From: Candidatus Latescibacterota bacterium
GTDB taxonomy: Bacteria > Latescibacterota > UBA2968 > GCA-2709665
Direction: 5' to 3'
DNA: 64,000 bases
NCBI GenBank assembly: GCA_965248435.1
Contig: OZ252100.1
Coordinates: forward strand, 2,944,001-3,008,000
In this document: positions 1-64,000 of the stretch, in pieces
Layout of the letters: the number at the start of each line of letters is the position of its first letter
Position numbering within the stretch: position 1 is the stretch's first letter
Notes under the pieces: model-generated
What the model saw: only the letters and a program-made list of their open reading frames with translations
Told to the model about the DNA's origin: nothing
Databases searched by the model: none
Translations under genes and position numbers: made by a program

Positions 1-1
1 T

Positions 2-319
2 AAAAACAACATCATTGTTTCGAACACGGCCTCCTGGCCTAACAAAAAATACGGATGGGGAGTGTTTGCCAGTGATAATGCAATCATAACTTCCTCGTTC
101 AATGACGTTTGGAGAAACAACAACGATTATGGCAGTATGACCGGGGGTGTTTCACAGCCCGGTGACGGAGACATTTCTCAGAATCCACTGTTTATCGATT
201 TACCACAAGGTAAATTCCACCTCAAGCCACAGTCGCCCTGCGTAGATGCAGGTGTAGATGTAGGGCTACCGTTCTTCGGCAGTGCACCAGATATGGGCGC
301 ATTCGAGCTTGAGCAGTGA
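2..319 (+). CDS. C-terminal part of a secreted beta-helix / choice-of-anchor-Q-like protein (5' end outside the window)
   Basis: Frame open from base 2 (KNNIIVSNT...). Ends with the typical tail NPLFID...FHLKPQSPCVDAG...PDMGAFE. Confidence 0.7.
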   Translation, partial: KNNIIVSNTASWPNKKYGWGVFASDNAIITSSFNDVWRNNNDYGSMTGGVSQPGDGDISQNPLFIDLPQGKFHLKPQSPCVDAGVDVGLPFFGSAPDMGAFELEQ

Positions 320-357
320 CTCTCACAAGTGTTGTTCCGAAAAGAAGGGGATTAGAT

Positions 358-1014
358 ATGTCCCTCACGGATGAGCTCCAGGCGATTCGAGACGGAGCAA
401 AAGATCGGTTCCCAGGCGAAACGCTCGCAACAATGGAAAAGGCGATTGAGGACCTTTCTCGATCCGGCATCCTGGATAGAAGCCTCAGAGTGGGAGACGA
501 AGCGCCTGATTTCGCCCTTCCCAACGCGAATGGGCAAACCGTCCGCTTCAGTGACCTCCTGGGAAAAGGGCCGGTGGTCATCAGCTTCTACCGAGGGAGT
601 TGGTGCACGTTTTGTGCTGCAGAACTCGATTCCCTCCAGGCATCCCTTCCCGCTATCAATTCGCTCGGTGCGTCGCTTATCGCAGTCTCTCCGCAAACGC
701 CCGAAAATTGTGAATGCACTGCAGAAGACAACGATCTCACCTACGAGTTGCTGAGCGATCGTGGGAACAAAGTCGCGTCGGCATTCGGGATCGTCTATCG
801 CCTCCAGGACGAGATACAGGCGGTCTACAAGGAGATGGGACTCGAGCTTCCTGAGTACAATGGTGACGACTCTTTCGAGCTGCCCGTCCCGGCCACCTAT
901 GTGGTCGACAAGACCGGGACGATCCGAGTCGCATTCGTCGACCCGGACTACACGAAGCGCATGGACCCGACCGAGATCCTCGCCGCGCTTCGAAAGCTCA
1001 ATGCCTCTGACTAA
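358..1014 (+). CDS. AhpC/TSA peroxiredoxin-like protein (Cys form, WCTFC)
   Basis: Motifs VGDEAPDFALP, FYRGSWCTFC, LPVPATYVVD. ATG 358 chosen after a purine-rich stretch. Confidence 0.9.
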   Translation: MSLTDELQAIRDGAKDRFPGETLATMEKAIEDLSRSGILDRSLRVGDEAPDFALPNANGQTVRFSDLLGKGPVVISFYRGSWCTFCAAELDSLQASLPAINSLGASLIAVSPQTPENCECTAEDNDLTYELLSDRGNKVASAFGIVYRLQDEIQAVYKEMGLELPEYNGDDSFELPVPATYVVDKTGTIRVAFVDPDYTKRMDPTEILAALRKLNASD

Positions 1015-1066
1015 CTCCGGCTCGGCCTGACCCTACCCGCACCGCAGCACCCACATGAGGACGACA

Positions 1067-2036
1067 ATGCCTTTGTCCATGCGCATTGGCCTGGGCCAAT
1101 TCAGCGAGTTGACCGATGAAAAACTGGCCTTTATCAAGCAGTTGGGTGCGGACGATTTCTTGATGAACACCCCAAGGCTGCCCGGCGACAACCAATGGGA
1201 ATACGAAGACCTGCTGGCCCTCCGCGAGCGTGCCGACAAGGCGGATCTGAGGCTGATGTCCCTCGAGAACGTCCCGGTCACCTTCTATGACAAGATTATG
1301 CTCGGGCTGCACGGACGAGACGAACAGCTCGAGCATATGGGCAATACGATCAAGAACATGGGCAGGGCCGGCATTCCTATCCTCGGCTATCACTGGATGC
1401 CGAGCAAAGTGTGGCGCACGCCCGAACTGGACGCGCTCAGAGGCGGCGCCAAGGCCACCCGTTTCGACCTGGAAGAACACCTGGACGCGCCGCTCTCGCA
1501 CGGTCGCGTGTTTACCGAAGGGGAAATGTGGAAGAATCGATTGGTACCTGGAGCGACTCCTGCCCGTGGCGGCGGAATCCAACGTAATCCTCGCCTTGCA
1601 CCCGGACGACCCGCCGGTAGAATCCCTGGGGGGCGTCGCGCGCATATTTCGTAACTTTGAGGGGTTCAGACGCGCGATGGAGAAGTTTGACAGCCCGGTG
1701 CACGGACTCGATTTTTGTAAGGGATGCTGGTCTGAGATGGATCCCGATGGCGTTTTGGACGCGATCCGCTATTTCGGCAGCAGGGGAAAGATCGTCTACG
1801 TGCACTTCCGCGACGTCCATGGTCAAGTGCCCTGCTTCAACGAGTGTTTTATCAACGAAGGCAACGTAGATCCCTTCGAGGTGGTCAAGACCCTCAAGGA
1901 AGTCGGTTTCAGTGGTTTCATGATCACCGACCACGTGCCGAAAATGGTGGACGATACCCCCTGGGGTCATCGGGGGCGGGCCTACGCCATCGGCTACATG
2001 GCTGCACTGATCGAAATCGTAAACAGAACCGGTTAG
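1067..2036 (+). CDS. uxuA: Mannonate dehydratase family protein, frameshifted near 1537
   Basis: N-half in ORF 1055..1654 (GIPILGYHWMP...EMWKN). C-half in ORF 1287..2036 (WYLERLLPVAAE, LALHPDDPP, YVHFRDV, DHVP, AYAIGYM). Confidence 0.8.
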
Positions 2037-2044
2037 CTCCGACG

Positions 2045-3139
2045 ATGCCCGAATTACCAGCTCGCCGAATTGCCTGCTTCATCTCACCTCACGGGTTCGG
2101 TCACGCCTCCCGAGCCTCTGCGATTATGGAAGCGCTGCACGAGGTCCATCCCGGCCTTCATTTTGAAATCTTCACCAAAGTCCCGCGCTGGTTCTTCCGA
2201 CAGTCGCTCGGCGAACCCTTCACCTATCACACATTGATGACAGATGTCGGAATGTGTCAGGCTTCTCCCCTGCACGAAGACCTCCCAAAGACCTTGCAGC
2301 TCCTTAACGACTTTCTTCCTTTCAAGAAAACTCAGATCGCGAGCCTAGCGAGAAGGGTCACAAAACTGAAGTGCGAGTTGGTCCTGTGCGACATCGCCCC
2401 GATGGGCATTGCCGTCGCGAAGAAGGCCGGGATCCCTTCCGTTCTGGTTGAAAATTTCACCTGGGACTGGATCTATCGTGGATACGTACGCTACGATTCT
2501 CGAATAGAGCGTCACGCCACTTATCTGAAGAGTTTGCTCGGCGATGTCGACTACCGCATTCAGACCGAGCCGATCTGTCAGCCAGTCGACGCTGACCTGG
2601 CGACGCGGCCCGTGAGTCGCAAAGTCAGGATGCCCAAAAAGGAATTGAGAAGGCGGCTGGGTGTCTCGGATCGAAGCCGAATGGTCGTGTTCACAATGGG
2701 GGGCGCGCAGCAGCCATATAAATTCCCAACTACCCTTCTGAATCAGAGAAAGGTCACCTTCGTCATCCCCGGAAGCAGCCGGACCGTCAAGCGTCGCGAC
2801 AATGTCGTGCACCTGCCTTATCACTCTGACTTCTTTCATCCCGATCTGATCAATGCCGCGGATGCCGTCATCGGAAAGCTCGGAGTGAGCACGATCGCCG
2901 AGGCCTATCACGCAGGAATTCCGTTCGGTTACGTAAAGCGACCTCGCTTTCGTGAGTCCAAAATTTTGGCCGCCTATGTAGAACGCCACATGCACGCCCG
3001 CGCGATCACCGAGACACAATTCCAGAACGGCAAGTGGATCTCAGGCCTTTCGGACCTCCTGTCGGCCAAGAGACAACGCCGGAAAGGACCCAATGGGGCG
3101 GTGCAGGCCGCGAAATACATCCACAAATTGTTGAAGTGA
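2045..3139 (+). CDS. GT-B fold glycosyltransferase-like protein (resembles the N-terminal domain of L-arabinokinase)
   Basis: Motifs SPHGFGHASR, DIAP..IAVAKKAGIPSV..NFTWDWIY, DAVIGKLG.STIAEA. Confidence 0.7.
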   Translation: MPELPARRIACFISPHGFGHASRASAIMEALHEVHPGLHFEIFTKVPRWFFRQSLGEPFTYHTLMTDVGMCQASPLHEDLPKTLQLLNDFLPFKKTQIASLARRVTKLKCELVLCDIAPMGIAVAKKAGIPSVLVENFTWDWIYRGYVRYDSRIERHATYLKSLLGDVDYRIQTEPICQPVDADLATRPVSRKVRMPKKELRRRLGVSDRSRMVVFTMGGAQQPYKFPTTLLNQRKVTFVIPGSSRTVKRRDNVVHLPYHSDFFHPDLINAADAVIGKLGVSTIAEAYHAGIPFGYVKRPRFRESKILAAYVERHMHARAITETQFQNGKWISGLSDLLSAKRQRRKGPNGAVQAAKYIHKLLK

Positions 3140-3150
3140 AAAAATATCCT

Positions 3151-3175
3151 GTAGCCGCAGGCTTCAGCCTGCGGC
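3151..3175. repeat. GTAG-type REP-like palindrome
   Basis: GTA-GCCGCAGGC-TTCA-GCCTGCGGC in an intergenic position. Confidence 0.55.
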
Positions 3176-3251
3176 GCCCAATAGCAATGTGATCCAAACG
3201 CTTGCTCAGTCTGTAATTCAGGTTTTGGAACTGCCCCAACCGGAGGAAACA

Positions 3252-4127
3252 ATGCAGACAGATCTCGAGAAAAGGGTCCTTGGAAACACTGGGATGGTCG
3301 TAACGCAGCTTGGATTTGGCGCCGGCTTCAGAGGTGAACCCACCGAAGATGAGGCCGACGAAGTGTTCAACGCCGTGTTGGACGCCGGCATCAACTTCAT
3401 CGACACCGCACCCTGTTATGATTTCAGCGAGGACCGCATCGGCGCCAGTATCAGCCATCGTCGAAGCGAGTTTTATCTGGCGACCAAGGTCGGCTGCAAT
3501 ATCGGCCCGGGCGGAAAGTCGGAGGGCCCTCACATCTGGTCCGCTGACAACTGCCATAGAAACATCGACGAAAGTCTAAGGCGAATGAAAGTGGACTATG
3601 TGGATCTTCTGCAGCCGCACACTCCCTCTTTCGAAGAGACCGAGCAGGGCCGGCTCGTGGACGCACTGAACGAGATCCGCGATTCCGGAAAGACGCGATT
3701 CATCGGTATCTCCACAAATCTTCCGGACCTCCCCGCCTACATGGAGAGCGGCGCCTACGACACCTTTCAGATTTCTTACTCGGCGCTTCACCGTCGCCAC
3801 GAAAACCTGCTGCAGGATGCCGCAGACGCGGGCGGAGGCGTGATCATTCGCAGTGGAATTGCATTGGGCCATCGTGGCGGGGGACGGTGGGATAAGTGGG
3901 AGAAAGCGGGACTTGACGACCTGCTCGATGGAATGGACCGTTACGAATTCGTCCTGCGGTTCACGCTCACGCATCCTGCCTGCCATACAAATATCGTCGG
4001 AACGGGAGATTTGGATCATTTCAAAGCCAACCTCGCCGCTGCCAAAGCCGGTCCCCTTCCACAAGAGATCTATGACCAGGCCAAAGAGCGCCTGGCGCAG
4101 ATCGGAGAGGTACCGGCTGCTTCTTAA
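3252..4127 (+). CDS. Aldo/keto reductase
   Basis: GINFIDTAPCY, LATKVG, YVDLLQPH. GGAGG SD before ATG 3252. Confidence 0.92.
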   Translation: MQTDLEKRVLGNTGMVVTQLGFGAGFRGEPTEDEADEVFNAVLDAGINFIDTAPCYDFSEDRIGASISHRRSEFYLATKVGCNIGPGGKSEGPHIWSADNCHRNIDESLRRMKVDYVDLLQPHTPSFEETEQGRLVDALNEIRDSGKTRFIGISTNLPDLPAYMESGAYDTFQISYSALHRRHENLLQDAADAGGGVIIRSGIALGHRGGGRWDKWEKAGLDDLLDGMDRYEFVLRFTLTHPACHTNIVGTGDLDHFKANLAAAKAGPLPQEIYDQAKERLAQIGEVPAAS

Positions 4128-4230
4128 CGTGAATGAGATAAGGCAAACATGAGAATCCTCATTACCTCGGAGCCGAAGCGGCTCGAACGCTTTTGGATAA
4201 AGAACAGGACCAAACCGTAGGAGCAACGAG

Positions 4231-5247
4231 ATGAAAACTTACGCCTACGTCTCGATTTCCAAAGAGGATAAGATCCTGACTTTCGGGATGGATCCCGAAT
4301 CCGGGAAGCTCACGCCACTCAGAGAAGTCCCGATCAAGGGTGGGCCCTCGGCGCTGGCCGTGGATCCCGAATCGCGATTCCTTTACGCGAGCCTCCGATC
4401 CTCCAAAGAGATCGCGAGCTTCCGGATCAATCCGTTCTCTGGGGACCTGTCTCTCCTGGGCAGAGTGTCCCTGGATGCCGATGCCTGTTACATCGCCACG
4501 GACCGCAGCGCGAACTTTTTGCTCTCCGCCTACTACGGCGCCGGGAAGGTGACCGTACACCCGATCACAGAAGACGGGTCCGTGGGCTCGGATCTCGTCG
4601 CGTCACACGATACGGATTCTCACGCACACTGCGTTCTGCTGGACCGATCCAACAGATTTGTCTTCGTGCCGCACACCCTGCCCGCAAACGCGATCTACCA
4701 GTTCCAGTTCGATGAAGTCTCGGGTGCGCTCACGCCCGGCGAGGTCCCTGTGGTGACTCCGGAGATCCCCTCGGGGCCCAGGCACATCCTCTTCCATCCG
4801 GAGAAAGAGATCTGCTACACCTCGGACGAAGATGGCTCGTGCGTCACGGCCTACCGCTTCGATCCAACGTCTGGTACCCTGCGGGCGCTTCAGGCTCTGT
4901 CCACTCGCCCCGAGGGCTACGAGGGTGAAAACAACAGCGCGCAGATCCACATCACGCCCAACGGCCGATTCCTCTATGTTTCAAATCGGGGTCACGACAG
5001 CATCGCCTCTTTCTCGATCGATCGTGCGACAGGAGAGCTGACATCCATCGGGCATCAACCCACCGAAAAGAGACCCCGCGCCTTCAACATCGATCCAACG
5101 GGGAACTTCCTCTACGCCACCGGTCTGGACACGGGAAGGCTCGTTGCCTATCGGATCAATCCGGATTCAGGCAATCTCACGCCCCTGGAAACCCATCACG
5201 TTGGAGAGGGACCGATGTGGGTGCTCTTCCTGATATTACCCGGCTAG
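4231..5247 (+). CDS. 6-phosphogluconolactonase-like lactonase (beta-propeller), copy 1
   Basis: HAHC, GPRHILFHP, IHITPNGRFLYVSNRGHDSIA, PRAFNIDPTG. Confidence 0.9.
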   Translation: MKTYAYVSISKEDKILTFGMDPESGKLTPLREVPIKGGPSALAVDPESRFLYASLRSSKEIASFRINPFSGDLSLLGRVSLDADACYIATDRSANFLLSAYYGAGKVTVHPITEDGSVGSDLVASHDTDSHAHCVLLDRSNRFVFVPHTLPANAIYQFQFDEVSGALTPGEVPVVTPEIPSGPRHILFHPEKEICYTSDEDGSCVTAYRFDPTSGTLRALQALSTRPEGYEGENNSAQIHITPNGRFLYVSNRGHDSIASFSIDRATGELTSIGHQPTEKRPRAFNIDPTGNFLYATGLDTGRLVAYRINPDSGNLTPLETHHVGEGPMWVLFLILPG

Positions 5248-5262
5248 CGTACAAAAAGAGCA

Positions 5263-5288
5263 CCGGTTCCCGTGAAAATAGGAACCGG
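5263..5288. terminator. Hairpin downstream of lactonase 1
   Basis: CCGGTTCC-N10-GGAACCGG. A near-identical hairpin lies at 10186..10216. Confidence 0.55.
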
Positions 5289-5475
5289 CCACGTCGCCGT
5301 TCCGCTTCAGGCGCAAACCTTCGCCTGAAGCTGCGTGAAAGCGAATGCTAGGATTTCAGGACTTTCAGACTATATGCCTGACTGCTAACGAAAAACCGTT
5401 TGTTGATCGACCGACACCTGAATCGCTTTAGGCGTCCACCAGTGCCTGTAGTTTTTCAGTCAAATTAGACGCCTC

Positions 5476-5675
5476 CCCGCAGGCCGCACGAACATCGTCG
5501 GAACGGCAATCCTGGACCACTTCAACGCGAATCTCGCGGCTGCCAAGGCCGGATCTCTCTTCCGAAAGAAATCCGCTAACAGGCCAAGGAGCACCAGGCG
5601 TATCCTCGGCTGGCAGCCGAACCGCCTGGAACGCTTTTGGGCAAAAGACAGGACGAAACCGGTGGAAGGCAAGAG
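5476..5675 (+). pseudogene. Degenerate duplicate of the 3' end of AKR 3252..4127 plus its downstream spacer
   Basis: Translates PAGRTNIVGTAILDHFNANLAAAKAG versus PACHTNIVGTGDLDHFKANLAAAKAG. The spacer ...gaacgcttttgg...caggac.aaacc... matches 4170-4230. Confidence 0.8.
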
Positions 5676-6692
5676 ATGATAATCTACACCTACATCCCGC
5701 TATCCGGAGAGCAGAAGATCCTGACCTTCACGATGGATTCAGATACCGGCGAGCTTACCCCTGTGCGGAATATCGCGATTGCTGGGGGGCCTTCGGCGCT
5801 GGCCGTGGATCCCGAATCCCGATTCCTCTACGCGAGCCTGCGGTCCTCCTCTGAGATCGCGAGCTTCAGAATCGATCGGAGTTCAGGAGACCTGTCTCTT
5901 CTGGGTAAGGTATCCGTTGAGAACGACGCCTGTTATCTGACCGCGGACCGCAGGGGGAGGTTCTTACTCGCCGCCTGCTACAGCGCCGGAAAGGTGGCCA
6001 TCTATCCTATCGGACAAGACGGAACGCTGGTCGACCCACCCGTCACAGCGCTTTCAACGGCCTGGCACGCCCACTGTATTTCGATAGACCCATCCAACAG
6101 GTTTGTCTTCGTTCCGCATACATTGCCGACCAATGCGATCTACCAGTTTAAGTTCGATGAAGAATCGGGTGCGCTCACGCCCGGTGAGGTCCCGAAGGTC
6201 ACCCCGGAGATCCCCTCGGGACCCAGGCACATCCTCTTCCACCCGGAGAAAGAGATCGCCTATACCTCGGACCAAAACGGGTCGACCGCCACGGCCTACC
6301 GCCTCGATCCCACGGCCGGAACCCTTCATCCCTTCCAGACCCTTTCGACTCTCCCCGAAGGCTACAAGGGCGACAACAATTGCTCGCAGATCCATATCAC
6401 CCCCTCTGGTAGATTCCTCTACGTTTCAAACCGGGGCCACGACAGCATCGCCTGCTTCTCAATAGACGACACGACGGGAAAACTGACTTCCATCGGGCAG
6501 CAGCCTACGGAAAGGAAACCCAGGGCCTTCAACATCGATCCCACGGGCAACTTCCTCTTCGCGGCCGGTCGGGATACAGGCAGGCTTGCGGCTTACCGAA
6601 TTGATCCCGAGTCCGGCCGCCTCATTTCGCTGGAAACGTATCACGTCGGCGAGGCGCCCGTGTGGGTACAGTTCTCGAGATTACCGGACTAG
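5676..6692 (+). CDS. 6-phosphogluconolactonase-like lactonase, copy 2
   Basis: Close paralog of 4231..5247 with the same motifs. Confidence 0.9.
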   Translation: MIIYTYIPLSGEQKILTFTMDSDTGELTPVRNIAIAGGPSALAVDPESRFLYASLRSSSEIASFRIDRSSGDLSLLGKVSVENDACYLTADRRGRFLLAACYSAGKVAIYPIGQDGTLVDPPVTALSTAWHAHCISIDPSNRFVFVPHTLPTNAIYQFKFDEESGALTPGEVPKVTPEIPSGPRHILFHPEKEIAYTSDQNGSTATAYRLDPTAGTLHPFQTLSTLPEGYKGDNNCSQIHITPSGRFLYVSNRGHDSIACFSIDDTTGKLTSIGQQPTERKPRAFNIDPTGNFLFAAGRDTGRLAAYRIDPESGRLISLETYHVGEAPVWVQFSRLPD

Positions 6693-6933
6693 CAAGAGCA
6701 ATTTTGTTTGTTTAGAGCCAGGTTTCAGATAAGGCCGTAGCTTGAATGCGCCAGTGGTTCCTGTTTGAGGCACTGAAATAACCCACTGAAATCAAAGTCT
6801 TTCAAAGAAATGACCCTCTAACCGCCGCAACCTCGTCACGATTCCACCCACGTCGAGTTCTGAGCCCGTTTTTCGGATCATAGTATCTCCAATAATCACA
6901 GTAAGTTTACTTCTTATCCGGTCTGACAATCTG

Positions 6934-6948
6934 TGGCACAAGGTTTGC
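6934..6948 (+). promoter_or_regulatory. sigma54 (-24/-12) promoter upstream of the CHRD gene
   Basis: TGGCACAAGGTTTGC = TGGCAC-N5-TTGC. Confidence 0.65.
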
Positions 6949-7182
6949 CATGATGTGTTGCCGAGCCGGCAAGAGGAGAGATTTGTCCTAAATCGAAGGC
7001 ACCGTCTACTAAGGATCCCTCTGAGATGAAGCTTGCTCGGGGGGTCTTTGTGCTTTCGGTGCAAAGTGAATCCATGAGACCAGAATAGGAGGATTGCCTA
7101 TGGAGATTCATCGAAATATGATGGGGAATAGGGGCGAGGGTCGAAGTTGGCTACAATTTGGACAAGTCGGGAGGGTCAGGTC

Positions 7183-9774
7183 GTGAAAAGCGAAATCTTA
7201 GTCCTAGCAACCATTTTGTCTGTCTTCCTGGTCTCCGTAGGCGTCTATGCCTCGCACGACCGGGCGGTCGTAAACGTCTCAGTGGACCTGGAGGGGGCCA
7301 ACACGCCTGCTTCGGCTACCACCTTTACGGCCTCCCTGAATGGGAGTCAGGAGGTCCCTTCGGTAACCGTTGACGGGACCGGGACCGGGGCATTCGTACT
7401 GGACCGCGAAGGCCTGCACTACCGCATCACCGTGAACGAACTTACGGGTGACATGACAGCGGCGCACTTCCATAATGCGTCGGCTGGAGCAAGCGGCGGG
7501 GTCGTCCGCACGATCCCGTTTGACGGGACCTCGGCGTCCGGTGTGTGGCGCTCAACCGACGCCGAACCCCTGACGGCTGAGATGATCAATGAAATCGTCT
7601 CTGGGAACATCTACGTCAATGTGCACACGGCAGCGAATCCCCCTAGGGAAATCCGCGGCCAGGTAACTCTGGCCTCAGGCGCAGGATTGTGGGCGTCACT
7701 CGACGGTGACCAGGAAGTCCCTTCAGTATCTGTGGACGGTAAGGGGACAGCGACGTTTGTCCTGGACAGCGACGGCCTCCACTACTGGCTCTCAGTGGAC
7801 GGGTTGACCGGAGCGATCACCGGCGCGCATTTCCACAACGCGCCCGCAGGAGAAAGTGGAGGCGTCGTTCGTGGCATTACCGATTCCTTCAGTGGTACGA
7901 CAGCGACCGGGACGTGGAGCGCGACAGATAGCGAGCCGCTTAGCCCCGACATGATCGATGAGATCCTGGCCGGGAACATCTACCTGAACGTCCACACCGC
8001 GGAAAACCCCCCAGGCGAGATCAGGGGTCAGGTGATCCTGATCTCCGGCGCCAGGATGGTCGCCGCCCTGGATGAGGCTCAGGAGAACCATACGGTAACC
8101 GGTGATACAGAAGGCAGCGGCACCGGGGCCTTTGCCTGGGACGGCTCTGGGCTCTCCTATCAGATCACAGTGAGCGGACTCACCGGCCCGATGACAGCCG
8201 CACACTTTCACAATGCTTCCGCGGGGGAAGACGGAGGCGTGGTCAGAACCATTACGTTTGATGGAACAACGGCGACCGGTGTCTGGCGCGACTCGGATGC
8301 GGAGCCCCTCACTCCTGAAATGATTGTTGAACTCCTGGCGGGCCGGATCTATGCCAACGTCCACACCGCGGAAAATCCAGCAGGTGAGATCCGGGGTCAG
8401 GTCAACATCTCCCCTGGCATCGGCCTTCAAGCCGCCCTGGACGGAAGCCAGGAAACTCCCTCTGTAGACGTTGACGGAAGGGGAACCGGGGCGTTCACCT
8501 GGGATGAAGATGGCCTCCACTACTGGGTCACCGTGGACGACTTGACCGGGGCAATCACCGGCGCACACTTCCACAATGCTCCCTCGGGGCAGAGCGGTGG
8601 AGTCGTCCACGGCATTACAGAAACCTTTTCTGGAAACACCGCCTCAGGGGTGTGGTCAATATCAGACCCGGCGTTCTACGGAGAACTTTGGGCCGGCAAT
8701 CTTTATGTGAATGTCCACACCGCGGCAAACGCGCCCGGTGAAGTCCGCGGCCAGGTCAAACTGCCCGTATCCGGCGCAGGAGGTCGAACTGTGGCCTTCT
8801 CGCGGTCGATATCCGGGAGAAAAAAGGACTTCCTTTGGAAAGCCACGACAGACATCGCCGGAAGCGCTTCCATAGAGATCACCGCAGAGACCGAAGGTGT
8901 ATTCCGATCTTCAGGCGCAAACGGATACTATGTGGCTCGACTCTCAGAACCCACGGGAAAGATATTGGAGCAGTGGGGTAGCATCCCGATTAAGGGCGGC
9001 CGGATGCTTGACTTGAGTCTGCGCGCCGGCCAGCGAGCGGCGATCGCCGGACCTGTATTCGGCACCCCCCTCGAAGCGGCAGGAAAGCCGGCGTCCGGTC
9101 CAAGTACCGTGACGGTTCTATCTGGCATTCAGCCCCTGGCACCCATAGCCTCCCTCGGTTCGGTCGAGATCAACGAGAAGGGCACGATCGGGATGCCGAT
9201 TCAGATTCTTGGAGCGAACCACCTCTATGCTGGGGATTTCACCTTAACCTTTGATCCTCACCTGGTGCACTTCCGCAGCGGGGAAATCAATGGGACCGAG
9301 TTAGGCTTTTCCGAACAAAGCCCGGGTCGCGTTTCCATCTCGTTCCACGGACTGACAGCCTCCGACAAGGCCGAGATCCGGCTGTTCTTTGACCGCCTCT
9401 CCGGAGACGATCGTCTAGGTCGCGTCCATCTGGCTGGACTCTTCATAGATACAGAGTTTATGCCAATCTCGTTCGTGAACATCGCTGCGCGGTTCGATCG
9501 GAATCTCCCGACGACCCATGTTCTCTATCCCAACTATCCCAACCCCTTCAACCCGGCAACGCAGATTCGCTATGACCTGCCGGAGGCCGAAAAGGTCAGG
9601 TTGACGATCTATAACTCGCTTGGCCAGGAGATCGGTCGACTGGTCGATTCGCGTCAGGCAGCGGGTTCCTACTCCGTAACCTGGGACGCGGAGGGATTTG
9701 CGTCCGGACTTTACCACTACAAACTCGAGGCCGGTTCATTTGACGTGGTCCGGAAGATGGTCTTGCTGAAATAG
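7183..9774 (+). CDS. Secreted protein with 4 CHRD domains, a cohesin-like domain and a T9SS/Por-type C-terminal domain
   Basis: Signal peptide (KSEILVLATILSVFLVSVGVYA). Four L.G.QE.P...AHFH...NVHT..NP.GEIRGQ repeats. C-terminus YPNYPNPFNPATQIRYDLP...KMVLLK. Confidence 0.85.
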   Translation: MKSEILVLATILSVFLVSVGVYASHDRAVVNVSVDLEGANTPASATTFTASLNGSQEVPSVTVDGTGTGAFVLDREGLHYRITVNELTGDMTAAHFHNASAGASGGVVRTIPFDGTSASGVWRSTDAEPLTAEMINEIVSGNIYVNVHTAANPPREIRGQVTLASGAGLWASLDGDQEVPSVSVDGKGTATFVLDSDGLHYWLSVDGLTGAITGAHFHNAPAGESGGVVRGITDSFSGTTATGTWSATDSEPLSPDMIDEILAGNIYLNVHTAENPPGEIRGQVILISGARMVAALDEAQENHTVTGDTEGSGTGAFAWDGSGLSYQITVSGLTGPMTAAHFHNASAGEDGGVVRTITFDGTTATGVWRDSDAEPLTPEMIVELLAGRIYANVHTAENPAGEIRGQVNISPGIGLQAALDGSQETPSVDVDGRGTGAFTWDEDGLHYWVTVDDLTGAITGAHFHNAPSGQSGGVVHGITETFSGNTASGVWSISDPAFYGELWAGNLYVNVHTAANAPGEVRGQVKLPVSGAGGRTVAFSRSISGRKKDFLWKATTDIAGSASIEITAETEGVFRSSGANGYYVARLSEPTGKILEQWGSIPIKGGRMLDLSLRAGQRAAIAGPVFGTPLEAAGKPASGPSTVTVLSGIQPLAPIASLGSVEINEKGTIGMPIQILGANHLYAGDFTLTFDPHLVHFRSGEINGTELGFSEQSPGRVSISFHGLTASDKAEIRLFFDRLSGDDRLGRVHLAGLFIDTEFMPISFVNIAARFDRNLPTTHVLYPNYPNPFNPATQIRYDLPEAEKVRLTIYNSLGQEIGRLVDSRQAAGSYSVTWDAEGFASGLYHYKLEAGSFDVVRKMVLLK

Positions 9775-9890
9775 TGTTTAAGATAGAAGCCCGAGCGGTC
9801 AATCATTTGAGAGGTCTGTGGTCAGAGGTCAGCCCCCGGCTCTGCCCTAGCTGGCCAATGGCCGAATTCGATTGTCGCGTTGGACGAGGG

Positions 9891-9934
9891 GAGAGCAGTC
9901 CGCTTTCTGAATTGAAATCGGCTGCTCTCTTTTA
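9891..9934 (+). terminator. Rho-independent terminator after the CHRD gene
   Basis: GAGAGCAG...CTGCTCTC followed by TTTT. Confidence 0.55.
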
Positions 9935-10001
9935 TCATCATGCAAGGTTGTTCACGCTAAACATTGATAAGTGAGCGCAATTGTGTTAGACCAGTTCGTA
10001 G

Positions 10002-10175
10002 CCCCGCGCCTTCAACGTCGATCCCACGGGCAACTTCCTCTTCGCGGCCGGTCGGGATACAGGCAGGCTTGCGGCTTACGGAATTGAACCCGAGTCCGGC
10101 CGCCTCATTTCGCTGGAAACGTATCACGTCGGCGAGGCGCCCGTGTGGGTACAGTTTCTGACTTTACCCGGCTAG
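10002..10175 (+). pseudogene. Orphan duplicate of the lactonase 3' end
   Basis: Encodes PRAFNVDPTGNFLFAAGRDTGRLAAYGIEPESGRLISLETYHVGEAPVWVQFLTLPG*, nearly identical to 6519..6692. No start codon or N-terminal part. Confidence 0.9.
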
Positions 10176-10185
10176 CGTAGAAAAA

Positions 10186-10216
10186 GGCCGGTTCCCGTGG
10201 AAAATGGGAACCGGCC
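10186..10216 (-). terminator. Terminator hairpin (U-tract on the minus strand, after the histidine kinase)
   Basis: AAAAA-GGCCGGTTCCC-N9-GGGAACCGGCC. Confidence 0.65.
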
Positions 10217-10253
10217 AAGTTGCTGTTCCGTTACTCAGAATGCCCCTGAGTGG

Positions 10254-12500
10254 CTACCGTTCTTTTGCCAGCACATTGTTCAGCGTCTTGCTCAGCTCGT
10301 TGAGCCCAAGGGGTTTCTTCAAGAGTCCTTTGACACCTTCGGGCAGGGTCTTGCCCACCTCTCCCAAATACCCCGTCATCACCACCCCCAGAACTTTCGA
10401 GTCTTTCTTTTGTAGCGCCTCAAGCATATCCAGGCCACCCATGTCCGGCATCACCACGTCTGTAAGCACGAGTGCGATTTCGTCGCGATGCGTATCGTAA
10501 ACCTCAAGTCCTTCCCGGCCGTTCGATGCCGTGACCACTCGGTAGTTCAGATGCTCAAGCATTTCCTTGGCCACAACTTGAACCGCAGGATCATCTTCGA
10601 CCATCAGGATCGTCTCCCCTAGACCTCGCGAGATGCCCTCCTGTTCTTCCACCGCAGTGATCTCGTCTACCGATTGGGGAAAGTAGATTGTGAAGGTTGT
10701 ACCTTTTCCTACTTCGCTCTCCACGTCGATATACCCGTCGTGCTGCTTCACGATGCCATAAATCTGGGACAATCCAAGACCCGTCCCCTCTCCGGGTTGT
10801 TTGGTCGTGAAAAACGGCTCGTAGATATGCTTTACGACTTCGGGCTCCATCCCTTCGCCGGTATCAGACACCGTCAACACCACCCAACTGCCGGGTTGCA
10901 CGTCAGGAGCGGCAATAGCGGAGCTGGAGGATCGAATCGCCACCGTGTCCCCTGGCTCCAGACTCAGGAGAGAGAGCCCGATTCGAAGCTCTCCACCCTC
11001 TCGCATCGCATCTCTGGCATTGACCGCCAGATTGTTGATCACCTGTTGTAGCTGGGTCAGGTTCCCGTTGACGGTATAGTCTCCTCTTCTGAATTCGGTC
11101 ACCGTCTCAATAGATTCTGGCAGTGTTCGCTCCAACAGTTTCACGGTCTCCTTTAAAAACGGCACCATGTCCACTGGTTGTTTCTCCGCAACGGTCTTGC
11201 GGCTGAAATCCAGGATTTGCCCAATCAGTTGCGCTGCACGGTGACCCTGAGAAATCATCATCTCAAGACGCTCCTTAGCGTCATCAGATAAATCCGAGCT
11301 CATACTCAGAAGCTCTGCAAAGCCCATCATGACTGTCAGCATATTGTTAAAATCGTGCGCGATGCCTGCGGCAAGCTGACCTACGGAAGCCAGCCTCGCC
11401 TGTGCATGCAGGCGATCCTCGCTCTCCTTCCGTGAGGTGATGTCCCTCGCTGCTACTGTATAGAGGAGACGCTCACCGATCATTGTTTTGGAAATATAGA
11501 TCTCTAGTGGAAACGCAGATCCATCCTTTCTATGTCCTTGAAGTTCCAACCATTGTCCCATTACTGAAGAAGATCCATTTTTCAAATCGAACACCAAGCC
11601 ATTACCTGGTTCACCTCGGATCTCGTGTCCTATCAGGACTTGCAGATTCTTACCCACCAACTCATTGTGGTCACATTTCCAGATATTGACCGCCTCTTGA
11701 TTGATCATAACAACGTTCAAGCTCTCGTCGACTGCGATAATCCCTTCTCCTACTGTATCTAAGACAGACTGCATCTGAGCCTCTGACCGTTGCAGTTCGA
11801 AAGTACGCGTTGCGATCTTTACGCTCATTTCGTTGAAGCTATCTGTTAGCACTCCAATTTCGTCTGTACCGCTCTTTTCAACCGTTTTACCGTATTTCTC
11901 TTCTATCCCGATCTGCTTTACACTCTTGACAACGTTTTGTATGGGTACAGTGATCAGTCGGCTCAAATAGAAAGACATTACTAGGCCCAAAAGAAGAATT
12001 CCTAAACTGATCAGAAATCCCGCGAAGCGGATTCTGCTTATCTCTTGATCTCGATTCTCGAGCGAGAAGCCAACAATTAAATTTGCTTGTAAGTCCTCCT
12101 CAATATGTAAGGGTACGGTTGTGTGCAATATCTGGCCGGCCTCAAATGTACCTGTATCTGATTCGAATCTTGAGGGTATTGAAACCTTAGAGGGATTATA
12201 TGAAATGAGCTGAGACCCATCTTCGTGCAATATCGCAAGGTAAACGATGGCTGAATCTCTCCTCGCGAAAACGAAAAGCTGATTGACAAAATTGTAATCT
12301 CCGTCCTTCAAGGCGAGCGATACACCGCTTGCTAGAATTTGGACCGAGCCCTCTGCTTTGCTTTGCAAAGCCCTTGTGACCTGCTCTCTTTGTTTTGCTG
12401 GAAAGTATATAAGGACAAAAGAGGAAATAGACAGAAGTACCACTGTGGAAACACTGGCTATCTTCAGTCGTATCGGCAGATTCTTGAAACCTTGTATCAC
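10254..12500 (-). CDS. Hybrid sensor histidine kinase (2 TM, HAMP, PAS, HisKA, HATPase, REC)
   Basis: LAAGIAHDFNN, NLAVNARDAM, EPFFTTK..GEGTGLGL, LVLTDVVMP. GTG start at 12500 is inferred. Confidence 0.9.
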   Translation of the reverse strand: MIQGFKNLPIRLKIASVSTVVLLSISSFVLIYFPAKQREQVTRALQSKAEGSVQILASGVSLALKDGDYNFVNQLFVFARRDSAIVYLAILHEDGSQLISYNPSKVSIPSRFESDTGTFEAGQILHTTVPLHIEEDLQANLIVGFSLENRDQEISRIRFAGFLISLGILLLGLVMSFYLSRLITVPIQNVVKSVKQIGIEEKYGKTVEKSGTDEIGVLTDSFNEMSVKIATRTFELQRSEAQMQSVLDTVGEGIIAVDESLNVVMINQEAVNIWKCDHNELVGKNLQVLIGHEIRGEPGNGLVFDLKNGSSSVMGQWLELQGHRKDGSAFPLEIYISKTMIGERLLYTVAARDITSRKESEDRLHAQARLASVGQLAAGIAHDFNNMLTVMMGFAELLSMSSDLSDDAKERLEMMISQGHRAAQLIGQILDFSRKTVAEKQPVDMVPFLKETVKLLERTLPESIETVTEFRRGDYTVNGNLTQLQQVINNLAVNARDAMREGGELRIGLSLLSLEPGDTVAIRSSSSAIAAPDVQPGSWVVLTVSDTGEGMEPEVVKHIYEPFFTTKQPGEGTGLGLSQIYGIVKQHDGYIDVESEVGKGTTFTIYFPQSVDEITAVEEQEGISRGLGETILMVEDDPAVQVVAKEMLEHLNYRVVTASNGREGLEVYDTHRDEIALVLTDVVMPDMGGLDMLEALQKKDSKVLGVVMTGYLGEVGKTLPEGVKGLLKKPLGLNELSKTLNNVLAKER

Positions 12501-12598
12501 AGTTCGAACTCGCCTAAGTACTATTAGATGTATAGCGGGACTCGATTGCCAGTCGCCCGTTTTTACGGGAATTCGCGCAAGCAACTCGACATTCGAGA

Positions 12599-13087
12599 CT
12601 ATTGAATCGGATACTCGCTGCTCTTGAAATCTCTTCCATCAATTTTTAGATCCTTAACCGAACTCATCGATGAATTGAATTGATCAACGCCAACAAACCC
12701 AATTGCGCCGGCGTGTTGCGAGATATATTTCAGAACCCCGGCTTCTGAAGCCAACGCAACACGTAAGACCTGAAGCTCTCCATTCAATAACCTGCCTATC
12801 CACTCCAAGCGGGTCCTTGTTTGCGAAAGACCCACAACCTTTTTATAGAATCCGCGGGCCATACTCGATTTGTGTTTGTAATCAAGGAGTACGATAGCTG
12901 ATCCTTCTTCTTCCTGGTTTTCCCACACCGTTACTTCCGCCCGGTAGATACGTCTTAACTCAATCAAACTAAGAGAATCTACCGGGTTGCTACTATTCAC
13001 GACCACCACGACCTGAGCGTGGAGTCCCGCGTTACCAAGGATCAGAAAAGCAGAAACCAAAAATGTGGATAGTTTGTACGTATTCAT
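12599..13087 (-). CDS. Small PstS-like periplasmic binding-fold protein
   Basis: Signal peptide, VVVVNSSNPVDSLS..ELRRIY, GAIGFV. Confidence 0.7.
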   Translation of the reverse strand: MNTYKLSTFLVSAFLILGNAGLHAQVVVVVNSSNPVDSLSLIELRRIYRAEVTVWENQEEEGSAIVLLDYKHKSSMARGFYKKVVGLSQTRTRLEWIGRLLNGELQVLRVALASEAGVLKYISQHAGAIGFVGVDQFNSSMSSVKDLKIDGRDFKSSEYPIQ

Positions 13088-13101
13088 CGACCAAACCACC
13101 A

Positions 13102-14334
13102 TTAGTTGAAAAAGACAGATATAGCTGTCCAATACATCTGGAAGTTTTTGAAATTGCCAGGCTTTCTATTGAATTTGTCCCCAAAAAGATGGTTGTGAAA
13201 CTCCGCCTTTATGGCGACGTGAGAGTGAGGCCTGAAAGCGCTTCCGAACGTTAACCTGCGGAGTTGATTGCGAAACGAGAAATGTCTAGGATCTTCAAAC
13301 ACATTAATTTCCAAATATGGTGTGAGATTTTCAAGAAGGGTATAGTTCATGTGAACGTAATAGAATATCTTCGAAAAATTCGAGCTGTCGAATGCGTACG
13401 TTCGAGTCGTGTCAGAAATAGCAGAAGCATCCACGAGCGAAAGATTTGAGATGTCGCTTTTGACGAATTCCCCTCGAATCTCAAAATTGTGCTTAGCATA
13501 CCGAACATCTACACCTAAAGTACTCCGGGTTTCGGATTGTATAACCATAGGCAGGATAGGCACAATCCTGTTTGGGGTGAGCCCCAAAGACAGAGCCTTT
13601 GTCATAATTGCTTTCGTGTCCGCGTGAGGCCTGATTGCAAAGACACCCTTTTCGGTAAAAAAGGAAGCACCAATCGTCAAGTTTTTCACCGTCGGTTCTA
13701 TCCAAAGCCGGGCTCCAACACTTTTATTCGCATTCAAATCCAAATTACTCTCGTTTGTAGTAGAACCATTTCCCACATAAAGGTTGTAACCGGATTTCCA
13801 GCTCTCAGAGCTAAATTCACCTAACAGTTGCAAGTTTTGAACCGGTGGTATGATCGTCCCCGCAGCTGCTCGACGAAGAAACTCTTCTTCATACATCGCT
13901 GGAAGCACCACGGTGTTAAAAATCGGAGATTGAAACTTCCGGGTATTAAAATACCCGAAGGGCGCCAAGAATTGACCGCCTCGAATTCTCAGCCGCTCAT
14001 CGTATCGATACTCGAACCATGCTTCGAGTAGCTCAACCTCACCTTTGTCGTTGTGGTCACCGGCGCCTATGTCTGCTCCGTTCTGAAAACGAACGTTAAG
14101 GAATGCACGCCAGTCTTCGGAAAATTTGGAATTCAGCAAAATATGCGTCCTTAACAGGATAAATGTCGGGTCAGGATTCTCAGTGGCCCCATTCGGGAAT
14201 TCACGTTCAGAAAAGTCTCTCGCAATCAAGTCTAGATATCCGTAGATGGATAGCTGAGGCCGCTGAGCATAGCAACAGGTAGAAAACAAGACTGCCTGGG
14301 CAGTGACTAACAGAATGGTCAGGCTGCGTTTCAT
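13102..14334 (-). CDS. Putative outer-membrane porin (beta-barrel)
   Basis: Signal peptide, IYGYLD, LLEAWFEYR..LRIRGGQF..PFG, aromatic C-terminus AISVFFN. Confidence 0.7.
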   Translation of the reverse strand: MKRSLTILLVTAQAVLFSTCCYAQRPQLSIYGYLDLIARDFSEREFPNGATENPDPTFILLRTHILLNSKFSEDWRAFLNVRFQNGADIGAGDHNDKGEVELLEAWFEYRYDERLRIRGGQFLAPFGYFNTRKFQSPIFNTVVLPAMYEEEFLRRAAAGTIIPPVQNLQLLGEFSSESWKSGYNLYVGNGSTTNESNLDLNANKSVGARLWIEPTVKNLTIGASFFTEKGVFAIRPHADTKAIMTKALSLGLTPNRIVPILPMVIQSETRSTLGVDVRYAKHNFEIRGEFVKSDISNLSLVDASAISDTTRTYAFDSSNFSKIFYYVHMNYTLLENLTPYLEINVFEDPRHFSFRNQLRRLTFGSAFRPHSHVAIKAEFHNHLFGDKFNRKPGNFKNFQMYWTAISVFFN

Positions 14335-14414
14335 CGTTGCTCCTCTTCGCCTACTTAAAGGGGATTCACCTCTGAACTCCAACGTAGAGGATCCCTCTGC
14401 GTAACAAGGCAGAG

Positions 14415-14430
14415 AGCACCTGCCGTGCCA
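14415..14430 (-). promoter_or_regulatory. sigma54 promoter upstream of the porin-PBP-kinase cluster
   Basis: Minus strand TGGCACGGCAGGTGCT (GG-N10-GC, starting TGGCACG). Confidence 0.55.
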
Positions 14431-14667
14431 GCAGCTTGGTCTTCCAGCGTAACCCTGGCAACCCTTTGTTTATACGACAGAAGGGTGCGCTTCGGGTTGA
14501 GTGCCCCACGGACATCAAAAGTGCACTGGCTGAAATCTACCAGTTAAACGTCTGTTGACAAAGCGTGAAAAATCCGTAGATTGCAACGGTGATTGGAATT
14601 GTGGCTCAGCAATACCTCAAAACGCCTCTCCATCCAGAACGTTCGGCAATAAAAAGCGGGGTCCATT

Positions 14668-15027
14668 TTGACGAAACGGGTTCTATTGGTGGATGATTTT
14701 GAGGAGGTCAGGCTCCTTATTCGAATGTTTCTGGAGGAGGAGGGCCTAGAGATCTTGGAGGCCGGCGATGGGCATCAGGCCCTGGAGGTCTTGGAGACGC
14801 GTGGTGTTGACCTCGTCATCACAGATAACAAGATGCCGAATATGACGGGTCTTGAACTTATCAGAGCCGCCAAAGCACGTTTTCCTTCGCTTCCCTTCAT
14901 CGTGGTTTCGACCAGGGCGGAAGCAGAGGACTTCGGCCCTTCAGAACCACGCGCCATTATTTCCAAGCCTATTCCTTTAGACGAATTGAAGCAACAAGTG
15001 GATGAAGTGTTGAACGAGACGGTGTAA
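14668..15027 (+). CDS. Stand-alone CheY-like response regulator
   Basis: VLLVDD, VITDNKMPNMTG, SKP. Confidence 0.85.
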   Translation: MTKRVLLVDDFEEVRLLIRMFLEEEGLEILEAGDGHQALEVLETRGVDLVITDNKMPNMTGLELIRAAKARFPSLPFIVVSTRAEAEDFGPSEPRAIISKPIPLDELKQQVDEVLNETV

Positions 15028-15055
15028 CTGCTCGCGAATCTTTTGTGCAGACTAG

Positions 15056-15085
15056 AAACCGGGTGAGTTCTCAGCCGGTTTTTTT
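15056..15085 (+). terminator. Rho-independent terminator
   Basis: AAACCGG...CCGGTTT followed by a T-tract. Confidence 0.65.
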
Positions 15086-15389
15086 AATGGGTCCTGCTTC
15101 AGAATGGACTGACCTGTCAATCCCTTCGTACGGACCGTGCGCATGACTGGGTCTTTGGCTGCGACGTGACCGTGTGACCGGACTTCGGGGAACACTCGCA
15201 ATTCCGCTTGACATTCAACGTGGGTAAGGCATGTATATAACTTGAAAGCGCTGCTGCAGGCCCTTCCACCGCACCCAGGAGGGTGCCATGATCAGGGGAA
15301 TTCCAAATCGTCAGCCGCCCGAGCCGGAGCGGCTTTTTGCATTTAGGTCATGACATATCGCTTACCGCATCGAATAAGGAGGTGGTCCT

Positions 15390-16013
15390 GTGAAAGAGCA
15401 GGAAAAACCTGAACCGTCTGATGTCTCTCGCAGAGCATTCCTGAAAGGGATGGGGGGCGGTATCGCCGCGACGGGAGTGCTTACGAGCATCGCCACCGTC
15501 GAGGGCGAAGCCGCATCCGGCCAGACGCTGGGGCCGGGTCCCGTTCAGATCGCCCTCAACGTCAACGGAGCAGTGCGGAAGGCCAGGGTGGAGCCAAGGC
15601 ATACGTTGTTGGACGTGCTCCGCAACGCGCTGGACATCACCGGACCGAAGCCCGTCTGCGACATGGGATCCTGCGGGGGATGCACTGTCCTATTGGACGG
15701 CCAGCCCGTCTATTCCTGCATGACGCTGGCCGTGGATGCGCTCGGAAAGGAGATCACCACCGTCGAAGGGCTCGCAGAAGGAGACCGTCTGGATCCGGTT
15801 CAGGAGGCCTTCGTCAAGCACGACGCCCAGATGTGCGGGTTCTGCACCTCGGGTTTCGTGATTTCAGTGAAGGCCCTGCTGGAGCGCAATCCAAACCCGA
15901 GCCTGGACGACGTGAAAAGCGCCGTCTCGGGCAACCTCTGCCGCTGCGGCACCTATCCACGCGTCTTCGAAGCGGCGCTGACCGCCGCCAAACTCAAACG
16001 AGGGGAGGGCTGA
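15390..16013 (+). CDS. Molybdenum hydroxylase 2x[2Fe-2S] subunit with Tat signal (PaoA-like)
   Basis: SRRAFLK, CDMGSCGGCTV, QMCGFC, GNLCRCGTY. Confidence 0.9.
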   Translation: MKEQEKPEPSDVSRRAFLKGMGGGIAATGVLTSIATVEGEAASGQTLGPGPVQIALNVNGAVRKARVEPRHTLLDVLRNALDITGPKPVCDMGSCGGCTVLLDGQPVYSCMTLAVDALGKEITTVEGLAEGDRLDPVQEAFVKHDAQMCGFCTSGFVISVKALLERNPNPSLDDVKSAVSGNLCRCGTYPRVFEAALTAAKLKRGEG

Positions 16014-16016
16014 GCC

Positions 16017-18185
16017 ATGGCAGAGATGATGCAATGGGGTCCTCGCACCCTCACGGGTAAAGACGTGCAGCGTCTAGATGCGGTCGCCAAGGTGACCGGC
16101 CGTGCCAAGTATACCTACGACATCAATCTCCCCGGCATGTTGTATGGGATGATCCTCAGGTCTCCCCACCCGCACGCGAAAGTGATCAGCGTCGACCTGA
16201 GCCGGGCTGCAGCCCATCGAGGTGTCAAAGCCGTGCTCAGTCACGAGAAGGAGACGGTCCGGTATGCCGGGGAGGAAGTCGCCGCGGTCGCGGCCACGAG
16301 CCCCGAAGCTGCGGCCGAGGCCCTTCGGCTGATCGACGTAACTTATCGGCCCTTGCCCTTCTCTGTGGTCGAAGAGCTCTCCATGGACTCTGCTGCGCCG
16401 CAGATCCACCCGCGGGGAAACGTAGAGATCCGCGATCGCAGGCAGAAGGAAGATGGAGATCTGGCAGCCGGGTTTGCCGAGACGGACAAGGTGGTCGAGG
16501 CCACCTACCGCGTGCCTGTTCAGACGCACACCTCTTTGGAGACGCACGGTGCGGTCGCAAGGTGGGAAGGAGACGAACTGACAGTCTGGTCTTCCACCCA
16601 GGGCGTTGTGGGCGTCCGCAACGATCTGGCGGAATACTTCGAGATTCCGCACAGCAGCGTGCGTGTGATTACCGAGTATATGGGCGGCGGATTCGGCAGC
16701 AAGTTTGGTCCGGGAGTGGAAGGGATATCCGCTGCGAGACTGTCCAGGATGGCCCAGGCACCCGTGAAGCTGATGCTCAATCGGAGGGAGGAACACCTCT
16801 GCGTGGGCAACCGCCCGTCGGCGATCATGAAGGTCAAGATCGGGGCAAAGAAGGACGGAACCCTCACGGCCTTTCACTCCGTCAGCTATGGAACGGGCGG
16901 CGTCGGAAATGCCGGACTTTTCCCGCTCCCCTATGTATTCAAGGTGCCCAACTTCAAGGCCGAGATGAAGAACGTACACATCAACGCCGGCAGTTCCCGC
17001 GCCATGCGGGCGCCGGGTCATCCGCAGGCGGCGTTTGCGATGGATTTGGCCATGGATGAACTGGCCGAGAAGTTGGGGATGGATCCGCTCGAGCTTCGGA
17101 AACGAAACGACTCATGGCAGAACGAGATCCGGATGAAGCAGTACGACATCGGGTCCGAGCGGATTGGATGGCACCGAAGAAACAGCGTGCCCGGGTCCGG
17201 CAACAGTCCCCTAAAACGGGGGATCGGCATGGGCTGCGGACGATGGGGTGGCCGCGGTCGGAAGAATACCTTTGCCGAGGTCAGCATTCACTCCGACGGA
17301 AGCGTGGATGCCAAGAGTGCAACGCAGGACCTCGGAACAGGCACGCTGACCGTCGTTGCGATGGTGGCCGCAGAGGAGCTGGGTCTGAAACTGGAAGACG
17401 TTCGTGCTCACATTGGAAATTCTGATTTCCCTCAGGGCAGGGCCAGCGGAGGGAGCACAGTTACTTCTTCTACGGTTCCTGCGGTAAAGATCGCAGCCCG
17501 GAGGGCAAAGGCACAGCTGTTCGAACGCGTCGCGCCCGCCCTGGGCGTCGAACCGGATCAGCTCGAGGCACGAAACGGCCGGGTGGAGGTCGCGGGCAAC
17601 GGCAAGAGCTGGGACTGGCGCGACGTCACGGCTCAACTCGGCGGAAATTCGGTTGCCGTCACTGCCGAGTGGGAAGCGGGATTCTCGGGCACCGGCGTGG
17701 CCGGCGTCCACTTCGCGGAAGTGGAGGTGGACATAGAAACCGGGCGCATCCGGCCGATCAAGGTCGTTGCCATCAACGACTGCGGGCTCGTCATCAACAA
17801 GCTGACGGCCGAAAGCCAGATCATCAGCGGGGTGATCGGCGGGCTCAGCTATGCGCTGCTGGAAAACCGCCTGATGGATGAGCAGACAGGCCTGATGCTC
17901 AACCCGAACCTTGAAGACTACAAGATTTCAGGGGCGATGGAGATGCCCGAGATCATTCCTATCGCGATGGACATGCCCGAGCGGGGCGTGATCGGGCTCG
18001 GGGAGCCTCCAGCCATCCCGATCGGGGGCGCTGTGGGCAATGCCGTCTACAATGCGACCGGCGTCCACATTCGAGAATTCCCGATGACCCCGGACAAGGT
18101 GCTGAACGCCGTCAGCAAGGCCTCTGGAGGATACCAGACGACAGATCGGTCAACGTCAACGCCAACCCAACTCAGTGGCCGGTAG
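16017..18185 (+). CDS. Xanthine dehydrogenase-family molybdopterin-binding subunit (PaoC-like)
   Basis: KVTGRAKY, MGGGFGSK, AMRAPG, QDLGTG, GLGEPP. Confidence 0.92.
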   Translation: MAEMMQWGPRTLTGKDVQRLDAVAKVTGRAKYTYDINLPGMLYGMILRSPHPHAKVISVDLSRAAAHRGVKAVLSHEKETVRYAGEEVAAVAATSPEAAAEALRLIDVTYRPLPFSVVEELSMDSAAPQIHPRGNVEIRDRRQKEDGDLAAGFAETDKVVEATYRVPVQTHTSLETHGAVARWEGDELTVWSSTQGVVGVRNDLAEYFEIPHSSVRVITEYMGGGFGSKFGPGVEGISAARLSRMAQAPVKLMLNRREEHLCVGNRPSAIMKVKIGAKKDGTLTAFHSVSYGTGGVGNAGLFPLPYVFKVPNFKAEMKNVHINAGSSRAMRAPGHPQAAFAMDLAMDELAEKLGMDPLELRKRNDSWQNEIRMKQYDIGSERIGWHRRNSVPGSGNSPLKRGIGMGCGRWGGRGRKNTFAEVSIHSDGSVDAKSATQDLGTGTLTVVAMVAAEELGLKLEDVRAHIGNSDFPQGRASGGSTVTSSTVPAVKIAARRAKAQLFERVAPALGVEPDQLEARNGRVEVAGNGKSWDWRDVTAQLGGNSVAVTAEWEAGFSGTGVAGVHFAEVEVDIETGRIRPIKVVAINDCGLVINKLTAESQIISGVIGGLSYALLENRLMDEQTGLMLNPNLEDYKISGAMEMPEIIPIAMDMPERGVIGLGEPPAIPIGGAVGNAVYNATGVHIREFPMTPDKVLNAVSKASGGYQTTDRSTSTPTQLSGR

Positions 18186-18206
18186 CCAACAATAGGAGAT
18201 CCAGCC

Positions 18207-19190
18207 GTGAATGCGTTCGAGTACATCAACCCAACCAGCCTCAAGGACGTCCCGGGCCTCCTGAATGGAAAGGGTGACCGGAAGGCGGTTATCATCGCCG
18301 GAGGCGGGGACCTCCTGGGAGAGCTGAAGGAAAATCTGATTGCCCCCACACGGATCGTCAACCTGAAGGCCTTGCCAGATCTGAAGTACATCAGCCACAA
18401 GAGGGGCAAGCTAAAGATCGGCGCCACGACGACACTCTCAGACATCGCAGCCGACGAGACGATCCGTTCGTCCTATACGGCTTTAGCTCAGGCCGCGGAA
18501 TCAGTCGCCTCGCTGCAGATCCGAAACGTGGGTACGCTAGGCGGGAACCTCTGCCAGCGCCCCCGGTGCTGGTACTATCGGGACCCTGCGTTCGATTGCC
18601 TCAAGAAGGGCGGCTACACGTGCTTCGCAGTAGAGGGCAACAACAAATACCACGCCATCCTCGGGGGCGGTCCCAGCTACATCGTTCATCCGTCCGACAC
18701 AGCCCCAGCGCTGATCGCCATGGAGGCCAGTGTGGAGATTCACGGACCGGATGGAGCCCGAAAGCTTCCATTGAAGGACTTCTTCGTCCTTCCGGATGAT
18801 GATCTAGAGCAGGAAACCGTGCTTAGACCGAATGAGGTCGTCACTGAGATCGTCGTCCCAAAGCCAAAGTCGGGAACGAAGAGCCTCTATCTCAAATTCA
18901 AGGAGAAGGAGAGCATGGACTTTGCTCTCTCCGCCGTCGCGGTGGCGCTCCGGGTGACGGATGGCGTTTGCCGCTCCGCGAGGGTGGTCCTCGGCGGTGT
19001 CGCGCCCAAGCCCTGGCCGGTGCCCGCTGCCGATCGAATCCTCACCGGTAGTCGCGTGACTGAGGACCTTGCATCGAAAGCCGCTGAGGCGGCCCTGACA
19101 GGGGCCGAGGCCCTCCAGCATAACGGCTATAAAATCCCACTGACCAAAACACTGATACGGCGCGCCGTGATGGCGGCTGCCACTGCGTAA
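18207..19190 (+). CDS. Molybdenum hydroxylase FAD-binding subunit with a PaoB-type Cys insert
   Basis: IIAGGGDL, QIRNVGTLGGNLCQRPRCWYYR..C...C, HPSDTAPAL. Confidence 0.92.
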   Translation: MNAFEYINPTSLKDVPGLLNGKGDRKAVIIAGGGDLLGELKENLIAPTRIVNLKALPDLKYISHKRGKLKIGATTTLSDIAADETIRSSYTALAQAAESVASLQIRNVGTLGGNLCQRPRCWYYRDPAFDCLKKGGYTCFAVEGNNKYHAILGGGPSYIVHPSDTAPALIAMEASVEIHGPDGARKLPLKDFFVLPDDDLEQETVLRPNEVVTEIVVPKPKSGTKSLYLKFKEKESMDFALSAVAVALRVTDGVCRSARVVLGGVAPKPWPVPAADRILTGSRVTEDLASKAAEAALTGAEALQHNGYKIPLTKTLIRRAVMAAATA

Positions 19191-19206
19191 CAGGAGCGGA
19201 CCAGAC

Positions 19207-19413
19207 ATGGATTTCTGCAAAAACCTGAGGACAAAGCGCTACTATATTTCTGACGCGCCGCCGGCCTCCTACCTGTCCGAGGACACAGGCACGACGGGCT
19301 ACTGGTGTCTGCGCACGATGGGTCCGTTCGGTCCGGACGATGGATCTGCATGCCCGGACGACTGCGGTGCCCACAGGACCTGCTACCAGGCCAGCGTGAA
19401 ACGTCCCGCATAA
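19207..19413 (+). CDS. Small Cys-rich hypothetical protein (68 aa) at the end of the Mo-hydroxylase operon
   Basis: GGAG SD, 5 Cys, YWC..TM..FGPDD, 16 nt after the FAD subunit. Confidence 0.65.
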   Translation: MDFCKNLRTKRYYISDAPPASYLSEDTGTTGYWCLRTMGPFGPDDGSACPDDCGAHRTCYQASVKRPA

Positions 19414-19451
19414 ATCTTGGGACGTGAGAGCTTCTTGAAAGGAGTCTGACC

Positions 19452-20354
19452 GTGCCAACCGATTTACCCACGCGCAAGCTGGGTCGCACAGGACTTGAAG
19501 TCACCCAGCTCGGCTTCGGAGCGATGGAGCTTCGTACCCCGGAGGGGGGTGACGGAAGAGAGACCACCGAGGACCAGGCCGCAAAGGTGCTCAACGCGGT
19601 CCTGGATTCCGGCATCACATTCGTCGACACTTCGCCAGACTATGGCGTGAGCGAAGAGCGGATTGGAAAATATATCAGCCATCGTCGCGACGAGTTCACT
19701 CTTGCGACCAAATGCGGATGTAACATCGACGAGAACGGCGTCAGGCAGGAACCGAGCCACCTCTGGACCGGAGACCGCCTGCGCAGAAACATCGACCAGA
19801 GCCTGGAACGGATGAGAACGGACCATGTCGACGTGCTTCAGATGCACGGCGGCTCCCAGGAGGATGTGGAGAAAGGGGGGCTGATCGAGGTCCTCCAGGA
19901 GATCAGAGAGGCCGGTAAAACCCGGTTCTTCAGCGTCTCCTCTCGCGTCCCGAATCTGATGGCACACGTGCGCACCGGCGCATTCGACACGTTCCAGATC
20001 CCATACTCCGTCCTGGAGCGCACCCACGAAAAGATGATCCAGCAGACTGCAGACGCAGGCTGCGGGATCGTCGTCCGGGGCGGCATCGGCAAAGGGCACC
20101 GCGGTCCTGAGGATCGGTGGGCAAAGTGGGATGAGGCCGGGCTCGATGACCTGCTCGACGGGATGAATCGATACGAGTTCGTGCTCCGCTACACCCTCAC
20201 GCACCCGTCCTGCCACACGACGATCGTGGGCACCTCTGACCTGGGTCACCTCGAGGCCAACGTGGCCGCGGCGAAAGCAGGGCCTTTACCGTCAGACATT
20301 TACGAACAGACGAAGGTGCGCATGTCCGGAGTCGGCGAGAATCCACTGGATTGA
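19452..20354 (+). CDS. Aldo/keto reductase (paralog of 3252..4127)
   Basis: GITFVDTSPDYG, LATKCG, HVDVLQMH. Shares the C-terminal AGLDDLLDGM.RYEFVLR. Confidence 0.92.
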   Translation: MPTDLPTRKLGRTGLEVTQLGFGAMELRTPEGGDGRETTEDQAAKVLNAVLDSGITFVDTSPDYGVSEERIGKYISHRRDEFTLATKCGCNIDENGVRQEPSHLWTGDRLRRNIDQSLERMRTDHVDVLQMHGGSQEDVEKGGLIEVLQEIREAGKTRFFSVSSRVPNLMAHVRTGAFDTFQIPYSVLERTHEKMIQQTADAGCGIVVRGGIGKGHRGPEDRWAKWDEAGLDDLLDGMNRYEFVLRYTLTHPSCHTTIVGTSDLGHLEANVAAAKAGPLPSDIYEQTKVRMSGVGENPLD

Positions 20355-20372
20355 AAAGGAAACCCAACGAGG

Positions 20373-20420
20373 CCCCGCATCTTGCTGCTCAGTTTCGTTT
20401 CTGAGCGGCACGATGCGGGG
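20373..20420. terminator. Long hairpin / terminator
   Basis: CCCCGCATC.TGC.GCTCAG ... CTGAGC.GCA.GATGCGGGG. Confidence 0.6.
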
Positions 20421-20479
20421 TCCATTTATTCGCTAGTGTAGGTAGTTCCATTGCGTCAGCCTGAAACAAGGAGAAGGAT

Positions 20480-21172
20480 GTGAACCTCTACCTGGTCGGT
20501 TGTGAATACGCGGGCAAAATCACCTTAACGAAGAAGATTTCTGAGTGGACAGAAGAGAACATGGGTGTGCCCATGAAATTCCACGACCACTTCACGATTC
20601 CGACTCAGGAGTTTCCTCCCGAGCCCGCGAAGCAGTACAAAGAAGCGCACCCCCAGATTAAAGAGATGCTCCAGCGGTTCATGATCTACTACCATGCTTC
20701 CTCGGCCTTTTTCAATCACGACCACCACAACGTCGTGGGCTGTGGCATCGAAGAAGCGGTCTACGCCCCCCTCTACTATGGGTATGGCGGCAAGAACAGC
20801 GGGTCACCCATGCGAAGCCCGGAGGGACAGCGAACGGAATACGCGCGGTCGATAGAGAAGAGGATGATGAATTACTGTTCGCACGTCGTGCTTGTCCTGA
20901 TGAAGGCTTCACCGGACGTCATTCGCAGGCGGATGAAAGAGAACCCGACGGTAGAACCCGGGGAACCCACCCGCGGCGTCGTGCAGGAGGAGGACGTCGA
21001 ATTCGTGCTGAAGCGATTCGAAGAGGAGTTCGAGGCCTCTCTGATAGAAAACAAGATCGTCCTGGATACCACGTCAGCGACGGAGGAAGAAACGCTGGCG
21101 GAGTTCGTGGAAAAACACGATCCGTTCATGACGGATGGCGACAGGGAGCGAATCAAGAAGCATCAAAGGTAG
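20480..21172 (+). CDS. P-loop nucleoside/nucleotide kinase-like hypothetical protein
   Basis: N-terminal Walker-A-like LVGCEYAGKIT, LVLMKASPDVIRRRM lid, IVLDTT. Confidence 0.6.
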   Translation: MNLYLVGCEYAGKITLTKKISEWTEENMGVPMKFHDHFTIPTQEFPPEPAKQYKEAHPQIKEMLQRFMIYYHASSAFFNHDHHNVVGCGIEEAVYAPLYYGYGGKNSGSPMRSPEGQRTEYARSIEKRMMNYCSHVVLVLMKASPDVIRRRMKENPTVEPGEPTRGVVQEEDVEFVLKRFEEEFEASLIENKIVLDTTSATEEETLAEFVEKHDPFMTDGDRERIKKHQR

Positions 21173-21176
21173 AGCG

Positions 21177-22154
21177 ATGGAAAAACTTCCGAACGCGGGC
21201 GACCCCGAAAGCGAAGACTTCCCAAAAGGGCCGAAAGTAGGGGAACAGGTCCCCCATTTCACCCTACCCGACCCCTCTGGAAACCCCGTCCACTATGAAC
21301 CGGACGGAACCAGCAAGGCCCTCATCCTGTTCCATCGAAGTGCCTCCTGGTGACCGCCCTGTAAAACTCAGCTCGTGGAGCTGCAGGAAAACCTGGAGAC
21401 CTTCGCGGAGAACCGCACCTGGGTCTGTGCGATCAGCTACGATTCGGTCGACGTCCTCAAGGCGTTTTCTGAGAAGTTTGACATCACCTACCCCCTGCTC
21501 TCTGACGTCGGCAGCTCGGTCATCCGCCGATTCGGCATCTACAACACCCACGTGCCAGAAGGTCATCCCTGGCATGGGGTTCCTTTTCCCGGCACCTTCA
21601 TGGTCGATGAGCGAGGAGCGGTGATCGAAAAGTCGTTCTACGCGAGCCACGGCGCCCGCGATTCCGTTGCCCGAATGATCCAGGAGGGCCTCAATCTACC
21701 TGATCCAAAGCGCAAAGCGATGCAGTCCCTGCAAACAGACTCGCTTGCGGCAATCGCCTACCTCTCCTCGAAGACGGTCCGACCCGGTCAGGTGATCACC
21801 TTCACCGCCGAGTTAGACATCGAATCAGGCCGTTACATCCACGCCCGCCCGTTCCCCGAGGGCCAGGTCCCGACCCGATTAACTTTCCAGGAGATCGAGG
21901 GTGTCACGTTTGAAGATGTGGTCTATCCTGAGCCAAAACGCCACCATCTGGAACCCCTCGGCGAAACCCTTAACGTTTACGACGGCCGAGTGATCTTCAA
22001 AGCAACAGTCCGCAACAGCCGAAAGGAAGCGTTTGCTGTGCACGCCCGGTTGGAATATCAAGCTTGCGATGAGAAGGAATGCTACCTTCCAGAAAGCATC
22101 GACTTCGAGCTTCCGCTTACCTACCTTGACAACGTTAAAGACACTCTTCCGTGA
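21177..22154 (+). CDS. Selenoprotein: AhpC/TSA peroxiredoxin-like (W-U-P-P-C) fused to a DsbD N-terminal-like domain
   Basis: ORFs 21135..21353 and 21375..22154 are in frame across TGA 21351-21353, giving FHRSASW-U-PPC-KTQLVEL. C-terminal YQACDEKECYLP. Confidence 0.85.
21354..21387 (+). promoter_or_regulatory. Putative bacterial SECIS element
   Basis: CCTG..CAGCTC-GTG-GAGCTG-CAGG hairpin. Loop begins with G about 21 nt after the UGA. Confidence 0.6.
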
Positions 22155-22245
22155 GTCATTGCTTGTTGCCGCTAGTCACGACAAATGAAATTGTCCGAAT
22201 CCGTTTGTAAGGACCCCTCGAAGTAAAGCGAAGGAGAATATCCGC

Positions 22246-23211
22246 GTGGACACAATTCGACTCGGTGTCGTCGGTTCGGGTGGGATGGCGACACACAGAA
22301 TGGCTGCTTTCTCAAAGCTGGGTGGATTCGAGCTGGCGGGACTGGCCGCCCGCAACCCGGAGACAGGTCCCGCGATGGCCGACCAGTATAGCGTCCCTTT
22401 GGTGACCGACTGGGAAGACCTGGTCGCGCGGGAGGACATAGACGCCATCGTGGTCATGACCCATAACGACAGCCACGGTCCCATCGCGATTGCGGCCCTC
22501 GAGGCCGGCAAACACGTGTTTGCCGAATACCCCCTCGCTCGCCATCTGGAAGAAGGAGAACGTCTCGTTCAACTCGCCGAGACTTCGGGATTGGTTCTGA
22601 GGCTGACGCACGAGATCTCTCTCTCGGCGGCACACCAAAGGCTCAAACAGGAAGTCGATGCATCAGGCCACCTGTTGACCGCAGTCTTCATACGGATCAC
22701 ACCGGGCCGTGGGAAAGTTACATTGTTCAACCTGAATGTCTCCGGACCGCCCGCGCTCTTTTTCATCCACCAAGTCTACCCGCTCGTGGACCTGTTCGGG
22801 CCGGCGGCGTGGGTCGAGGCCCATTCGGAGTATGTGGACCTGGACGACTCGAGTCGTTACCAGCGGTTCCTCAACACCGTGACGGTAGGATTCGCCCGGG
22901 GCGGCCTCGGGCAGTGGACCTGGGCGGGCGGAATCGCCACCGAGAAGGCCGAAGAGTTCCAGCGCCTCGTATTGACGGGTGGCACATTAATCCGTGAAGG
23001 TGGAACCTGGCATCGGTCTACCCCTGAGGGCACGGAAGCGCTTCAGGTTTCCGAAGAAGACAAGCGTTCCCTCGAGGAGGTCTTCCTGAGTGAAGTCAGA
23101 GGAGAGGGCTCGCTCTGGAAGGAAGAGCTGCAGAAGGAGCTTCAGGCGTTGCGAATCGGCCTGGGCGCCGAGGAGTCCGCCCGGGAGAACCGACGAATCG
23201 ATCTCCCCTGA
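22246..23211 (+). CDS. Gfo/Idh/MocA family oxidoreductase
   Basis: GVVGSGGMA, DIDAIVV, ALEAGKHVFAEYPLA. Confidence 0.88.
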   Translation: MDTIRLGVVGSGGMATHRMAAFSKLGGFELAGLAARNPETGPAMADQYSVPLVTDWEDLVAREDIDAIVVMTHNDSHGPIAIAALEAGKHVFAEYPLARHLEEGERLVQLAETSGLVLRLTHEISLSAAHQRLKQEVDASGHLLTAVFIRITPGRGKVTLFNLNVSGPPALFFIHQVYPLVDLFGPAAWVEAHSEYVDLDDSSRYQRFLNTVTVGFARGGLGQWTWAGGIATEKAEEFQRLVLTGGTLIREGGTWHRSTPEGTEALQVSEEDKRSLEEVFLSEVRGEGSLWKEELQKELQALRIGLGAEESARENRRIDLP

Positions 23212-23256
23212 CGAGATTCACCGTTTTGGCTAAATTTTGATTCGGGAGGAATTGTC

Positions 23257-24219
23257 GTGAATTATCGAAAGTTTGGAAACACAGATCTGGAAGTCTCCGA
23301 AATCTGCTTTGGCCCCATGCGATCAGTGACGAAGGGCGATCCCGTCGACGACGACAAGTCCAAAGCGGGAAAACAAGCCCTTGAACGGGCCATCGAACGC
23401 GGGGTCAACTTCATCCATTCGTGCGGCCAGTACGGAACGCGGTGGGCGATCGGAGCCGTCCTGAAGGACCACCCGAAACGCCACGACATGCGACACATCA
23501 TCAAGGTCGCGACCCCGAACCGTCCGGATGAGGGAAGATTCGACCCGGCCAGGTTCACGGAGATCGTGGAAGAGGCCCTCAGAGACCTGCACACCGATTG
23601 CATCGACGTCGTACAGCACCTTCATCGCGGTGAACCCAACGTAGATGAAGTCAGGATTCCACAGATCCCCGGAGTAAGGGGACCGTTGATGGAGACCTTC
23701 TCCAAACTGAAGGACGAAGGCAAGGTGGGCTATCTGGCGACGTTCCCCTACGGTCCCGATTTCGCTGGCGAGGTCTTGAAGACGGGTGACTTCGACGGTA
23801 TGGTGGCTTACTACAACCCTGTCGAGATGGAAATGGCCCAGTACTTCCCTCAAATGGAGACGAAGGGCGAAGGGTTTTTCTGCATCCGACCCTTCATGGG
23901 GGGCCTGTTGACCGATCCTCGCGTCGACAGAAGTCGGCTCCCGAGCGACGACCGTTTCCAGGAAGCGAGTTGGGACGGACCATACGAACGCCTCAAGCTT
24001 TTGAAAGAGGCATTCAGTGACCAGGTCAACTCCTGGACGGAATTCACGATCAAATTCACGTTGACGCACCCCATCGTCGCCAGTCTCATCGTCGGCTTGA
24101 ACTCAGTCGATCAGGTGGACGGCGTTCTGGATGCTGCAGACGGAAACTATCTGGAGCGAAGCGTTTTCGACAGAGCGCTGGAAATCTTCAATCAGCACGG
24201 GCTGGTCAAGGACGGATAG
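23257..24219 (+). CDS. Aldo/keto reductase (atypical active-site segment)
   Basis: YRKFGNTDLEVSEICFG, GVNFIHSCGQYG, IDVVQH, IRPFMGGLL. Confidence 0.85.
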   Translation: MNYRKFGNTDLEVSEICFGPMRSVTKGDPVDDDKSKAGKQALERAIERGVNFIHSCGQYGTRWAIGAVLKDHPKRHDMRHIIKVATPNRPDEGRFDPARFTEIVEEALRDLHTDCIDVVQHLHRGEPNVDEVRIPQIPGVRGPLMETFSKLKDEGKVGYLATFPYGPDFAGEVLKTGDFDGMVAYYNPVEMEMAQYFPQMETKGEGFFCIRPFMGGLLTDPRVDRSRLPSDDRFQEASWDGPYERLKLLKEAFSDQVNSWTEFTIKFTLTHPIVASLIVGLNSVDQVDGVLDAADGNYLERSVFDRALEIFNQHGLVKDG

Positions 24220-24267
24220 ATGAATCGGGGAGTTTTCAAAACAAATCTATCTGCGTCAATATATCCG

Positions 24268-24291
24268 GTAGGAGCCGGCTCCCGCCGGCGA
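24268..24291. repeat. GTAG-type REP-like palindrome
   Basis: GTAGGA-GCCGGC-TCCC-GCCGGC. Confidence 0.5.
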
Positions 24292-24442
24292 AGCCGCCAA
24301 TCACGTCCTGAAACGAATGCGGCTTTAAATCGAAATCCAAAGCCCAAGGAATTCAACTGGCGGTTCCAAGCCATTTTCGACTATATTATTTGTAGCCTTA
24401 AGGTCGAGCTGAAACTGCACCAGAAAGAGGGGAAACAAGACC

Positions 24443-26734
24443 ATGGCATCGAAAACAGAACCGTACCTGGGGATTGAAGACTACAAAGTCGTCGGGACCC
24501 GCCCGATCCGGCACGATGGATTGGAAAAGGTCACCGGACGGGCGCTCTATGGCGCCGATATCCTCTTGCCCGACATGCTTCACGGTAAGGTGCTCCGCAG
24601 CCCTCACGCGCACGCGCGCATTCGCTCCATAGACACGAGCCGGGCTGAAGCGCTTCCAGGCGTGAAAGCGGTGATTACGGGGAAGGATCTGTATCGACAG
24701 ATGGAAGACAAGGAGATGGAACTCGGCGAAGAGATCGTCAACATGAAACGCCTGTTGTCGGGCTTCCTGGCGACCGAAAAGGTCCTGTTTCAGGGACACC
24801 CCGTCGCCTCCGTCGCCGCCACAAGTCACCACCTGGCCGAAGAGGCCCTCGACCTCATCCAAGTAGATTACGAGGTCCTCCCGCACGTGCTCGACATTCA
24901 CGAGGCGATGAAAGAGGATGCCCCGCTTCTGCACGAAGATATGACGACGACCTCCTTGGGGGAGGCGACGGACAAGAAAAGCAACAACAACAAGTACGGT
25001 CAGTATAAACTCGGCGACGTGGAAAAGGGGTTCGCTCAGGCCGACATCGTCATCGAGCGGGAGTTCTCTACCGTTATGGTCCACCAGGGCTACATCGAGC
25101 CCCAAAACGCCACGGCGCTCTGGAACCCGGACGGCCAGCTCACCATCTGGTGCAGCAGCCAGGGGTCCTTCGGCGTCAGGGACCAGGTGGCGGAGATTCT
25201 CGATCTGCCCGTCTCCAAAATCAGGGTCATCCCCTTGGAGATCGGCGGCGGGTTCGGGGGCAAAGTCAGGGCCTACCTGGAACCGCTCGCCGCGCTGCTG
25301 TCCAAAAGGACGGGTCATCCCGTTAAAATGGTGATGAGCCGGACCGAGGTCCTGCAGGCGACCGGACCGACCCCGGGCTCCTACATTCGGGCGAAGATGG
25401 GCGCCACCAAAGAGGGGAAGCTCGTCGCAGCCTATGCCGAGATCGTGTTCGAGGCGGGCGCCTTCCCGGGGACCCCCATCGGCGCGGCCGCGCTCTGTAT
25501 GTTTTCACCCTACGATATCGAGAATGTCTTCATCGAAACCTATGAGCCGGTGGTCAACAAGACCTCCACCTCGGCCTACCGTGCCCCCGGAGCGACGAAC
25601 GGAGCGCTTGCCTCGGAGATCATCGTCGACGAGATCTGCGAGCAGCTCGAGATGGACCCGCTGGAGTTCCGGATGAAGAATTCCTCAAAGGAAGGCTCCC
25701 GGCGCGCTGACGGACCGACCCATCCCCGCATCGGACACGAAGAGGTCGTCAAAGCGGCGATGGAGAGTGATCACTACAGCTCTCCCCTGGAAGGTCCGAA
25801 CCGGGGCCGAGGCGTGGCCTCGGGGTTCTGGCCGAACGGCGGGGGATTCTCGACGGCCGTCGCGAGCGTAAATACAGACGGGACCGTCGGCCTGGTGACC
25901 GGATCGGTCGACATCGGGGGAACGCGGACGGCCTGCGCGATGCACCTATGCGAGGTTCTGGGCATCGCCGCCGAAGAGGTCAAGCCAACGGTGGGCGACA
26001 CCGACGCAGTCGGCTATACGGGCGTGACGGGTGGAAGCCGCACCTGCTTCGCCACGGGATGGGCGGCCTACGAGGCGGCGCAAGACATCAAGCGCCAGAT
26101 GATCACCCACGCCGCCAATCAGTGGGAGATCTCTTCAGACGACGTAGCATTTGAAGACGGGACCTTCCGGTCCAAGTCTGACCCGTCGAAGACGTTTACA
26201 TTCAAAGAGCTGGCCGCTAAGCTGCCGGGAGGCACGGTGGTGGGACGATTCACGGGAAAGCCTAAAGGCGGCCAGGCGGGCGGCGCCTTCGCTCACGCCA
26301 TCGTGGACGTGGAGGTGGACCCGGATACCGGGAAGGTGGAAATCCTGCGCGCGACGATGATTCAAGACGCCGGCAAAGCGATCTACCCGGGTTATGTGGA
26401 AGGACAGATGCAGGGCGGGATGGCGCAGGGCATCGGCTGGGCACTCAACGAGGAGTTTATCTACAACGAGAAAGGCGAGTTGACCAATCCCAGCTTCCTG
26501 GACTACCGGATGCCTACTTGCCTGGACCTGCCGATGATCGAATCGATTATCGTGGAAGTACCCAACCCGGGCCACCCCTACGGTGTGCGCGGCACGGGCG
26601 AGGTCCCCATCGTTCCGCCCCCGGCCGCAGTCTCCAACGCGATCTACAGGGCCATCGGCGTGCGGCTCTACGACCTGCCGATGTCACCTGCACGGATTCT
26701 GGAGACGCTCTGGAAGGAAAACGGCAAGGGTTGA
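24443..26734 (+). CDS. Xanthine dehydrogenase-family molybdopterin-binding subunit (stand-alone)
   Basis: EKVTGRALY, IGGGFGGK, AYRAPG, VEGQMQGG, RGTGEVP. Confidence 0.92.
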   Translation: MASKTEPYLGIEDYKVVGTRPIRHDGLEKVTGRALYGADILLPDMLHGKVLRSPHAHARIRSIDTSRAEALPGVKAVITGKDLYRQMEDKEMELGEEIVNMKRLLSGFLATEKVLFQGHPVASVAATSHHLAEEALDLIQVDYEVLPHVLDIHEAMKEDAPLLHEDMTTTSLGEATDKKSNNNKYGQYKLGDVEKGFAQADIVIEREFSTVMVHQGYIEPQNATALWNPDGQLTIWCSSQGSFGVRDQVAEILDLPVSKIRVIPLEIGGGFGGKVRAYLEPLAALLSKRTGHPVKMVMSRTEVLQATGPTPGSYIRAKMGATKEGKLVAAYAEIVFEAGAFPGTPIGAAALCMFSPYDIENVFIETYEPVVNKTSTSAYRAPGATNGALASEIIVDEICEQLEMDPLEFRMKNSSKEGSRRADGPTHPRIGHEEVVKAAMESDHYSSPLEGPNRGRGVASGFWPNGGGFSTAVASVNTDGTVGLVTGSVDIGGTRTACAMHLCEVLGIAAEEVKPTVGDTDAVGYTGVTGGSRTCFATGWAAYEAAQDIKRQMITHAANQWEISSDDVAFEDGTFRSKSDPSKTFTFKELAAKLPGGTVVGRFTGKPKGGQAGGAFAHAIVDVEVDPDTGKVEILRATMIQDAGKAIYPGYVEGQMQGGMAQGIGWALNEEFIYNEKGELTNPSFLDYRMPTCLDLPMIESIIVEVPNPGHPYGVRGTGEVPIVPPPAAVSNAIYRAIGVRLYDLPMSPARILETLWKENGKG

Positions 26735-26796
26735 CCGAAGGGATACACCTAGGAAAGGCAGATTTGACTTAAGTCTTGAACAACTCGCAGGAAGTC

Positions 26797-26846
26797 GAAA
26801 ACGGCTGCTTCGCCCGGTCTTGGGTGACGCAGCCGTTTTGTTTTTT
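26797..26846. terminator. Bidirectional terminator between convergent genes
   Basis: AAAACGGCTGC...GCAGCCGTTTT followed by GTTTTTT. Confidence 0.7.
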
Positions 26847-26932
26847 GCTTCGCCGAATACTGGGGAAAAGGCCACAAAATCCCCTCCCGGGGAGGGGTGC
26901 CCCAGCGAAGCTGGGGTGGGGTGGGTCATAAT

Positions 26933-27877
26933 TCAAGGCCTGTGGTACTTGGCACTTTCCGGTCTGGCAGCCCACCAGGCCCCGTGCAAGCCCTCCACGA
27001 CCGCTTCCGGCAGTTCCGGCTCGCCGCAGGCACGCAGGTTCTCTTCCATCTGCGACTCCTTGCTGGCGCCCAGAATCACGGCGTCGCCTTCCGAGTCGTC
27101 CATGACCGAATGATGGAACATCCAGCGCAGCGCGGCGGAGGTCATGGCGATGCCCGCCTTTTCGCAGCTCTCGCGTACCGAATCCAGGGCCTGAAAGTGG
27201 GACGCCTTCCAGTAACGATCGCGGTAACCGCGTCGTTGGACGACAAATCGGCCCGCTTCGGGTTCCTCGTCCAGGCTTCTGTACCGGCCGGTCAGGATGC
27301 CTCCAGCGAGCGGATTGTAAGCGTAAAAGCTCAGTCCTAAGGACCTGAGACACGGAAACAGCTCCGGCTCCACTTCGCGAGTGATGGCGTTGTACATACC
27401 CTGGTAGACCGTTGGGACGATCCAGCCTTCTCTCCGGCAGGTATGCCAGATGTCCGCGACCTGCCAGGCCGCATAGTTGCTCAACCCGAACGTCTCGAAC
27501 CGGCCCTCATCGTGGAGTCTGGCGCAGGCCTCCAGACTAACCTCGATGGGCACCTCGGGATGGGGTGAATGCAAATAGAAAAGATCGACGTGCTCCAGGT
27601 CGAGTCGTCCGAGGGAATTCGAAAGTTGTTGACGAAGCCCCTCAGGACTCAATCCACCCTCTTGGGCCGGATTGGCTTTTGTGGCAATCTGGTAGGCCGT
27701 CCGATCGTATGGCTCGAGCAGCCGCCCCAGCATCTCCTCTGTCTTTCCGCCGCCGTAACCGTGGCCGGTGTCGATCTCCTTTCCCCCTGTCGCCAGAAAA
27801 TCTTCGAGTATCCTGCCGGCCTCTGGTTCCTCAACCTGCCCGCCGAACGTCATGCTGCCAAGTACCGCTTTGAACAT
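26933..27877 (-). CDS. Aldo/keto reductase, AKR7/aflatoxin aldehyde reductase-like
   Basis: IATKANP, VDLFYLHSP, GLSNYAAWQV, YQGMYNAITREVEPELFPCLR. Confidence 0.88.
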   Translation of the reverse strand: MFKAVLGSMTFGGQVEEPEAGRILEDFLATGGKEIDTGHGYGGGKTEEMLGRLLEPYDRTAYQIATKANPAQEGGLSPEGLRQQLSNSLGRLDLEHVDLFYLHSPHPEVPIEVSLEACARLHDEGRFETFGLSNYAAWQVADIWHTCRREGWIVPTVYQGMYNAITREVEPELFPCLRSLGLSFYAYNPLAGGILTGRYRSLDEEPEAGRFVVQRRGYRDRYWKASHFQALDSVRESCEKAGIAMTSAALRWMFHHSVMDDSEGDAVILGASKESQMEENLRACGEPELPEAVVEGLHGAWWAARPESAKYHRP

Positions 27878-27929
27878 TTCTTTACCTCCTGCTTGGTAGA
27901 GCTTCGCTCAGATGCTAAACACGTCCTGA

Positions 27930-28862
27930 TTAGAACCCCTCTACTTCGTCCGCGATTTCGATCGCCCGCGCCCGCTCCACATCGGTCAGGGGCGCCGCAT
28001 CCATCGCGCCCGCGTTCTCCCCGAGCTGCTTGCGATTCTTTGCACCGGGGATCGCCGCGGTTGCCCCCTTCGTGTCCAGGATAAACCGCAGCGCAGCCTG
28101 GACCATCGTTCGGTTGGTGCGCTCCGTCAGAAACAGGAGCTCCGACAGCTTTTTGAACGTCGCCTCCGCCTTTTCAGACGTGAACCGCTCCGTACGCCGA
28201 TCTCCGTCGTCCAGTTTCCGATCGACGAAATACTTTCCCGAAAGCGCGCCCGAGGCGAGCGGGATCCGAATCAGGGTCCCCAGGTTTTCCGCCTTTGCCA
28301 GACGAAGCGCTTCTTCTCCGCTACGATTGAGCAGATTGTATCCGACCTGCAACATCGCGATCTCACCGAGAGTGAGCAGCTTGCGAATCGCCTCCGTGTC
28401 GTTGGTCGAGATCCCGAACCATCGGATCTTTCCCTGCTGCTTCAAGTCTGCAAGGGTCTTCATCACGACCGCCATCGTCTGTTCGTGTGGTACGGCGTGC
28501 AGCTGATACACGTCGATGGTGTCCGTCTGTAATCTCTTGAGGCTTCCCTCGCATGCCTCCAGGATTCGCTGCCTCGCCTTCCCCTCATCCGGGTCGTCAG
28601 TGATCGGCCGCACCTTTGTCGCGATCACGAATCGGTCACGCCGACCCTTCAGTGCCCTCCCCATCACTTCTTCACTATGGCCATTGCCATAGGTCTCGGC
28701 TGAGTCCAAAAGATTGACACCGATCTCCTCGGCGCGGTGGATCGTGGCGATTGACTCCTCGTCGTTGACGCCTGTCCAGCTCGGCTGACCCCCCATCTGC
28801 CAGCATCCCACTCCGATCGATGACACCTTCAGTCCGGTCTTTCCCAGAATTCGATGTTCCAT
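27930..28862 (-). CDS. Aldo/keto reductase
   Basis: DSAETYGNGHSEE, IATKV, SLKRLQTDTIDVYQLH. Confidence 0.92.
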   Translation of the reverse strand: MEHRILGKTGLKVSSIGVGCWQMGGQPSWTGVNDEESIATIHRAEEIGVNLLDSAETYGNGHSEEVMGRALKGRRDRFVIATKVRPITDDPDEGKARQRILEACEGSLKRLQTDTIDVYQLHAVPHEQTMAVVMKTLADLKQQGKIRWFGISTNDTEAIRKLLTLGEIAMLQVGYNLLNRSGEEALRLAKAENLGTLIRIPLASGALSGKYFVDRKLDDGDRRTERFTSEKAEATFKKLSELLFLTERTNRTMVQAALRFILDTKGATAAIPGAKNRKQLGENAGAMDAAPLTDVERARAIEIADEVEGF

Positions 28863-28892
28863 GTCTACTTTCCTTCTCTAGAGCGGTCTGCT

Positions 28893-29032
28893 TTATTCCA
28901 GATTGGCGTGTCGTGCGAACATTTCCTCGGCGTTCTTGCCGGACGCTTCCATCAACACAAGCGCAAGGGCATCCAGCGTCAGCATCAGGCTCTGTTCAAG
29001 CCGAACAGATCGAGCGCAAGCTGCAGTTTCAT
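28893..29032 (-). pseudogene. Collapsed hxlA-hxlB remnant (N-terminus of 3-hexulose-6-P synthase joined to C-terminus of 6-phospho-3-hexuloisomerase)
   Basis: ATG 29032 overlaps the pfkB stop and gives MKLQLALDL. Another frame then gives EQSLMLTLDALALVLMEASGKNAEEMFARHANLE*. Confidence 0.75.
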
Positions 29033-29286
29033 CCAGGCTCTTTCTCATCCATTTTGAAAGCGGATACGACCTCGTCCGGCAGTTCGATCTGCGCCCCTCG
29101 ATGCTGCACCACAGCTGCTCCCGCCGCGCACGCGACCTCCACGATCCGATCGGGGCCGGTCCCGACTATTACGCCTGCCGCGAGCGCGGCACTGAACGCA
29201 TCACCCGCGCCGATGCAGGTCTGGTCATCGAAACAGTCGAACAGGACTTCGCCAAACGAAACGGCCAGAGGTTCGGACTTATTCAT
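29029..29286 (-). pseudogene. PfkB-family sugar kinase with a large internal in-frame deletion
   Basis: N-terminal motif FGEVLFD directly joined to C-terminal motif IGAGDAFSAAL...AAVVQHRGA. Only 85 aa. Confidence 0.8.
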
Positions 29287-30326
29287 CAGAGCGCTTCATC
29301 GGTTTTCAACACGACTTTGCCTATGGACTTACGCTCCTCGATCAGTCGATGTGCCGCCGAGGCCTCCTCCAGCAGAAAGACGTGACGCACAACAGGTCGA
29401 AGCTTGCCAGCCTCAACGAGGCCGATCAGCGCCTCCATGATCTCCGGGGCGTGCGCCTGGGTGTTGCTCACTCCTCCCCAGCCGATCAGCTTGAGGTTCT
29501 TCACCCAAAACGGCTTGAAATCGACCTCCCCCGAGCCCGTGAAGGAATTCGACCCAAAGCTGACCATTCGCCCGCCCTCGGCCAAACAGTCCAGACTTCG
29601 CGTGAAGACTTCAGCACCCACGGACTCCCAGACGACGTCAACGCCTCGCCCTTCCGTGGACTCCAGAACCCTGTCCACAAAATTTTCAGTCACGTAATTA
29701 ATCGCGACGTCCGCCCCCAGCTCACGGGCCAGCTCGAGCTTCTCTTCGCTGCCCGCGGTCGCGAGAACCCGCGCCCCGAACCGTTTGGCAAGCTGAACCG
29801 CCAGGACTCCCGTCCCTCCCGCAGCGGCGTGAATAAGGACGGTCTCTCCTTCCTTTAGGCCCGCGGAGATCTTAAGCGTGTGGTAGGCCACAGGAGCGTA
29901 ATCGAATCCGGCCGCCTGCTCGGATGTAAACGAAGGCGGAAAGGCGGTCGGACCAGGCCTCCCGTCGATACGTGACCTCAGTCCCGTCGCGGCCGCGACG
30001 CCATACTCGACGCAAGCACCCGGCTTCAGTCCCCCGACCAGATGCCGGCTTCCCACCTCTACATCGCTGACTTCTGCTCCTAGTGACACGACTTCGACAC
30101 ACGCCGTTCCGCCGGGAAAGTAGGGAGGCCCATCGATCCCGTAGCTCCATTCCGTCGGAGATCCGATTCGGCCGCTCCCCCCTCGCCGAATGTGGAGCTG
30201 AATGTAATCGACGGCAACGGCGAGCACCCTCACGAGCACTTCCCCAGGACCCGGCTCCGGAGACGGAACTTCCTCACATCTCAGAACGTCCGGGCCACCG
30301 AACTCGTAGTGCACAACGGCTCTCAA
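29286..30326 (-). CDS. NADPH:quinone oxidoreductase / MDR family
   Basis: FGGPDVL, GETVLIHAAAGGTG, GVDVVWESVG, IGKVVL. Confidence 0.88.
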   Translation of the reverse strand: MRAVVHYEFGGPDVLRCEEVPSPEPGPGEVLVRVLAVAVDYIQLHIRRGGSGRIGSPTEWSYGIDGPPYFPGGTACVEVVSLGAEVSDVEVGSRHLVGGLKPGACVEYGVAAATGLRSRIDGRPGPTAFPPSFTSEQAAGFDYAPVAYHTLKISAGLKEGETVLIHAAAGGTGVLAVQLAKRFGARVLATAGSEEKLELARELGADVAINYVTENFVDRVLESTEGRGVDVVWESVGAEVFTRSLDCLAEGGRMVSFGSNSFTGSGEVDFKPFWVKNLKLIGWGGVSNTQAHAPEIMEALIGLVEAGKLRPVVRHVFLLEEASAAHRLIEERKSIGKVVLKTDEAL

Positions 30327-30357
30327 ACTCCCCCCAAAAAATCAAATCTCCTCGCCG

Positions 30358-31216
30358 TCAGACAGAATGGATGGGTGTGACCCCTTCGGTGCTCGCAAGC
30401 AGATCTTCGCGTTCTCCTTCAGTCATCGGCTCTAGGTCGTGCGCCATTTCCAGCACAATTCGATAAAGCTCATCGTCCCCTGGAGGAATCGCAACAGTGA
30501 TGTCCTCGGACAGTGTGAACCTGAGGGCGAGACGGATCCGTTCCCGATCGGTCAGCGGCTGGTACCAGCATTTCTGGCGGATCTTCTCTTCCCCTTCATC
30601 CCGCTTCCTGTAAGCCAGAGCTTTGAGCGCAAGTCGGGCGACGCCCTTCTCCTTCGCCCGCTCAACCAGGAGAGGGCCGAAGTGGCCCTGTGCGTAGTTC
30701 ACGTAGTTGATCGGATACAGAACGGAGTCGAATTCGAACTGATCCAGGAGCGCCAGCGCCGCTTCTTCGCTATGTGCCGAAAACCCGATGTAGCGGACCT
30801 TCCCCTGTTCTCTCGCCTCGCACGAAGGTCTCCAGCGCGCCACCTGGGGCCAGGATCTGTTCCACATCCTCCATCTTGCTGACACCGTGGAACTGGTAGA
30901 GATCAAACCTGTCCGTGTGAAGCTCCTTCAGAGATTGTTCCAGCTGCTCCTTCGCGCCCGCCGCGTCACGCTTGCCGGTTTTGCAGGCCAGAAAGCTGCT
31001 GTTCCGATAAGGCCTCAACGCGGGACCCATCATTCTCTGAGCTTCGCCCCTTCCATAGCTTGGCGCGACATCGAAATAGTTGACACCACGCTCGACCGAC
31101 TCGGCCACGGTACGGTCCGCCTCCCCCTGTTCCATCCCTATGACCACAATCGCGCCCATTCCAATGATGGACAGTTCCACCTCATCGCGATACAAACGCT
31201 TGGGAATCGTGTTCAT
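30358..31216 (-). CDS. Aldo/keto reductase, frameshifted near 30821
   Basis: N-half ...GVNYFDVAPSYG...GGALETFV. C-half EAREQGKVRYIGFSAH... One extra base at the junction. Confidence 0.8.
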
Positions 31217-31283
31217 CGATGCACCTCCTCGTATGATGAGGTAAGAGATACCTGGTCAAAATTAGACGCCAAAAGTTGCGATC

Positions 31284-32222
31284 CTACGACACACCCAGTT
31301 CTTCCACGGCCTGGTGCAAATCCGGAGGAAGGGGACCCGCCTCGGCAGCCGCAACGTTCTCTTCGATCTCGGCAGGCGTAGTGGCACCGACCAGGAGCGT
31401 CGCAACGTCAGGGTCGGCGATAATGAACCGTATGGCCATTGCCACGAGCGACAATCCACTTTCCTTCTGCAGGGCAACGAGGGGTTCAATTCGCTCCCGA
31501 ACTTCAGGCGAAAGATTCGAAGCGGCCCAATCCGGACGAGACAGAGCCCGCTGCTCATACGAACATGACCCACCCAGAACCAGGGCGACCTGGTTCCGGC
31601 TTGCGACCGGCATCAGCTTCTTTCGAGTCCCTCTCCTCGTAAGACTGTAGTGGAACGCGCTCAGGCACGTGTCAACATCCACGTTTGGCAGGGCGTGAGC
31701 CAGGTGATCCGGGTTATTCCCCGTGATCCCGATGAACCGACACAGATCCTGGGCCCTCGCCTCCCTGAGGAATTGCATCGCCGGCGCGTCCGCAAAGTCG
31801 TAGGTGGTCTCCGGATCCAGAAGCGACTGCCCAGCCCCTGCATCGGACCACCACCGCTGCCAGTCGGCCTCGTGCAGTTGCAAAACGTCCACACTTTGGC
31901 GTCGCAGGAGTCTGAGCCCCTCCTCGAACTGAGCAAACAGCGCCTCTTTCGATCTGAGGCGTTCCGGTCTGGCGAGCCAACCCACCTTCGTCGCCATAAG
32001 GTACGGTTCGGTTCGTCCTTCCAGTGCCTCGCCTAAAACCGCCTGAGACATGCCGTTGCAATAGAAGGGTGAGGTATCGAAGTAGGTCACCCCGAGGTCG
32101 AGAGCGCGACGCACGGTGGCTACGCCATCCTCGAAAGAATGCTTGGTAAGGAACCCGCCGCCCAGTCCCAGAACCGTTGCGCGCTCACCTGTCTTTCCGA
32201 GTTGGCGGCTTTCAAGTGCCAT
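31284..32222 (-). CDS. Aldo/keto reductase (tandem paralog 3)
   Basis: GVTYFDTSPFY, ATKVG, VDVLQLHEADW. Confidence 0.9.
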   Translation of the reverse strand: MALESRQLGKTGERATVLGLGGGFLTKHSFEDGVATVRRALDLGVTYFDTSPFYCNGMSQAVLGEALEGRTEPYLMATKVGWLARPERLRSKEALFAQFEEGLRLLRRQSVDVLQLHEADWQRWWSDAGAGQSLLDPETTYDFADAPAMQFLREARAQDLCRFIGITGNNPDHLAHALPNVDVDTCLSAFHYSLTRRGTRKKLMPVASRNQVALVLGGSCSYEQRALSRPDWAASNLSPEVRERIEPLVALQKESGLSLVAMAIRFIIADPDVATLLVGATTPAEIEENVAAAEAGPLPPDLHQAVEELGVS

Positions 32223-32233
32223 TTCTGTATCCT

Positions 32234-33187
32234 CTAATCGGCTTCGTGCCAGGGTAATCCCAACGCTTCGACAGCCTGGTGGAGATCCTGAGGCAGGGGA
32301 CCTGCCTCTGCGGCGGCAACGTTCTCTTCGATTTCGGCCGGAGTTGTCGCCCCGATCAAGAGGGTCGTAACGTCAGGATCGGCGATGAGGAACCGTATGG
32401 CCATGGCCACGAGCGAAAGCCCGCTCTCCTTCTGCAGGTCTAGAAGAGGTCCAACCCGCTCCAGCATTTCGGGGGGAAGCCTCGAGGCGGCCCAATCCGG
32501 CCGAACCTGCGCCCGGTGCTCGTAGACGAACGCCCCGCCCAGAATCAGTGCGACCCCGCGGCGGCTTGCTGAGGGCATTAATTTCCTGCGGACCCCCCTG
32601 TTGACCAAACTGTAATTGAAGGCACTCAGGCAGGTATCCACCTCAACGTGCGGCAGGACGCGGGCCAGATGGTCCGGATTGTTGCCCGTGATCCCGATAT
32701 ACCGACACAGTCTCTGTTCCCTCGCCGCCCTCAGGAACTGCATCGCCGGCGCATCGGCAAAATCGTAGTCGGCTTCCATATCCAAGAAAGTGTCTTCAAC
32801 CTCCACATCGGACCAATATCGATGCCAGTCCGCCTCGTGCAGTTGCAGAACGTCGACGCTAGAGCGCCGCAGAAGGCGAAGCCCTTCCTCGAACTGGGCG
32901 AACAGCGCGTCTTGCGATCTGAGTCGTTCCGGCCTGGCGGGGCGGCCCACTTTTGTCGCCAGAACGTACTCCTCGGATCGTCCCTCCAGCGCCTCACCAA
33001 GGACAGCCTGAGACATGCCTTTGCCGTAGAAGGGCGAGGTGTCGAAGTAGGTCACGCCAAGCTCGAGGGCGCGGCGCACAGTCGCTACACCCTCAGCGAA
33101 AGAATGTTCAGAAATCATGCCACAGCCCAGTCCCAGAACAGTGACGTGCTCACTTGTCCGCCCCAGTTTACGCTTCTCTAAAGCCAC
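32234..33187 (-). CDS. Aldo/keto reductase (tandem paralog 2)
   Basis: Same motifs as its neighbours. Confidence 0.9.
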   Translation of the reverse strand: MALEKRKLGRTSEHVTVLGLGCGMISEHSFAEGVATVRRALELGVTYFDTSPFYGKGMSQAVLGEALEGRSEEYVLATKVGRPARPERLRSQDALFAQFEEGLRLLRRSSVDVLQLHEADWHRYWSDVEVEDTFLDMEADYDFADAPAMQFLRAAREQRLCRYIGITGNNPDHLARVLPHVEVDTCLSAFNYSLVNRGVRRKLMPSASRRGVALILGGAFVYEHRAQVRPDWAASRLPPEMLERVGPLLDLQKESGLSLVAMAIRFLIADPDVTTLLIGATTPAEIEENVAAAEAGPLPQDLHQAVEALGLPWHEAD

Positions 33188-33205
33188 TTTCGGTTCTCCA
33201 TCGTC

Positions 33206-34141
33206 CTAAAGCCATCCCAACGCCTCGACCGCCCGGTACAGGTCCTGGGGCAAAGGCCCAGCTTCCGCGGCGGCAACATCCTCTTCGATCTCAGCGGGCG
33301 TCGACGCCCCGACCAGAATCGTCGTCACGACAGAATCGGCCAGGAGAAATCTCACGGCCAGGGTCACGAGTGAAAGTCCGCACTCCGCCTGAAGTTCGTA
33401 AAGCTGCTCAATACGTGCTTTTCTCTCGGGGCTCATTTTCGAAGAGGCTACCCAGTCCGGACGAACCTCCGCCAGCTTCCCGTTGACAAACACCTGTCCA
33501 AGCATCAAAGCCAGCCCGCGTTCTCTGACTATCGGTATCACCTGGCTCCGGGCCTCGCGTCCGATCACATCATAGTGACACGCGCTCAGGCAGGTGTCCA
33601 CCTCTACGTTATCCAGGACGCGCGCGAGCTGATCCGCACTGTTGCCCGAGATCCCGACGAAGCGACACAACCCTTCAGCCTTCGCCTCTCTCAGCACCTG
33701 TATGATCGGCGCTTCCGCGAAATCGTAATCGGTCTCCAGGTCCAGGACGCGCCCTTCCGACGCGTCGTCCGACCACCAACAGTGCCAGTCCGATTCGTGC
33801 ACCTGCAGGACGTCCACGCTCTTCCGGCGTAACAGCTGGAGACTGTCCTCGAACTGTGTGCGCAGCGCATCACGCGACCGGAAACGGCTCGGAACGGCCA
33901 GGTGACCGATCTTGGTCGCAAGCATATACGAGTCGGATCGCCCCGAGAGTGCATCGCCCAGGATCGCCTGGGACATACCCTCACAATAGAAAGGTGACGT
34001 GTCGAAATAGGTCACCCCGAGCTCGAGGGCTCGACGGACCGTGGCCACCCCGTCGGCGAAAGAATGTTTGTAAAGGCAGGCCCCACCCAACCCGATCACG
34101 GTCGCCAACTCACCCGTCTTCCCGAAGGGCCGGCTTTCCAA
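33206..34141 (-). CDS. Aldo/keto reductase (tandem paralog 1)
   Basis: GVTYFDTSPFY, LATKIG, VDVLQVHESDW. Confidence 0.9.
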   Translation of the reverse strand: MESRPFGKTGELATVIGLGGACLYKHSFADGVATVRRALELGVTYFDTSPFYCEGMSQAILGDALSGRSDSYMLATKIGHLAVPSRFRSRDALRTQFEDSLQLLRRKSVDVLQVHESDWHCWWSDDASEGRVLDLETDYDFAEAPIIQVLREAKAEGLCRFVGISGNSADQLARVLDNVEVDTCLSACHYDVIGREARSQVIPIVRERGLALMLGQVFVNGKLAEVRPDWVASSKMSPERKARIEQLYELQAECGLSLVTLAVRFLLADSVVTTILVGASTPAEIEEDVAAAEAGPLPQDLYRAVEALGWL

Positions 34142-34206
34142 ACATTCCTCCTCCTGATGTTTCGTCTAAAGGGATTCAAGCGAGAATGCAACCGAAAGGT
34201 CCCGGA

Positions 34207-35892
34207 TCACACATAACGTTGGAGGAACCGATCCTCGGCCTCCACATCCCCAATCAGGATCATCTCTCCACCGGCCGGCAGAGGAAGTTCCGGGTTCGGG
34301 TTGATTTCAGTCCTGTCGTCGGTCGTGATGGCCACGATACTGCATCCCGTGCTCTGGGGGATGTCGGCTCCCTCAATCGGTTTGCCGGCGAGCGAGGAGG
34401 GGACCGCGACCTTGAATACATCAAGCCCTTCCGCTACCATCAAAATGTCGCTTCGCTTCAGCAGGTTGAAGATCGCGTTTGCTCCCATCGATGCATAGGA
34501 CATCACGAAGTCCGCCCCGGCCCGATGCAGCGTGGATATGTTTCTCTCCAGCGTGGCCCGGCTGATGATCTGAATATCGGAACGAAGCCGTCGGCAGTAG
34601 AGCGTGAGATAGGTATTGTTGTCATCGTTGTGGGTCGTGATAATGACAGCCGGCGCATCCATGATTCCGGCCTTCTTCAAGACCTCGAATTCCGCCGCGT
34701 TGCCCAGGACGTACTTCTTGGCATCGCGGACGCGGTCCGGCAGGCTCTCCACGATGCGATAATCGATTTTCCGGACCGAGAGCGCCCGCCCTGTGGCGCG
34801 CCCGACTCTCCCTCCACCTATAATGACCACGGGGGCCTCGCTCACGGTGTAATGGCGGAACGCCTCGTCGTATTTCTTCAGCTGCGCTTCGGAGCCGGCC
34901 AGCACCAGCACCGTACTCTGACTGATGCGCGTCCCCGGTCCAGTGGTAGTGAACTGTCCCCGCTCCCAGGCGCCCACGACCCTGATGTTGAAGCTTTCGC
35001 GCAGTCCTGCCTCTCTGAGCGTCTTTCCAACCATCGGCGTTCCCGCCGCGCTCGCTTCGGCGATCAGCAGCTGATCGAACTGGCCGATCACGTGTGCGGC
35101 GGCATCTCCGCAGTTCGTCCGGCGTGCGAGGGACTGCCCCAGCATCTCGCCCAGGTGGATCACGTTCGAACATCCCGCGAGCTCCAGGATGTCTACCGAA
35201 GCCGGATCGTTCGCCGTGGCGATAATGGGCACCTTGTTGGACAACCCCTGCACCGTAAAGGCCACGTGGGTGTTCACCATATCGTCAGAGGTGGTTGCCA
35301 CGAGCGCGGCCCGCTCTACCCTTATCTTGTGGTAGGTATCCGGGTGGTCCAGTCCGCCCACGACCACCCTCAGACCGAGATCGTAGAGGCGAAGCGCCTC
35401 CTGCAGATCCGGAACCAGCAGCACGTAAGGATAGTGGTACTGGACCAGTTTGTGGATCAGGGCGGAGGTGACCTCGTCGTAGTGGGTCAAAACGACGTGG
35501 CCGCTCGTTGCCGGAGGCAACTCGCGAGGGGCACGCGACGCAGATTGGGCCTCCATCCAGGGTTCATAGAAAAACTCGATGAAGGTGAACGGAAGCAGGA
35601 CGAGCAGGAACACCATCCCGGACAGGAGCACAAACATCGAAAAGATCCTGCCCAGATCCGTCGAGAACGTGATATCCCCCAACCCGAGGGTGGACATAAC
35701 GGTCAGTGCCCAGTAGAATCCAGTAACCCACGTGTATTCTTTGCCTTCCCGCGCCATCAAGTAGTGAAAGATCACGCTGTAGGTCGTAACCATCATCGCC
35801 AGGACCAGGAAGAACTTCAAGAGCAGCACGACATTTCTCCGGCTTGCGCGGTTCCGAACCAGGTAGATGACCTGTGAAACGAAAAATCTCAT
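34207..35892 (-). CDS. Potassium channel family protein with two TrkA-N/TrkA-C (RCK) modules
   Basis: FYWALTVMSTLGLGDI pore, VIIGGGRVG, IISRA..LHRAGAD. Confidence 0.88.
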   Translation of the reverse strand: MRFFVSQVIYLVRNRASRRNVVLLLKFFLVLAMMVTTYSVIFHYLMAREGKEYTWVTGFYWALTVMSTLGLGDITFSTDLGRIFSMFVLLSGMVFLLVLLPFTFIEFFYEPWMEAQSASRAPRELPPATSGHVVLTHYDEVTSALIHKLVQYHYPYVLLVPDLQEALRLYDLGLRVVVGGLDHPDTYHKIRVERAALVATTSDDMVNTHVAFTVQGLSNKVPIIATANDPASVDILELAGCSNVIHLGEMLGQSLARRTNCGDAAAHVIGQFDQLLIAEASAAGTPMVGKTLREAGLRESFNIRVVGAWERGQFTTTGPGTRISQSTVLVLAGSEAQLKKYDEAFRHYTVSEAPVVIIGGGRVGRATGRALSVRKIDYRIVESLPDRVRDAKKYVLGNAAEFEVLKKAGIMDAPAVIITTHNDDNNTYLTLYCRRLRSDIQIISRATLERNISTLHRAGADFVMSYASMGANAIFNLLKRSDILMVAEGLDVFKVAVPSSLAGKPIEGADIPQSTGCSIVAITTDDRTEINPNPELPLPAGGEMILIGDVEAEDRFLQRYV

Positions 35893-36049
35893 ACGATCCT
35901 CCACTAACCTGTCGCGTCACTCCGAATCGACGAAGAATGTGGTCCTTCTCTGCGCCTCTCGACCTGGAGACCGGAGCCCCTCTCTTCGCCCCGAAAAGAT
36001 GGTGTGTTCTCCAATCCTCAATCCGAAGTTCCAGCTCCCTCTCCGCTCC

Positions 36050-36131
36050 CAGGCATCCCTCTCACTCCCAACGGCGGTAGGAGTGGTTACACCCCACTCG
36101 TATCTTTCCGTGTCCTTACGGGTTCTGCCTC
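36050..36131 (-). promoter_or_regulatory. Partial ydaO/yuaA (c-di-AMP) riboswitch-like sequence
   Basis: Minus strand GCAGAACCCGTAAGG.CACGG...TGGGGTGTAAC resembles the 5' half of ydaO. The conserved 3' half is not seen. Confidence 0.3.
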
Positions 36132-36141
36132 GCTTCCGCGA

Positions 36142-38375
36142 CTAACCCTGCTGGCTGATCATGACGACCGCGCAGTCCGTGTTGCGCGCGACATCGACAG
36201 ACACTTCACCAAAGCCTTTGTTTCGACGGCCGAACCGTTGAAGCCCAAGAATGATCAGATCACTCTTCGCCGCACGAAGCGAAAGCTCGTTCGCGATCTC
36301 ATTGCTTAAAATCACCTCGACCTGGGAATGACCCGATACCTTGTCCCGAGCGAGCCGATCCAGTTCCCGCTTCGCCCTGTTTCTTTCTTTCTGGGTTACA
36401 CGTTCAGGTAAGACGCGCAAGAAGGAGACATCGCGCCCACCCGTTCGACATAGGCTTCCGAGGAAACGGGCACGCAGCTGGTCATGGGTGCCGTGGCCTC
36501 CGATCGGAACAAGGACCCTCCGAACCTGCGAGAGGTCCCAGCCCGGTCGGGCCCGCAAGATAGAAACATCACAATCGACCGAACTGATCAGTTCTTCGAG
36601 GTGAGTGCCCATGAACTCCTCAGCGAGATCGCTGAACCCGAGCAAAAGGCTCTCGCATCGGTGGACCCGGGAGACCCTGCCGATCTCGGACCAGGGGAGT
36701 GGAGCAACCGTAATCAGAGCCTCCGGAGACAGACCCGCGGAAAAGGAAGCAATCAGACTCTCGCGCAGTACAGCTTCGGCATCCAGCAGCTGAGGCGGAC
36801 TCTCCCCGGCGCGCCAGGACTCCGGAGTCGCGACGACCGAAAGCAGAAGGACCCGTCCCACGCCCGGAGGCGTGAGGGCATTTGCCACGCCCACCATCGC
36901 CGCCGCATTCGCAGGGTTGGCGATGGGCACCAGAACAAGCGGGCTGCGGCCGCGCAGTCGTACCAGCTGCGGATCGGTCGCTTCGGCTGCCGCATCGACC
37001 ACTCGGGCGCGATCCCCGAAAAGGAAAAGGAAAAGAATGCCACCTAGGGTCAGCCACACGCTTGTGATCAGCCCTGCGACAGGTACTGTGAACCCTGAAA
37101 AATTGCGAGCGATGTGCATGACACGACCCCGGTCACAGGAAGGAGCGGAAACCACGGTCCCCGAAAAGCCGTTTGTTGAGAACTGCCCCGTTGTCGCAGG
37201 CGTGTCAGGATGCACGTCCAATGCGCCAGCGCGAAGGAGATCAGGAAGATGAGACTCGCCGCAGCCCCCGCGGCGGCGATGTCGGGTATCACGATCAGGA
37301 TGATTGCGACAAAACCAGCGCTTATCGAGATAGCTGCAGTCGGCGTGCCGCGATGTTGACCGATTTGCCCAAAAAACGGAGGAAGGGTGCGGTCGCGAGC
37401 CATGGCGAGTGCCACCCGCAAAGCAGCCAGAAGGTTCGCGTAAAGGGCGGAAAGCATGGAAAGGACCGCCGCGACCATCACAAGCCAGAAACCGAGTGGA
37501 CCGAGGAAATTTTCTGCCGCCACGGCGATGAGGGTCTCTGGATGCTCGGCGCTCATCTCCACGATGGATTGTCCGGGCTGCACGCCAACCGCAGGGATGA
37601 AGAATAGGAGCGGAAGGTAGATGGCTAATGCGATACCCAGCGACCCAAACATCGCCCGTGGAAGTACGCGCCCGGGATCCCGGACCTCTCCGGCGACAGC
37701 GGCAATGAGATCGTAGCCCTGCAGCGCGATAAACGTGAACCCCATGGCCTGAATCACCCCCACCGCACCACCGGGGAAGAATGGGCTCAGGTTCGTACTC
37801 ACCGTGGTGAGGGAACGCGTGCTGAGTGCCCACACGCCCCCACAGATAAGCACGACAAACACGATGACCTTGCCAGCGGTCGCCCACTGTCCGCCGCCCG
37901 TGCTCTTTCGAAACAAGCTGAACGTGTAGAAGGCGGTTGCTCCGAGGGCCAGGAGGATCACTGTCGGGCGCGATGTGAGCCAAGGCGGCGATTCGCCGAG
38001 AACGACTCGCCAGAGCTCCTCGACCACGACAACGCCATAGGCAGCAAAACCCAAGGCGTAAAGTACAGCGGCTACAATGGAGGCAAACCAGACCACCCAA
38101 CCCACCGCGAAGGCAGCTTGTATGGTCAATACCCTTCTCGCGAAAACGTAAGACCCCCCCGATTCGGGAAACGCGGTCGACACCTCCGCGAAGCTGAATA
38201 CAGTCAGGAGCGCGATGAGTCCATTCAACGCAAACGCGACCACAGCGCCAGGTCCCGTGGTCGCGTAAGCCACGCCCGCAAGCGCGAGAATGCCGCCTCC
38301 AACAATCGCGCCGACCCCGACGCCCGTTGCTCCGAGTAGGCCGAGCGAACGTCCGACTTGCGAATCCGTGCTCAT
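36142..38375 (-). CDS. APC-family amino acid permease fused to USP-like domains, frameshifted near 37090
   Basis: N-part GAIVGGGIL, PESGGSY, LQGYDLIAAVAGEV, MARDRTLP. C-part in another frame LVLVPIANP, RRVLVPIGG, SDLIILG. Confidence 0.8.
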
Positions 38376-38423
38376 TCAAGCCTCTGATGCTGTTTCTCTC
38401 TCGTGGCGATAATGATGCCCGCC

Positions 38424-38456
38424 GACGAACAACGATCCACGAACGACGATTCACGG
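38424..38456. repeat. Intergenic short-unit repeat (ACGAAC/ACGATCC type); other copies at about 42652-42682 and 52501-52525
   Basis: acgatccacgaacgacgat is shared with 52501. aacgacgatcaacgatccacg at 42652. Confidence 0.6.
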
Positions 38457-38555
38457 CTATCGCCACTCGTCAATCAGCGCACTCCCGGCATAATCGCTGC
38501 CCATGATTCGCCAGTAGCCATTCGTCTCTCCCCCCACGATCACCACGTGGATTTT
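38457..38555 (-). repeat. 99-bp orphan duplicate of the 3' end of the UGSC-like gene (40974..41072)
   Basis: KIHVVIVGGETNGYWRIMGSDYAGSALIDEWR*. 6 differences in 99 nt by eye, only one amino-acid change. Confidence 0.92.
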
Positions 38556-38585
38556 GAGAAAAATTTAGAGAATTCCGCGCAAGGG

Positions 38586-38601
38586 TGGCATTCCAATTGC
38601 A
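38586..38601 (+). promoter_or_regulatory. sigma54 promoter upstream of the ankyrin gene
   Basis: TGGCATTCCAATTGCA (GG-N10-GC). Confidence 0.6.
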
Positions 38602-38626
38602 CGTTTAAGGTCGAGGAGCCAGAGAC

Positions 38627-38944
38627 ATGCTAAGGCGTCTATTGAATTACGATGGAAATCTGCAGATAGTCTTCAACCTGTTTGAGGCAGCCTACGGTGG
38701 CTTGGCCATCGTGGTCAATACGCTCGTTGACAGGGATGCTGACGTCAACGAACAAGACGCCTACGGATGGACTCCCCTCATGTATGCAGCATACGCCGGA
38801 CACACCGAGGTGGTCAAAGTTTTGCTCGAGGCGGGTGCCGAAACGAACCTAAGGAGCAAATTTGGAAAAACGGCCTATGACTGGGCGCTTCAGGCTGAAC
38901 ACTTTGAAATCGCCACATTGCTCAGGCCATCTAACGTTAAGTAA
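38627..38944 (+). CDS. Small ankyrin-repeat protein
   Basis: ADVNEQDAYGWTPLMYAAYAGHTEVVKVLLEAGA, GKTAYDWA. GAGGAG SD. Confidence 0.85.
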   Translation: MLRRLLNYDGNLQIVFNLFEAAYGGLAIVVNTLVDRDADVNEQDAYGWTPLMYAAYAGHTEVVKVLLEAGAETNLRSKFGKTAYDWALQAEHFEIATLLRPSNVK

Positions 38945-38953
38945 GAATTCCCG

Positions 38954-39736
38954 TTACGCTGCTTCATCGGTCAAATAAAGCGCGTGATAGGGCTCTTTAG
39001 GGAGATAACCTAACTTTTCCGCAAGCCCACAAGATATGGGATTGTGAGCATCCCAGTTTGGACTTATCCCATGTTCTAAACAGAATTCGATGAGCGCTGC
39101 AGAAACTGCGGTCGCCAACCCCTTTCTTTGATACTCTTCATTTGTATTTACTTGGATTTCGATGGAATTCTTGAATGCCGCAGCGGAAGTGGCCCCGGAA
39201 ACGACCCGGTGGCCTGATAGCGCGCAAAATCCGATACCCCGGTTAAAGAAATCCTCTGACGATTCAAATGAGTAAGAGGGGATCAAGTTTGGGTTTACTT
39301 CCTCAATCATCTGATCCCCTAGCTCTTGGTCAATGCGTTCTATATGAAAGCCAGCGGGTGATTGAACGATCAGATTCTGGATGTGACGAATATCGACTCT
39401 TTCACACGAATATGGGAATCGCATAGAAGTCTCGATCCCAGTCTTATGCACACCAAATATGATTTCTCTCCAATGTTCACAGCCGATCAAGAAGCAATAA
39501 GTGGGCAACTGTTGCACAAGTTGCCTTGCGATTGGGTGGCGAGAATCGCCGCCAAGAAATGTGAAGGACCCCAATTTCACATACGCAGCTTGCGGATCCG
39601 ATAAGTCATCCACTACTGCAGAGCCACAACGTCCTTCAAGAGTAGAATCAATGAATGTTCGGAGGTTCCGATGTCCTGCAAACAGCGAGCTAAGGATGTG
39701 CCTTTCGCTTGGCGCAACTTTGACCAAAGTAGTCAC
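38954..39736 (-). CDS. GNAT family N-acetyltransferase
   Basis: IEIQVNTNEEYQRKGLAT, PNWDAHN..S..LAEKLGY. Confidence 0.85.
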   Translation of the reverse strand: MTTLVKVAPSERHILSSLFAGHRNLRTFIDSTLEGRCGSAVVDDLSDPQAAYVKLGSFTFLGGDSRHPIARQLVQQLPTYCFLIGCEHWREIIFGVHKTGIETSMRFPYSCERVDIRHIQNLIVQSPAGFHIERIDQELGDQMIEEVNPNLIPSYSFESSEDFFNRGIGFCALSGHRVVSGATSAAAFKNSIEIQVNTNEEYQRKGLATAVSAALIEFCLEHGISPNWDAHNPISCGLAEKLGYLPKEPYHALYLTDEAA

Positions 39737-39793
39737 CGCATGGAATCCCGAGTATGTTCCTCCGGACGTAAATTTGTCAGACGTCTTCCAACC

Positions 39794-40942
39794 CTAATCT
39801 TCTTTGATAAGCTCCTCAAGCTTCTGGACTTGTAGTTCTCCAAGAATTTCTTCCGATTTCTCCAACAAATGTTTGCTAAACCTCCCAATCTCGCCATCCC
39901 AGTCGTTAGCTGACATGTTTAATAAGTTTCCGTCCCACGATTCCAGGTCTGTGTATAGGTTTTCCTCCTTTTCACGTGTCATGCTCTCATTGTAGCCTCT
40001 TTCAGTCAAAGTTTTCCACCATCCCGAACTCTTGGGACCCACAAGTGCGATTGACAGATTTCCCTTGTAATCACCACACTCCAAGCGAACCTTGGTGTAG
40101 TTCTCCTTCTGTTTCAGCCAACATTTCGGTGAGAGCGTCAACCACCCCTTTCCAGAATGTGCCTGATAGGCATTTTCCTCTTGGTTAATCACCGATGCCG
40201 TCTCTTCTAAGAATGCAGGCACAGGCGGTCCATAGTATGCTATGAGATCTATCGCTTCTTGGTGTGTGCGGTAGACAGTCCTGCAGATTGCTTTTAACTC
40301 CTCATTAATTGGTTCCATTTGTCTTAGCCACTCCATGAAATCGTTCACAAGAAGCTCAGTACGGCCTGCAAATACGAAGCTCTCGCGTACTTTGTCAAAG
40401 TGACGACGCAGGTCCGAAAACGAAATGGGTATGAACTTTTTGCTTTTCGGTTTGTACCCATCGGGAGTTAGGAAGCAGGGAATTACGAAGTCGTAGTGAC
40501 CCTTCACGCTGCACTTCAGGTACTTAGCGTAATTCGGTGTCTGCTGGCGACCCTCTGGGGCGTAAAGCTTGACTTCGATGAATAAATAAAGGCTGTGCGC
40601 GATGGAGACAATTAGGTCTGCTCTGCCATAATCTGGACCCAAATCCAATTCTCGGTAGACGAATGCTTGATCTAAAGGTAGTTGCTCTATTTGCAGACGA
40701 GAGCTAGAGTTGCTCTTCTTCAACACAGCTAAGTGAAGAAACTGCCGCAGAAATTCCGGGCCCGCACCATGACTCTCATTCGGATCAAGGAAGTAACGAA
40801 GAGTTCCAGAGAAGGTAAGTTCGTCTGTTTCCCGCGAGATGATTTTGAACAGGTGTTGCTTGCGACCGCTGATATACTCTTTTACCTTCTCGAACTGGAA
40901 ATCCCCATAGATGAGTTTCTCGATATCTTCTATGTGTCCCAT
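39794..40942 (-). CDS. PD-(D/E)XK nuclease family protein
   Basis: YFLDPNESHG, VYRE..GRADLIV...FIEVK..A.EG.QQ..Y. Confidence 0.75.
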   Translation of the reverse strand: MGHIEDIEKLIYGDFQFEKVKEYISGRKQHLFKIISRETDELTFSGTLRYFLDPNESHGAGPEFLRQFLHLAVLKKSNSSSRLQIEQLPLDQAFVYRELDLGPDYGRADLIVSIAHSLYLFIEVKLYAPEGRQQTPNYAKYLKCSVKGHYDFVIPCFLTPDGYKPKSKKFIPISFSDLRRHFDKVRESFVFAGRTELLVNDFMEWLRQMEPINEELKAICRTVYRTHQEAIDLIAYYGPPVPAFLEETASVINQEENAYQAHSGKGWLTLSPKCWLKQKENYTKVRLECGDYKGNLSIALVGPKSSGWWKTLTERGYNESMTREKEENLYTDLESWDGNLLNMSANDWDGEIGRFSKHLLEKSEEILGELQVQKLEELIKED

Positions 40943-40973
40943 CACACTTAATTCCTTCCCTGCGTTTCTTCTG

Positions 40974-42620
40974 CTATCGCCACTCGTCAATCAGGGCACT
41001 CCCGGCATAATCGCTGCCCATGATTCGCCAGTAGCCATTCGTCTCTCCCCCCACAACGACGACGTGGATCTTGTCTTTGGGAAAGATCGGAATCAACGCG
41101 TCTTCTTCCGCCTCGAGCATTGTGGCGTATGGCTCGACACCGTTGATCGCCTGTGGGTGGATGTAGTTCTGCACAAGCTGATAGTCCCAGAAGACCCCGG
41201 CCGGGAGGGTGGCCGCGTCGTGCACCCATTCGATCAGCTTCTCCTTCGTGTCAAAGCCGCCGCGTTCGACGAATTGTCTGGCAACAATCGGGTCCAGGAT
41301 CAACACGGGCGGATTCAGCGGGTTTTCTCCTCGCAGCAGGTTCTGAACGTGCTCGCGCCAGTGTGTCTCCCTCAAGCCGAGAAGGAATGAGGTCGACCTA
41401 CAGCCCTGGAAAATGCTGACGACGCTGCTCTCCGTTTCGAACCCCTGCTGAACGTGGAACGGATCCCAGGGGCTCCGCTCCTCATTCTCGGCGAAGGTGA
41501 CACTGTTATACGCGTAGTTGTTGCCCTGCGAGCCCATATACGTCTTGCCAGGTTCCGATCCACCCTGGAGATTTTGGGACAACAGACTGTATGCCCGCCC
41601 GATCGTCGCGTTCGCGTGGTTATACGGACCCATCGCCCCAGTCCCCCAGTTCATTTCAATCTCGCGGCGTATCGGACCGTTGATCACCAGCATCGCGGCC
41701 GCGGAACTCGTCGTGCTGTGCCTGGCCGTGACGCCGGTCGATGCTACCGCCAGGATCACGGGAAGGTACTCAGGTCTGGCGCCCGCCATAACCGCGTTCA
41801 CGGCAACCTTCTCCACCGTGTACTCCCACGCCTCCCGCGTCAACGTCGGCCGCATCTTTCCGACGACTTCATCCGGTTCGCGACTTGTCCCGGACAGCAT
41901 CTCCGTGACACGCTGCTCGGTGGGCAGGACGATCGGGAGCCGGTCGGTCCATTCGTTTTCCAGGAAGAGTCGGTGCAGATTCTCCTCCGTGTCCGGCTCC
42001 AGCAGACGCGGTGCGGACCGATCAAAATCGCCCGCAGACAAATCTTCTTCGCTGAGCGGAAGGGTCAGTGCATCGATGACCTCCTGCATCACGGGCTCGC
42101 CCGTGACCACATCGTTTCCGTCGACATAGGCCCGCAGCTCCGCGGGCGATTTGCCCATGACCGGTTGAGGAACGAACACGAACCGCTGATGAGGCATGCC
42201 CTTGGCGAAGGCGTACTGCCTCACCAGGTCCTTGAACGATTCCGTCTGTATGGAAGCTGTCGGGACCCCATATTCACTTTCCAGCGTAATGCAATGCTCG
42301 GCGACCACCGGCGCACACGTGCTTCAGTGGCCAACGGCAACGACCGCCGCATCCCCTCTGTCCCGAATTTCGCCGAAGAGCTCGGGATCCTTCTCGGTAT
42401 ACACCCCGGACTTTCTCCTGACCTCCGTCTTCACAGCGGGCATGTGCTCTGAGAACCACGCCTCCATTTGCTGTATCAGGATATCCCCGTCATCGAACCT
42501 GCAGTCCAGGAGATAGACCGTCTTCCCCTCCAGACCCTCGGGACGGGGCGCCATGCCTGCCCGCGTAATTTGCGGCGGAAAACCCATCGGGTTCAGCACG
42601 GTCATCTTTTCACCTGCCAT
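40974..42620 (-). CDS. UGSC-like selenoprotein (GH-U-STC), about 548 aa
   Basis: ORFs 42324..42638 and 40974..42308 are in frame across TGA 42326-42324, giving VAVGH-U-STCAPVVAEH. AAGGAGG SD before ATG 42620. Downstream motifs WTDRLPIVLPT, TVEKVAVNAVMAG, NATIGRA. Confidence 0.8.
42291..42323 (-). promoter_or_regulatory. Putative SECIS element of the UGSC-like gene
   Basis: TGC.GC.CGGT-GGTC-GCCG.A.GCA hairpin with a GGUC loop about 17 nt after the UGA. Confidence 0.5.
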
Positions 42621-42685
42621 AACGCGCCTCCTTTGCATGTAACCGCCTGCGAACGACGATCAACGATCCACGCTACTCACGGTTT

Positions 42686-43654
42686 TCAGATCGCCCGCCC
42701 TGGTATAGAGCGCGCGCCGTGTCTTTCGTCCCACCGGTCCTGCACCTCCTGTAAGACCCGCATTGCCGGCAGCACGGACTCCCCCGGGATTAACGGAGAT
42801 CGTCCTTCCCTCACCGACGCCACGAAGTCGCGTGCCACCATCCCACAGCTCTCTTCCTGGGAGGCGATCTTCGCAGCCCCTTCCTTTGTGACCAGCTCGT
42901 CATCCATTACATCCAGGCGATAGGAATTCTGATCGGTTGTGATCAACGCGTCGAAAATCTTCTCGTGACTGCAGTACGATCCTGTACAGACCAGCGACTG
43001 ATCCCTTTCGGTCTCCAACCCGATAAAGGCCTCCATCGGGACCCCAGTCTTTGTATGGGGGAGTGGCATAAAACTTTGAACCCGTCGCACCGGTTCGTCC
43101 AGCATCCAGAGACCGAAATCGAGCAGGTGCGTTGTGTGATGCCACAGAAGGTTGTCCGTCCAGCTGCGCTCGTATCCTGTTCCGCCCACGTTCGTCAGCC
43201 GGTGAATGAAGAACCGTCCTCCGATGTGCCGAACCTCTTCCTCGCCGGAGAGAACGCGTTCTTTCAGATCGGCCATCTCCCTTCTGACCCGCAGCGGGTG
43301 CACCACACCCAGCGTAAGGCCGCTCTCCTTGCCCGCCGCGACAACACGCTCCGAATCTGCGAGATTCATTGCAATCGGAATCTCAACCAGTGTATGCTTC
43401 CCGGTGGAAAGAGCGGCCAGAGCGTACTCCGCGTGAAGCTCGCTGGGGATCGCCAGAATCACCACATCGATCTCAGGATCAGACAGCGCCTTCGAAAAAT
43501 CGATCGTGGACTTTAGATATCCGTATCGCGACGCGAATTCACGTGTCGGCTCGGGCCGCCGGCCCACGATCGTGTGCAGACAACAATCCGCCTCTTTCAG
43601 GCCGTCTGAATGCCAAACCCCCATCATACCATACCCCACCATGCAGATGTTCAT
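42686..43654 (-). CDS. Gfo/Idh/MocA oxidoreductase, LigC-like
   Basis: GYGMMG, GKHTLVEIP, RSWTDNLLWHH. Confidence 0.82.
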   Translation of the reverse strand: MNICMVGYGMMGVWHSDGLKEADCCLHTIVGRRPEPTREFASRYGYLKSTIDFSKALSDPEIDVVILAIPSELHAEYALAALSTGKHTLVEIPIAMNLADSERVVAAGKESGLTLGVVHPLRVRREMADLKERVLSGEEEVRHIGGRFFIHRLTNVGGTGYERSWTDNLLWHHTTHLLDFGLWMLDEPVRRVQSFMPLPHTKTGVPMEAFIGLETERDQSLVCTGSYCSHEKIFDALITTDQNSYRLDVMDDELVTKEGAAKIASQEESCGMVARDFVASVREGRSPLIPGESVLPAMRVLQEVQDRWDERHGARSIPGRAI

Positions 43655-43772
43655 CTCTCCTCCTTCACAGACTGACCTACACTTCGGCGTATCAAGAAAT
43701 AGAGCGCAAAAGCCGAGGCCCTTACGCTCTATCCATCCCGGATGGATCAACCCGTCCTGTCGCGGCGACCGC

Positions 43773-45077
43773 TCACCTTTTTTCCATCGCCATGTAAGCC
43801 CGTTCGCCCTCTCCGGTATAGATCTGTCTGGGCCTTGCGATCCCCATCTGATCGGTCAGCATCTCCTTCCACTGAGCCAGCCAGCCCGCCGTTCGGGGAA
43901 TCGCAAACAGGACCGGATACATGTCGATCGGAAGCCCCATGGCCTGATAGATGATTCCCGAATAAAAGTCTACGTTGGGATACAGCTTCCGGGATATGAA
44001 ATAGTCATCCTCAAGAGCGATGCGCTCCAGCTCCAGCGCGATGTCGATCAGAGGATTCTTCCCCGTCACCTCGAACACCTCATACGCGGTCTTCTTGACC
44101 ACGGCGGCCCGCGGATCGTAGTGACGGTAGACGGCGTGGCCGAACCCCTGAACCAGAACCTCCTTTTTCTTCGCTCGCTCGATATAGTCCGGGACCCGGT
44201 CTATGCTGCCAATCTCATTGAGCATCTTGAGAACGGCTTCATTGGCCCCGCCGTGCCTGGGCCCGTAAAGCGCGCCTGCCGCCCCAGCAATCGACGAGTA
44301 CGGATCGGCCAGTGAACTCCCGATGACCCGCATCGTACTCGCGCTGCAATTCTGTTCGTGGTCGGCGTGAAGGATGAAAAGCACTTCGAATGCCCGCTCC
44401 AGAACCGGATCTGGCTTGTAGGGCTTGCCCGGAATCCCGAACAGCATATTCCTGAGGTTTGCACAATAGCTGAGGTCTGGATCCGGGTAGATATAAGGAA
44501 GTCCACGGCTGTGCCGGTAGCCAAACGCGGCAACGGTGGCCACTTTGCTGACCAGCCTTGCGATGTGCAGGTCCATCACCTCTGGGTCTTCAATTTCCCT
44601 GGCGTCGGGATAAAACGTCGACTTCGCCCCCAGAACGCTAACCAACATCCCCATGGTGTGTGAACCCCAACGGAAGCCATCAAGGAAATTCTTGATGCTC
44701 TCGTGGATCATCGCATGGGACTTAACCTTTTGGACCCACGACGTATACTGGCCTGAGTTCGGAAGATTCCCATAAAGGAGAAGGTAGGCCGCCTCCAGGT
44801 AATCGCTCTGTTCCGCAAGTTGGTCAATCGGGTACCCACGGTAGCGAAGAATGCCCTTTTCTCCGTCGATGAATGTTACGGAGCTCTTGCAGGATGCCGT
44901 CGTTCGGAAACCTGGATCGAAGGCAAGGAGACCAAAGTCGTCGTCTGACACCTTGATCTGCCTCAGAATGCTTCCGTCGATGGCTGCCCCGTATTTGGGG
45001 TAGGTCCCGTAAGATATCGGGGCCTCGTAAGTCTTCCCGGTTCGGTTATCAGTAATCGTAAGCGAATCCTTACCCAT
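43773..45077 (-). CDS. gltA: Citrate synthase
   Basis: FIDGEKGILRYRGY, LHADHEQNCS, GPRHGGANE, GFGHAVY, YPNVDFYSG. Confidence 0.95.
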   Translation of the reverse strand: MGKDSLTITDNRTGKTYEAPISYGTYPKYGAAIDGSILRQIKVSDDDFGLLAFDPGFRTTASCKSSVTFIDGEKGILRYRGYPIDQLAEQSDYLEAAYLLLYGNLPNSGQYTSWVQKVKSHAMIHESIKNFLDGFRWGSHTMGMLVSVLGAKSTFYPDAREIEDPEVMDLHIARLVSKVATVAAFGYRHSRGLPYIYPDPDLSYCANLRNMLFGIPGKPYKPDPVLERAFEVLFILHADHEQNCSASTMRVIGSSLADPYSSIAGAAGALYGPRHGGANEAVLKMLNEIGSIDRVPDYIERAKKKEVLVQGFGHAVYRHYDPRAAVVKKTAYEVFEVTGKNPLIDIALELERIALEDDYFISRKLYPNVDFYSGIIYQAMGLPIDMYPVLFAIPRTAGWLAQWKEMLTDQMGIARPRQIYTGEGERAYMAMEKR

Positions 45078-45119
45078 CAATTGCTCCTTTCTCAGTGGCC
45101 TTCGGCAGGCGAGGGCACG

Positions 45120-45809
45120 TTATCCTTTGACCAAGTAAATAACGCTGTCCAGAGGCCTGCCCGTCAGATCGAAATCCCTTGCGTTCAGAACGTTGAAATC
45201 GCCAAACGACTCCTCCAGGGCCCGCTCATACGCCTTGTTCTGGGCGTGCGCCCATATTCCCATCGCCCCCGAGGGTCTCAAACGGATTCGAAGGAGATTC
45301 AGCATCGACAGGCTGTACATCCTGCGGTTCTCCTTGCGCACGACCCAATCCGACCCGTTGTCTACGTCAATAACGATCCCGTTGTAGCTTCTGGGATTGC
45401 CGTGGAGAAAATCGTGAAAGTCACCGATGACCACTTCCGTCCGAGAATCGTCCAGGATCTCGCCATTTCCGAGATGCTTGCGATTCCAGGCTACGATTTT
45501 AGGTGAAAGCTCCACCACGCAAACCTGGCGCACCTCCCGGTAGGCCAGCACCTGCTTGAGAGCAAACCCCATCCCAAGCCCTCCGATCAGCACATCCGCA
45601 CCCCGACGAGAGCCCATTGCATTCAACACACCATCTGCAAGCGCCTCGCAAGACGGTGCGTTGTAGCTCGCCATCAAGAAAACACCGTCGAAGATCAACT
45701 CATGATGAGTCTCGTTCCCGTGGCTGATCTGCTTAAGCTGGAGCTCCCCGTTCGGGGTATTCAATCGTTCCAGGATGATGTCTTCACACCCATTAGCTGC
45801 GGCACTCAA
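45120..45809 (-). CDS. Spermidine-synthase-like SAM-dependent methyltransferase
   Basis: VLIGGLGMGF, VVELS, IDVDNG. Confidence 0.8.
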   Translation of the reverse strand: MSAAANGCEDIILERLNTPNGELQLKQISHGNETHHELIFDGVFLMASYNAPSCEALADGVLNAMGSRRGADVLIGGLGMGFALKQVLAYREVRQVCVVELSPKIVAWNRKHLGNGEILDDSRTEVVIGDFHDFLHGNPRSYNGIVIDVDNGSDWVVRKENRRMYSLSMLNLLRIRLRPSGAMGIWAHAQNKAYERALEESFGDFNVLNARDFDLTGRPLDSVIYLVKG

Positions 45810-46004
45810 ATCGAATCCTAGCTCACGTATGATAAGACAGAATACTGATTATCCAAGGGCTTTTGAAGCCGCACTGTTTCCGATTCCGATTCTGCTGCCA
45901 TCGAGAAGTTATAAATAATGAACACAGGCTAAACGGCTTGACTTTTTTTCCTCGCCTCTCTTTGTTATGCTCTCAATCCAACCTTAATCAGGCAAAGATG
46001 ATCC

Positions 46005-46979
46005 ATGCCGCACCCGCGCTTCGATCGAACCAAGCTGAAGCTGGCGCCCCTCAGAGAGAGACGCCACGATATGACGCTGGACGACGTCTTGAATCTGGAC
46101 GCGTCCGTACCTCCATTCGAGGGCAAGAGCCTCAAGGACGTTGCTGACCGGATTCTATCGGCTCGAAATGACGACCGGCCTGTCATCGTGATGATGGGTG
46201 CCCACGTCATCAAGGTCGGCCTGTCCCGATTCTTGATCGACCTGATGGAGCGAGGCCACATCACCCACATCGCCGCAAACGGTGGCACTCTGATCCACGA
46301 TTTCGAACTGGCCCTGATCGGCGCCACGACGGAAAGCGTCGCGCACTACATTCAGACAGGAGAGTTCGGTCTGTGGGAAGAGACGGGTCGCATCAACACC
46401 GTCGCAGTCACCGCGGCCATGGACCAGATGGGACTTGGGGAGGCCGTAGGCCGCGAGGTCCTTCGACTCGATCCACCGCACGCAGATGTGAGCATCTACG
46501 CAGCTGCCGCTCGTCTTGGCATCCCTGCGACCGTTCACGTCGGCATGGGCTTCGACAACTTTCACGAACACCCCAACTGCGATGGAGCCGCTATCGGAGA
46601 AACCTCATACACGGATTTTCTGGTCCTTGCGCATTCAGTCTCGAGTCTGGAAGGAGGCGTCTTCTTGAATCTGGGCTCCGCCGTCACGGGACCGGAGGTC
46701 TTTTTGAAGGCCCTGGCGATGTGTCGAAACGTGGCCAGACAAGAGGGAAGAAGCATTTCCCGTTTCACGACAGCAGTTTTCGACCTGATCGAACTGGGAT
46801 CCGACCTCGACGCCGAGGCCCCCAAGACCGACCCGCGGTACTACTACCGTCCCTTCAAATCCCTCCTCGTCCGCTGCGTTCGGGGCGGCGGCGAAAGCTT
46901 CTATGTCCAGGGCGATCACGCCCAGACCATTCCAAACCTCTACAAACACCTCGTATCCGGCCCGCCCAGCGCAGGTTAA
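46005..46979 (+). CDS. Conserved hypothetical protein, deoxyhypusine-synthase-like fold
   Basis: MMGAHVIKVGL, IHDFELA, G.FGLWEETG, HEHP, FLNLGSAVTGPEVFLKAL. Confidence 0.65.
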   Translation: MPHPRFDRTKLKLAPLRERRHDMTLDDVLNLDASVPPFEGKSLKDVADRILSARNDDRPVIVMMGAHVIKVGLSRFLIDLMERGHITHIAANGGTLIHDFELALIGATTESVAHYIQTGEFGLWEETGRINTVAVTAAMDQMGLGEAVGREVLRLDPPHADVSIYAAAARLGIPATVHVGMGFDNFHEHPNCDGAAIGETSYTDFLVLAHSVSSLEGGVFLNLGSAVTGPEVFLKALAMCRNVARQEGRSISRFTTAVFDLIELGSDLDAEAPKTDPRYYYRPFKSLLVRCVRGGGESFYVQGDHAQTIPNLYKHLVSGPPSAG

Positions 46980-47749
46980 CCCCCGCTTCCACCCTTTGCT
47001 CCGCAAAACATCGTATGTTTGGCTTCGAAGATCTGTCTCTCGGAGTAGTGAGCTACAGTGCAGACCTCCTTGCCATCTTTCTCGATCGGTGTCGGCCGTC
47101 GGACGATGAACTCTGCACGATCGAACGTGTTATAGATAACGTGCGCCATGGAGAACCACTCGATCCAATGCTCCCGGGTGGAACCGAAATCCGGAAGCGC
47201 TACAGGACCGGTATCGACCTGAAATCGTTTCTTTTCGGTCTGAAAGCTGATCGTCCTGACCGGATATTCGATCGCCGCCCGCATCTGTCGTTCCGAATCC
47301 CATATCTCGGTTTGGGCCACGATCGGCAGTCTCTCTTTTATCGCTTCTATGACGTCCTCTTCTGTCTCCAGAACCTGTGCACCGGGGAGAGGCTGAATCG
47401 TGAAGGTCAGAGAGGTAAATCGCTCGGTCACCTCACCTGAGTCCGGTTCTCCCATATAGGTCATTGCCCTTCCCATGCTCGTGTGCCTGCTCCGAGACCA
47501 CAAAACCCGGTACTCTCTGCTCGGCACTTGAAACAGGACGTCATCGCGATACATCCACTCCGTGCGGCAGGGCACGATCAGGAAGAACTCGTCCGACTCT
47601 CCAGAACCTTCATCCGTCAGCACACACCTCGCGTCGAGTAAGATTCGGGCCCAGTTGCCCCACTTCATGTGCCCCGGTTTGCGCGTATCTTTGAGATCGG
47701 ATTCGGCATGGCGAGTGTGGTACGAATTCGCAAAGTCTGTGGGCTGCAC
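46976..47749 (-). CDS. Hypothetical protein
   Basis: Long ORF with GAGGTG SD before GTG 47749. No family recognised. Confidence 0.7.
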   Translation of the reverse strand: MQPTDFANSYHTRHAESDLKDTRKPGHMKWGNWARILLDARCVLTDEGSGESDEFFLIVPCRTEWMYRDDVLFQVPSREYRVLWSRSRHTSMGRAMTYMGEPDSGEVTERFTSLTFTIQPLPGAQVLETEEDVIEAIKERLPIVAQTEIWDSERQMRAAIEYPVRTISFQTEKKRFQVDTGPVALPDFGSTREHWIEWFSMAHVIYNTFDRAEFIVRRPTPIEKDGKEVCTVAHYSERQIFEAKHTMFCGAKGGSGG

Positions 47750-47771
47750 GTTCACCTCTCTTAGTTCGTCT

Positions 47772-48599
47772 TTAAAGATTACCCCCGCACATCTTGCAAA
47801 AGGCCGCACTGTCATCGTGGCCTGGCACGCCACAGGCGGGGCAGACCTTCGAGCTCATTCTCTGTCTCATTACCATAGAGAGTTCCGCAGTCATAATCCC
47901 TGTCGGTACGGCGAGGATGCCGTAGCCCATGATCATCACGATGGACGCCAGCACTTTGCCCAGGTCGGTCTGCGGAGAGATATCCCCATAACCCACCGTC
48001 GTCAACGTAACGATGGCCCAATACACGCTGTGAGGAATGCTCGTGAATCCGTTCTCTTCTCCTTCGATGACATACATCATAGATCCGAGAATGACGACCA
48101 ATGTGAGAACCGTAACCAGAAAGACCGTGACTTTTCGCCTGCTCGCGCGCAAAGCCTGAGTCAGCAGATTCGCTTCGCCGAGATACTGCGCGAGCTTCAG
48201 CACCCGAAACACGCGAAGGACCCGAAGTAACCTGACCACGGTCAGGTACTGGGTACCCGGAAGCAACAAGCTGAGATAGGTGGGCACGATCGCGAGCAGG
48301 TCCACGAGTCCGAAAAAACTCCTCGCGTAGGCGAAGGGTCGAAGGGCGCAGAGAAGCCGCAAAACGTATTCAACCGAGAACAAGAGTGTGAACATCCATT
48401 CGATACCGTAGAGCAAATCGCCATAATCATTTCTCAAGCTGTTTACGCTATCGAGCATCACCGCAGCCACGCTCGATGCGATGGCCAGGATCAGGATGAC
48501 ATCGAAACCTTTACCGCCAGGTGTCTCCGCCTCGAAGATGACCCTGTGAAGTGATTCTCGCCAGTTCGCGCGACCGCGTCCGTCACCCGCAGAGTCCAT
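47772..48599 (-). CDS. Voltage-gated potassium channel family (ion transporter)
   Basis: RLLRVLRVFRVLKL S4 segment, YWAIVTLTTVGYGD. Confidence 0.92.
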   Translation of the reverse strand: MDSAGDGRGRANWRESLHRVIFEAETPGGKGFDVILILAIASSVAAVMLDSVNSLRNDYGDLLYGIEWMFTLLFSVEYVLRLLCALRPFAYARSFFGLVDLLAIVPTYLSLLLPGTQYLTVVRLLRVLRVFRVLKLAQYLGEANLLTQALRASRRKVTVFLVTVLTLVVILGSMMYVIEGEENGFTSIPHSVYWAIVTLTTVGYGDISPQTDLGKVLASIVMIMGYGILAVPTGIMTAELSMVMRQRMSSKVCPACGVPGHDDSAAFCKMCGGNL

Positions 48600-48689
48600 A
48601 GGTCCTTACCAAGTTTCCATTTCAAGATGCTAAAAAGGAGTCCTTCTCCCCTTTTGCGTTCGAATGCTGTGTGACCGGAATAAAACCCT

Positions 48690-49610
48690 TCAAACGCGTT
48701 CGAAGAGAGAATTCAGATTCGCATAGTTGATCCGCATCGCCTCTGCGGGTGAACCGCTTTCGGGTCGGAAGTGTGTCGCGGAAGCCAGGACGACATCGGT
48801 GCCGCTACTCTTCAGATTCTGCAGGATGGTCGGGAAATCAACATCGCCCTCACCGATCGGGCGATACTCGAAGTTCAACTGAAACCCATCGATCACGTGC
48901 AGATCTTTGAGATGAAGCGAGTTCAGATAAGGGCGCACGTTTATGAATCCGGATGTGGCCACATCTTTCTCTCCGCAGTTCATGTTGTCGGCGGGTCCCC
49001 ACATCACTTTGATCCGCCGGGAGTTCAACCGCTCGGCCAGGAGACGAAAATTCCCTGTGGTGTTCGTATAGTTCCACGGCATCATCGATAGTACGACATC
49101 CACGTCGTGCTCCTCTGCCCGATCCAGAACCAGAGAGAACACCTTCACCAGCTTCTCCATATCCACTTCGGCGATCACGCCGCCCCTCGTCAGCCACCGC
49201 ATCGGCCAGGTCGCCTTCTGACCGACATACTCTCCCGGCCAGGCAAAAGTATAGGCCAGTACCGCGCCTACGTTGAGCCGGTTGGCAATTTCCATGGAGC
49301 GGACCAAGCCGTCGAGGTCGGCTCTGAACTCTGCATTGTCGTTCATCGAGTCCAGGCCCAGATCGCTCAGGTGAATCTTCTTAAAAGGACTCCCCGCGGC
49401 GACCATGAACAGTTTCAAATCGTTACGCGCAACCTGCTCGCCGATCTCATCGATTTGATCATCCGACATGGCAGCCAGGTTGGGTTGGTCCTTCAACCTG
49501 TCAAACCAAACATATTCCGCGCCGATCTCTCTGGCCGTACGAAGCCCCTCTTCGAAAGGCATCTGTAATTCATTCAGGAACATACCCAGCTTGAAGCGGA
49601 AGTCTGGCAA
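48690..49610 (-). CDS. Sugar phosphate isomerase/epimerase (TIM barrel)
   Basis: LHLKD, PIGEGDVDFPTIL. AAGGAG SD before TTG. Confidence 0.75.
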   Translation of the reverse strand: MPDFRFKLGMFLNELQMPFEEGLRTAREIGAEYVWFDRLKDQPNLAAMSDDQIDEIGEQVARNDLKLFMVAAGSPFKKIHLSDLGLDSMNDNAEFRADLDGLVRSMEIANRLNVGAVLAYTFAWPGEYVGQKATWPMRWLTRGGVIAEVDMEKLVKVFSLVLDRAEEHDVDVVLSMMPWNYTNTTGNFRLLAERLNSRRIKVMWGPADNMNCGEKDVATSGFINVRPYLNSLHLKDLHVIDGFQLNFEYRPIGEGDVDFPTILQNLKSSGTDVVLASATHFRPESGSPAEAMRINYANLNSLFERV

Positions 49611-49755
49611 GTCGGATCTCCTTTGCAAAAGCCTCAGAAACACTGAACAGCGCTGGAATTTTCGCTTCCCAAAGTACTCAAATGCCTTATCATGTCAAGC
49701 GCTTATGAACACAAACGGATAGCACGGCGATTACCCTCTGATAGGAGTTTTACCC

Positions 49756-50529
49756 ATGAAAATCGTTCGTTATGAGTCGCAAGGCGAGACCGACTATGGC
49801 ATTCTCCAAGAGGACGAGACGGTCCATCGTCTGGCGCGTTCCCCATTCGAAGGCCTCGAAACTGACGGAACAGTCGTCCAGTTGAATCAGGTAAGCGTTC
49901 GTTCACCCCTCGAATCCCCAAGGGTCATCGGTGTGGGGCTCAACTACGCCAAGCACGCGCGTGAGTCGGGGCACGAGCCACCATCCTTTCCGATGCTGTT
50001 CATGAAACCCTCCACCGCGGTCATCGGTCCCGAAGAGCCCATCATCTACCCAACGCAGGGCGAGGAGGTCCACTATGAGTGTGAACTCGCCGTCGTCATC
50101 GGAAAGCCCGCCAGGAGGGTGTCGAAATCGCAGGCTTTGGACTACGTCCTTGGCTATACGTGCGGGAATGATGTGAGCGAACGCACGATTCAATTCGCCG
50201 AAATGAAAACGGGCTGCATGCTCATAGGAAAGGGGTTCGATACGTTCTGTCCACTCGGGCCGTGCATCGCGACCGATCTGGATCCCACGAACCTCGACCT
50301 GTCTACACGCTTGAACGGCGAGACCAGACAAGATGCGAACACCTCGGATCTCATCTTCCCGGTGGCCGATCTGGTCGCCTATATCAGTGAGGCCTTCACC
50401 CTCCTTTCCGGCGATGTGATTATGACGGGAACCCCGGAGGGCATTGGACCGATGAGCCCTGGAGACACCGTGGAAATCGAAGTCGAAGGGGTCGGAACCC
50501 TTCGCAATTCTGTGGTTTCGGAAACCTGA
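49756..50529 (+). CDS. Fumarylacetoacetate hydrolase family protein
   Basis: GLNYAKH, HYECELAVVIG, GNDVSER, GKGFDTFCPLGP, MTGTPEG. Confidence 0.93.
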   Translation: MKIVRYESQGETDYGILQEDETVHRLARSPFEGLETDGTVVQLNQVSVRSPLESPRVIGVGLNYAKHARESGHEPPSFPMLFMKPSTAVIGPEEPIIYPTQGEEVHYECELAVVIGKPARRVSKSQALDYVLGYTCGNDVSERTIQFAEMKTGCMLIGKGFDTFCPLGPCIATDLDPTNLDLSTRLNGETRQDANTSDLIFPVADLVAYISEAFTLLSGDVIMTGTPEGIGPMSPGDTVEIEVEGVGTLRNSVVSET

Positions 50530-50548
50530 CAGCCTTCCCTATTGTGCA

Positions 50549-50582
50549 CAAAAAATCCGTCCGGACCCTATCTCCGGACGGA
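50549..50582. terminator. Terminator hairpin between convergent genes
   Basis: A-tract, then TCCGTCCGGA-N7-TCCGGACGGA. Confidence 0.6.
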
Positions 50583-50615
50583 ACCTTCCCATCACACCGA
50601 AGAATGATACACGCC

Positions 50616-51503
50616 TCAATCCGGTTCTACTCGACCCAGCCCTCCGGGCGGGCGGGATCTTCCAACAAACCCTGCAAGCACGACCATCGTCAGGACGAAG
50701 GGCAGGGCAAGGAAGACTTCGGACGGAATCTCAGTCTTCCATCCTTGTAATCCGTCTGCAACAGCCTCCGCGCCTCCAAAGAAGAGGCAGGCCCCGACTA
50801 CGCCGAGCGGATGCCACTTTCCGAAAACGAGCGCTGCCAGGGCGATGAACCCCCGACCCGCTGTCATTCGCTCCACGAACTGGCTCAGGTCCCCGAGGGC
50901 CAGATGTGCACCCCCAAACCCGGCGAGGATGCCGCTCATCAGGACGCCGAGGACGCGGATTCTTGACGTCCTTAACCCAGCTGCGCGCGCGACCTCAGGC
51001 GACTCGCCGATCGCCCTTGCGCGCAGTCCGGCCGGCGTGTGATAGAGTATATACCAGGCAATCAGAGCGACCAGAAAGGCCAGGGGCACGGTGATCGGTA
51101 GCTGCGCGCCAGGAAAAGGTATCATCTGAAGCTTGGGCGCGAAAGGGCTGCTGCCGTGGGCGCCGAAGTGTTGAAACAACAGGAACCCGGAGCCTCCCAG
51201 GGCCAGCAGGTTGACTGCTGTTCCGCTCACGATCTGGTCGATGCGCAGCCGAAGCGACGCAAACGCGTGCACACCCGCCAGCAAAAGACCGGCTAAGCCA
51301 CCGCAGACCAGCCCGACCCAGGCAGATCCCGTCGCAATCCCCCCGACTGCCGCCCCAAGGGCCCCGAACAACATCATTCCTTCGAGCGCGATGTTGATCA
51401 CGCCCGTCCGCTCAGAGGCCAGCCCCCCGATACCAGCAAGGAGAAGCGGCGCGGTCTTGGCCAGCGTCAACTGCAGCAGCACCCACCCGCTCAGGTCCAT
51501 CAC
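50616..51503 (-). CDS. ABC transporter permease (nucleoside/BMP type)
   Basis: SERTGVINIALEGMML, DQIVSGTAVN, GRGFIALAA.VFGKW. Confidence 0.88.
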   Translation of the reverse strand: MMDLSGWVLLQLTLAKTAPLLLAGIGGLASERTGVINIALEGMMLFGALGAAVGGIATGSAWVGLVCGGLAGLLLAGVHAFASLRLRIDQIVSGTAVNLLALGGSGFLLFQHFGAHGSSPFAPKLQMIPFPGAQLPITVPLAFLVALIAWYILYHTPAGLRARAIGESPEVARAAGLRTSRIRVLGVLMSGILAGFGGAHLALGDLSQFVERMTAGRGFIALAALVFGKWHPLGVVGACLFFGGAEAVADGLQGWKTEIPSEVFLALPFVLTMVVLAGFVGRSRPPGGLGRVEPD

Positions 51504-51967
51504 GCCTCAGCGCCTGCAAGGTGGGCCGAATACGAAACAACCGCGTCTTCCTGCTCAGGAGTCTCGATAGACCCTGGTCGAATCTCCCTTACGAAGCGAA
51601 CTGCCTCAAAAGGGTCACGCCCTCGCTTGACCAGGTAGCAGGCCGCCATCGTTCCCGTCCGACCCATCCCCATCTTGCAGTGGACTGCCACGGGTCGCCC
51701 CGATCCAATCGAAGTCTCGACGAACGCGACGAACCTTTCGATGTCCGTGGGTGTCGGAGGTTCCAGGTCGGGAATAGGCAAGTGCAGAAAGTCGAATCCG
51801 GCAGAGCGCACAGTGAATTCTTCGAGCGGTTCCACGGTGAGCGAAACCACTGCACCCACGCCTTCCGCGTCCAGGAATTGGAGGTCCCGCTCAAGCGCTG
51901 TTTGTCCGGAGCCGGGTTTCGGCATGCCGGCCAACTCCCCCTCGATCACCCAGCTGAATCCATCCAT
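51500..51967 (-). CDS. Dual-specificity protein phosphatase
   Basis: HLPIPD, VHCKMGMGRTG, RPGSIET.EQ. Confidence 0.9.
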   Translation of the reverse strand: MDGFSWVIEGELAGMPKPGSGQTALERDLQFLDAEGVGAVVSLTVEPLEEFTVRSAGFDFLHLPIPDLEPPTPTDIERFVAFVETSIGSGRPVAVHCKMGMGRTGTMAACYLVKRGRDPFEAVRFVREIRPGSIETPEQEDAVVSYSAHLAGAEA

Positions 51968-51975
51968 ACCTACAG

Positions 51976-52428
51976 CTATGCCTCCTGCGATTTCTCTTTT
52001 GACGTAGAAGGGTCTCCCTCGATCCAGGCCTCCCCATCCGTCCACACCTCTTTCTTCCAGATCGGGACCTCCTTCTTCAATCGCTCGATTCCAAAATCGC
52101 AAGCCTCCAGGGCCGCCCTTCGATGGGGGGCTGAAACAGCGATCAGCACACTGATCTCCCCGATTTCCAGCCGCCCCAACCTGTGAAGCATGCCGACGCG
52201 GTTCACGTCCCACCGCCCTTTTATCTGCTCGCCGATCTCCCGCATCTTCTTTTCGGCCATCTCGTTGTATGCGTCATACACCAGATACTGGGTCTTCCGG
52301 TCCAGGGAATGGTCGCGAACCACCCCCGCAAAGGTGGCCACGGCCCCGTCTGACTTGTCCAGCAGGAGCGCGTGCAGCGCGTCCGGTGCGATCGATTCGT
52401 CAACGATCCGGTAAACATCCTCAGCCAT
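51976..52428 (-). CDS. moaE: Molybdopterin synthase catalytic subunit
   Basis: GAVATFAGVVRD, HRLG.L.IGE.SV, APHR, LKKEVPIWKKE. Confidence 0.93.
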   Translation of the reverse strand: MAEDVYRIVDESIAPDALHALLLDKSDGAVATFAGVVRDHSLDRKTQYLVYDAYNEMAEKKMREIGEQIKGRWDVNRVGMLHRLGRLEIGEISVLIAVSAPHRRAALEACDFGIERLKKEVPIWKKEVWTDGEAWIEGDPSTSKEKSQEA

Positions 52429-52527
52429 GTCTGGCATTCCCTGGCCAATTAGAAAGCTTCGCTTCGGACCAATCCATCGCTGCCTTCTTAGCCTCCATCC
52501 ACGATCCACGAACGACGATCAACGGAC

Positions 52528-52776
52528 CTACCGTCCTCCGCTTACAGGTGGAATGAGCGCAATCTCATCCCCATCTTCGAGCGCCCGGTCGCGCGCGACG
52601 TATGCTTGATTGACGGAAACCATCAAGCTCCTTTCCATCTCTCGAAAAGTGGGCGCCTGCGATGAAAGCGCTTCGATCAGGTCGTTCACGGACGCGCCCT
52701 CCGGGAGATCGATCTCCTGCTCCCGCTGACCGAAGATCTCCCGACACGTCGCGAAGTATAAGACCCTGACTTTCAT
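52528..52776 (-). CDS. moaD: Molybdopterin synthase sulfur carrier subunit (ends GG-R)
   Basis: VLYFA, VSVNQAY, GDEIALIPPVSGGR. Confidence 0.9.
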   Translation of the reverse strand: MKVRVLYFATCREIFGQREQEIDLPEGASVNDLIEALSSQAPTFREMERSLMVSVNQAYVARDRALEDGDEIALIPPVSGGR

Positions 52777-52782
52777 GAGAAC

Positions 52783-52865
52783 ATCGTATCTCGTATTTCG
52801 TATTTCGCGTGATACCGAACAAGGCTGGAAACCCCGAGATACGCTTCACGAGGTACGAGATACGG
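52783..52865. repeat. Inverted heptamer repeat cluster (TCGTATC / GATACG)
   Basis: tcgtatctcgtatttcgtatttcg ... cgagatacg..cgaggtacgagatacg. Confidence 0.6.
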
Positions 52866-52883
52866 CCTTTTTAAATCCGCAAT

Positions 52884-53879
52884 TTACTTCACCTTCTTCA
52901 ACCTCGGATTTTCGACGATGCCCGGAACGCGTCCCCGTTTCGCAACGGGCCGACCCTCAACTTCTTTGATATCCGCTGTAAAATCGATCGGAGGCGCGCC
53001 GCTGACCGCGCTGCCAACCCCAAACCCGTCGACCGGGCATCCACGGTCAGCAAACATTCGAATTCGCTCACCGTTCAGGCCGCCACTCACCAGGATCTTG
53101 ACGTGACGATATCCGGCCTGATCCAGCCGTGACCGCACCTCGCGGACCATGTCTGGAGTCACCCCGCCCAGTTCAGAGGGCGTGTCCAGACGCACTCCCC
53201 AAAGTCTGTCTCTCATCGCCTTCGCCACTCTGACGCTTTCATCCGCCTCATCCCTGAACGTGTCCACAAGCACGATCCGATTCACGGATGCCGACATATG
53301 TTTGTCGAACGCCTGCGCGGCTTTCACGGTGTCGCCGAAGACGATGATCATCGCGTGAGGCATCGTGCCTGTCGCCTCCCGGCCGGCAAGGGTGGCGCCG
53401 GCCGCAGTCGCACACCCAGCAAACCCCCCGACGAGTGCGGCATATTCCATCCGGTCTGAAACTGAAGGGTGCACGTGCCTGGCCCCAAAGCTGATCACCG
53501 GAATGCCGTTCGCGGCCTCTACGCACGCCTTAGCGGCCGTTGCCCACCCGCTGGAGTGAGCGAGCGTTCCCAGAAGCGCTGTCTCGTAGATCCCGATTCC
53601 ACTGTAGGATGTCCGCACGCGGAGGACGACCTCTTTCCGCGACATCTCCTGACCTTCGGACAGCGCCCAGATTTCTGCGCCGGAGGACAGCGCCTGGTCC
53701 AGGTAACCCAGAACTTCTGTCATGCCACATAGAAGTCCGTCCCGGCTTGGGAAGACCTCCAGCGTGACTTCTGGATCAAGACCTTCTGCCTTGAGGACCT
53801 GCCGGGCGTTCAAGAAGTAGCAGTCGACCCTTTCTTCTTGAAAGAACGGGCATTCAGACCTGTCGCTGGACTCATCCAT
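52884..53879 (-). CDS. pncB: Nicotinate phosphoribosyltransferase (short, archaeal-like type)
   Basis: SFGARHVHP, GTMPHA, LVDTF, GVRLDTP, ILVSGG, GFGVG. Confidence 0.85.
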   Translation of the reverse strand: MDESSDRSECPFFQEERVDCYFLNARQVLKAEGLDPEVTLEVFPSRDGLLCGMTEVLGYLDQALSSGAEIWALSEGQEMSRKEVVLRVRTSYSGIGIYETALLGTLAHSSGWATAAKACVEAANGIPVISFGARHVHPSVSDRMEYAALVGGFAGCATAAGATLAGREATGTMPHAMIIVFGDTVKAAQAFDKHMSASVNRIVLVDTFRDEADESVRVAKAMRDRLWGVRLDTPSELGGVTPDMVREVRSRLDQAGYRHVKILVSGGLNGERIRMFADRGCPVDGFGVGSAVSGAPPIDFTADIKEVEGRPVAKRGRVPGIVENPRLKKVK

Positions 53880-53913
53880 AGAGGCGGAAATCGAAGACCA
53901 TACAGAATATATG

Positions 53914-53944
53914 AAAAAAGCCGATCTCAACCTCGGGAGTCGGC
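53914..53944 (-). terminator. Terminator-like hairpin after the PHP gene
   Basis: Minus strand GCCGA...TCGGC followed by TTTTTT. Confidence 0.55.
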
Positions 53945-53975
53945 CATCATATTTCCAGATCGCTCGCGGCGCGCC

Positions 53976-54812
53976 TTATTGACCCAGCCGCTTGAGGTGC
54001 ACCTCTCGTATGGCCTCCACGTAAGCACGCGGGACCTCTACCACGCCCATCACGGCCTCTCCCCGACCATCGCCGTGACAGTCAGACCCTCCGCTGGACA
54101 GCAGGCCATACTGGGCCGCAACCTCGGTGTAACGGACAACATCCGCTGGATTATGTTTGGTGTGGCGCACTTCAATCCCGTCCATCCCTTGCTCCACTAG
54201 CCCCGGAATCAGATCATCTCTACCGTAGAGGCCAGGGTGCGCCAAACAGCCAAGCCCGTCCGCGGCGTGAATAATCTCCAGAGCGTCAGCGGGGCTCAAT
54301 GAGTATTTAGACTCGTAGGCCGGACGCGAGTAGCCTAAGTACTTGTGGAAGGCCTCGTTCGCAGAGAAGACGTGCCCTTCTTCCAACAACACATCCGCGA
54401 CGTGGGGTCTGCCCACGGCCCCTCCTCCGGCCTTCCCCAGCACCTGCTCGATCCGAATCTGGATTCCCATCTTGTTCAGCTTACGGATCATCCGCTCGGC
54501 CCGTTGGATTCGTGCATCTCGGTACAACCTGAGACAGTCGATCAACTTGGGGTGATCTACATCGACAAAATAGCCTAGAATGTGGATATCTTTCCCATCC
54601 GCCTGAGCACTCAGTTCCACCCCCGGAACGACCTCCACGCCAAGTCTCGAACCTGCTTCCTGCGCCTCGACCACTCCATCGGTGGAGTCGTGATCCGTCA
54701 GGCTGATCACGGAGAACCCAACCTTCCCAGCACGCGAGACCACTTCTTCCGGCAATGAGGTCCCGTCAGAACAGGTGGAGTGAAGGTGAAGGTCGATCAA
54801 TCCGTTTTTCAT
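53976..54812 (-). CDS. PHP domain phosphoesterase (TrpH/YciV-like)
   Basis: DLHLHSTCSDG, LTDHD, GRPHVA, LAHP, GGSDCHG. Confidence 0.9.
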   Translation of the reverse strand: MKNGLIDLHLHSTCSDGTSLPEEVVSRAGKVGFSVISLTDHDSTDGVVEAQEAGSRLGVEVVPGVELSAQADGKDIHILGYFVDVDHPKLIDCLRLYRDARIQRAERMIRKLNKMGIQIRIEQVLGKAGGGAVGRPHVADVLLEEGHVFSANEAFHKYLGYSRPAYESKYSLSPADALEIIHAADGLGCLAHPGLYGRDDLIPGLVEQGMDGIEVRHTKHNPADVVRYTEVAAQYGLLSSGGSDCHGDGRGEAVMGVVEVPRAYVEAIREVHLKRLGQ

Positions 54813-54828
54813 GGGGTTCGGCAAACCT

Positions 54829-55401
54829 CTAAGACTCTTGATCTCCGCCGACCACGGCCTCTTCCGGCACGTAGGCAGGTTCGGGCGTCTGGCGACTCCC
54901 TTCCCGCTTCAAACGACGCAGCTGCCCACGCAGCAGGTTTCGCTTCACTGCGCCAAAATGATCGATCACCATAACACCGTCAAGGTGATCGATCTCGTGC
55001 TGGGTCACTCGGGCGAACATTCCGTTCAGCTCCATCTCGAGTGTCTGCCCGTCTCGATCCAACGCCTTCAGGCGCACCTGAGTCGCCCGCTTCACGTCAC
55101 CGAGAACTCCGGGCAAACTCAAGCAGCCCTCTTCCCTTGCTTCTTCACCGGCAGACCAGATCAGTTCCGGATTGATGAGCGAAACGGGCTGAACGTTCGG
55201 TTCTTGACGGCTAACGTCCACCACGATCACGCGCTTACTCACACCGATCTGTGGCGCGGCGAGCCCAATCCCTTCGGCCGCGTACATCGTGTCGAACATG
55301 TCGTCAACAAGGCGTTGAACCTCTTCGGTGACGGTTTCGATCTCCGGAGCCTTCTGCCTCAACACCGGACATCCGAATTTCTTGATCTCTAGAAAAGCCA
55401 T
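54829..55401 (-). CDS. def: Peptide deformylase
   Basis: GIGLAAPQIG, EGCLS, QHEIDHLDG. Confidence 0.96.
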   Translation of the reverse strand: MAFLEIKKFGCPVLRQKAPEIETVTEEVQRLVDDMFDTMYAAEGIGLAAPQIGVSKRVIVVDVSRQEPNVQPVSLINPELIWSAGEEAREEGCLSLPGVLGDVKRATQVRLKALDRDGQTLEMELNGMFARVTQHEIDHLDGVMVIDHFGAVKRNLLRGQLRRLKREGSRQTPEPAYVPEEAVVGGDQES

Positions 55402-55433
55402 ACTTATATGCGATTTCGATGTTGAATACTGTT

Positions 55434-56270
55434 CTACTTTTGGTTGATGCGCAGGAGGGCTTCGTTCAAGCTTCCACTTCGGTAGCCCTGCAAGTCCAGA
55501 GAAACGTAGTGAAATCCGATCTGTTTCAGCCCCTCGGCCACCTTCAAATGAAGCCCATCCTCAAAGAATCGAGGCATCTCTTCGGGAGGGACTTCGATCC
55601 GGGCCACCTCCTGGTGGTATCGAACCCGTACCTGACGGAATCCCAGTTTCTTTAAAAAGGACTCGGCTTGATCCACGATGTTCAGTGCCTCCACGGTTAC
55701 CTCCGTCCCATACGGAATCCGCGACGAGAGGCAGGCCGAAGCAGGTTCATCCCAGGTCGAAAGTCCCCAGCGTTTTGAAAGGAACCGAACCTCATCCTTG
55801 CTCATCCCGGCCTCGATGATCGGCGCTCGAATTCCGCGTTCATCTGCGGCCCTCATCCCGGGCCGAAAATCGCCGATATCATCCACCACGGCGCCGTAGA
55901 CGAGGTTGGAAAACGCCCCCTCGTGCCTCCGGACAACCTCACCCAACTGATCGGCCAACGCAGTTTTGCAGTAGTAGCACCGGTCAGGCGCGTTTCGCAC
56001 GTAGTTGGGATCCTCGAGTTCGTCCGTTTCAACCACCTCGTGCCGAATACCGATCTGACTCGCCAGGTCCCCTGCGCGCTCCAATTCGCCTTCTGCATAA
56101 CTCGCGGAAACCGCCGTAACCGCCAGCGCCCAGTCGCCTAACACGCGATGTGCCGCCGCCGCGAGGAAGGTGCTGTCCACACCTCCAGAAAACGCGACGA
56201 TCACACTTCCCATCTCGGTCAGGATGCCGTTGAGGCGATCCAGCTTTTCATTCACTCCGGCTTCATCCAT
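55434..56270 (-). CDS. larE: LarE-family ATP-dependent sulfur transferase
   Basis: AFSGGVDS, RCYYCK, DFRPG, SACLSSRIPYG, QVRVR, GYRSGSLN. Confidence 0.88.
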   Translation of the reverse strand: MDEAGVNEKLDRLNGILTEMGSVIVAFSGGVDSTFLAAAAHRVLGDWALAVTAVSASYAEGELERAGDLASQIGIRHEVVETDELEDPNYVRNAPDRCYYCKTALADQLGEVVRRHEGAFSNLVYGAVVDDIGDFRPGMRAADERGIRAPIIEAGMSKDEVRFLSKRWGLSTWDEPASACLSSRIPYGTEVTVEALNIVDQAESFLKKLGFRQVRVRYHQEVARIEVPPEEMPRFFEDGLHLKVAEGLKQIGFHYVSLDLQGYRSGSLNEALLRINQK

Positions 56271-56324
56271 CTCCACCTTGACACTTGATCCAATGCTTTT
56301 TGTCACGCTAGAAGCTCCGCGATT

Positions 56325-56410
56325 CTGGAGTATTGCAGTAGTGGAGTGGTGGAGTATTGCAAAACCTGCCCTTCCATTCCTCCAACACTCCATTCCCCCA
56401 TCACTCCAGC
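56325..56410. repeat. Inverted octamer repeat cluster (GGAGTATT / ACTCCA)
   Basis: ggagtattgcagtagtggagtggtggagtattg ... cattcctccaacactccattcccccatcactccag. Confidence 0.6.
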
Positions 56411-56435
56411 CATTGCCATTACTTTTGACTGACGT

Positions 56436-57863
56436 TTACTTGACGCCGCACGGGACCACCACCGCGTCTACCATCCCGTGAAGGACCTTCTTGTCGGACG
56501 GACATATTGTGGCATGAATACCAGACAGGACGGGCTCGTCACCGATCACAAAATAGTAAGGACAAAACCGTGCCCGCCCGGACATCGGATTCATGCTGTC
56601 TGAATAAAAATCGTAATAGTTCACAGAGAACTTGGCCCCGGTATGAAACTCTTGAAGGACGTGGGGCGTAGAGGGGAAGGCGTCCAGGGCGGAGTCGAGC
56701 GCGCCGCGCCAATCTTCTTCAGACATATCGTGTCCCACCTGCACGCCGCGGCTCCCCCACGCCTTCTCGGAAAACCCGGATGGCTTCACGACAAACTTTC
56801 GCCATCTCTGACCCAGCGCCCCGAGTGAGCGCCAGTCTGAGACGCTCTCGCCGTCTACCTCGAGACCTGGAATCACCCCGTGGGGCGGCATGGGCCTGGG
56901 GTCCAGAACCCAGCTTTTCGGAAAAGTCCCCATCAAATAGTCGAAGGCCTCGCCACCCAACTCCCGATTCCAGAACTTGCGGAGAAGAGGATGGTGGAAG
57001 AGGGCCATGAGCATCTTCTCCTCCAGATGACCCTTCAGAGGAGGCGTGATCTTTACGAGACCCTTTCGGACTGCGTACAGGATCAAATCCATCTTTGGAA
57101 TGTTCTTGAGGTCGAACAGCTCGAAAAACCGGTAGAGGACGTCGACCTGTTTCTTACCCCGTCCATCTTCAACGAACAGCCCGGCCTCGCTGAAGAGGAG
57201 CGCGCCGGGCTCTACGACAGCGGTCTCGAGGCCCGCCTCACTCAGGGCTTCGCCGAGCGAGGTCATCTCAGGGCGCCAGGCTGAAGACTCTTCCGAGATG
57301 ACGATTGCAAGAACAGGGTCATCCCTTCCAGCGAGCGAGCGGATCATTCTGATGAACCCGGTCACCATTCCCTCTGCTCCGCCCACGATCTCCTCACCCA
57401 GACTGCCATACCGCCCAGCAAGACTTGCCGTAAAGCCGATTCCTCCGGGTACCGAATCCAGTTCAGTGACGATATGGCCTTCCTTCGTGGGGATGACATC
57501 TGGACGAATGACGCAGGGCAAGTGGGTTTTGAAGCGATTCATCCTTCCGTATGCCACCACGTCCTCGGGTTTACCCTGATCGAGGTATTCGGCGACCCAC
57601 CCGGGTTGTATACCCCGCACGCTCTGCGAGTAGAGCAGGTTACACGTCTGATAGAACCGGTAGACGTGCCGTCCGAGGGTCTCGTAACGCCTGACGATCT
57701 CCTTTGGCATCCAGAAAGGCTCAGGAGAGACGCGCCAGCTGCTGTTCGACTTCGGATGCACAGCACGCTGAACGTCGGTGTAAAGTCCTCCTTGAGGAGT
57801 CAACCCATCGATGTAGAGACACCGTTCCCGTGCGTCCATCTCTTCGATCGGTTTTTCCGTCAC
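56436..57863 (-). CDS. Uncharacterised ATP-grasp / glutathionylspermidine-synthase-like ligase
   Basis: IRPDVI, ELDSVPGGIG, YRFFELFDL, VVKPSGFS..AWGSRG, LQEF. Confidence 0.6.
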   Translation of the reverse strand: MTEKPIEEMDARERCLYIDGLTPQGGLYTDVQRAVHPKSNSSWRVSPEPFWMPKEIVRRYETLGRHVYRFYQTCNLLYSQSVRGIQPGWVAEYLDQGKPEDVVAYGRMNRFKTHLPCVIRPDVIPTKEGHIVTELDSVPGGIGFTASLAGRYGSLGEEIVGGAEGMVTGFIRMIRSLAGRDDPVLAIVISEESSAWRPEMTSLGEALSEAGLETAVVEPGALLFSEAGLFVEDGRGKKQVDVLYRFFELFDLKNIPKMDLILYAVRKGLVKITPPLKGHLEEKMLMALFHHPLLRKFWNRELGGEAFDYLMGTFPKSWVLDPRPMPPHGVIPGLEVDGESVSDWRSLGALGQRWRKFVVKPSGFSEKAWGSRGVQVGHDMSEEDWRGALDSALDAFPSTPHVLQEFHTGAKFSVNYYDFYSDSMNPMSGRARFCPYYFVIGDEPVLSGIHATICPSDKKVLHGMVDAVVVPCGVK

Positions 57864-57980
57864 GCACGCTCCCATCAATCCAAGACCTCACGCAAACCAG
57901 ATCCCTCCCTGCTCTGACCCCCAAACACAAAGAACAGGGACACATTCCCTGTTCCTTCAAATCAATGACTCTGTGAGATG

Positions 57981-58002
57981 AAAGAGGGTGCCACCCTCTT
58001 TT
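57981..58002. terminator. Terminator hairpin
   Basis: AAAGAGGGTG/CACCCTCTTT. Confidence 0.55.
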
Positions 58003-58014
58003 CCCTACCTCTCT

Positions 58015-58605
58015 TTATTTCGCCCCGGCCCGGCGGCGCATATGCTCCTCGATCAGCTGTCTATCTGCATCCGACAAGCCCTTAAGGCCTCTCGAAGCCT
58101 CCATTCCCGATTCTACCCCACCTTCCGAACGACCATCACCATCGGCCCCTCCTTCAGTTTCGTCGCGGACCGATGCCGGCGAGGGAACGGGTTCTGGTTC
58201 GGCCAACTGTTTCTCCGCGGACTTCACCTTCGCCGCACGCTGTTCGAGGTGGCGCCTGATAAGATCTGCACTAAACTCCGGTTTGTTCCCGTTTTCTCCT
58301 ACTTCTTCTCGCACCTCGACCGGTTCTTCCGGAGGTTCCGGGACCTGCTGCGGAGGAGACGCAACGGGGTAGCGATCTTCCTGGAATCCAACCTCTTCTC
58401 CAAGCTCGTCTTCCAGGTTGAGGCGAGCTGCCACTGCTTCGTATACCGATTTGGCCGCCTCCACGCGGGCATCAAGAAGCTGTAAAGTCTGGCGTAATTC
58501 CGAAATCTTCGAGGAAGCCCCTTCGATTTCCCGCCGGGCAAACTCCAAGACGTCTTCGTATAGGGTGCCGCCCTTTTCACCAGATCGAGCCAAGATTTGC
58601 TCCAT
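58015..58605 (-). CDS. Hypothetical protein (N-terminal coiled coil, acidic low-complexity C-half)
   Basis: Long ORF with a twice-occurring (F/L)S.AD..LI..H(L/M) motif. Confidence 0.65.
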   Translation of the reverse strand: MEQILARSGEKGGTLYEDVLEFARREIEGASSKISELRQTLQLLDARVEAAKSVYEAVAARLNLEDELGEEVGFQEDRYPVASPPQQVPEPPEEPVEVREEVGENGNKPEFSADLIRRHLEQRAAKVKSAEKQLAEPEPVPSPASVRDETEGGADGDGRSEGGVESGMEASRGLKGLSDADRQLIEEHMRRRAGAK

Positions 58606-58914
58606 AGAAACGACTCAGAACCGAAGTAGCACGCGCCAAAACGCGAGATTAAGTATACCTCGAACCGCCTGAGTTCGCAAGCGAATTATTGATTATTCCT
58701 TCGACCTGAAGCAGCCCCCCAATCCAGACTCCTGTTGAACGAAGGGGTGACCCTCTGTGTTCGTAACCTACAGTAATTGGCCACATTTGCGTTAACAAAT
58801 TCCAGTTGACAACCCGCTGAGAATCGATTAACCTTATTTGCCATTTTGGGGTTCTTCGGCCCGAAAATCTGTCGGAATCGCCCTTCAAACACCGTGGATC
58901 AACCCCCCGACCCT

Positions 58915-59943
58915 ATGATGCTTACCGATACCTCAAAGCATTCTCCCGAGATCCTCCTCGACCGATTCGAACTGGACAAGAAGGTCTGGGCGGTCGCGGG
59001 TGGAAAGGGAGGAACGGGAAAGACCGTAATCACATCTAACCTGGGGGTCGGGCTTGCCATATTGGGACACAAGGTCATCCTTATCGACGGGGATCTGGGT
59101 GGGGCCGACCTCCATCTCAACTTCGGAATACCCCTTCCCAAACGCAACCTCAGCCATTTCTTGAGCGGAAAGGTCGCCCAACTCAGTGACGTTATTCTTC
59201 CAACCCGGAGCGCCAACCTGAACCTGATTTGTGGCGGAAGCGAGCTGATCGGGCTGGCCAACCTCTCTTATCAGCGAAAGGAGAAACTGAAACGCCACAT
59301 CAACCGACTCGACGCCGACTTCATTCTGGTCGATCTGGGGGCCGGGACAGCTTACAATACACTCGATTTCTTCGTCATTTCGAATGAAGGGATCATCGTC
59401 TGCAACCCCGAACCCCAGTCCAAAATCGACGCCTACGCCTTTGTAAAGAATGCGGTCTACCGGAGATTCCTTCAATGCTTCGGCCGTAATACGATTCTAA
59501 AAGACCTCATTCTCAACTTTGGCAACAATGGTCAAAGGGCTTTGAAAATTAAGGATTTAATCGGCCTTATCGCCGACAAGAGCCCTGACTATGGAGAACA
59601 GGCACAGAGCCTTGTGGACGCATTTTCTCCCAAACTGATCATGAACAAGGTCAGAAAGAAGAGTCAGCTCGAGGATGCGCAGCGGTTCGTCTCTCTCATA
59701 AGGGAATACTTGTGTGTTGGCATGGATTATCTGGGGAACATCGAGTATGACAACAAGGTGGTGGAGGCCAGCGAAAGCATGAAGCCCTTCCTGCTGGAAC
59801 ACCCAAGGGCAAAAGTCTCCAAAAGCTTCTATGGCATCCTTTTTAATATGGACGTGGAGGACCGTCAGCTTAGATACGACAAGAAGTCCTACAAGAAAAT
59901 GTCCAGAGGGGTGCGAATCGAATCAAAGCTTTGGAAGGAGTAA
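58915..59943 (+). CDS. MinD/FlhG-like ParA ATPase
   Basis: GGKGGTGKT, IDGDLGGADLH, DLGAGTAYNTLDFF. Confidence 0.88.
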   Translation: MMLTDTSKHSPEILLDRFELDKKVWAVAGGKGGTGKTVITSNLGVGLAILGHKVILIDGDLGGADLHLNFGIPLPKRNLSHFLSGKVAQLSDVILPTRSANLNLICGGSELIGLANLSYQRKEKLKRHINRLDADFILVDLGAGTAYNTLDFFVISNEGIIVCNPEPQSKIDAYAFVKNAVYRRFLQCFGRNTILKDLILNFGNNGQRALKIKDLIGLIADKSPDYGEQAQSLVDAFSPKLIMNKVRKKSQLEDAQRFVSLIREYLCVGMDYLGNIEYDNKVVEASESMKPFLLEHPRAKVSKSFYGILFNMDVEDRQLRYDKKSYKKMSRGVRIESKLWKE

Positions 59944-59949
59944 GCGAGC

Positions 59950-61065
59950 GTGAACGCGAAGGCCGACGGTGGATTAAGACAGCGTCTGATCAATCCCATC
60001 TCGATCCGACTTTCGGCGATTGCTAAAGACAAGGCCCCGGAACCGGTATTTTCGGTGGCCGCGGCCCTGAAAGACCCGGGACGGATCCTGATCATCACAG
60101 ACGGCCAACCCGGAAGCCTCTTTTTGAGCGCTTCGCAGTTTTGGGCCATTCGTCATCGTTACCCCGAAGCTCAGGTGAGTCTCCTTGCCCCTTCCCATAA
60201 GGCATATATTGCAAGGGAGATCCCCTTCGTAGATGACGTCATTGTTTATAAGGACTTCCTGCTGCCCCTGGGCAACAAGCACCGCGACGTGATTCGCACC
60301 CTTCAGAAGAAGGACTTCGACATCGCATTTTGCCTGACGAGTGTCGAAAGCTTTTGTCCTGCTTACCTGTGTTACAAAAGCAGGGCACACCTTCGTGTCG
60401 GGTTTCAAAGGGAAGACTTCCCCTTCTTCAACGTCAGAATCGTCCCTCACAAGGAGACCTGCTACGAACTGGAAAGGCTAGCGCTTCTCCTTAGAACGCT
60501 CGGCATCCCCCAGGTAAAGGAACGTGTCTCCTGGTCGGTATCCAAGGAAGGTGCCCAAAAGCTGCGCGAACGTTACCTGGTGGGCGGAAGCACCGGGGAG
60601 CGATTCGTAGCCTTCGACGTGAGCAGCGGGGCGGGCGATAGACCCACGAACAGACAGCTCCTCGGCGTCGCTGAGGGTTCAACCGCGCTGCCGAACACAA
60701 GGGCGCTGGTCTTCTTCGACTACGAGGAGCGGAAATTCGCAAACCAGATCAAGGAATTGCTCGGGAACAAGGTCCTCCTCTTTCAGACCGACGACCTGCC
60801 CAAGGTCGTGGCCCTCCTGGAAGCCTGTGTCCAGTTGATATCCTGTCACACAGATCTTTTTCAGCTCGGGGTCGCCATGGGAATGCCGGTAACGGGCATT
60901 TTCTCTTCCAAAGACGTTTTACGCTGGGTGCCTTCCGACCGAGACCACGTGGACATCCTCGAATATGAAACGATCAAAGACTGGAGCCCCTACAAACTGA
61001 ACGATGCCATCCGCAGAAGCCTATCGTCTTTAATTTCCAAGAAGATGGAAGTTTTTCAAGGATAG
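59950..61065 (+). CDS. Glycosyltransferase family 9 (heptosyltransferase-like), divergent
   Basis: AIRHRYPEAQVSLL, PFVDDVI, RVGF, DLPKVVALL, TDLFQLGVAMG.PV.GIF. Confidence 0.7.
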   Translation: MNAKADGGLRQRLINPISIRLSAIAKDKAPEPVFSVAAALKDPGRILIITDGQPGSLFLSASQFWAIRHRYPEAQVSLLAPSHKAYIAREIPFVDDVIVYKDFLLPLGNKHRDVIRTLQKKDFDIAFCLTSVESFCPAYLCYKSRAHLRVGFQREDFPFFNVRIVPHKETCYELERLALLLRTLGIPQVKERVSWSVSKEGAQKLRERYLVGGSTGERFVAFDVSSGAGDRPTNRQLLGVAEGSTALPNTRALVFFDYEERKFANQIKELLGNKVLLFQTDDLPKVVALLEACVQLISCHTDLFQLGVAMGMPVTGIFSSKDVLRWVPSDRDHVDILEYETIKDWSPYKLNDAIRRSLSSLISKKMEVFQG

Positions 61066-61232
61066 CCCCGCGACGCCCGAAGCGTTTTTTTTAACCTTGG
61101 AATTTCCAGGGGTCGAGTTACATTGTGATGTACGCCACATAATAGAACTGTGTTTGTTTGTAGATTGAATTACTATCCCACGTTATGCATTTCGCTGAAT
61201 CGTTGAGGGCAAACATTTCACGGAGGCAGCCG

Positions 61233-64000
61233 ATGAACTCCCCAATCCATATTGTTTTGCAATCCAGCTCAAGGTGCCTCAGGCTCCTGCTGTTTTTCAC
61301 CCTTCTTCCGCTACTGTTCGGGGCCGCCGCCTTCGGGACCGTTCAGGCACAGGAGCCGGCCGCGGATGCAGACTTCTGCGATTGCCAATGTTACGGGAGA
61401 GAAGGGACTGGACTATGACTTCCCGCCTGACGGATCGACTGTAACCTGGGAGAGAGGTTCGCCGGAAATCTTCTTTGGCGAAGGTACGGTCTCTACATTC
61501 GACGAAGAAGAGCCTCTTGATGTCCTCAAGCCTGCCGGATTCCTCAACCTTCGACTTACGGAGAACTTCGGAAGCTTTGAGATCATCCTGACCCGGGTGC
61601 TGTTCTCGTTTCTGGACGGCTCAGAGGATGACCTCGCGCCGAACGTCCGGCTGAAGATCATGCGACAGGGGGAACTTCCACCCCTGGTTGAGATCGAGAA
61701 CGAAAACACGATGGTCCTGAAGCTCAGAATACCTGAAGGGGCTGGCCCGCTTCCACTCTCGAACGCCTTAGCCGGCAATATCGTGTTCGTGACGAGGCCG
61801 CAATTCCGGGGCTCGCAGATCACTTTCACAGAGGCCACTTTCACCACGATCGATCCAGGAGCGAATGGAGAGACTCCTGCGAAGGCGGCGTTTGCCTCCG
61901 AAACCATCATGCCCAACGTGGTCCTGGACATTCGATCCTTCGTAACCGACGTCCCGGTGCCCACCGTTCGACCGGTGACCGAGGCCGTAACCGATACGAG
62001 GGCGATCATCAAAGGCGAATTCAACAAACCGGGAATTATTACCATCCTCTATGGGACAGATCCTGCCAACCTGGACCTTAGCGTGGAGTCCATCAGTGAA
62101 ATCACCCGCTTCCGACTCGCCCTTCAAGGTCTGACTCCGAGGACGCGCTATTTCTTCCAGGCCAAATCTCTGGGCGCCCAGGGTGAATCCGGGCTGGCTC
62201 CGCTCGACCCCTCCGCGTTTGTAACCCGAGACCTTGACAACACGCCTCCGCGCATCCTGAAGGGCCCAGGCATCTTTGGGAGGACTCCGACCAGTGCGAA
62301 AATCGGTTTCGAACTGAACGAGGCCGCCACATCAGAGATCGCATATGGAACGGCACCAGATGCCCTTGACGCTACCGCTTCAGGTCCCGCCGACCCAACC
62401 AGAATTCACTCGGTTAGAGTCTCGGGCCTGACACCTGGCGAAGAGACCTTTTTCCAGGTCACAGTGACCGACTTGAATAGCAATCAAGGTCAATCACCTG
62501 TATTAAGATTCAGACCACTTCTTGTTGCCGATACCCGGCCCCCTCGCGATCCTCGGAAGGCCCTCCGCTTTCGGTTCCTTTGACCGTGCGAACGTCGAGT
62601 GGCGGACCAGCAGGCGGAGTAACAGCGCCATCTTTTACAGCGTGGACCGGGACGCGATCGATATCCTGCAAGTCGGCGTAGGCACCAAGGCCCTATTCCA
62701 GGACGAGGTGGACGAGGAGGACGAGGCCGAGATCGATTCGGTTACCGTCGATGAAGAGGTTCTCCAGCACCGGATCTCGCTGGCGAACCTTCAGGCCGAC
62801 ACGACGCTCTACGCCAAGGAGGACGAGGTCGCTCCAAAGTTCGTCCGACCCCCCGGTGTGCTCTTTATCAGTGACACCGAGGCGACGATCGGGGCGGGAA
62901 CGAATGAGCCCACGGTTGTGGAAATCCAGTACGCGACGACCGATTCCGTCTACGATGACGACACAGGTACCGTAGGGGTCCTGGAATCGACCACAGATCC
63001 AAAGCGACGACACGAACTGTTTCTTACCGGTCTGACTTTGGGCACAGAGTACTTCTACAAGCTCACCGCAACGGATATCGCAGGAAACGACCCCACGACA
63101 AACACCGGGCGACTCTCCTTCGTTACACGAGGAGAGGCAGACGTGGAGGGGCCTCAGGTCTTCGGAAATCCAGTGGCCATCGGTATCACGAACAGCTCGG
63201 CCATCATCAGATGGGGCGCCAACGAGCGCCACAGCTCTGAGGTCATCCTTCAGGAGGTGGCAGCGGCCGGTGCGAAGTTGGCGGTTGGGGATTCCATCGT
63301 CGTGGAAGACATCGAACTCGGCAAGCGAAAGGCCGTGCCGGTGGACAACCTGGACTCGGGAACAACCTACAGCTTCAGGGTCGCGACAAAGGATCCGTTT
63401 GGTAACACGAGCGTCAGTGAACACGCCCTGATGGAGTTCACGACGCGGCCAGGTGACGACGAAGATGAGGACGCCCCGGTGATCGTGAGGGGGCCGTTCG
63501 TCCGGAACGTCACTTCGAGCTCGGCCAGGGTGAACTGGTTCCTTAATGAGTTGTCCGACTGCCGGATTGCCTGGGCAACAGACGCGGACTTCGCAGCCAA
63601 CGGCGAATTCACGAACACGATCGAAGAGGCCGCCAGCACCGTCGTTTGCTCGGCCACGCTTACTGAACTGCTTGAGAATACGGGCTACCATTTCGCAGTG
63701 GGCTCCTCGGACAACTCGGGCAACGTTGTCAAGACCGACCCTGGTGAGGGCATTATCGGGCTGAGCTTTGATCACGGATTCAGGACGCGTCCTGACGTGG
63801 CGGCGGTGGCGCCCTCGATCATAGAAGGCCCGATCATAGGCGCGACGGACAACTTCGTCATCATCAGATACAGGACCGATCAGGACGCTACCTCTCGGGG
63901 GGAGGTAGGTGTGCTGCCTGCCAGCAAGCTGGCACTACAGGGCGGGGAACCCGTATTCGGGGAGGTGTCGCAGATCGTCGTAGAGAATACGGATGAACTC
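61233..64000 (+). CDS. Large secreted fibronectin-III repeat protein, frameshifted near 61377 and 62541, runs off the window
   Basis: GGAGG SD and signal peptide in one frame. Mature FN3 repeats (GLTP.T.YFF, LTLGTEYFYKL, NLDSGTTYSFRV) in the following frames. Last frame appears open to 64000. Confidence 0.75.

What the first reader, a model, noticed from the sequence alone, without database searches (positions are those of the whole stretch)
3976..41072. Recurring 'gene - cargo - orphan 3' tail' architecture, three times within about 37 kb
Seen: AKR (tail at 5476), lactonase (tail at 10002) and the UGSC-like gene (tail at 38457) each keep an intact ORF, followed by 1.3-3.3 kb of extra DNA and a 100-200 bp orphan copy of their own 3' end. 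Two of the cargos carry sigma54-type promoters. Known: integrative elements restore target genes this way, but usually carry an integrase and often target tRNA genes. Inference: this may be a general integrase-independent or trans-mobilised route of gene capture into protein-coding 3' ends, e.g. single-crossover capture of DNA from relatives. It is my best candidate for an undescribed system in this window.
Basis: partly seen in the sequence, partly recalled or inferred. Interest (0 to 1): 0.7.

Follow-up and report, generated by a model that had tools for sequence, protein, structure and literature searches.

The report
Stranded gene tails behind inserted DNA
Small blocks of extra genes sit behind ordinary genes here, each followed by a stranded copy of that gene's end; this is a real but already described scar of gene gain, most likely made by the cell's general recombination machinery rather than by a new mobile system.

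Summary
The three repeats exist. For the two that reads cover, they are no assembly chimera. They are not three events of one kind. The AKR case is an old (76%) tandem duplication of [AKR end + lactonase] with a decayed remnant. The lactonase (175 nt, 93%) and UGSC (101 nt, 94%) cases are true integrase-free insertions with a long target duplication. The genome holds about 13 such scars by my curation, two with empty alleles in relatives. Relatives show a similar raw rate (6 in 2.4 Mb against 16 in 5.66 Mb). There is no shared junction motif, and the sigma54 motif travels with the CHRD gene. Mostly synonymous differences, an identical core with diverged ends and homology ending at the stop codon fit single-crossover integration of circularised DNA from a relative. 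That route gave 109-950 bp duplications in E. coli (PMC3240628). The pattern is described as 'insertion with long target duplication' (PMC2853133). This scan found the same architecture before in at least six notes on other genomes. Real, known kind, modest interest.

The parts
3252..4127 (+). Aldo/keto reductase gene, intact (parent of remnant 1)
   Evidence: PF00248; start from my gene model
4149..4215 (+). Fused remnants of two epimerase-like genes (start of the first, end of the second) that lie between AKR and lactonase in the same-genus genome G001
   Evidence: the name 'epimerase-like' is my reading of the G001 sequence, not a family search
4231..5247 (+). Lactonase 1 (lac1), 76% identical to lac2; the 'cargo' of case 1
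   Evidence: PF10282
5262..5289 (-). Terminator-like hairpin, 74% like the hairpin behind the orphan lactonase tail
   Evidence: (family D15)
5469..5600 (+). Decayed AKR 3' remnant (75%, two frameshifts, one stop, lacks the last 30 nt), fused to a second epimerase-like remnant by a different deletion
5676..6692 (+). Lactonase 2 (lac2), intact; its last 174 nt are the left copy of the case-2 repeat
6934..6948 (+). sigma54-type motif upstream of the CHRD gene
   Evidence: also upstream of CHRD homologues elsewhere; function not tested
7183..9774 (+). Cargo of case 2: four-CHRD-domain protein with a C-terminal secretion/sorting domain
   Evidence: PF07452 x4, PF18962; full-length homologues in few of 168 phylum genomes
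10002..10176 (+). Orphan lactonase 3' tail, 93% to lac2, reading frame open to the stop
10186..10216 (.). Hairpin behind the orphan tail, homologous to the one behind lac1; marks the orphan's 3' end as the ancestral gene end
38432..38456 (.). Heptamer-repeat arm of a dispersed small element directly behind the UGSC orphan's stop (another at 42649-42673)
   Evidence: family D14; 30 genome hits
38456..38556 (-). Orphan UGSC 3' tail, 94%, frame open; differences 5 synonymous and 1 conservative
38586..38600 (+). sigma54-type motif upstream of the ankyrin gene
   Evidence: function not tested
38627..38944 (+). Cargo of case 3: ankyrin-repeat protein
38954..39736 (-). Cargo of case 3: GNAT acetyltransferase
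   Evidence: PF12746
39794..40942 (-). Cargo of case 3: PD-(D/E)XK nuclease, PADLOC candidate family PDC-S26. The cargo has GC 47% against 57% for the genome, and no DNA match in 167 of 167 other phylum genomes
40974..42308 (-). UGSC-family gene, intact; its last 100 nt are the gene copy of the case-3 repeat
   Evidence: PF24696

Best explanation
Cases 2 and 3 are recombinase-free insertions made by the cell's own homologous recombination. A DNA fragment from a related strain or species begins inside a gene and runs past that gene's stop into whatever follows there (the cargo). It is closed into a circle by one illegitimate joint, or is looped out between the repeats of an already filled site. 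It then integrates by one crossover in the shared gene tail. The gene stays whole with a partly new tail, the cargo follows, and the other tail is stranded without promoter or start. 3' events survive more often than mirror-image 5' events because they keep the gene's own promoter and leave a silent fragment. Case 1 is the cargo-free form or an ordinary old tandem duplication: a second [AKR end - two genes since deleted - lactonase - hairpin] unit. SHOWN: the repeats, intact genes, absence of integrase, empty alleles for two sister events, divergence pattern. INFERRED: the donor, the circle, the crossover position and the reason for the 3' bias.
For: (1) Targets are unrelated genes, and the aligned coding parts of the repeats vary from 35 to 635 nt over 17 pairs; the longest whole repeat is 859 nt. 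(2) No shared motif or hairpin at 15 junction pairs; the best 6-mer occurs in 3 of 15. (3) A UGSC homologue in an unrelated metagenome contig (L092) has its own orphan tail with a breakpoint about 7 codons from ours; 1 of 109 homologue loci, 64 of which had 3 kb or more downstream. So this gene is no att hot spot. (4) Gene tail and orphan differ mostly at silent sites: 165 synonymous and 110 non-synonymous over 17 pairs, pN/pS 0.21, P 8e-13 against exact duplication with neutral decay. (5) An identical core with diverged ends in 5 of 10 pairs tested, including lac2 (longest run P 0.024, ends P 0.001) and UGSC (P 0.019, 0.027). (6) Homology stops at or within about 10 nt of the stop codon in 8 of 11 pairs shown, runs on for 45 and 112 nt in two, and ends 25 nt before the stop in one. 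(7) Empty alleles: the 859-nt MauE/UvrD repeat is single-copy in G001 and the flanking genes are contiguous in G002, G004 and G006 (4 of 5 genomes); the alcohol-dehydrogenase site is empty in G001 and G038. (8) Experimental precedent: in E. coli, 56 of 60 clones from linear DNA with one-sided homology carried a duplication by re-circularisation and single crossover, 109-950 bp in the 14 sequenced (PMC3240628, passages). (9) comEC and dprA are present, which is weak evidence because 10 of 14 control genomes have them too.
Against: No donor and no conspecific empty allele was found for the window's own events. CHRD homologues lie next to a lactonase in 0 of 11 loci (1.5-kb flanks), and G001 lacks both regions altogether. 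The silent-site excess is pooled. By branch, orphans carry 37 synonymous and 36 non-synonymous changes against 39 and 17 for the genes (6 pairs, 47 sites unresolved). For lac2 and UGSC alone the numbers are too small (P 0.049), and the AKR remnant looks neutrally decayed (6 and 12). An identical core can also come from later gene conversion: in strain X5 a 74-nt part of the orphan does not align. The MauE/UvrD event needs two new joints, not one. The 3' bias is modest and depends on curation (16:9 and 17:8 uncurated, P 0.11 and 0.054).
Confidence: 0.55

Rival explanations
1. Exact long target duplication during break repair between sister chromosomes (the Kobayashi model). The copies start identical, then diverge and are partly re-homogenised by gene conversion.
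For: Two of the cargos checked carry nuclease genes (PD-(D/E)XK in case 3; GmrSD_N in the CBS-gene event). Orphan branches have more non-synonymous changes than gene branches (36 against 17). The MauE/UvrD event has two mid-gene joints.
Against: Pooled pN/pS 0.21. The 635-nt UvrD orphan has 22 synonymous and 8 non-synonymous derived changes, no stop and only in-frame indels. Homology ends at the stop codon in most pairs, whereas a random duplication should often run into the intergenic DNA. Most cargos have no nuclease.
Confidence: 0.15
2. Decayed site-specific islands. Each cargo is the remains of an integrase-bearing element that restored the gene's 3' end, like e14 with icd/icdC, and later lost its integrase.
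For: Such elements give the same anatomy, with synonymous differences between gene and orphan (PMC13626634, passages). The genome is deletion-prone (two different deletions of the epimerase-like pair). It holds 16 tyrosine-recombinase and 3 serine-recombinase hits.
Against: About 13 different targets would each need their own lost integrase. Among 68 proteins scanned (67 of the 96 listed around 11 events, plus one ORF), an integrase appears only as half of the recombinase + Y2-transposase IS pair inside the two largest cargos. UGSC homologues show no reuse of the site. Mismatches cluster at the 5' start of the repeat, where an att core would be identical (the expectation is from my own knowledge).
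Confidence: 0.13
3. Homology-facilitated illegitimate recombination (HFIR). Linear donor DNA crosses over in the gene and joins illegitimately back inside the host's tail, displacing it, as proposed for Rhs and T6SS orphan arrays.
For: Needs only one new joint, explains the silent differences and the end of homology at the stop; proposed for orphan 3' ends (PMC5361080, passages). The orphan lactonase tail keeps the ancestral hairpin.
Against: HFIR generally deletes host DNA rather than duplicating it, and was about 10 times rarer than circle-and-crossover in E. coli (PMC3240628). It does not by itself give an identical core. No change of ancestry is visible along lac2 upstream of the repeat.
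Confidence: 0.12
4. A dedicated trans-acting system (for example the genome's recombinase + HUH transposase pair, or an unknown annealing protein) cuts out 'gene tail + cargo' circles and targets gene ends.
For: Six copies of an integrase + Y2-transposase pair exist in the genome. The H47 island is mobile without its own recombinase and without RecA (PMC5426353, PMC3191183, passages).
Against: No shared sequence, hairpin or k-mer at the junctions. Breakpoints differ between homologues. The rate is similar in relatives. General recombination suffices.
Confidence: 0.05

Closest known systems
[quoted passage not shown] 2000, seen only as cited; Furuta, Abe and Kobayashi 2010, PMC2853133, sections 15 and 18 and passages read)
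   Same: Insert under 20 kb with no other mobile gene; direct repeats over 30 bp, imperfect (384/412 in one of their cases); repeats often span start or stop codons and leave the target gene intact; empty site in a relative.
   Different: Defined there for restriction-modification cargo. Here the cargo is mostly ordinary genes (CHRD protein, GNAT, ankyrin, permeases), with about 13 sites in one genome, and the copies look like two diverged functional alleles.
Circularisation and single crossover of linear DNA with one-sided homology in E. coli (PMC3240628, passages)
   Same: Gives target duplications of 109-950 bp with foreign DNA between them, RecA-dependent, with no dedicated recombinase.
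   Different: A laboratory construct with identical homology, delivered by conjugation. Here the route of entry and the circle are inferred.
H47 genomic island and other recombinase-free elements with long flanking repeats (PMC3191183, PMC5426353, passages)
   Same: Small island, imperfect repeats of about 145 bp (76% identical), no integrase, hybrid sites after excision.
   Different: Mobility was assayed and is RecA-independent, and its att sites are widespread. Nothing of that kind is shown here.
Prophage e14 at icd with the icdC C-terminal pseudogene (PMC13626634, passages)
   Same: Intact gene, element, orphan C-terminal copy with synonymous differences.
   Different: A prophage with its own excision; the cargos here carry no phage or integrase genes.
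C-terminal displacement in Rhs and T6SS effector-immunity arrays (PMC5361080, passages)
   Same: An incoming module displaces the old 3' end downstream; stacking is possible (two stacked tails behind the CBS-domain gene at G000 364-368 kb).
   Different: There the new tail is a different toxin domain under selection. Here the tails are near-equivalent enzyme ends and no immunity gene is kept.

Membership tests
Insertion with long target duplication (Furuta 2010) | Direct repeat longer than 30 bp flanking the insert | tested here: met
   175 nt and 101 nt
Insertion with long target duplication (Furuta 2010) | Insert under 20 kb with no other mobile-element gene | tested here: met
   3.3 and 2.4 kb; no integrase, resolvase or transposase
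Insertion with long target duplication (Furuta 2010) | Empty site with one copy of the repeat in a related genome | tested here: inconclusive
   Not found for the window's events (G001 lacks the regions, X5 is filled); found for two sister events elsewhere in the genome
Insertion with long target duplication (Furuta 2010) | Restriction-modification genes in the insert (their screening criterion) | tested here: not met
   Case 2 has none; case 3 has a lone PD-(D/E)XK nuclease (PDC-S26) and no methylase. So it shares the geometry but is not an RM member.
Site-specific integrative element / genomic island at a gene 3' end | Tyrosine or serine integrase in the element | tested here: not met
   0 of 16 PF00589 and 0 of 3 PF00239 hits lie in the window
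Site-specific integrative element / genomic island at a gene 3' end | Same attachment site reused in other genomes | tested here: not met
   1 of 109 UGSC homologue loci has a downstream orphan tail by blastn, at a different breakpoint; lactonase homologues were not surveyed
Recombinase-free circularisable element (H47-like) | Excised circle and empty site detectable in the population | tested here: inconclusive
   Only contigs were available; cargo depth is close to flank depth (46.9 vs 36.2/40.7; 43.6 vs 39.4/45.6; 11.6 vs 12.5/17.3), and contigs drop rare variants
Recombinase-free circularisable element (H47-like) | Dependence on or independence of RecA | not testable with these tools
   Needs an experiment
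HFIR product | Host deletion and 3-10 bp microhomology at the illegitimate joint | not testable with these tools
   No donor sequence is available; a duplication, not a deletion, is seen
Tandem gene duplication (case 1) | Repeat spans a whole gene and its neighbours' ends; single copy in an outgroup | tested here: met
   4171-5248 against 5615-6693 at 75.8%, plus AKR end and hairpin; one lactonase at the syntenic site in G001

The most novel reading that the evidence does not exclude
The scars are made by a dedicated, undescribed trans-acting machinery that clips 'gene tail + downstream cargo' circles out of donor chromosomes and steers them into the same gene's end in relatives. That would be a sequence-independent cassette system, able to use any gene end as its attachment site, at about two scars per megabase across a whole order of bacteria.
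Probability: 0.06. Interest if true: 0.75.

Novelty: new member of a known kind. Interest (0 to 1): 0.28.

Why it matters
The pattern itself is in print. What this genome adds is scale and cargo. About 13 scars lie at unrelated genes, carry mostly non-defence cargo, and show signs that the two copies were functional alleles of different lineages. If that holds across bacteria, gene gain behind protein-coding genes without any recombinase is a common route that integrase-centred island finders would miss. The stranded tails would also record the donor's distance from the host. In my seven paper searches I met no genome-wide census of such scars for general cargo, but the library lacks most subscription papers, including Nobusato 2000.

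Tried and rejected
Assembly chimera: rejected for cases 1 and 2 by short-read unitigs and by a second strain; not tested for case 3.

tRNA target: none in the window.

sigma54 motif as part of the architecture: 56 strict sites in the genome, 5 in 13 cargos against 0.84 expected, but 2 of these are the discovery cases and 3 lie in one cargo beside a sigma54 activator; 1 of the 10 cargos outside the window has it. It lies upstream of 4 of 10 CHRD-domain homologue loci elsewhere (L275, L280, L281, L282) and of L285, which matches only the C-terminal domain. Rejected.

Shared junction motif or hairpin: none over 15 events.

Heptamer element as the carrier: it lies outside the UGSC cargo and has 30 genome hits. 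Not pursued.

Donor context: none. No lactonase beside 11 CHRD-query loci; the case-3 cargo has no DNA match in 167 other phylum genomes; the one 98% UGSC contig (L045) ends before the tail.

Special status of this genome: rejected. One pipeline gave 16 raw 3'-downstream cargo hits in 5.66 Mb and 6 in 2.4 Mb of five relatives. By eye, 3 to 4 of the relatives' hits are clean (one search shows five of their loci).

Rows dropped before my curated count of about 13: an IS30-like fragment, two dispersed-repeat hits (2290228, 3163872), a truncated paralogue (257491), a regulator beside a resolvase (5545432), lac1 (same event as lac2), and tandem-paralogue or pseudogene arrays. Mirror-image 5' cases kept as possible: at most 4 (1616287, g02340, g04154, 3050529). 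The curation is by eye and was done after seeing the data.

Empty-site searches that gave no answer: the CBS-gene event and the DUF6785 event. The FAD-oxidoreductase event showed that its first 'cargo' gene also lies downstream in G001.

Gene calls come from my own hexamer model, so starts and short genes are uncertain. An apparent frameshift in the second G001 epimerase-like gene comes from one base missing between two fetched stretches. Prudhomme 2002 could not be read. No supplements were opened.
Full report
OBSERVATION. The window is G000:C1:2,944,001-3,008,000 of a 5.67-Mb, two-contig genome. All three repeats are present: AKR 3987-4097 against 5488-5600 (75%), lac2 6519-6693 against 10002-10176 (93%), and UGSC 41073-40973 against 38556-38456 (94%). 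The parent ORFs are intact. There is no tRNA in the window. None of the genome's 16 tyrosine-recombinase hits or 3 serine-recombinase hits lies in it.

NOT AN ASSEMBLY ARTEFACT. Contigs of three runs of one sample cover window 1500-21400 as unitigs without a differing letter and break at a 139-nt collapsed repeat of 1.2 to 2 times flank depth. A run of another study (X5) has one 5,121-nt contig spanning the end of lac1, the AKR remnant, lac2, the cargo and the orphan, with about 1.5% differences. So cases 1 and 2 exist in a second strain. That contig has depth 4.8 only. It also shows a 407-nt deletion inside lac2 and a 74-nt part of the orphan that does not align. Case 3 was outside the stretch laid.

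CASE 1 IS A TANDEM DUPLICATION. The homology does not stop at the AKR remnant but runs through the whole lactonase (75.8% over 1,085 nt) and includes the hairpin behind it. The same-genus genome G001 has one lactonase at the syntenic site, with two further genes between AKR and lactonase. Both copies in the window lost those two genes by different deletions. lac1, lac2 and the G001 gene are about equally distant, so the second copy is old or came from another species. The remnant has decayed: 6 synonymous and 12 non-synonymous derived changes, a stop and two frameshifts. Similar tandem duplications with a partial neighbour, in both 3' and 5' form, are common in this genome.

CASES 2 AND 3 ARE INSERTIONS. 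Case 2 carries a 3.3-kb cargo with a four-CHRD secreted-type protein. The orphan is followed by the hairpin that also follows lac1, so the orphan's 3' end is the ancestral gene end. Case 3 carries 2.4 kb at 47% GC with a PD-(D/E)XK nuclease (PADLOC candidate PDC-S26), a GNAT and an ankyrin gene, with no DNA match in 167 other genomes of the phylum.

GENOME-WIDE. Three scans gave these counts of same-strand orphans. At 85% identity or more within 15 kb: six 3'-downstream, none 3'-upstream and none 5'. Over the ends of 3,814 genes within 15 kb: 17 3'-downstream, 4 3'-upstream, 8 5'-upstream, 4 5'-downstream. In the block pipeline, cargo class: 16, 4, 9 and 8. The 3' bias is therefore real at high identity (P 0.016) and weak in the raw sets (P 0.054 and 0.11). 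By eye I keep about 13 events with unrelated DNA between the copies, against at most 4 mirror cases; dropped rows are listed under Tried and rejected. Two sister events have empty alleles: MauE/UvrD (859-nt repeat; single copy in G001, contiguous in G002, G004 and G006) and an alcohol dehydrogenase (G001, G038). Among 68 proteins scanned around these events, integrases occur only as part of a recombinase + Y2-transposase IS pair in the two largest cargos. Relatives show 6 raw hits in 2.4 Mb, so this genome is not special. One of 109 UGSC homologue loci, from an unrelated metagenome contig, has its own orphan tail at another breakpoint.

SIGNS OF MECHANISM. Over 17 pairs the copies differ by 165 synonymous and 110 non-synonymous changes (pN/pS 0.21). 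Polarised with outgroups in 6 pairs, gene branches carry 39 and 17 and orphan branches 37 and 36. The orphans therefore spent part of their history as working genes and part decaying. The window's two insertions alone do not decide this. In 5 of 10 pairs, including both window insertions, an identical core is flanked by diverged ends; local-alignment edges and later gene conversion can contribute to that. Homology ends at or near the stop codon in 8 of 11 pairs. No motif, hairpin or k-mer is shared at 15 junction pairs. The sigma54 motif follows the CHRD gene in other genomes and is absent from 9 of 10 cargos outside the window.

EXPLANATION. The simplest route to all of this is single-crossover integration of a circle made of a relative's gene tail and its downstream DNA. 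In E. coli, linear DNA with one-sided homology re-circularised and integrated in 56 of 60 clones, with duplications of 109-950 bp, about ten times more often than HFIR (PMC3240628, passages). A filled site can loop the same circle out again, as hypothesised without direct evidence of release for RM units (PMC2853133, section 18). I put this at 0.55. Rivals are exact duplication with later conversion (0.15), decayed islands (0.13), HFIR (0.12) and a dedicated trans system (0.05). The circle, the donor and the selective reason for the 3' bias are inferences.

WHAT IS KNOWN. Furuta et al. describe insertion with long, variable target duplication and no other mobile element, in many species, with repeats that often span start or stop sites and leave the gene intact (PMC2853133). 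The H47 island is a recombinase-free element with imperfect repeats of about 145 bp. e14/icdC shows the integrase-made version, and Rhs/T6SS arrays the displacement version. I also saw passages of PMC3784515 and PMC2884548, which added nothing decisive. The window's cases meet the geometric criteria of the first kind but not its RM-cargo criterion. Six earlier notes of this scan report the same architecture in other genomes. They are unchecked, one is marked as partly fallen, and I use them only to say that the pattern recurs. I had named the same closest kind before seeing them (note).

VERDICT. Real; two insertions and one old duplication; a new example of a known kind. Interest 0.28.

Noticed in passing
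window 5994-6400: In the second strain (run X5, one contig of depth 4.8) lac2 has a 407-nt, frame-breaking deletion, so lac2 may be dispensable there.
   Followed up: no
window 10070-10143: This part of the orphan tail does not align in X5 although the length is kept, which hints at gene conversion between the tails in one of the strains.
   Followed up: partly
window 10254-19413: A block absent from G001 between the lactonase and gene 20480: a hybrid histidine kinase and two genes at 44-48% GC, a xanthine-dehydrogenase-like three-gene set and another AKR.
   Followed up: no
window 31284-34141: Three tandem AKR paralogues (67-72% identical); the window holds eight AKR genes.
   Followed up: no
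window 38432-38456, 42649-42673, 52501-52525: Heptamer-repeat arms of a dispersed small element; two of them bracket the UGSC gene pair with its cargo, a block missing in G001.
   Followed up: partly
L126:3396-8013 (G000 C1 916,895-921,512): One 859-nt duplication spans the ends of two convergent genes (MauE-like and UvrD), so both stay intact and both leave an orphan tail; the GC-rich cargo also holds a short asparaginase-like C-terminal fragment (name from my reading).
   Followed up: yes
L125 (G000 C1 364,344-368,340): A CBS-domain gene is followed by two stacked orphan tails (92% and 75%) and a third short piece, with a GmrSD_N gene in the cargo.
   Followed up: partly
L129 and L136: Two copies of a DUF1016_N + SNase gene, each near a recombinase + Y2-transposase pair and near-identical-type AKR paralogues.
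   Followed up: no
L092:987-1069 and 1624-1705: An independent orphan tail (85.5%) behind a UGSC homologue in an unrelated metagenome contig, with about 550 nt between the copies.
   Followed up: yes
L222 (G004 C1 about 2,361,549-2,364,393 by block coordinates 261,549-264,393; the stretch lies in L227): A clean gene - 526-aa cargo - 83-nt orphan tail event in the same-family genome G004.
   Followed up: partly
window 7183-9774: Full-length four-CHRD secreted-type proteins occur patchily in the phylum (G004, G038, G077, G078, G079), several with a sigma54-type motif upstream.
   Followed up: partly
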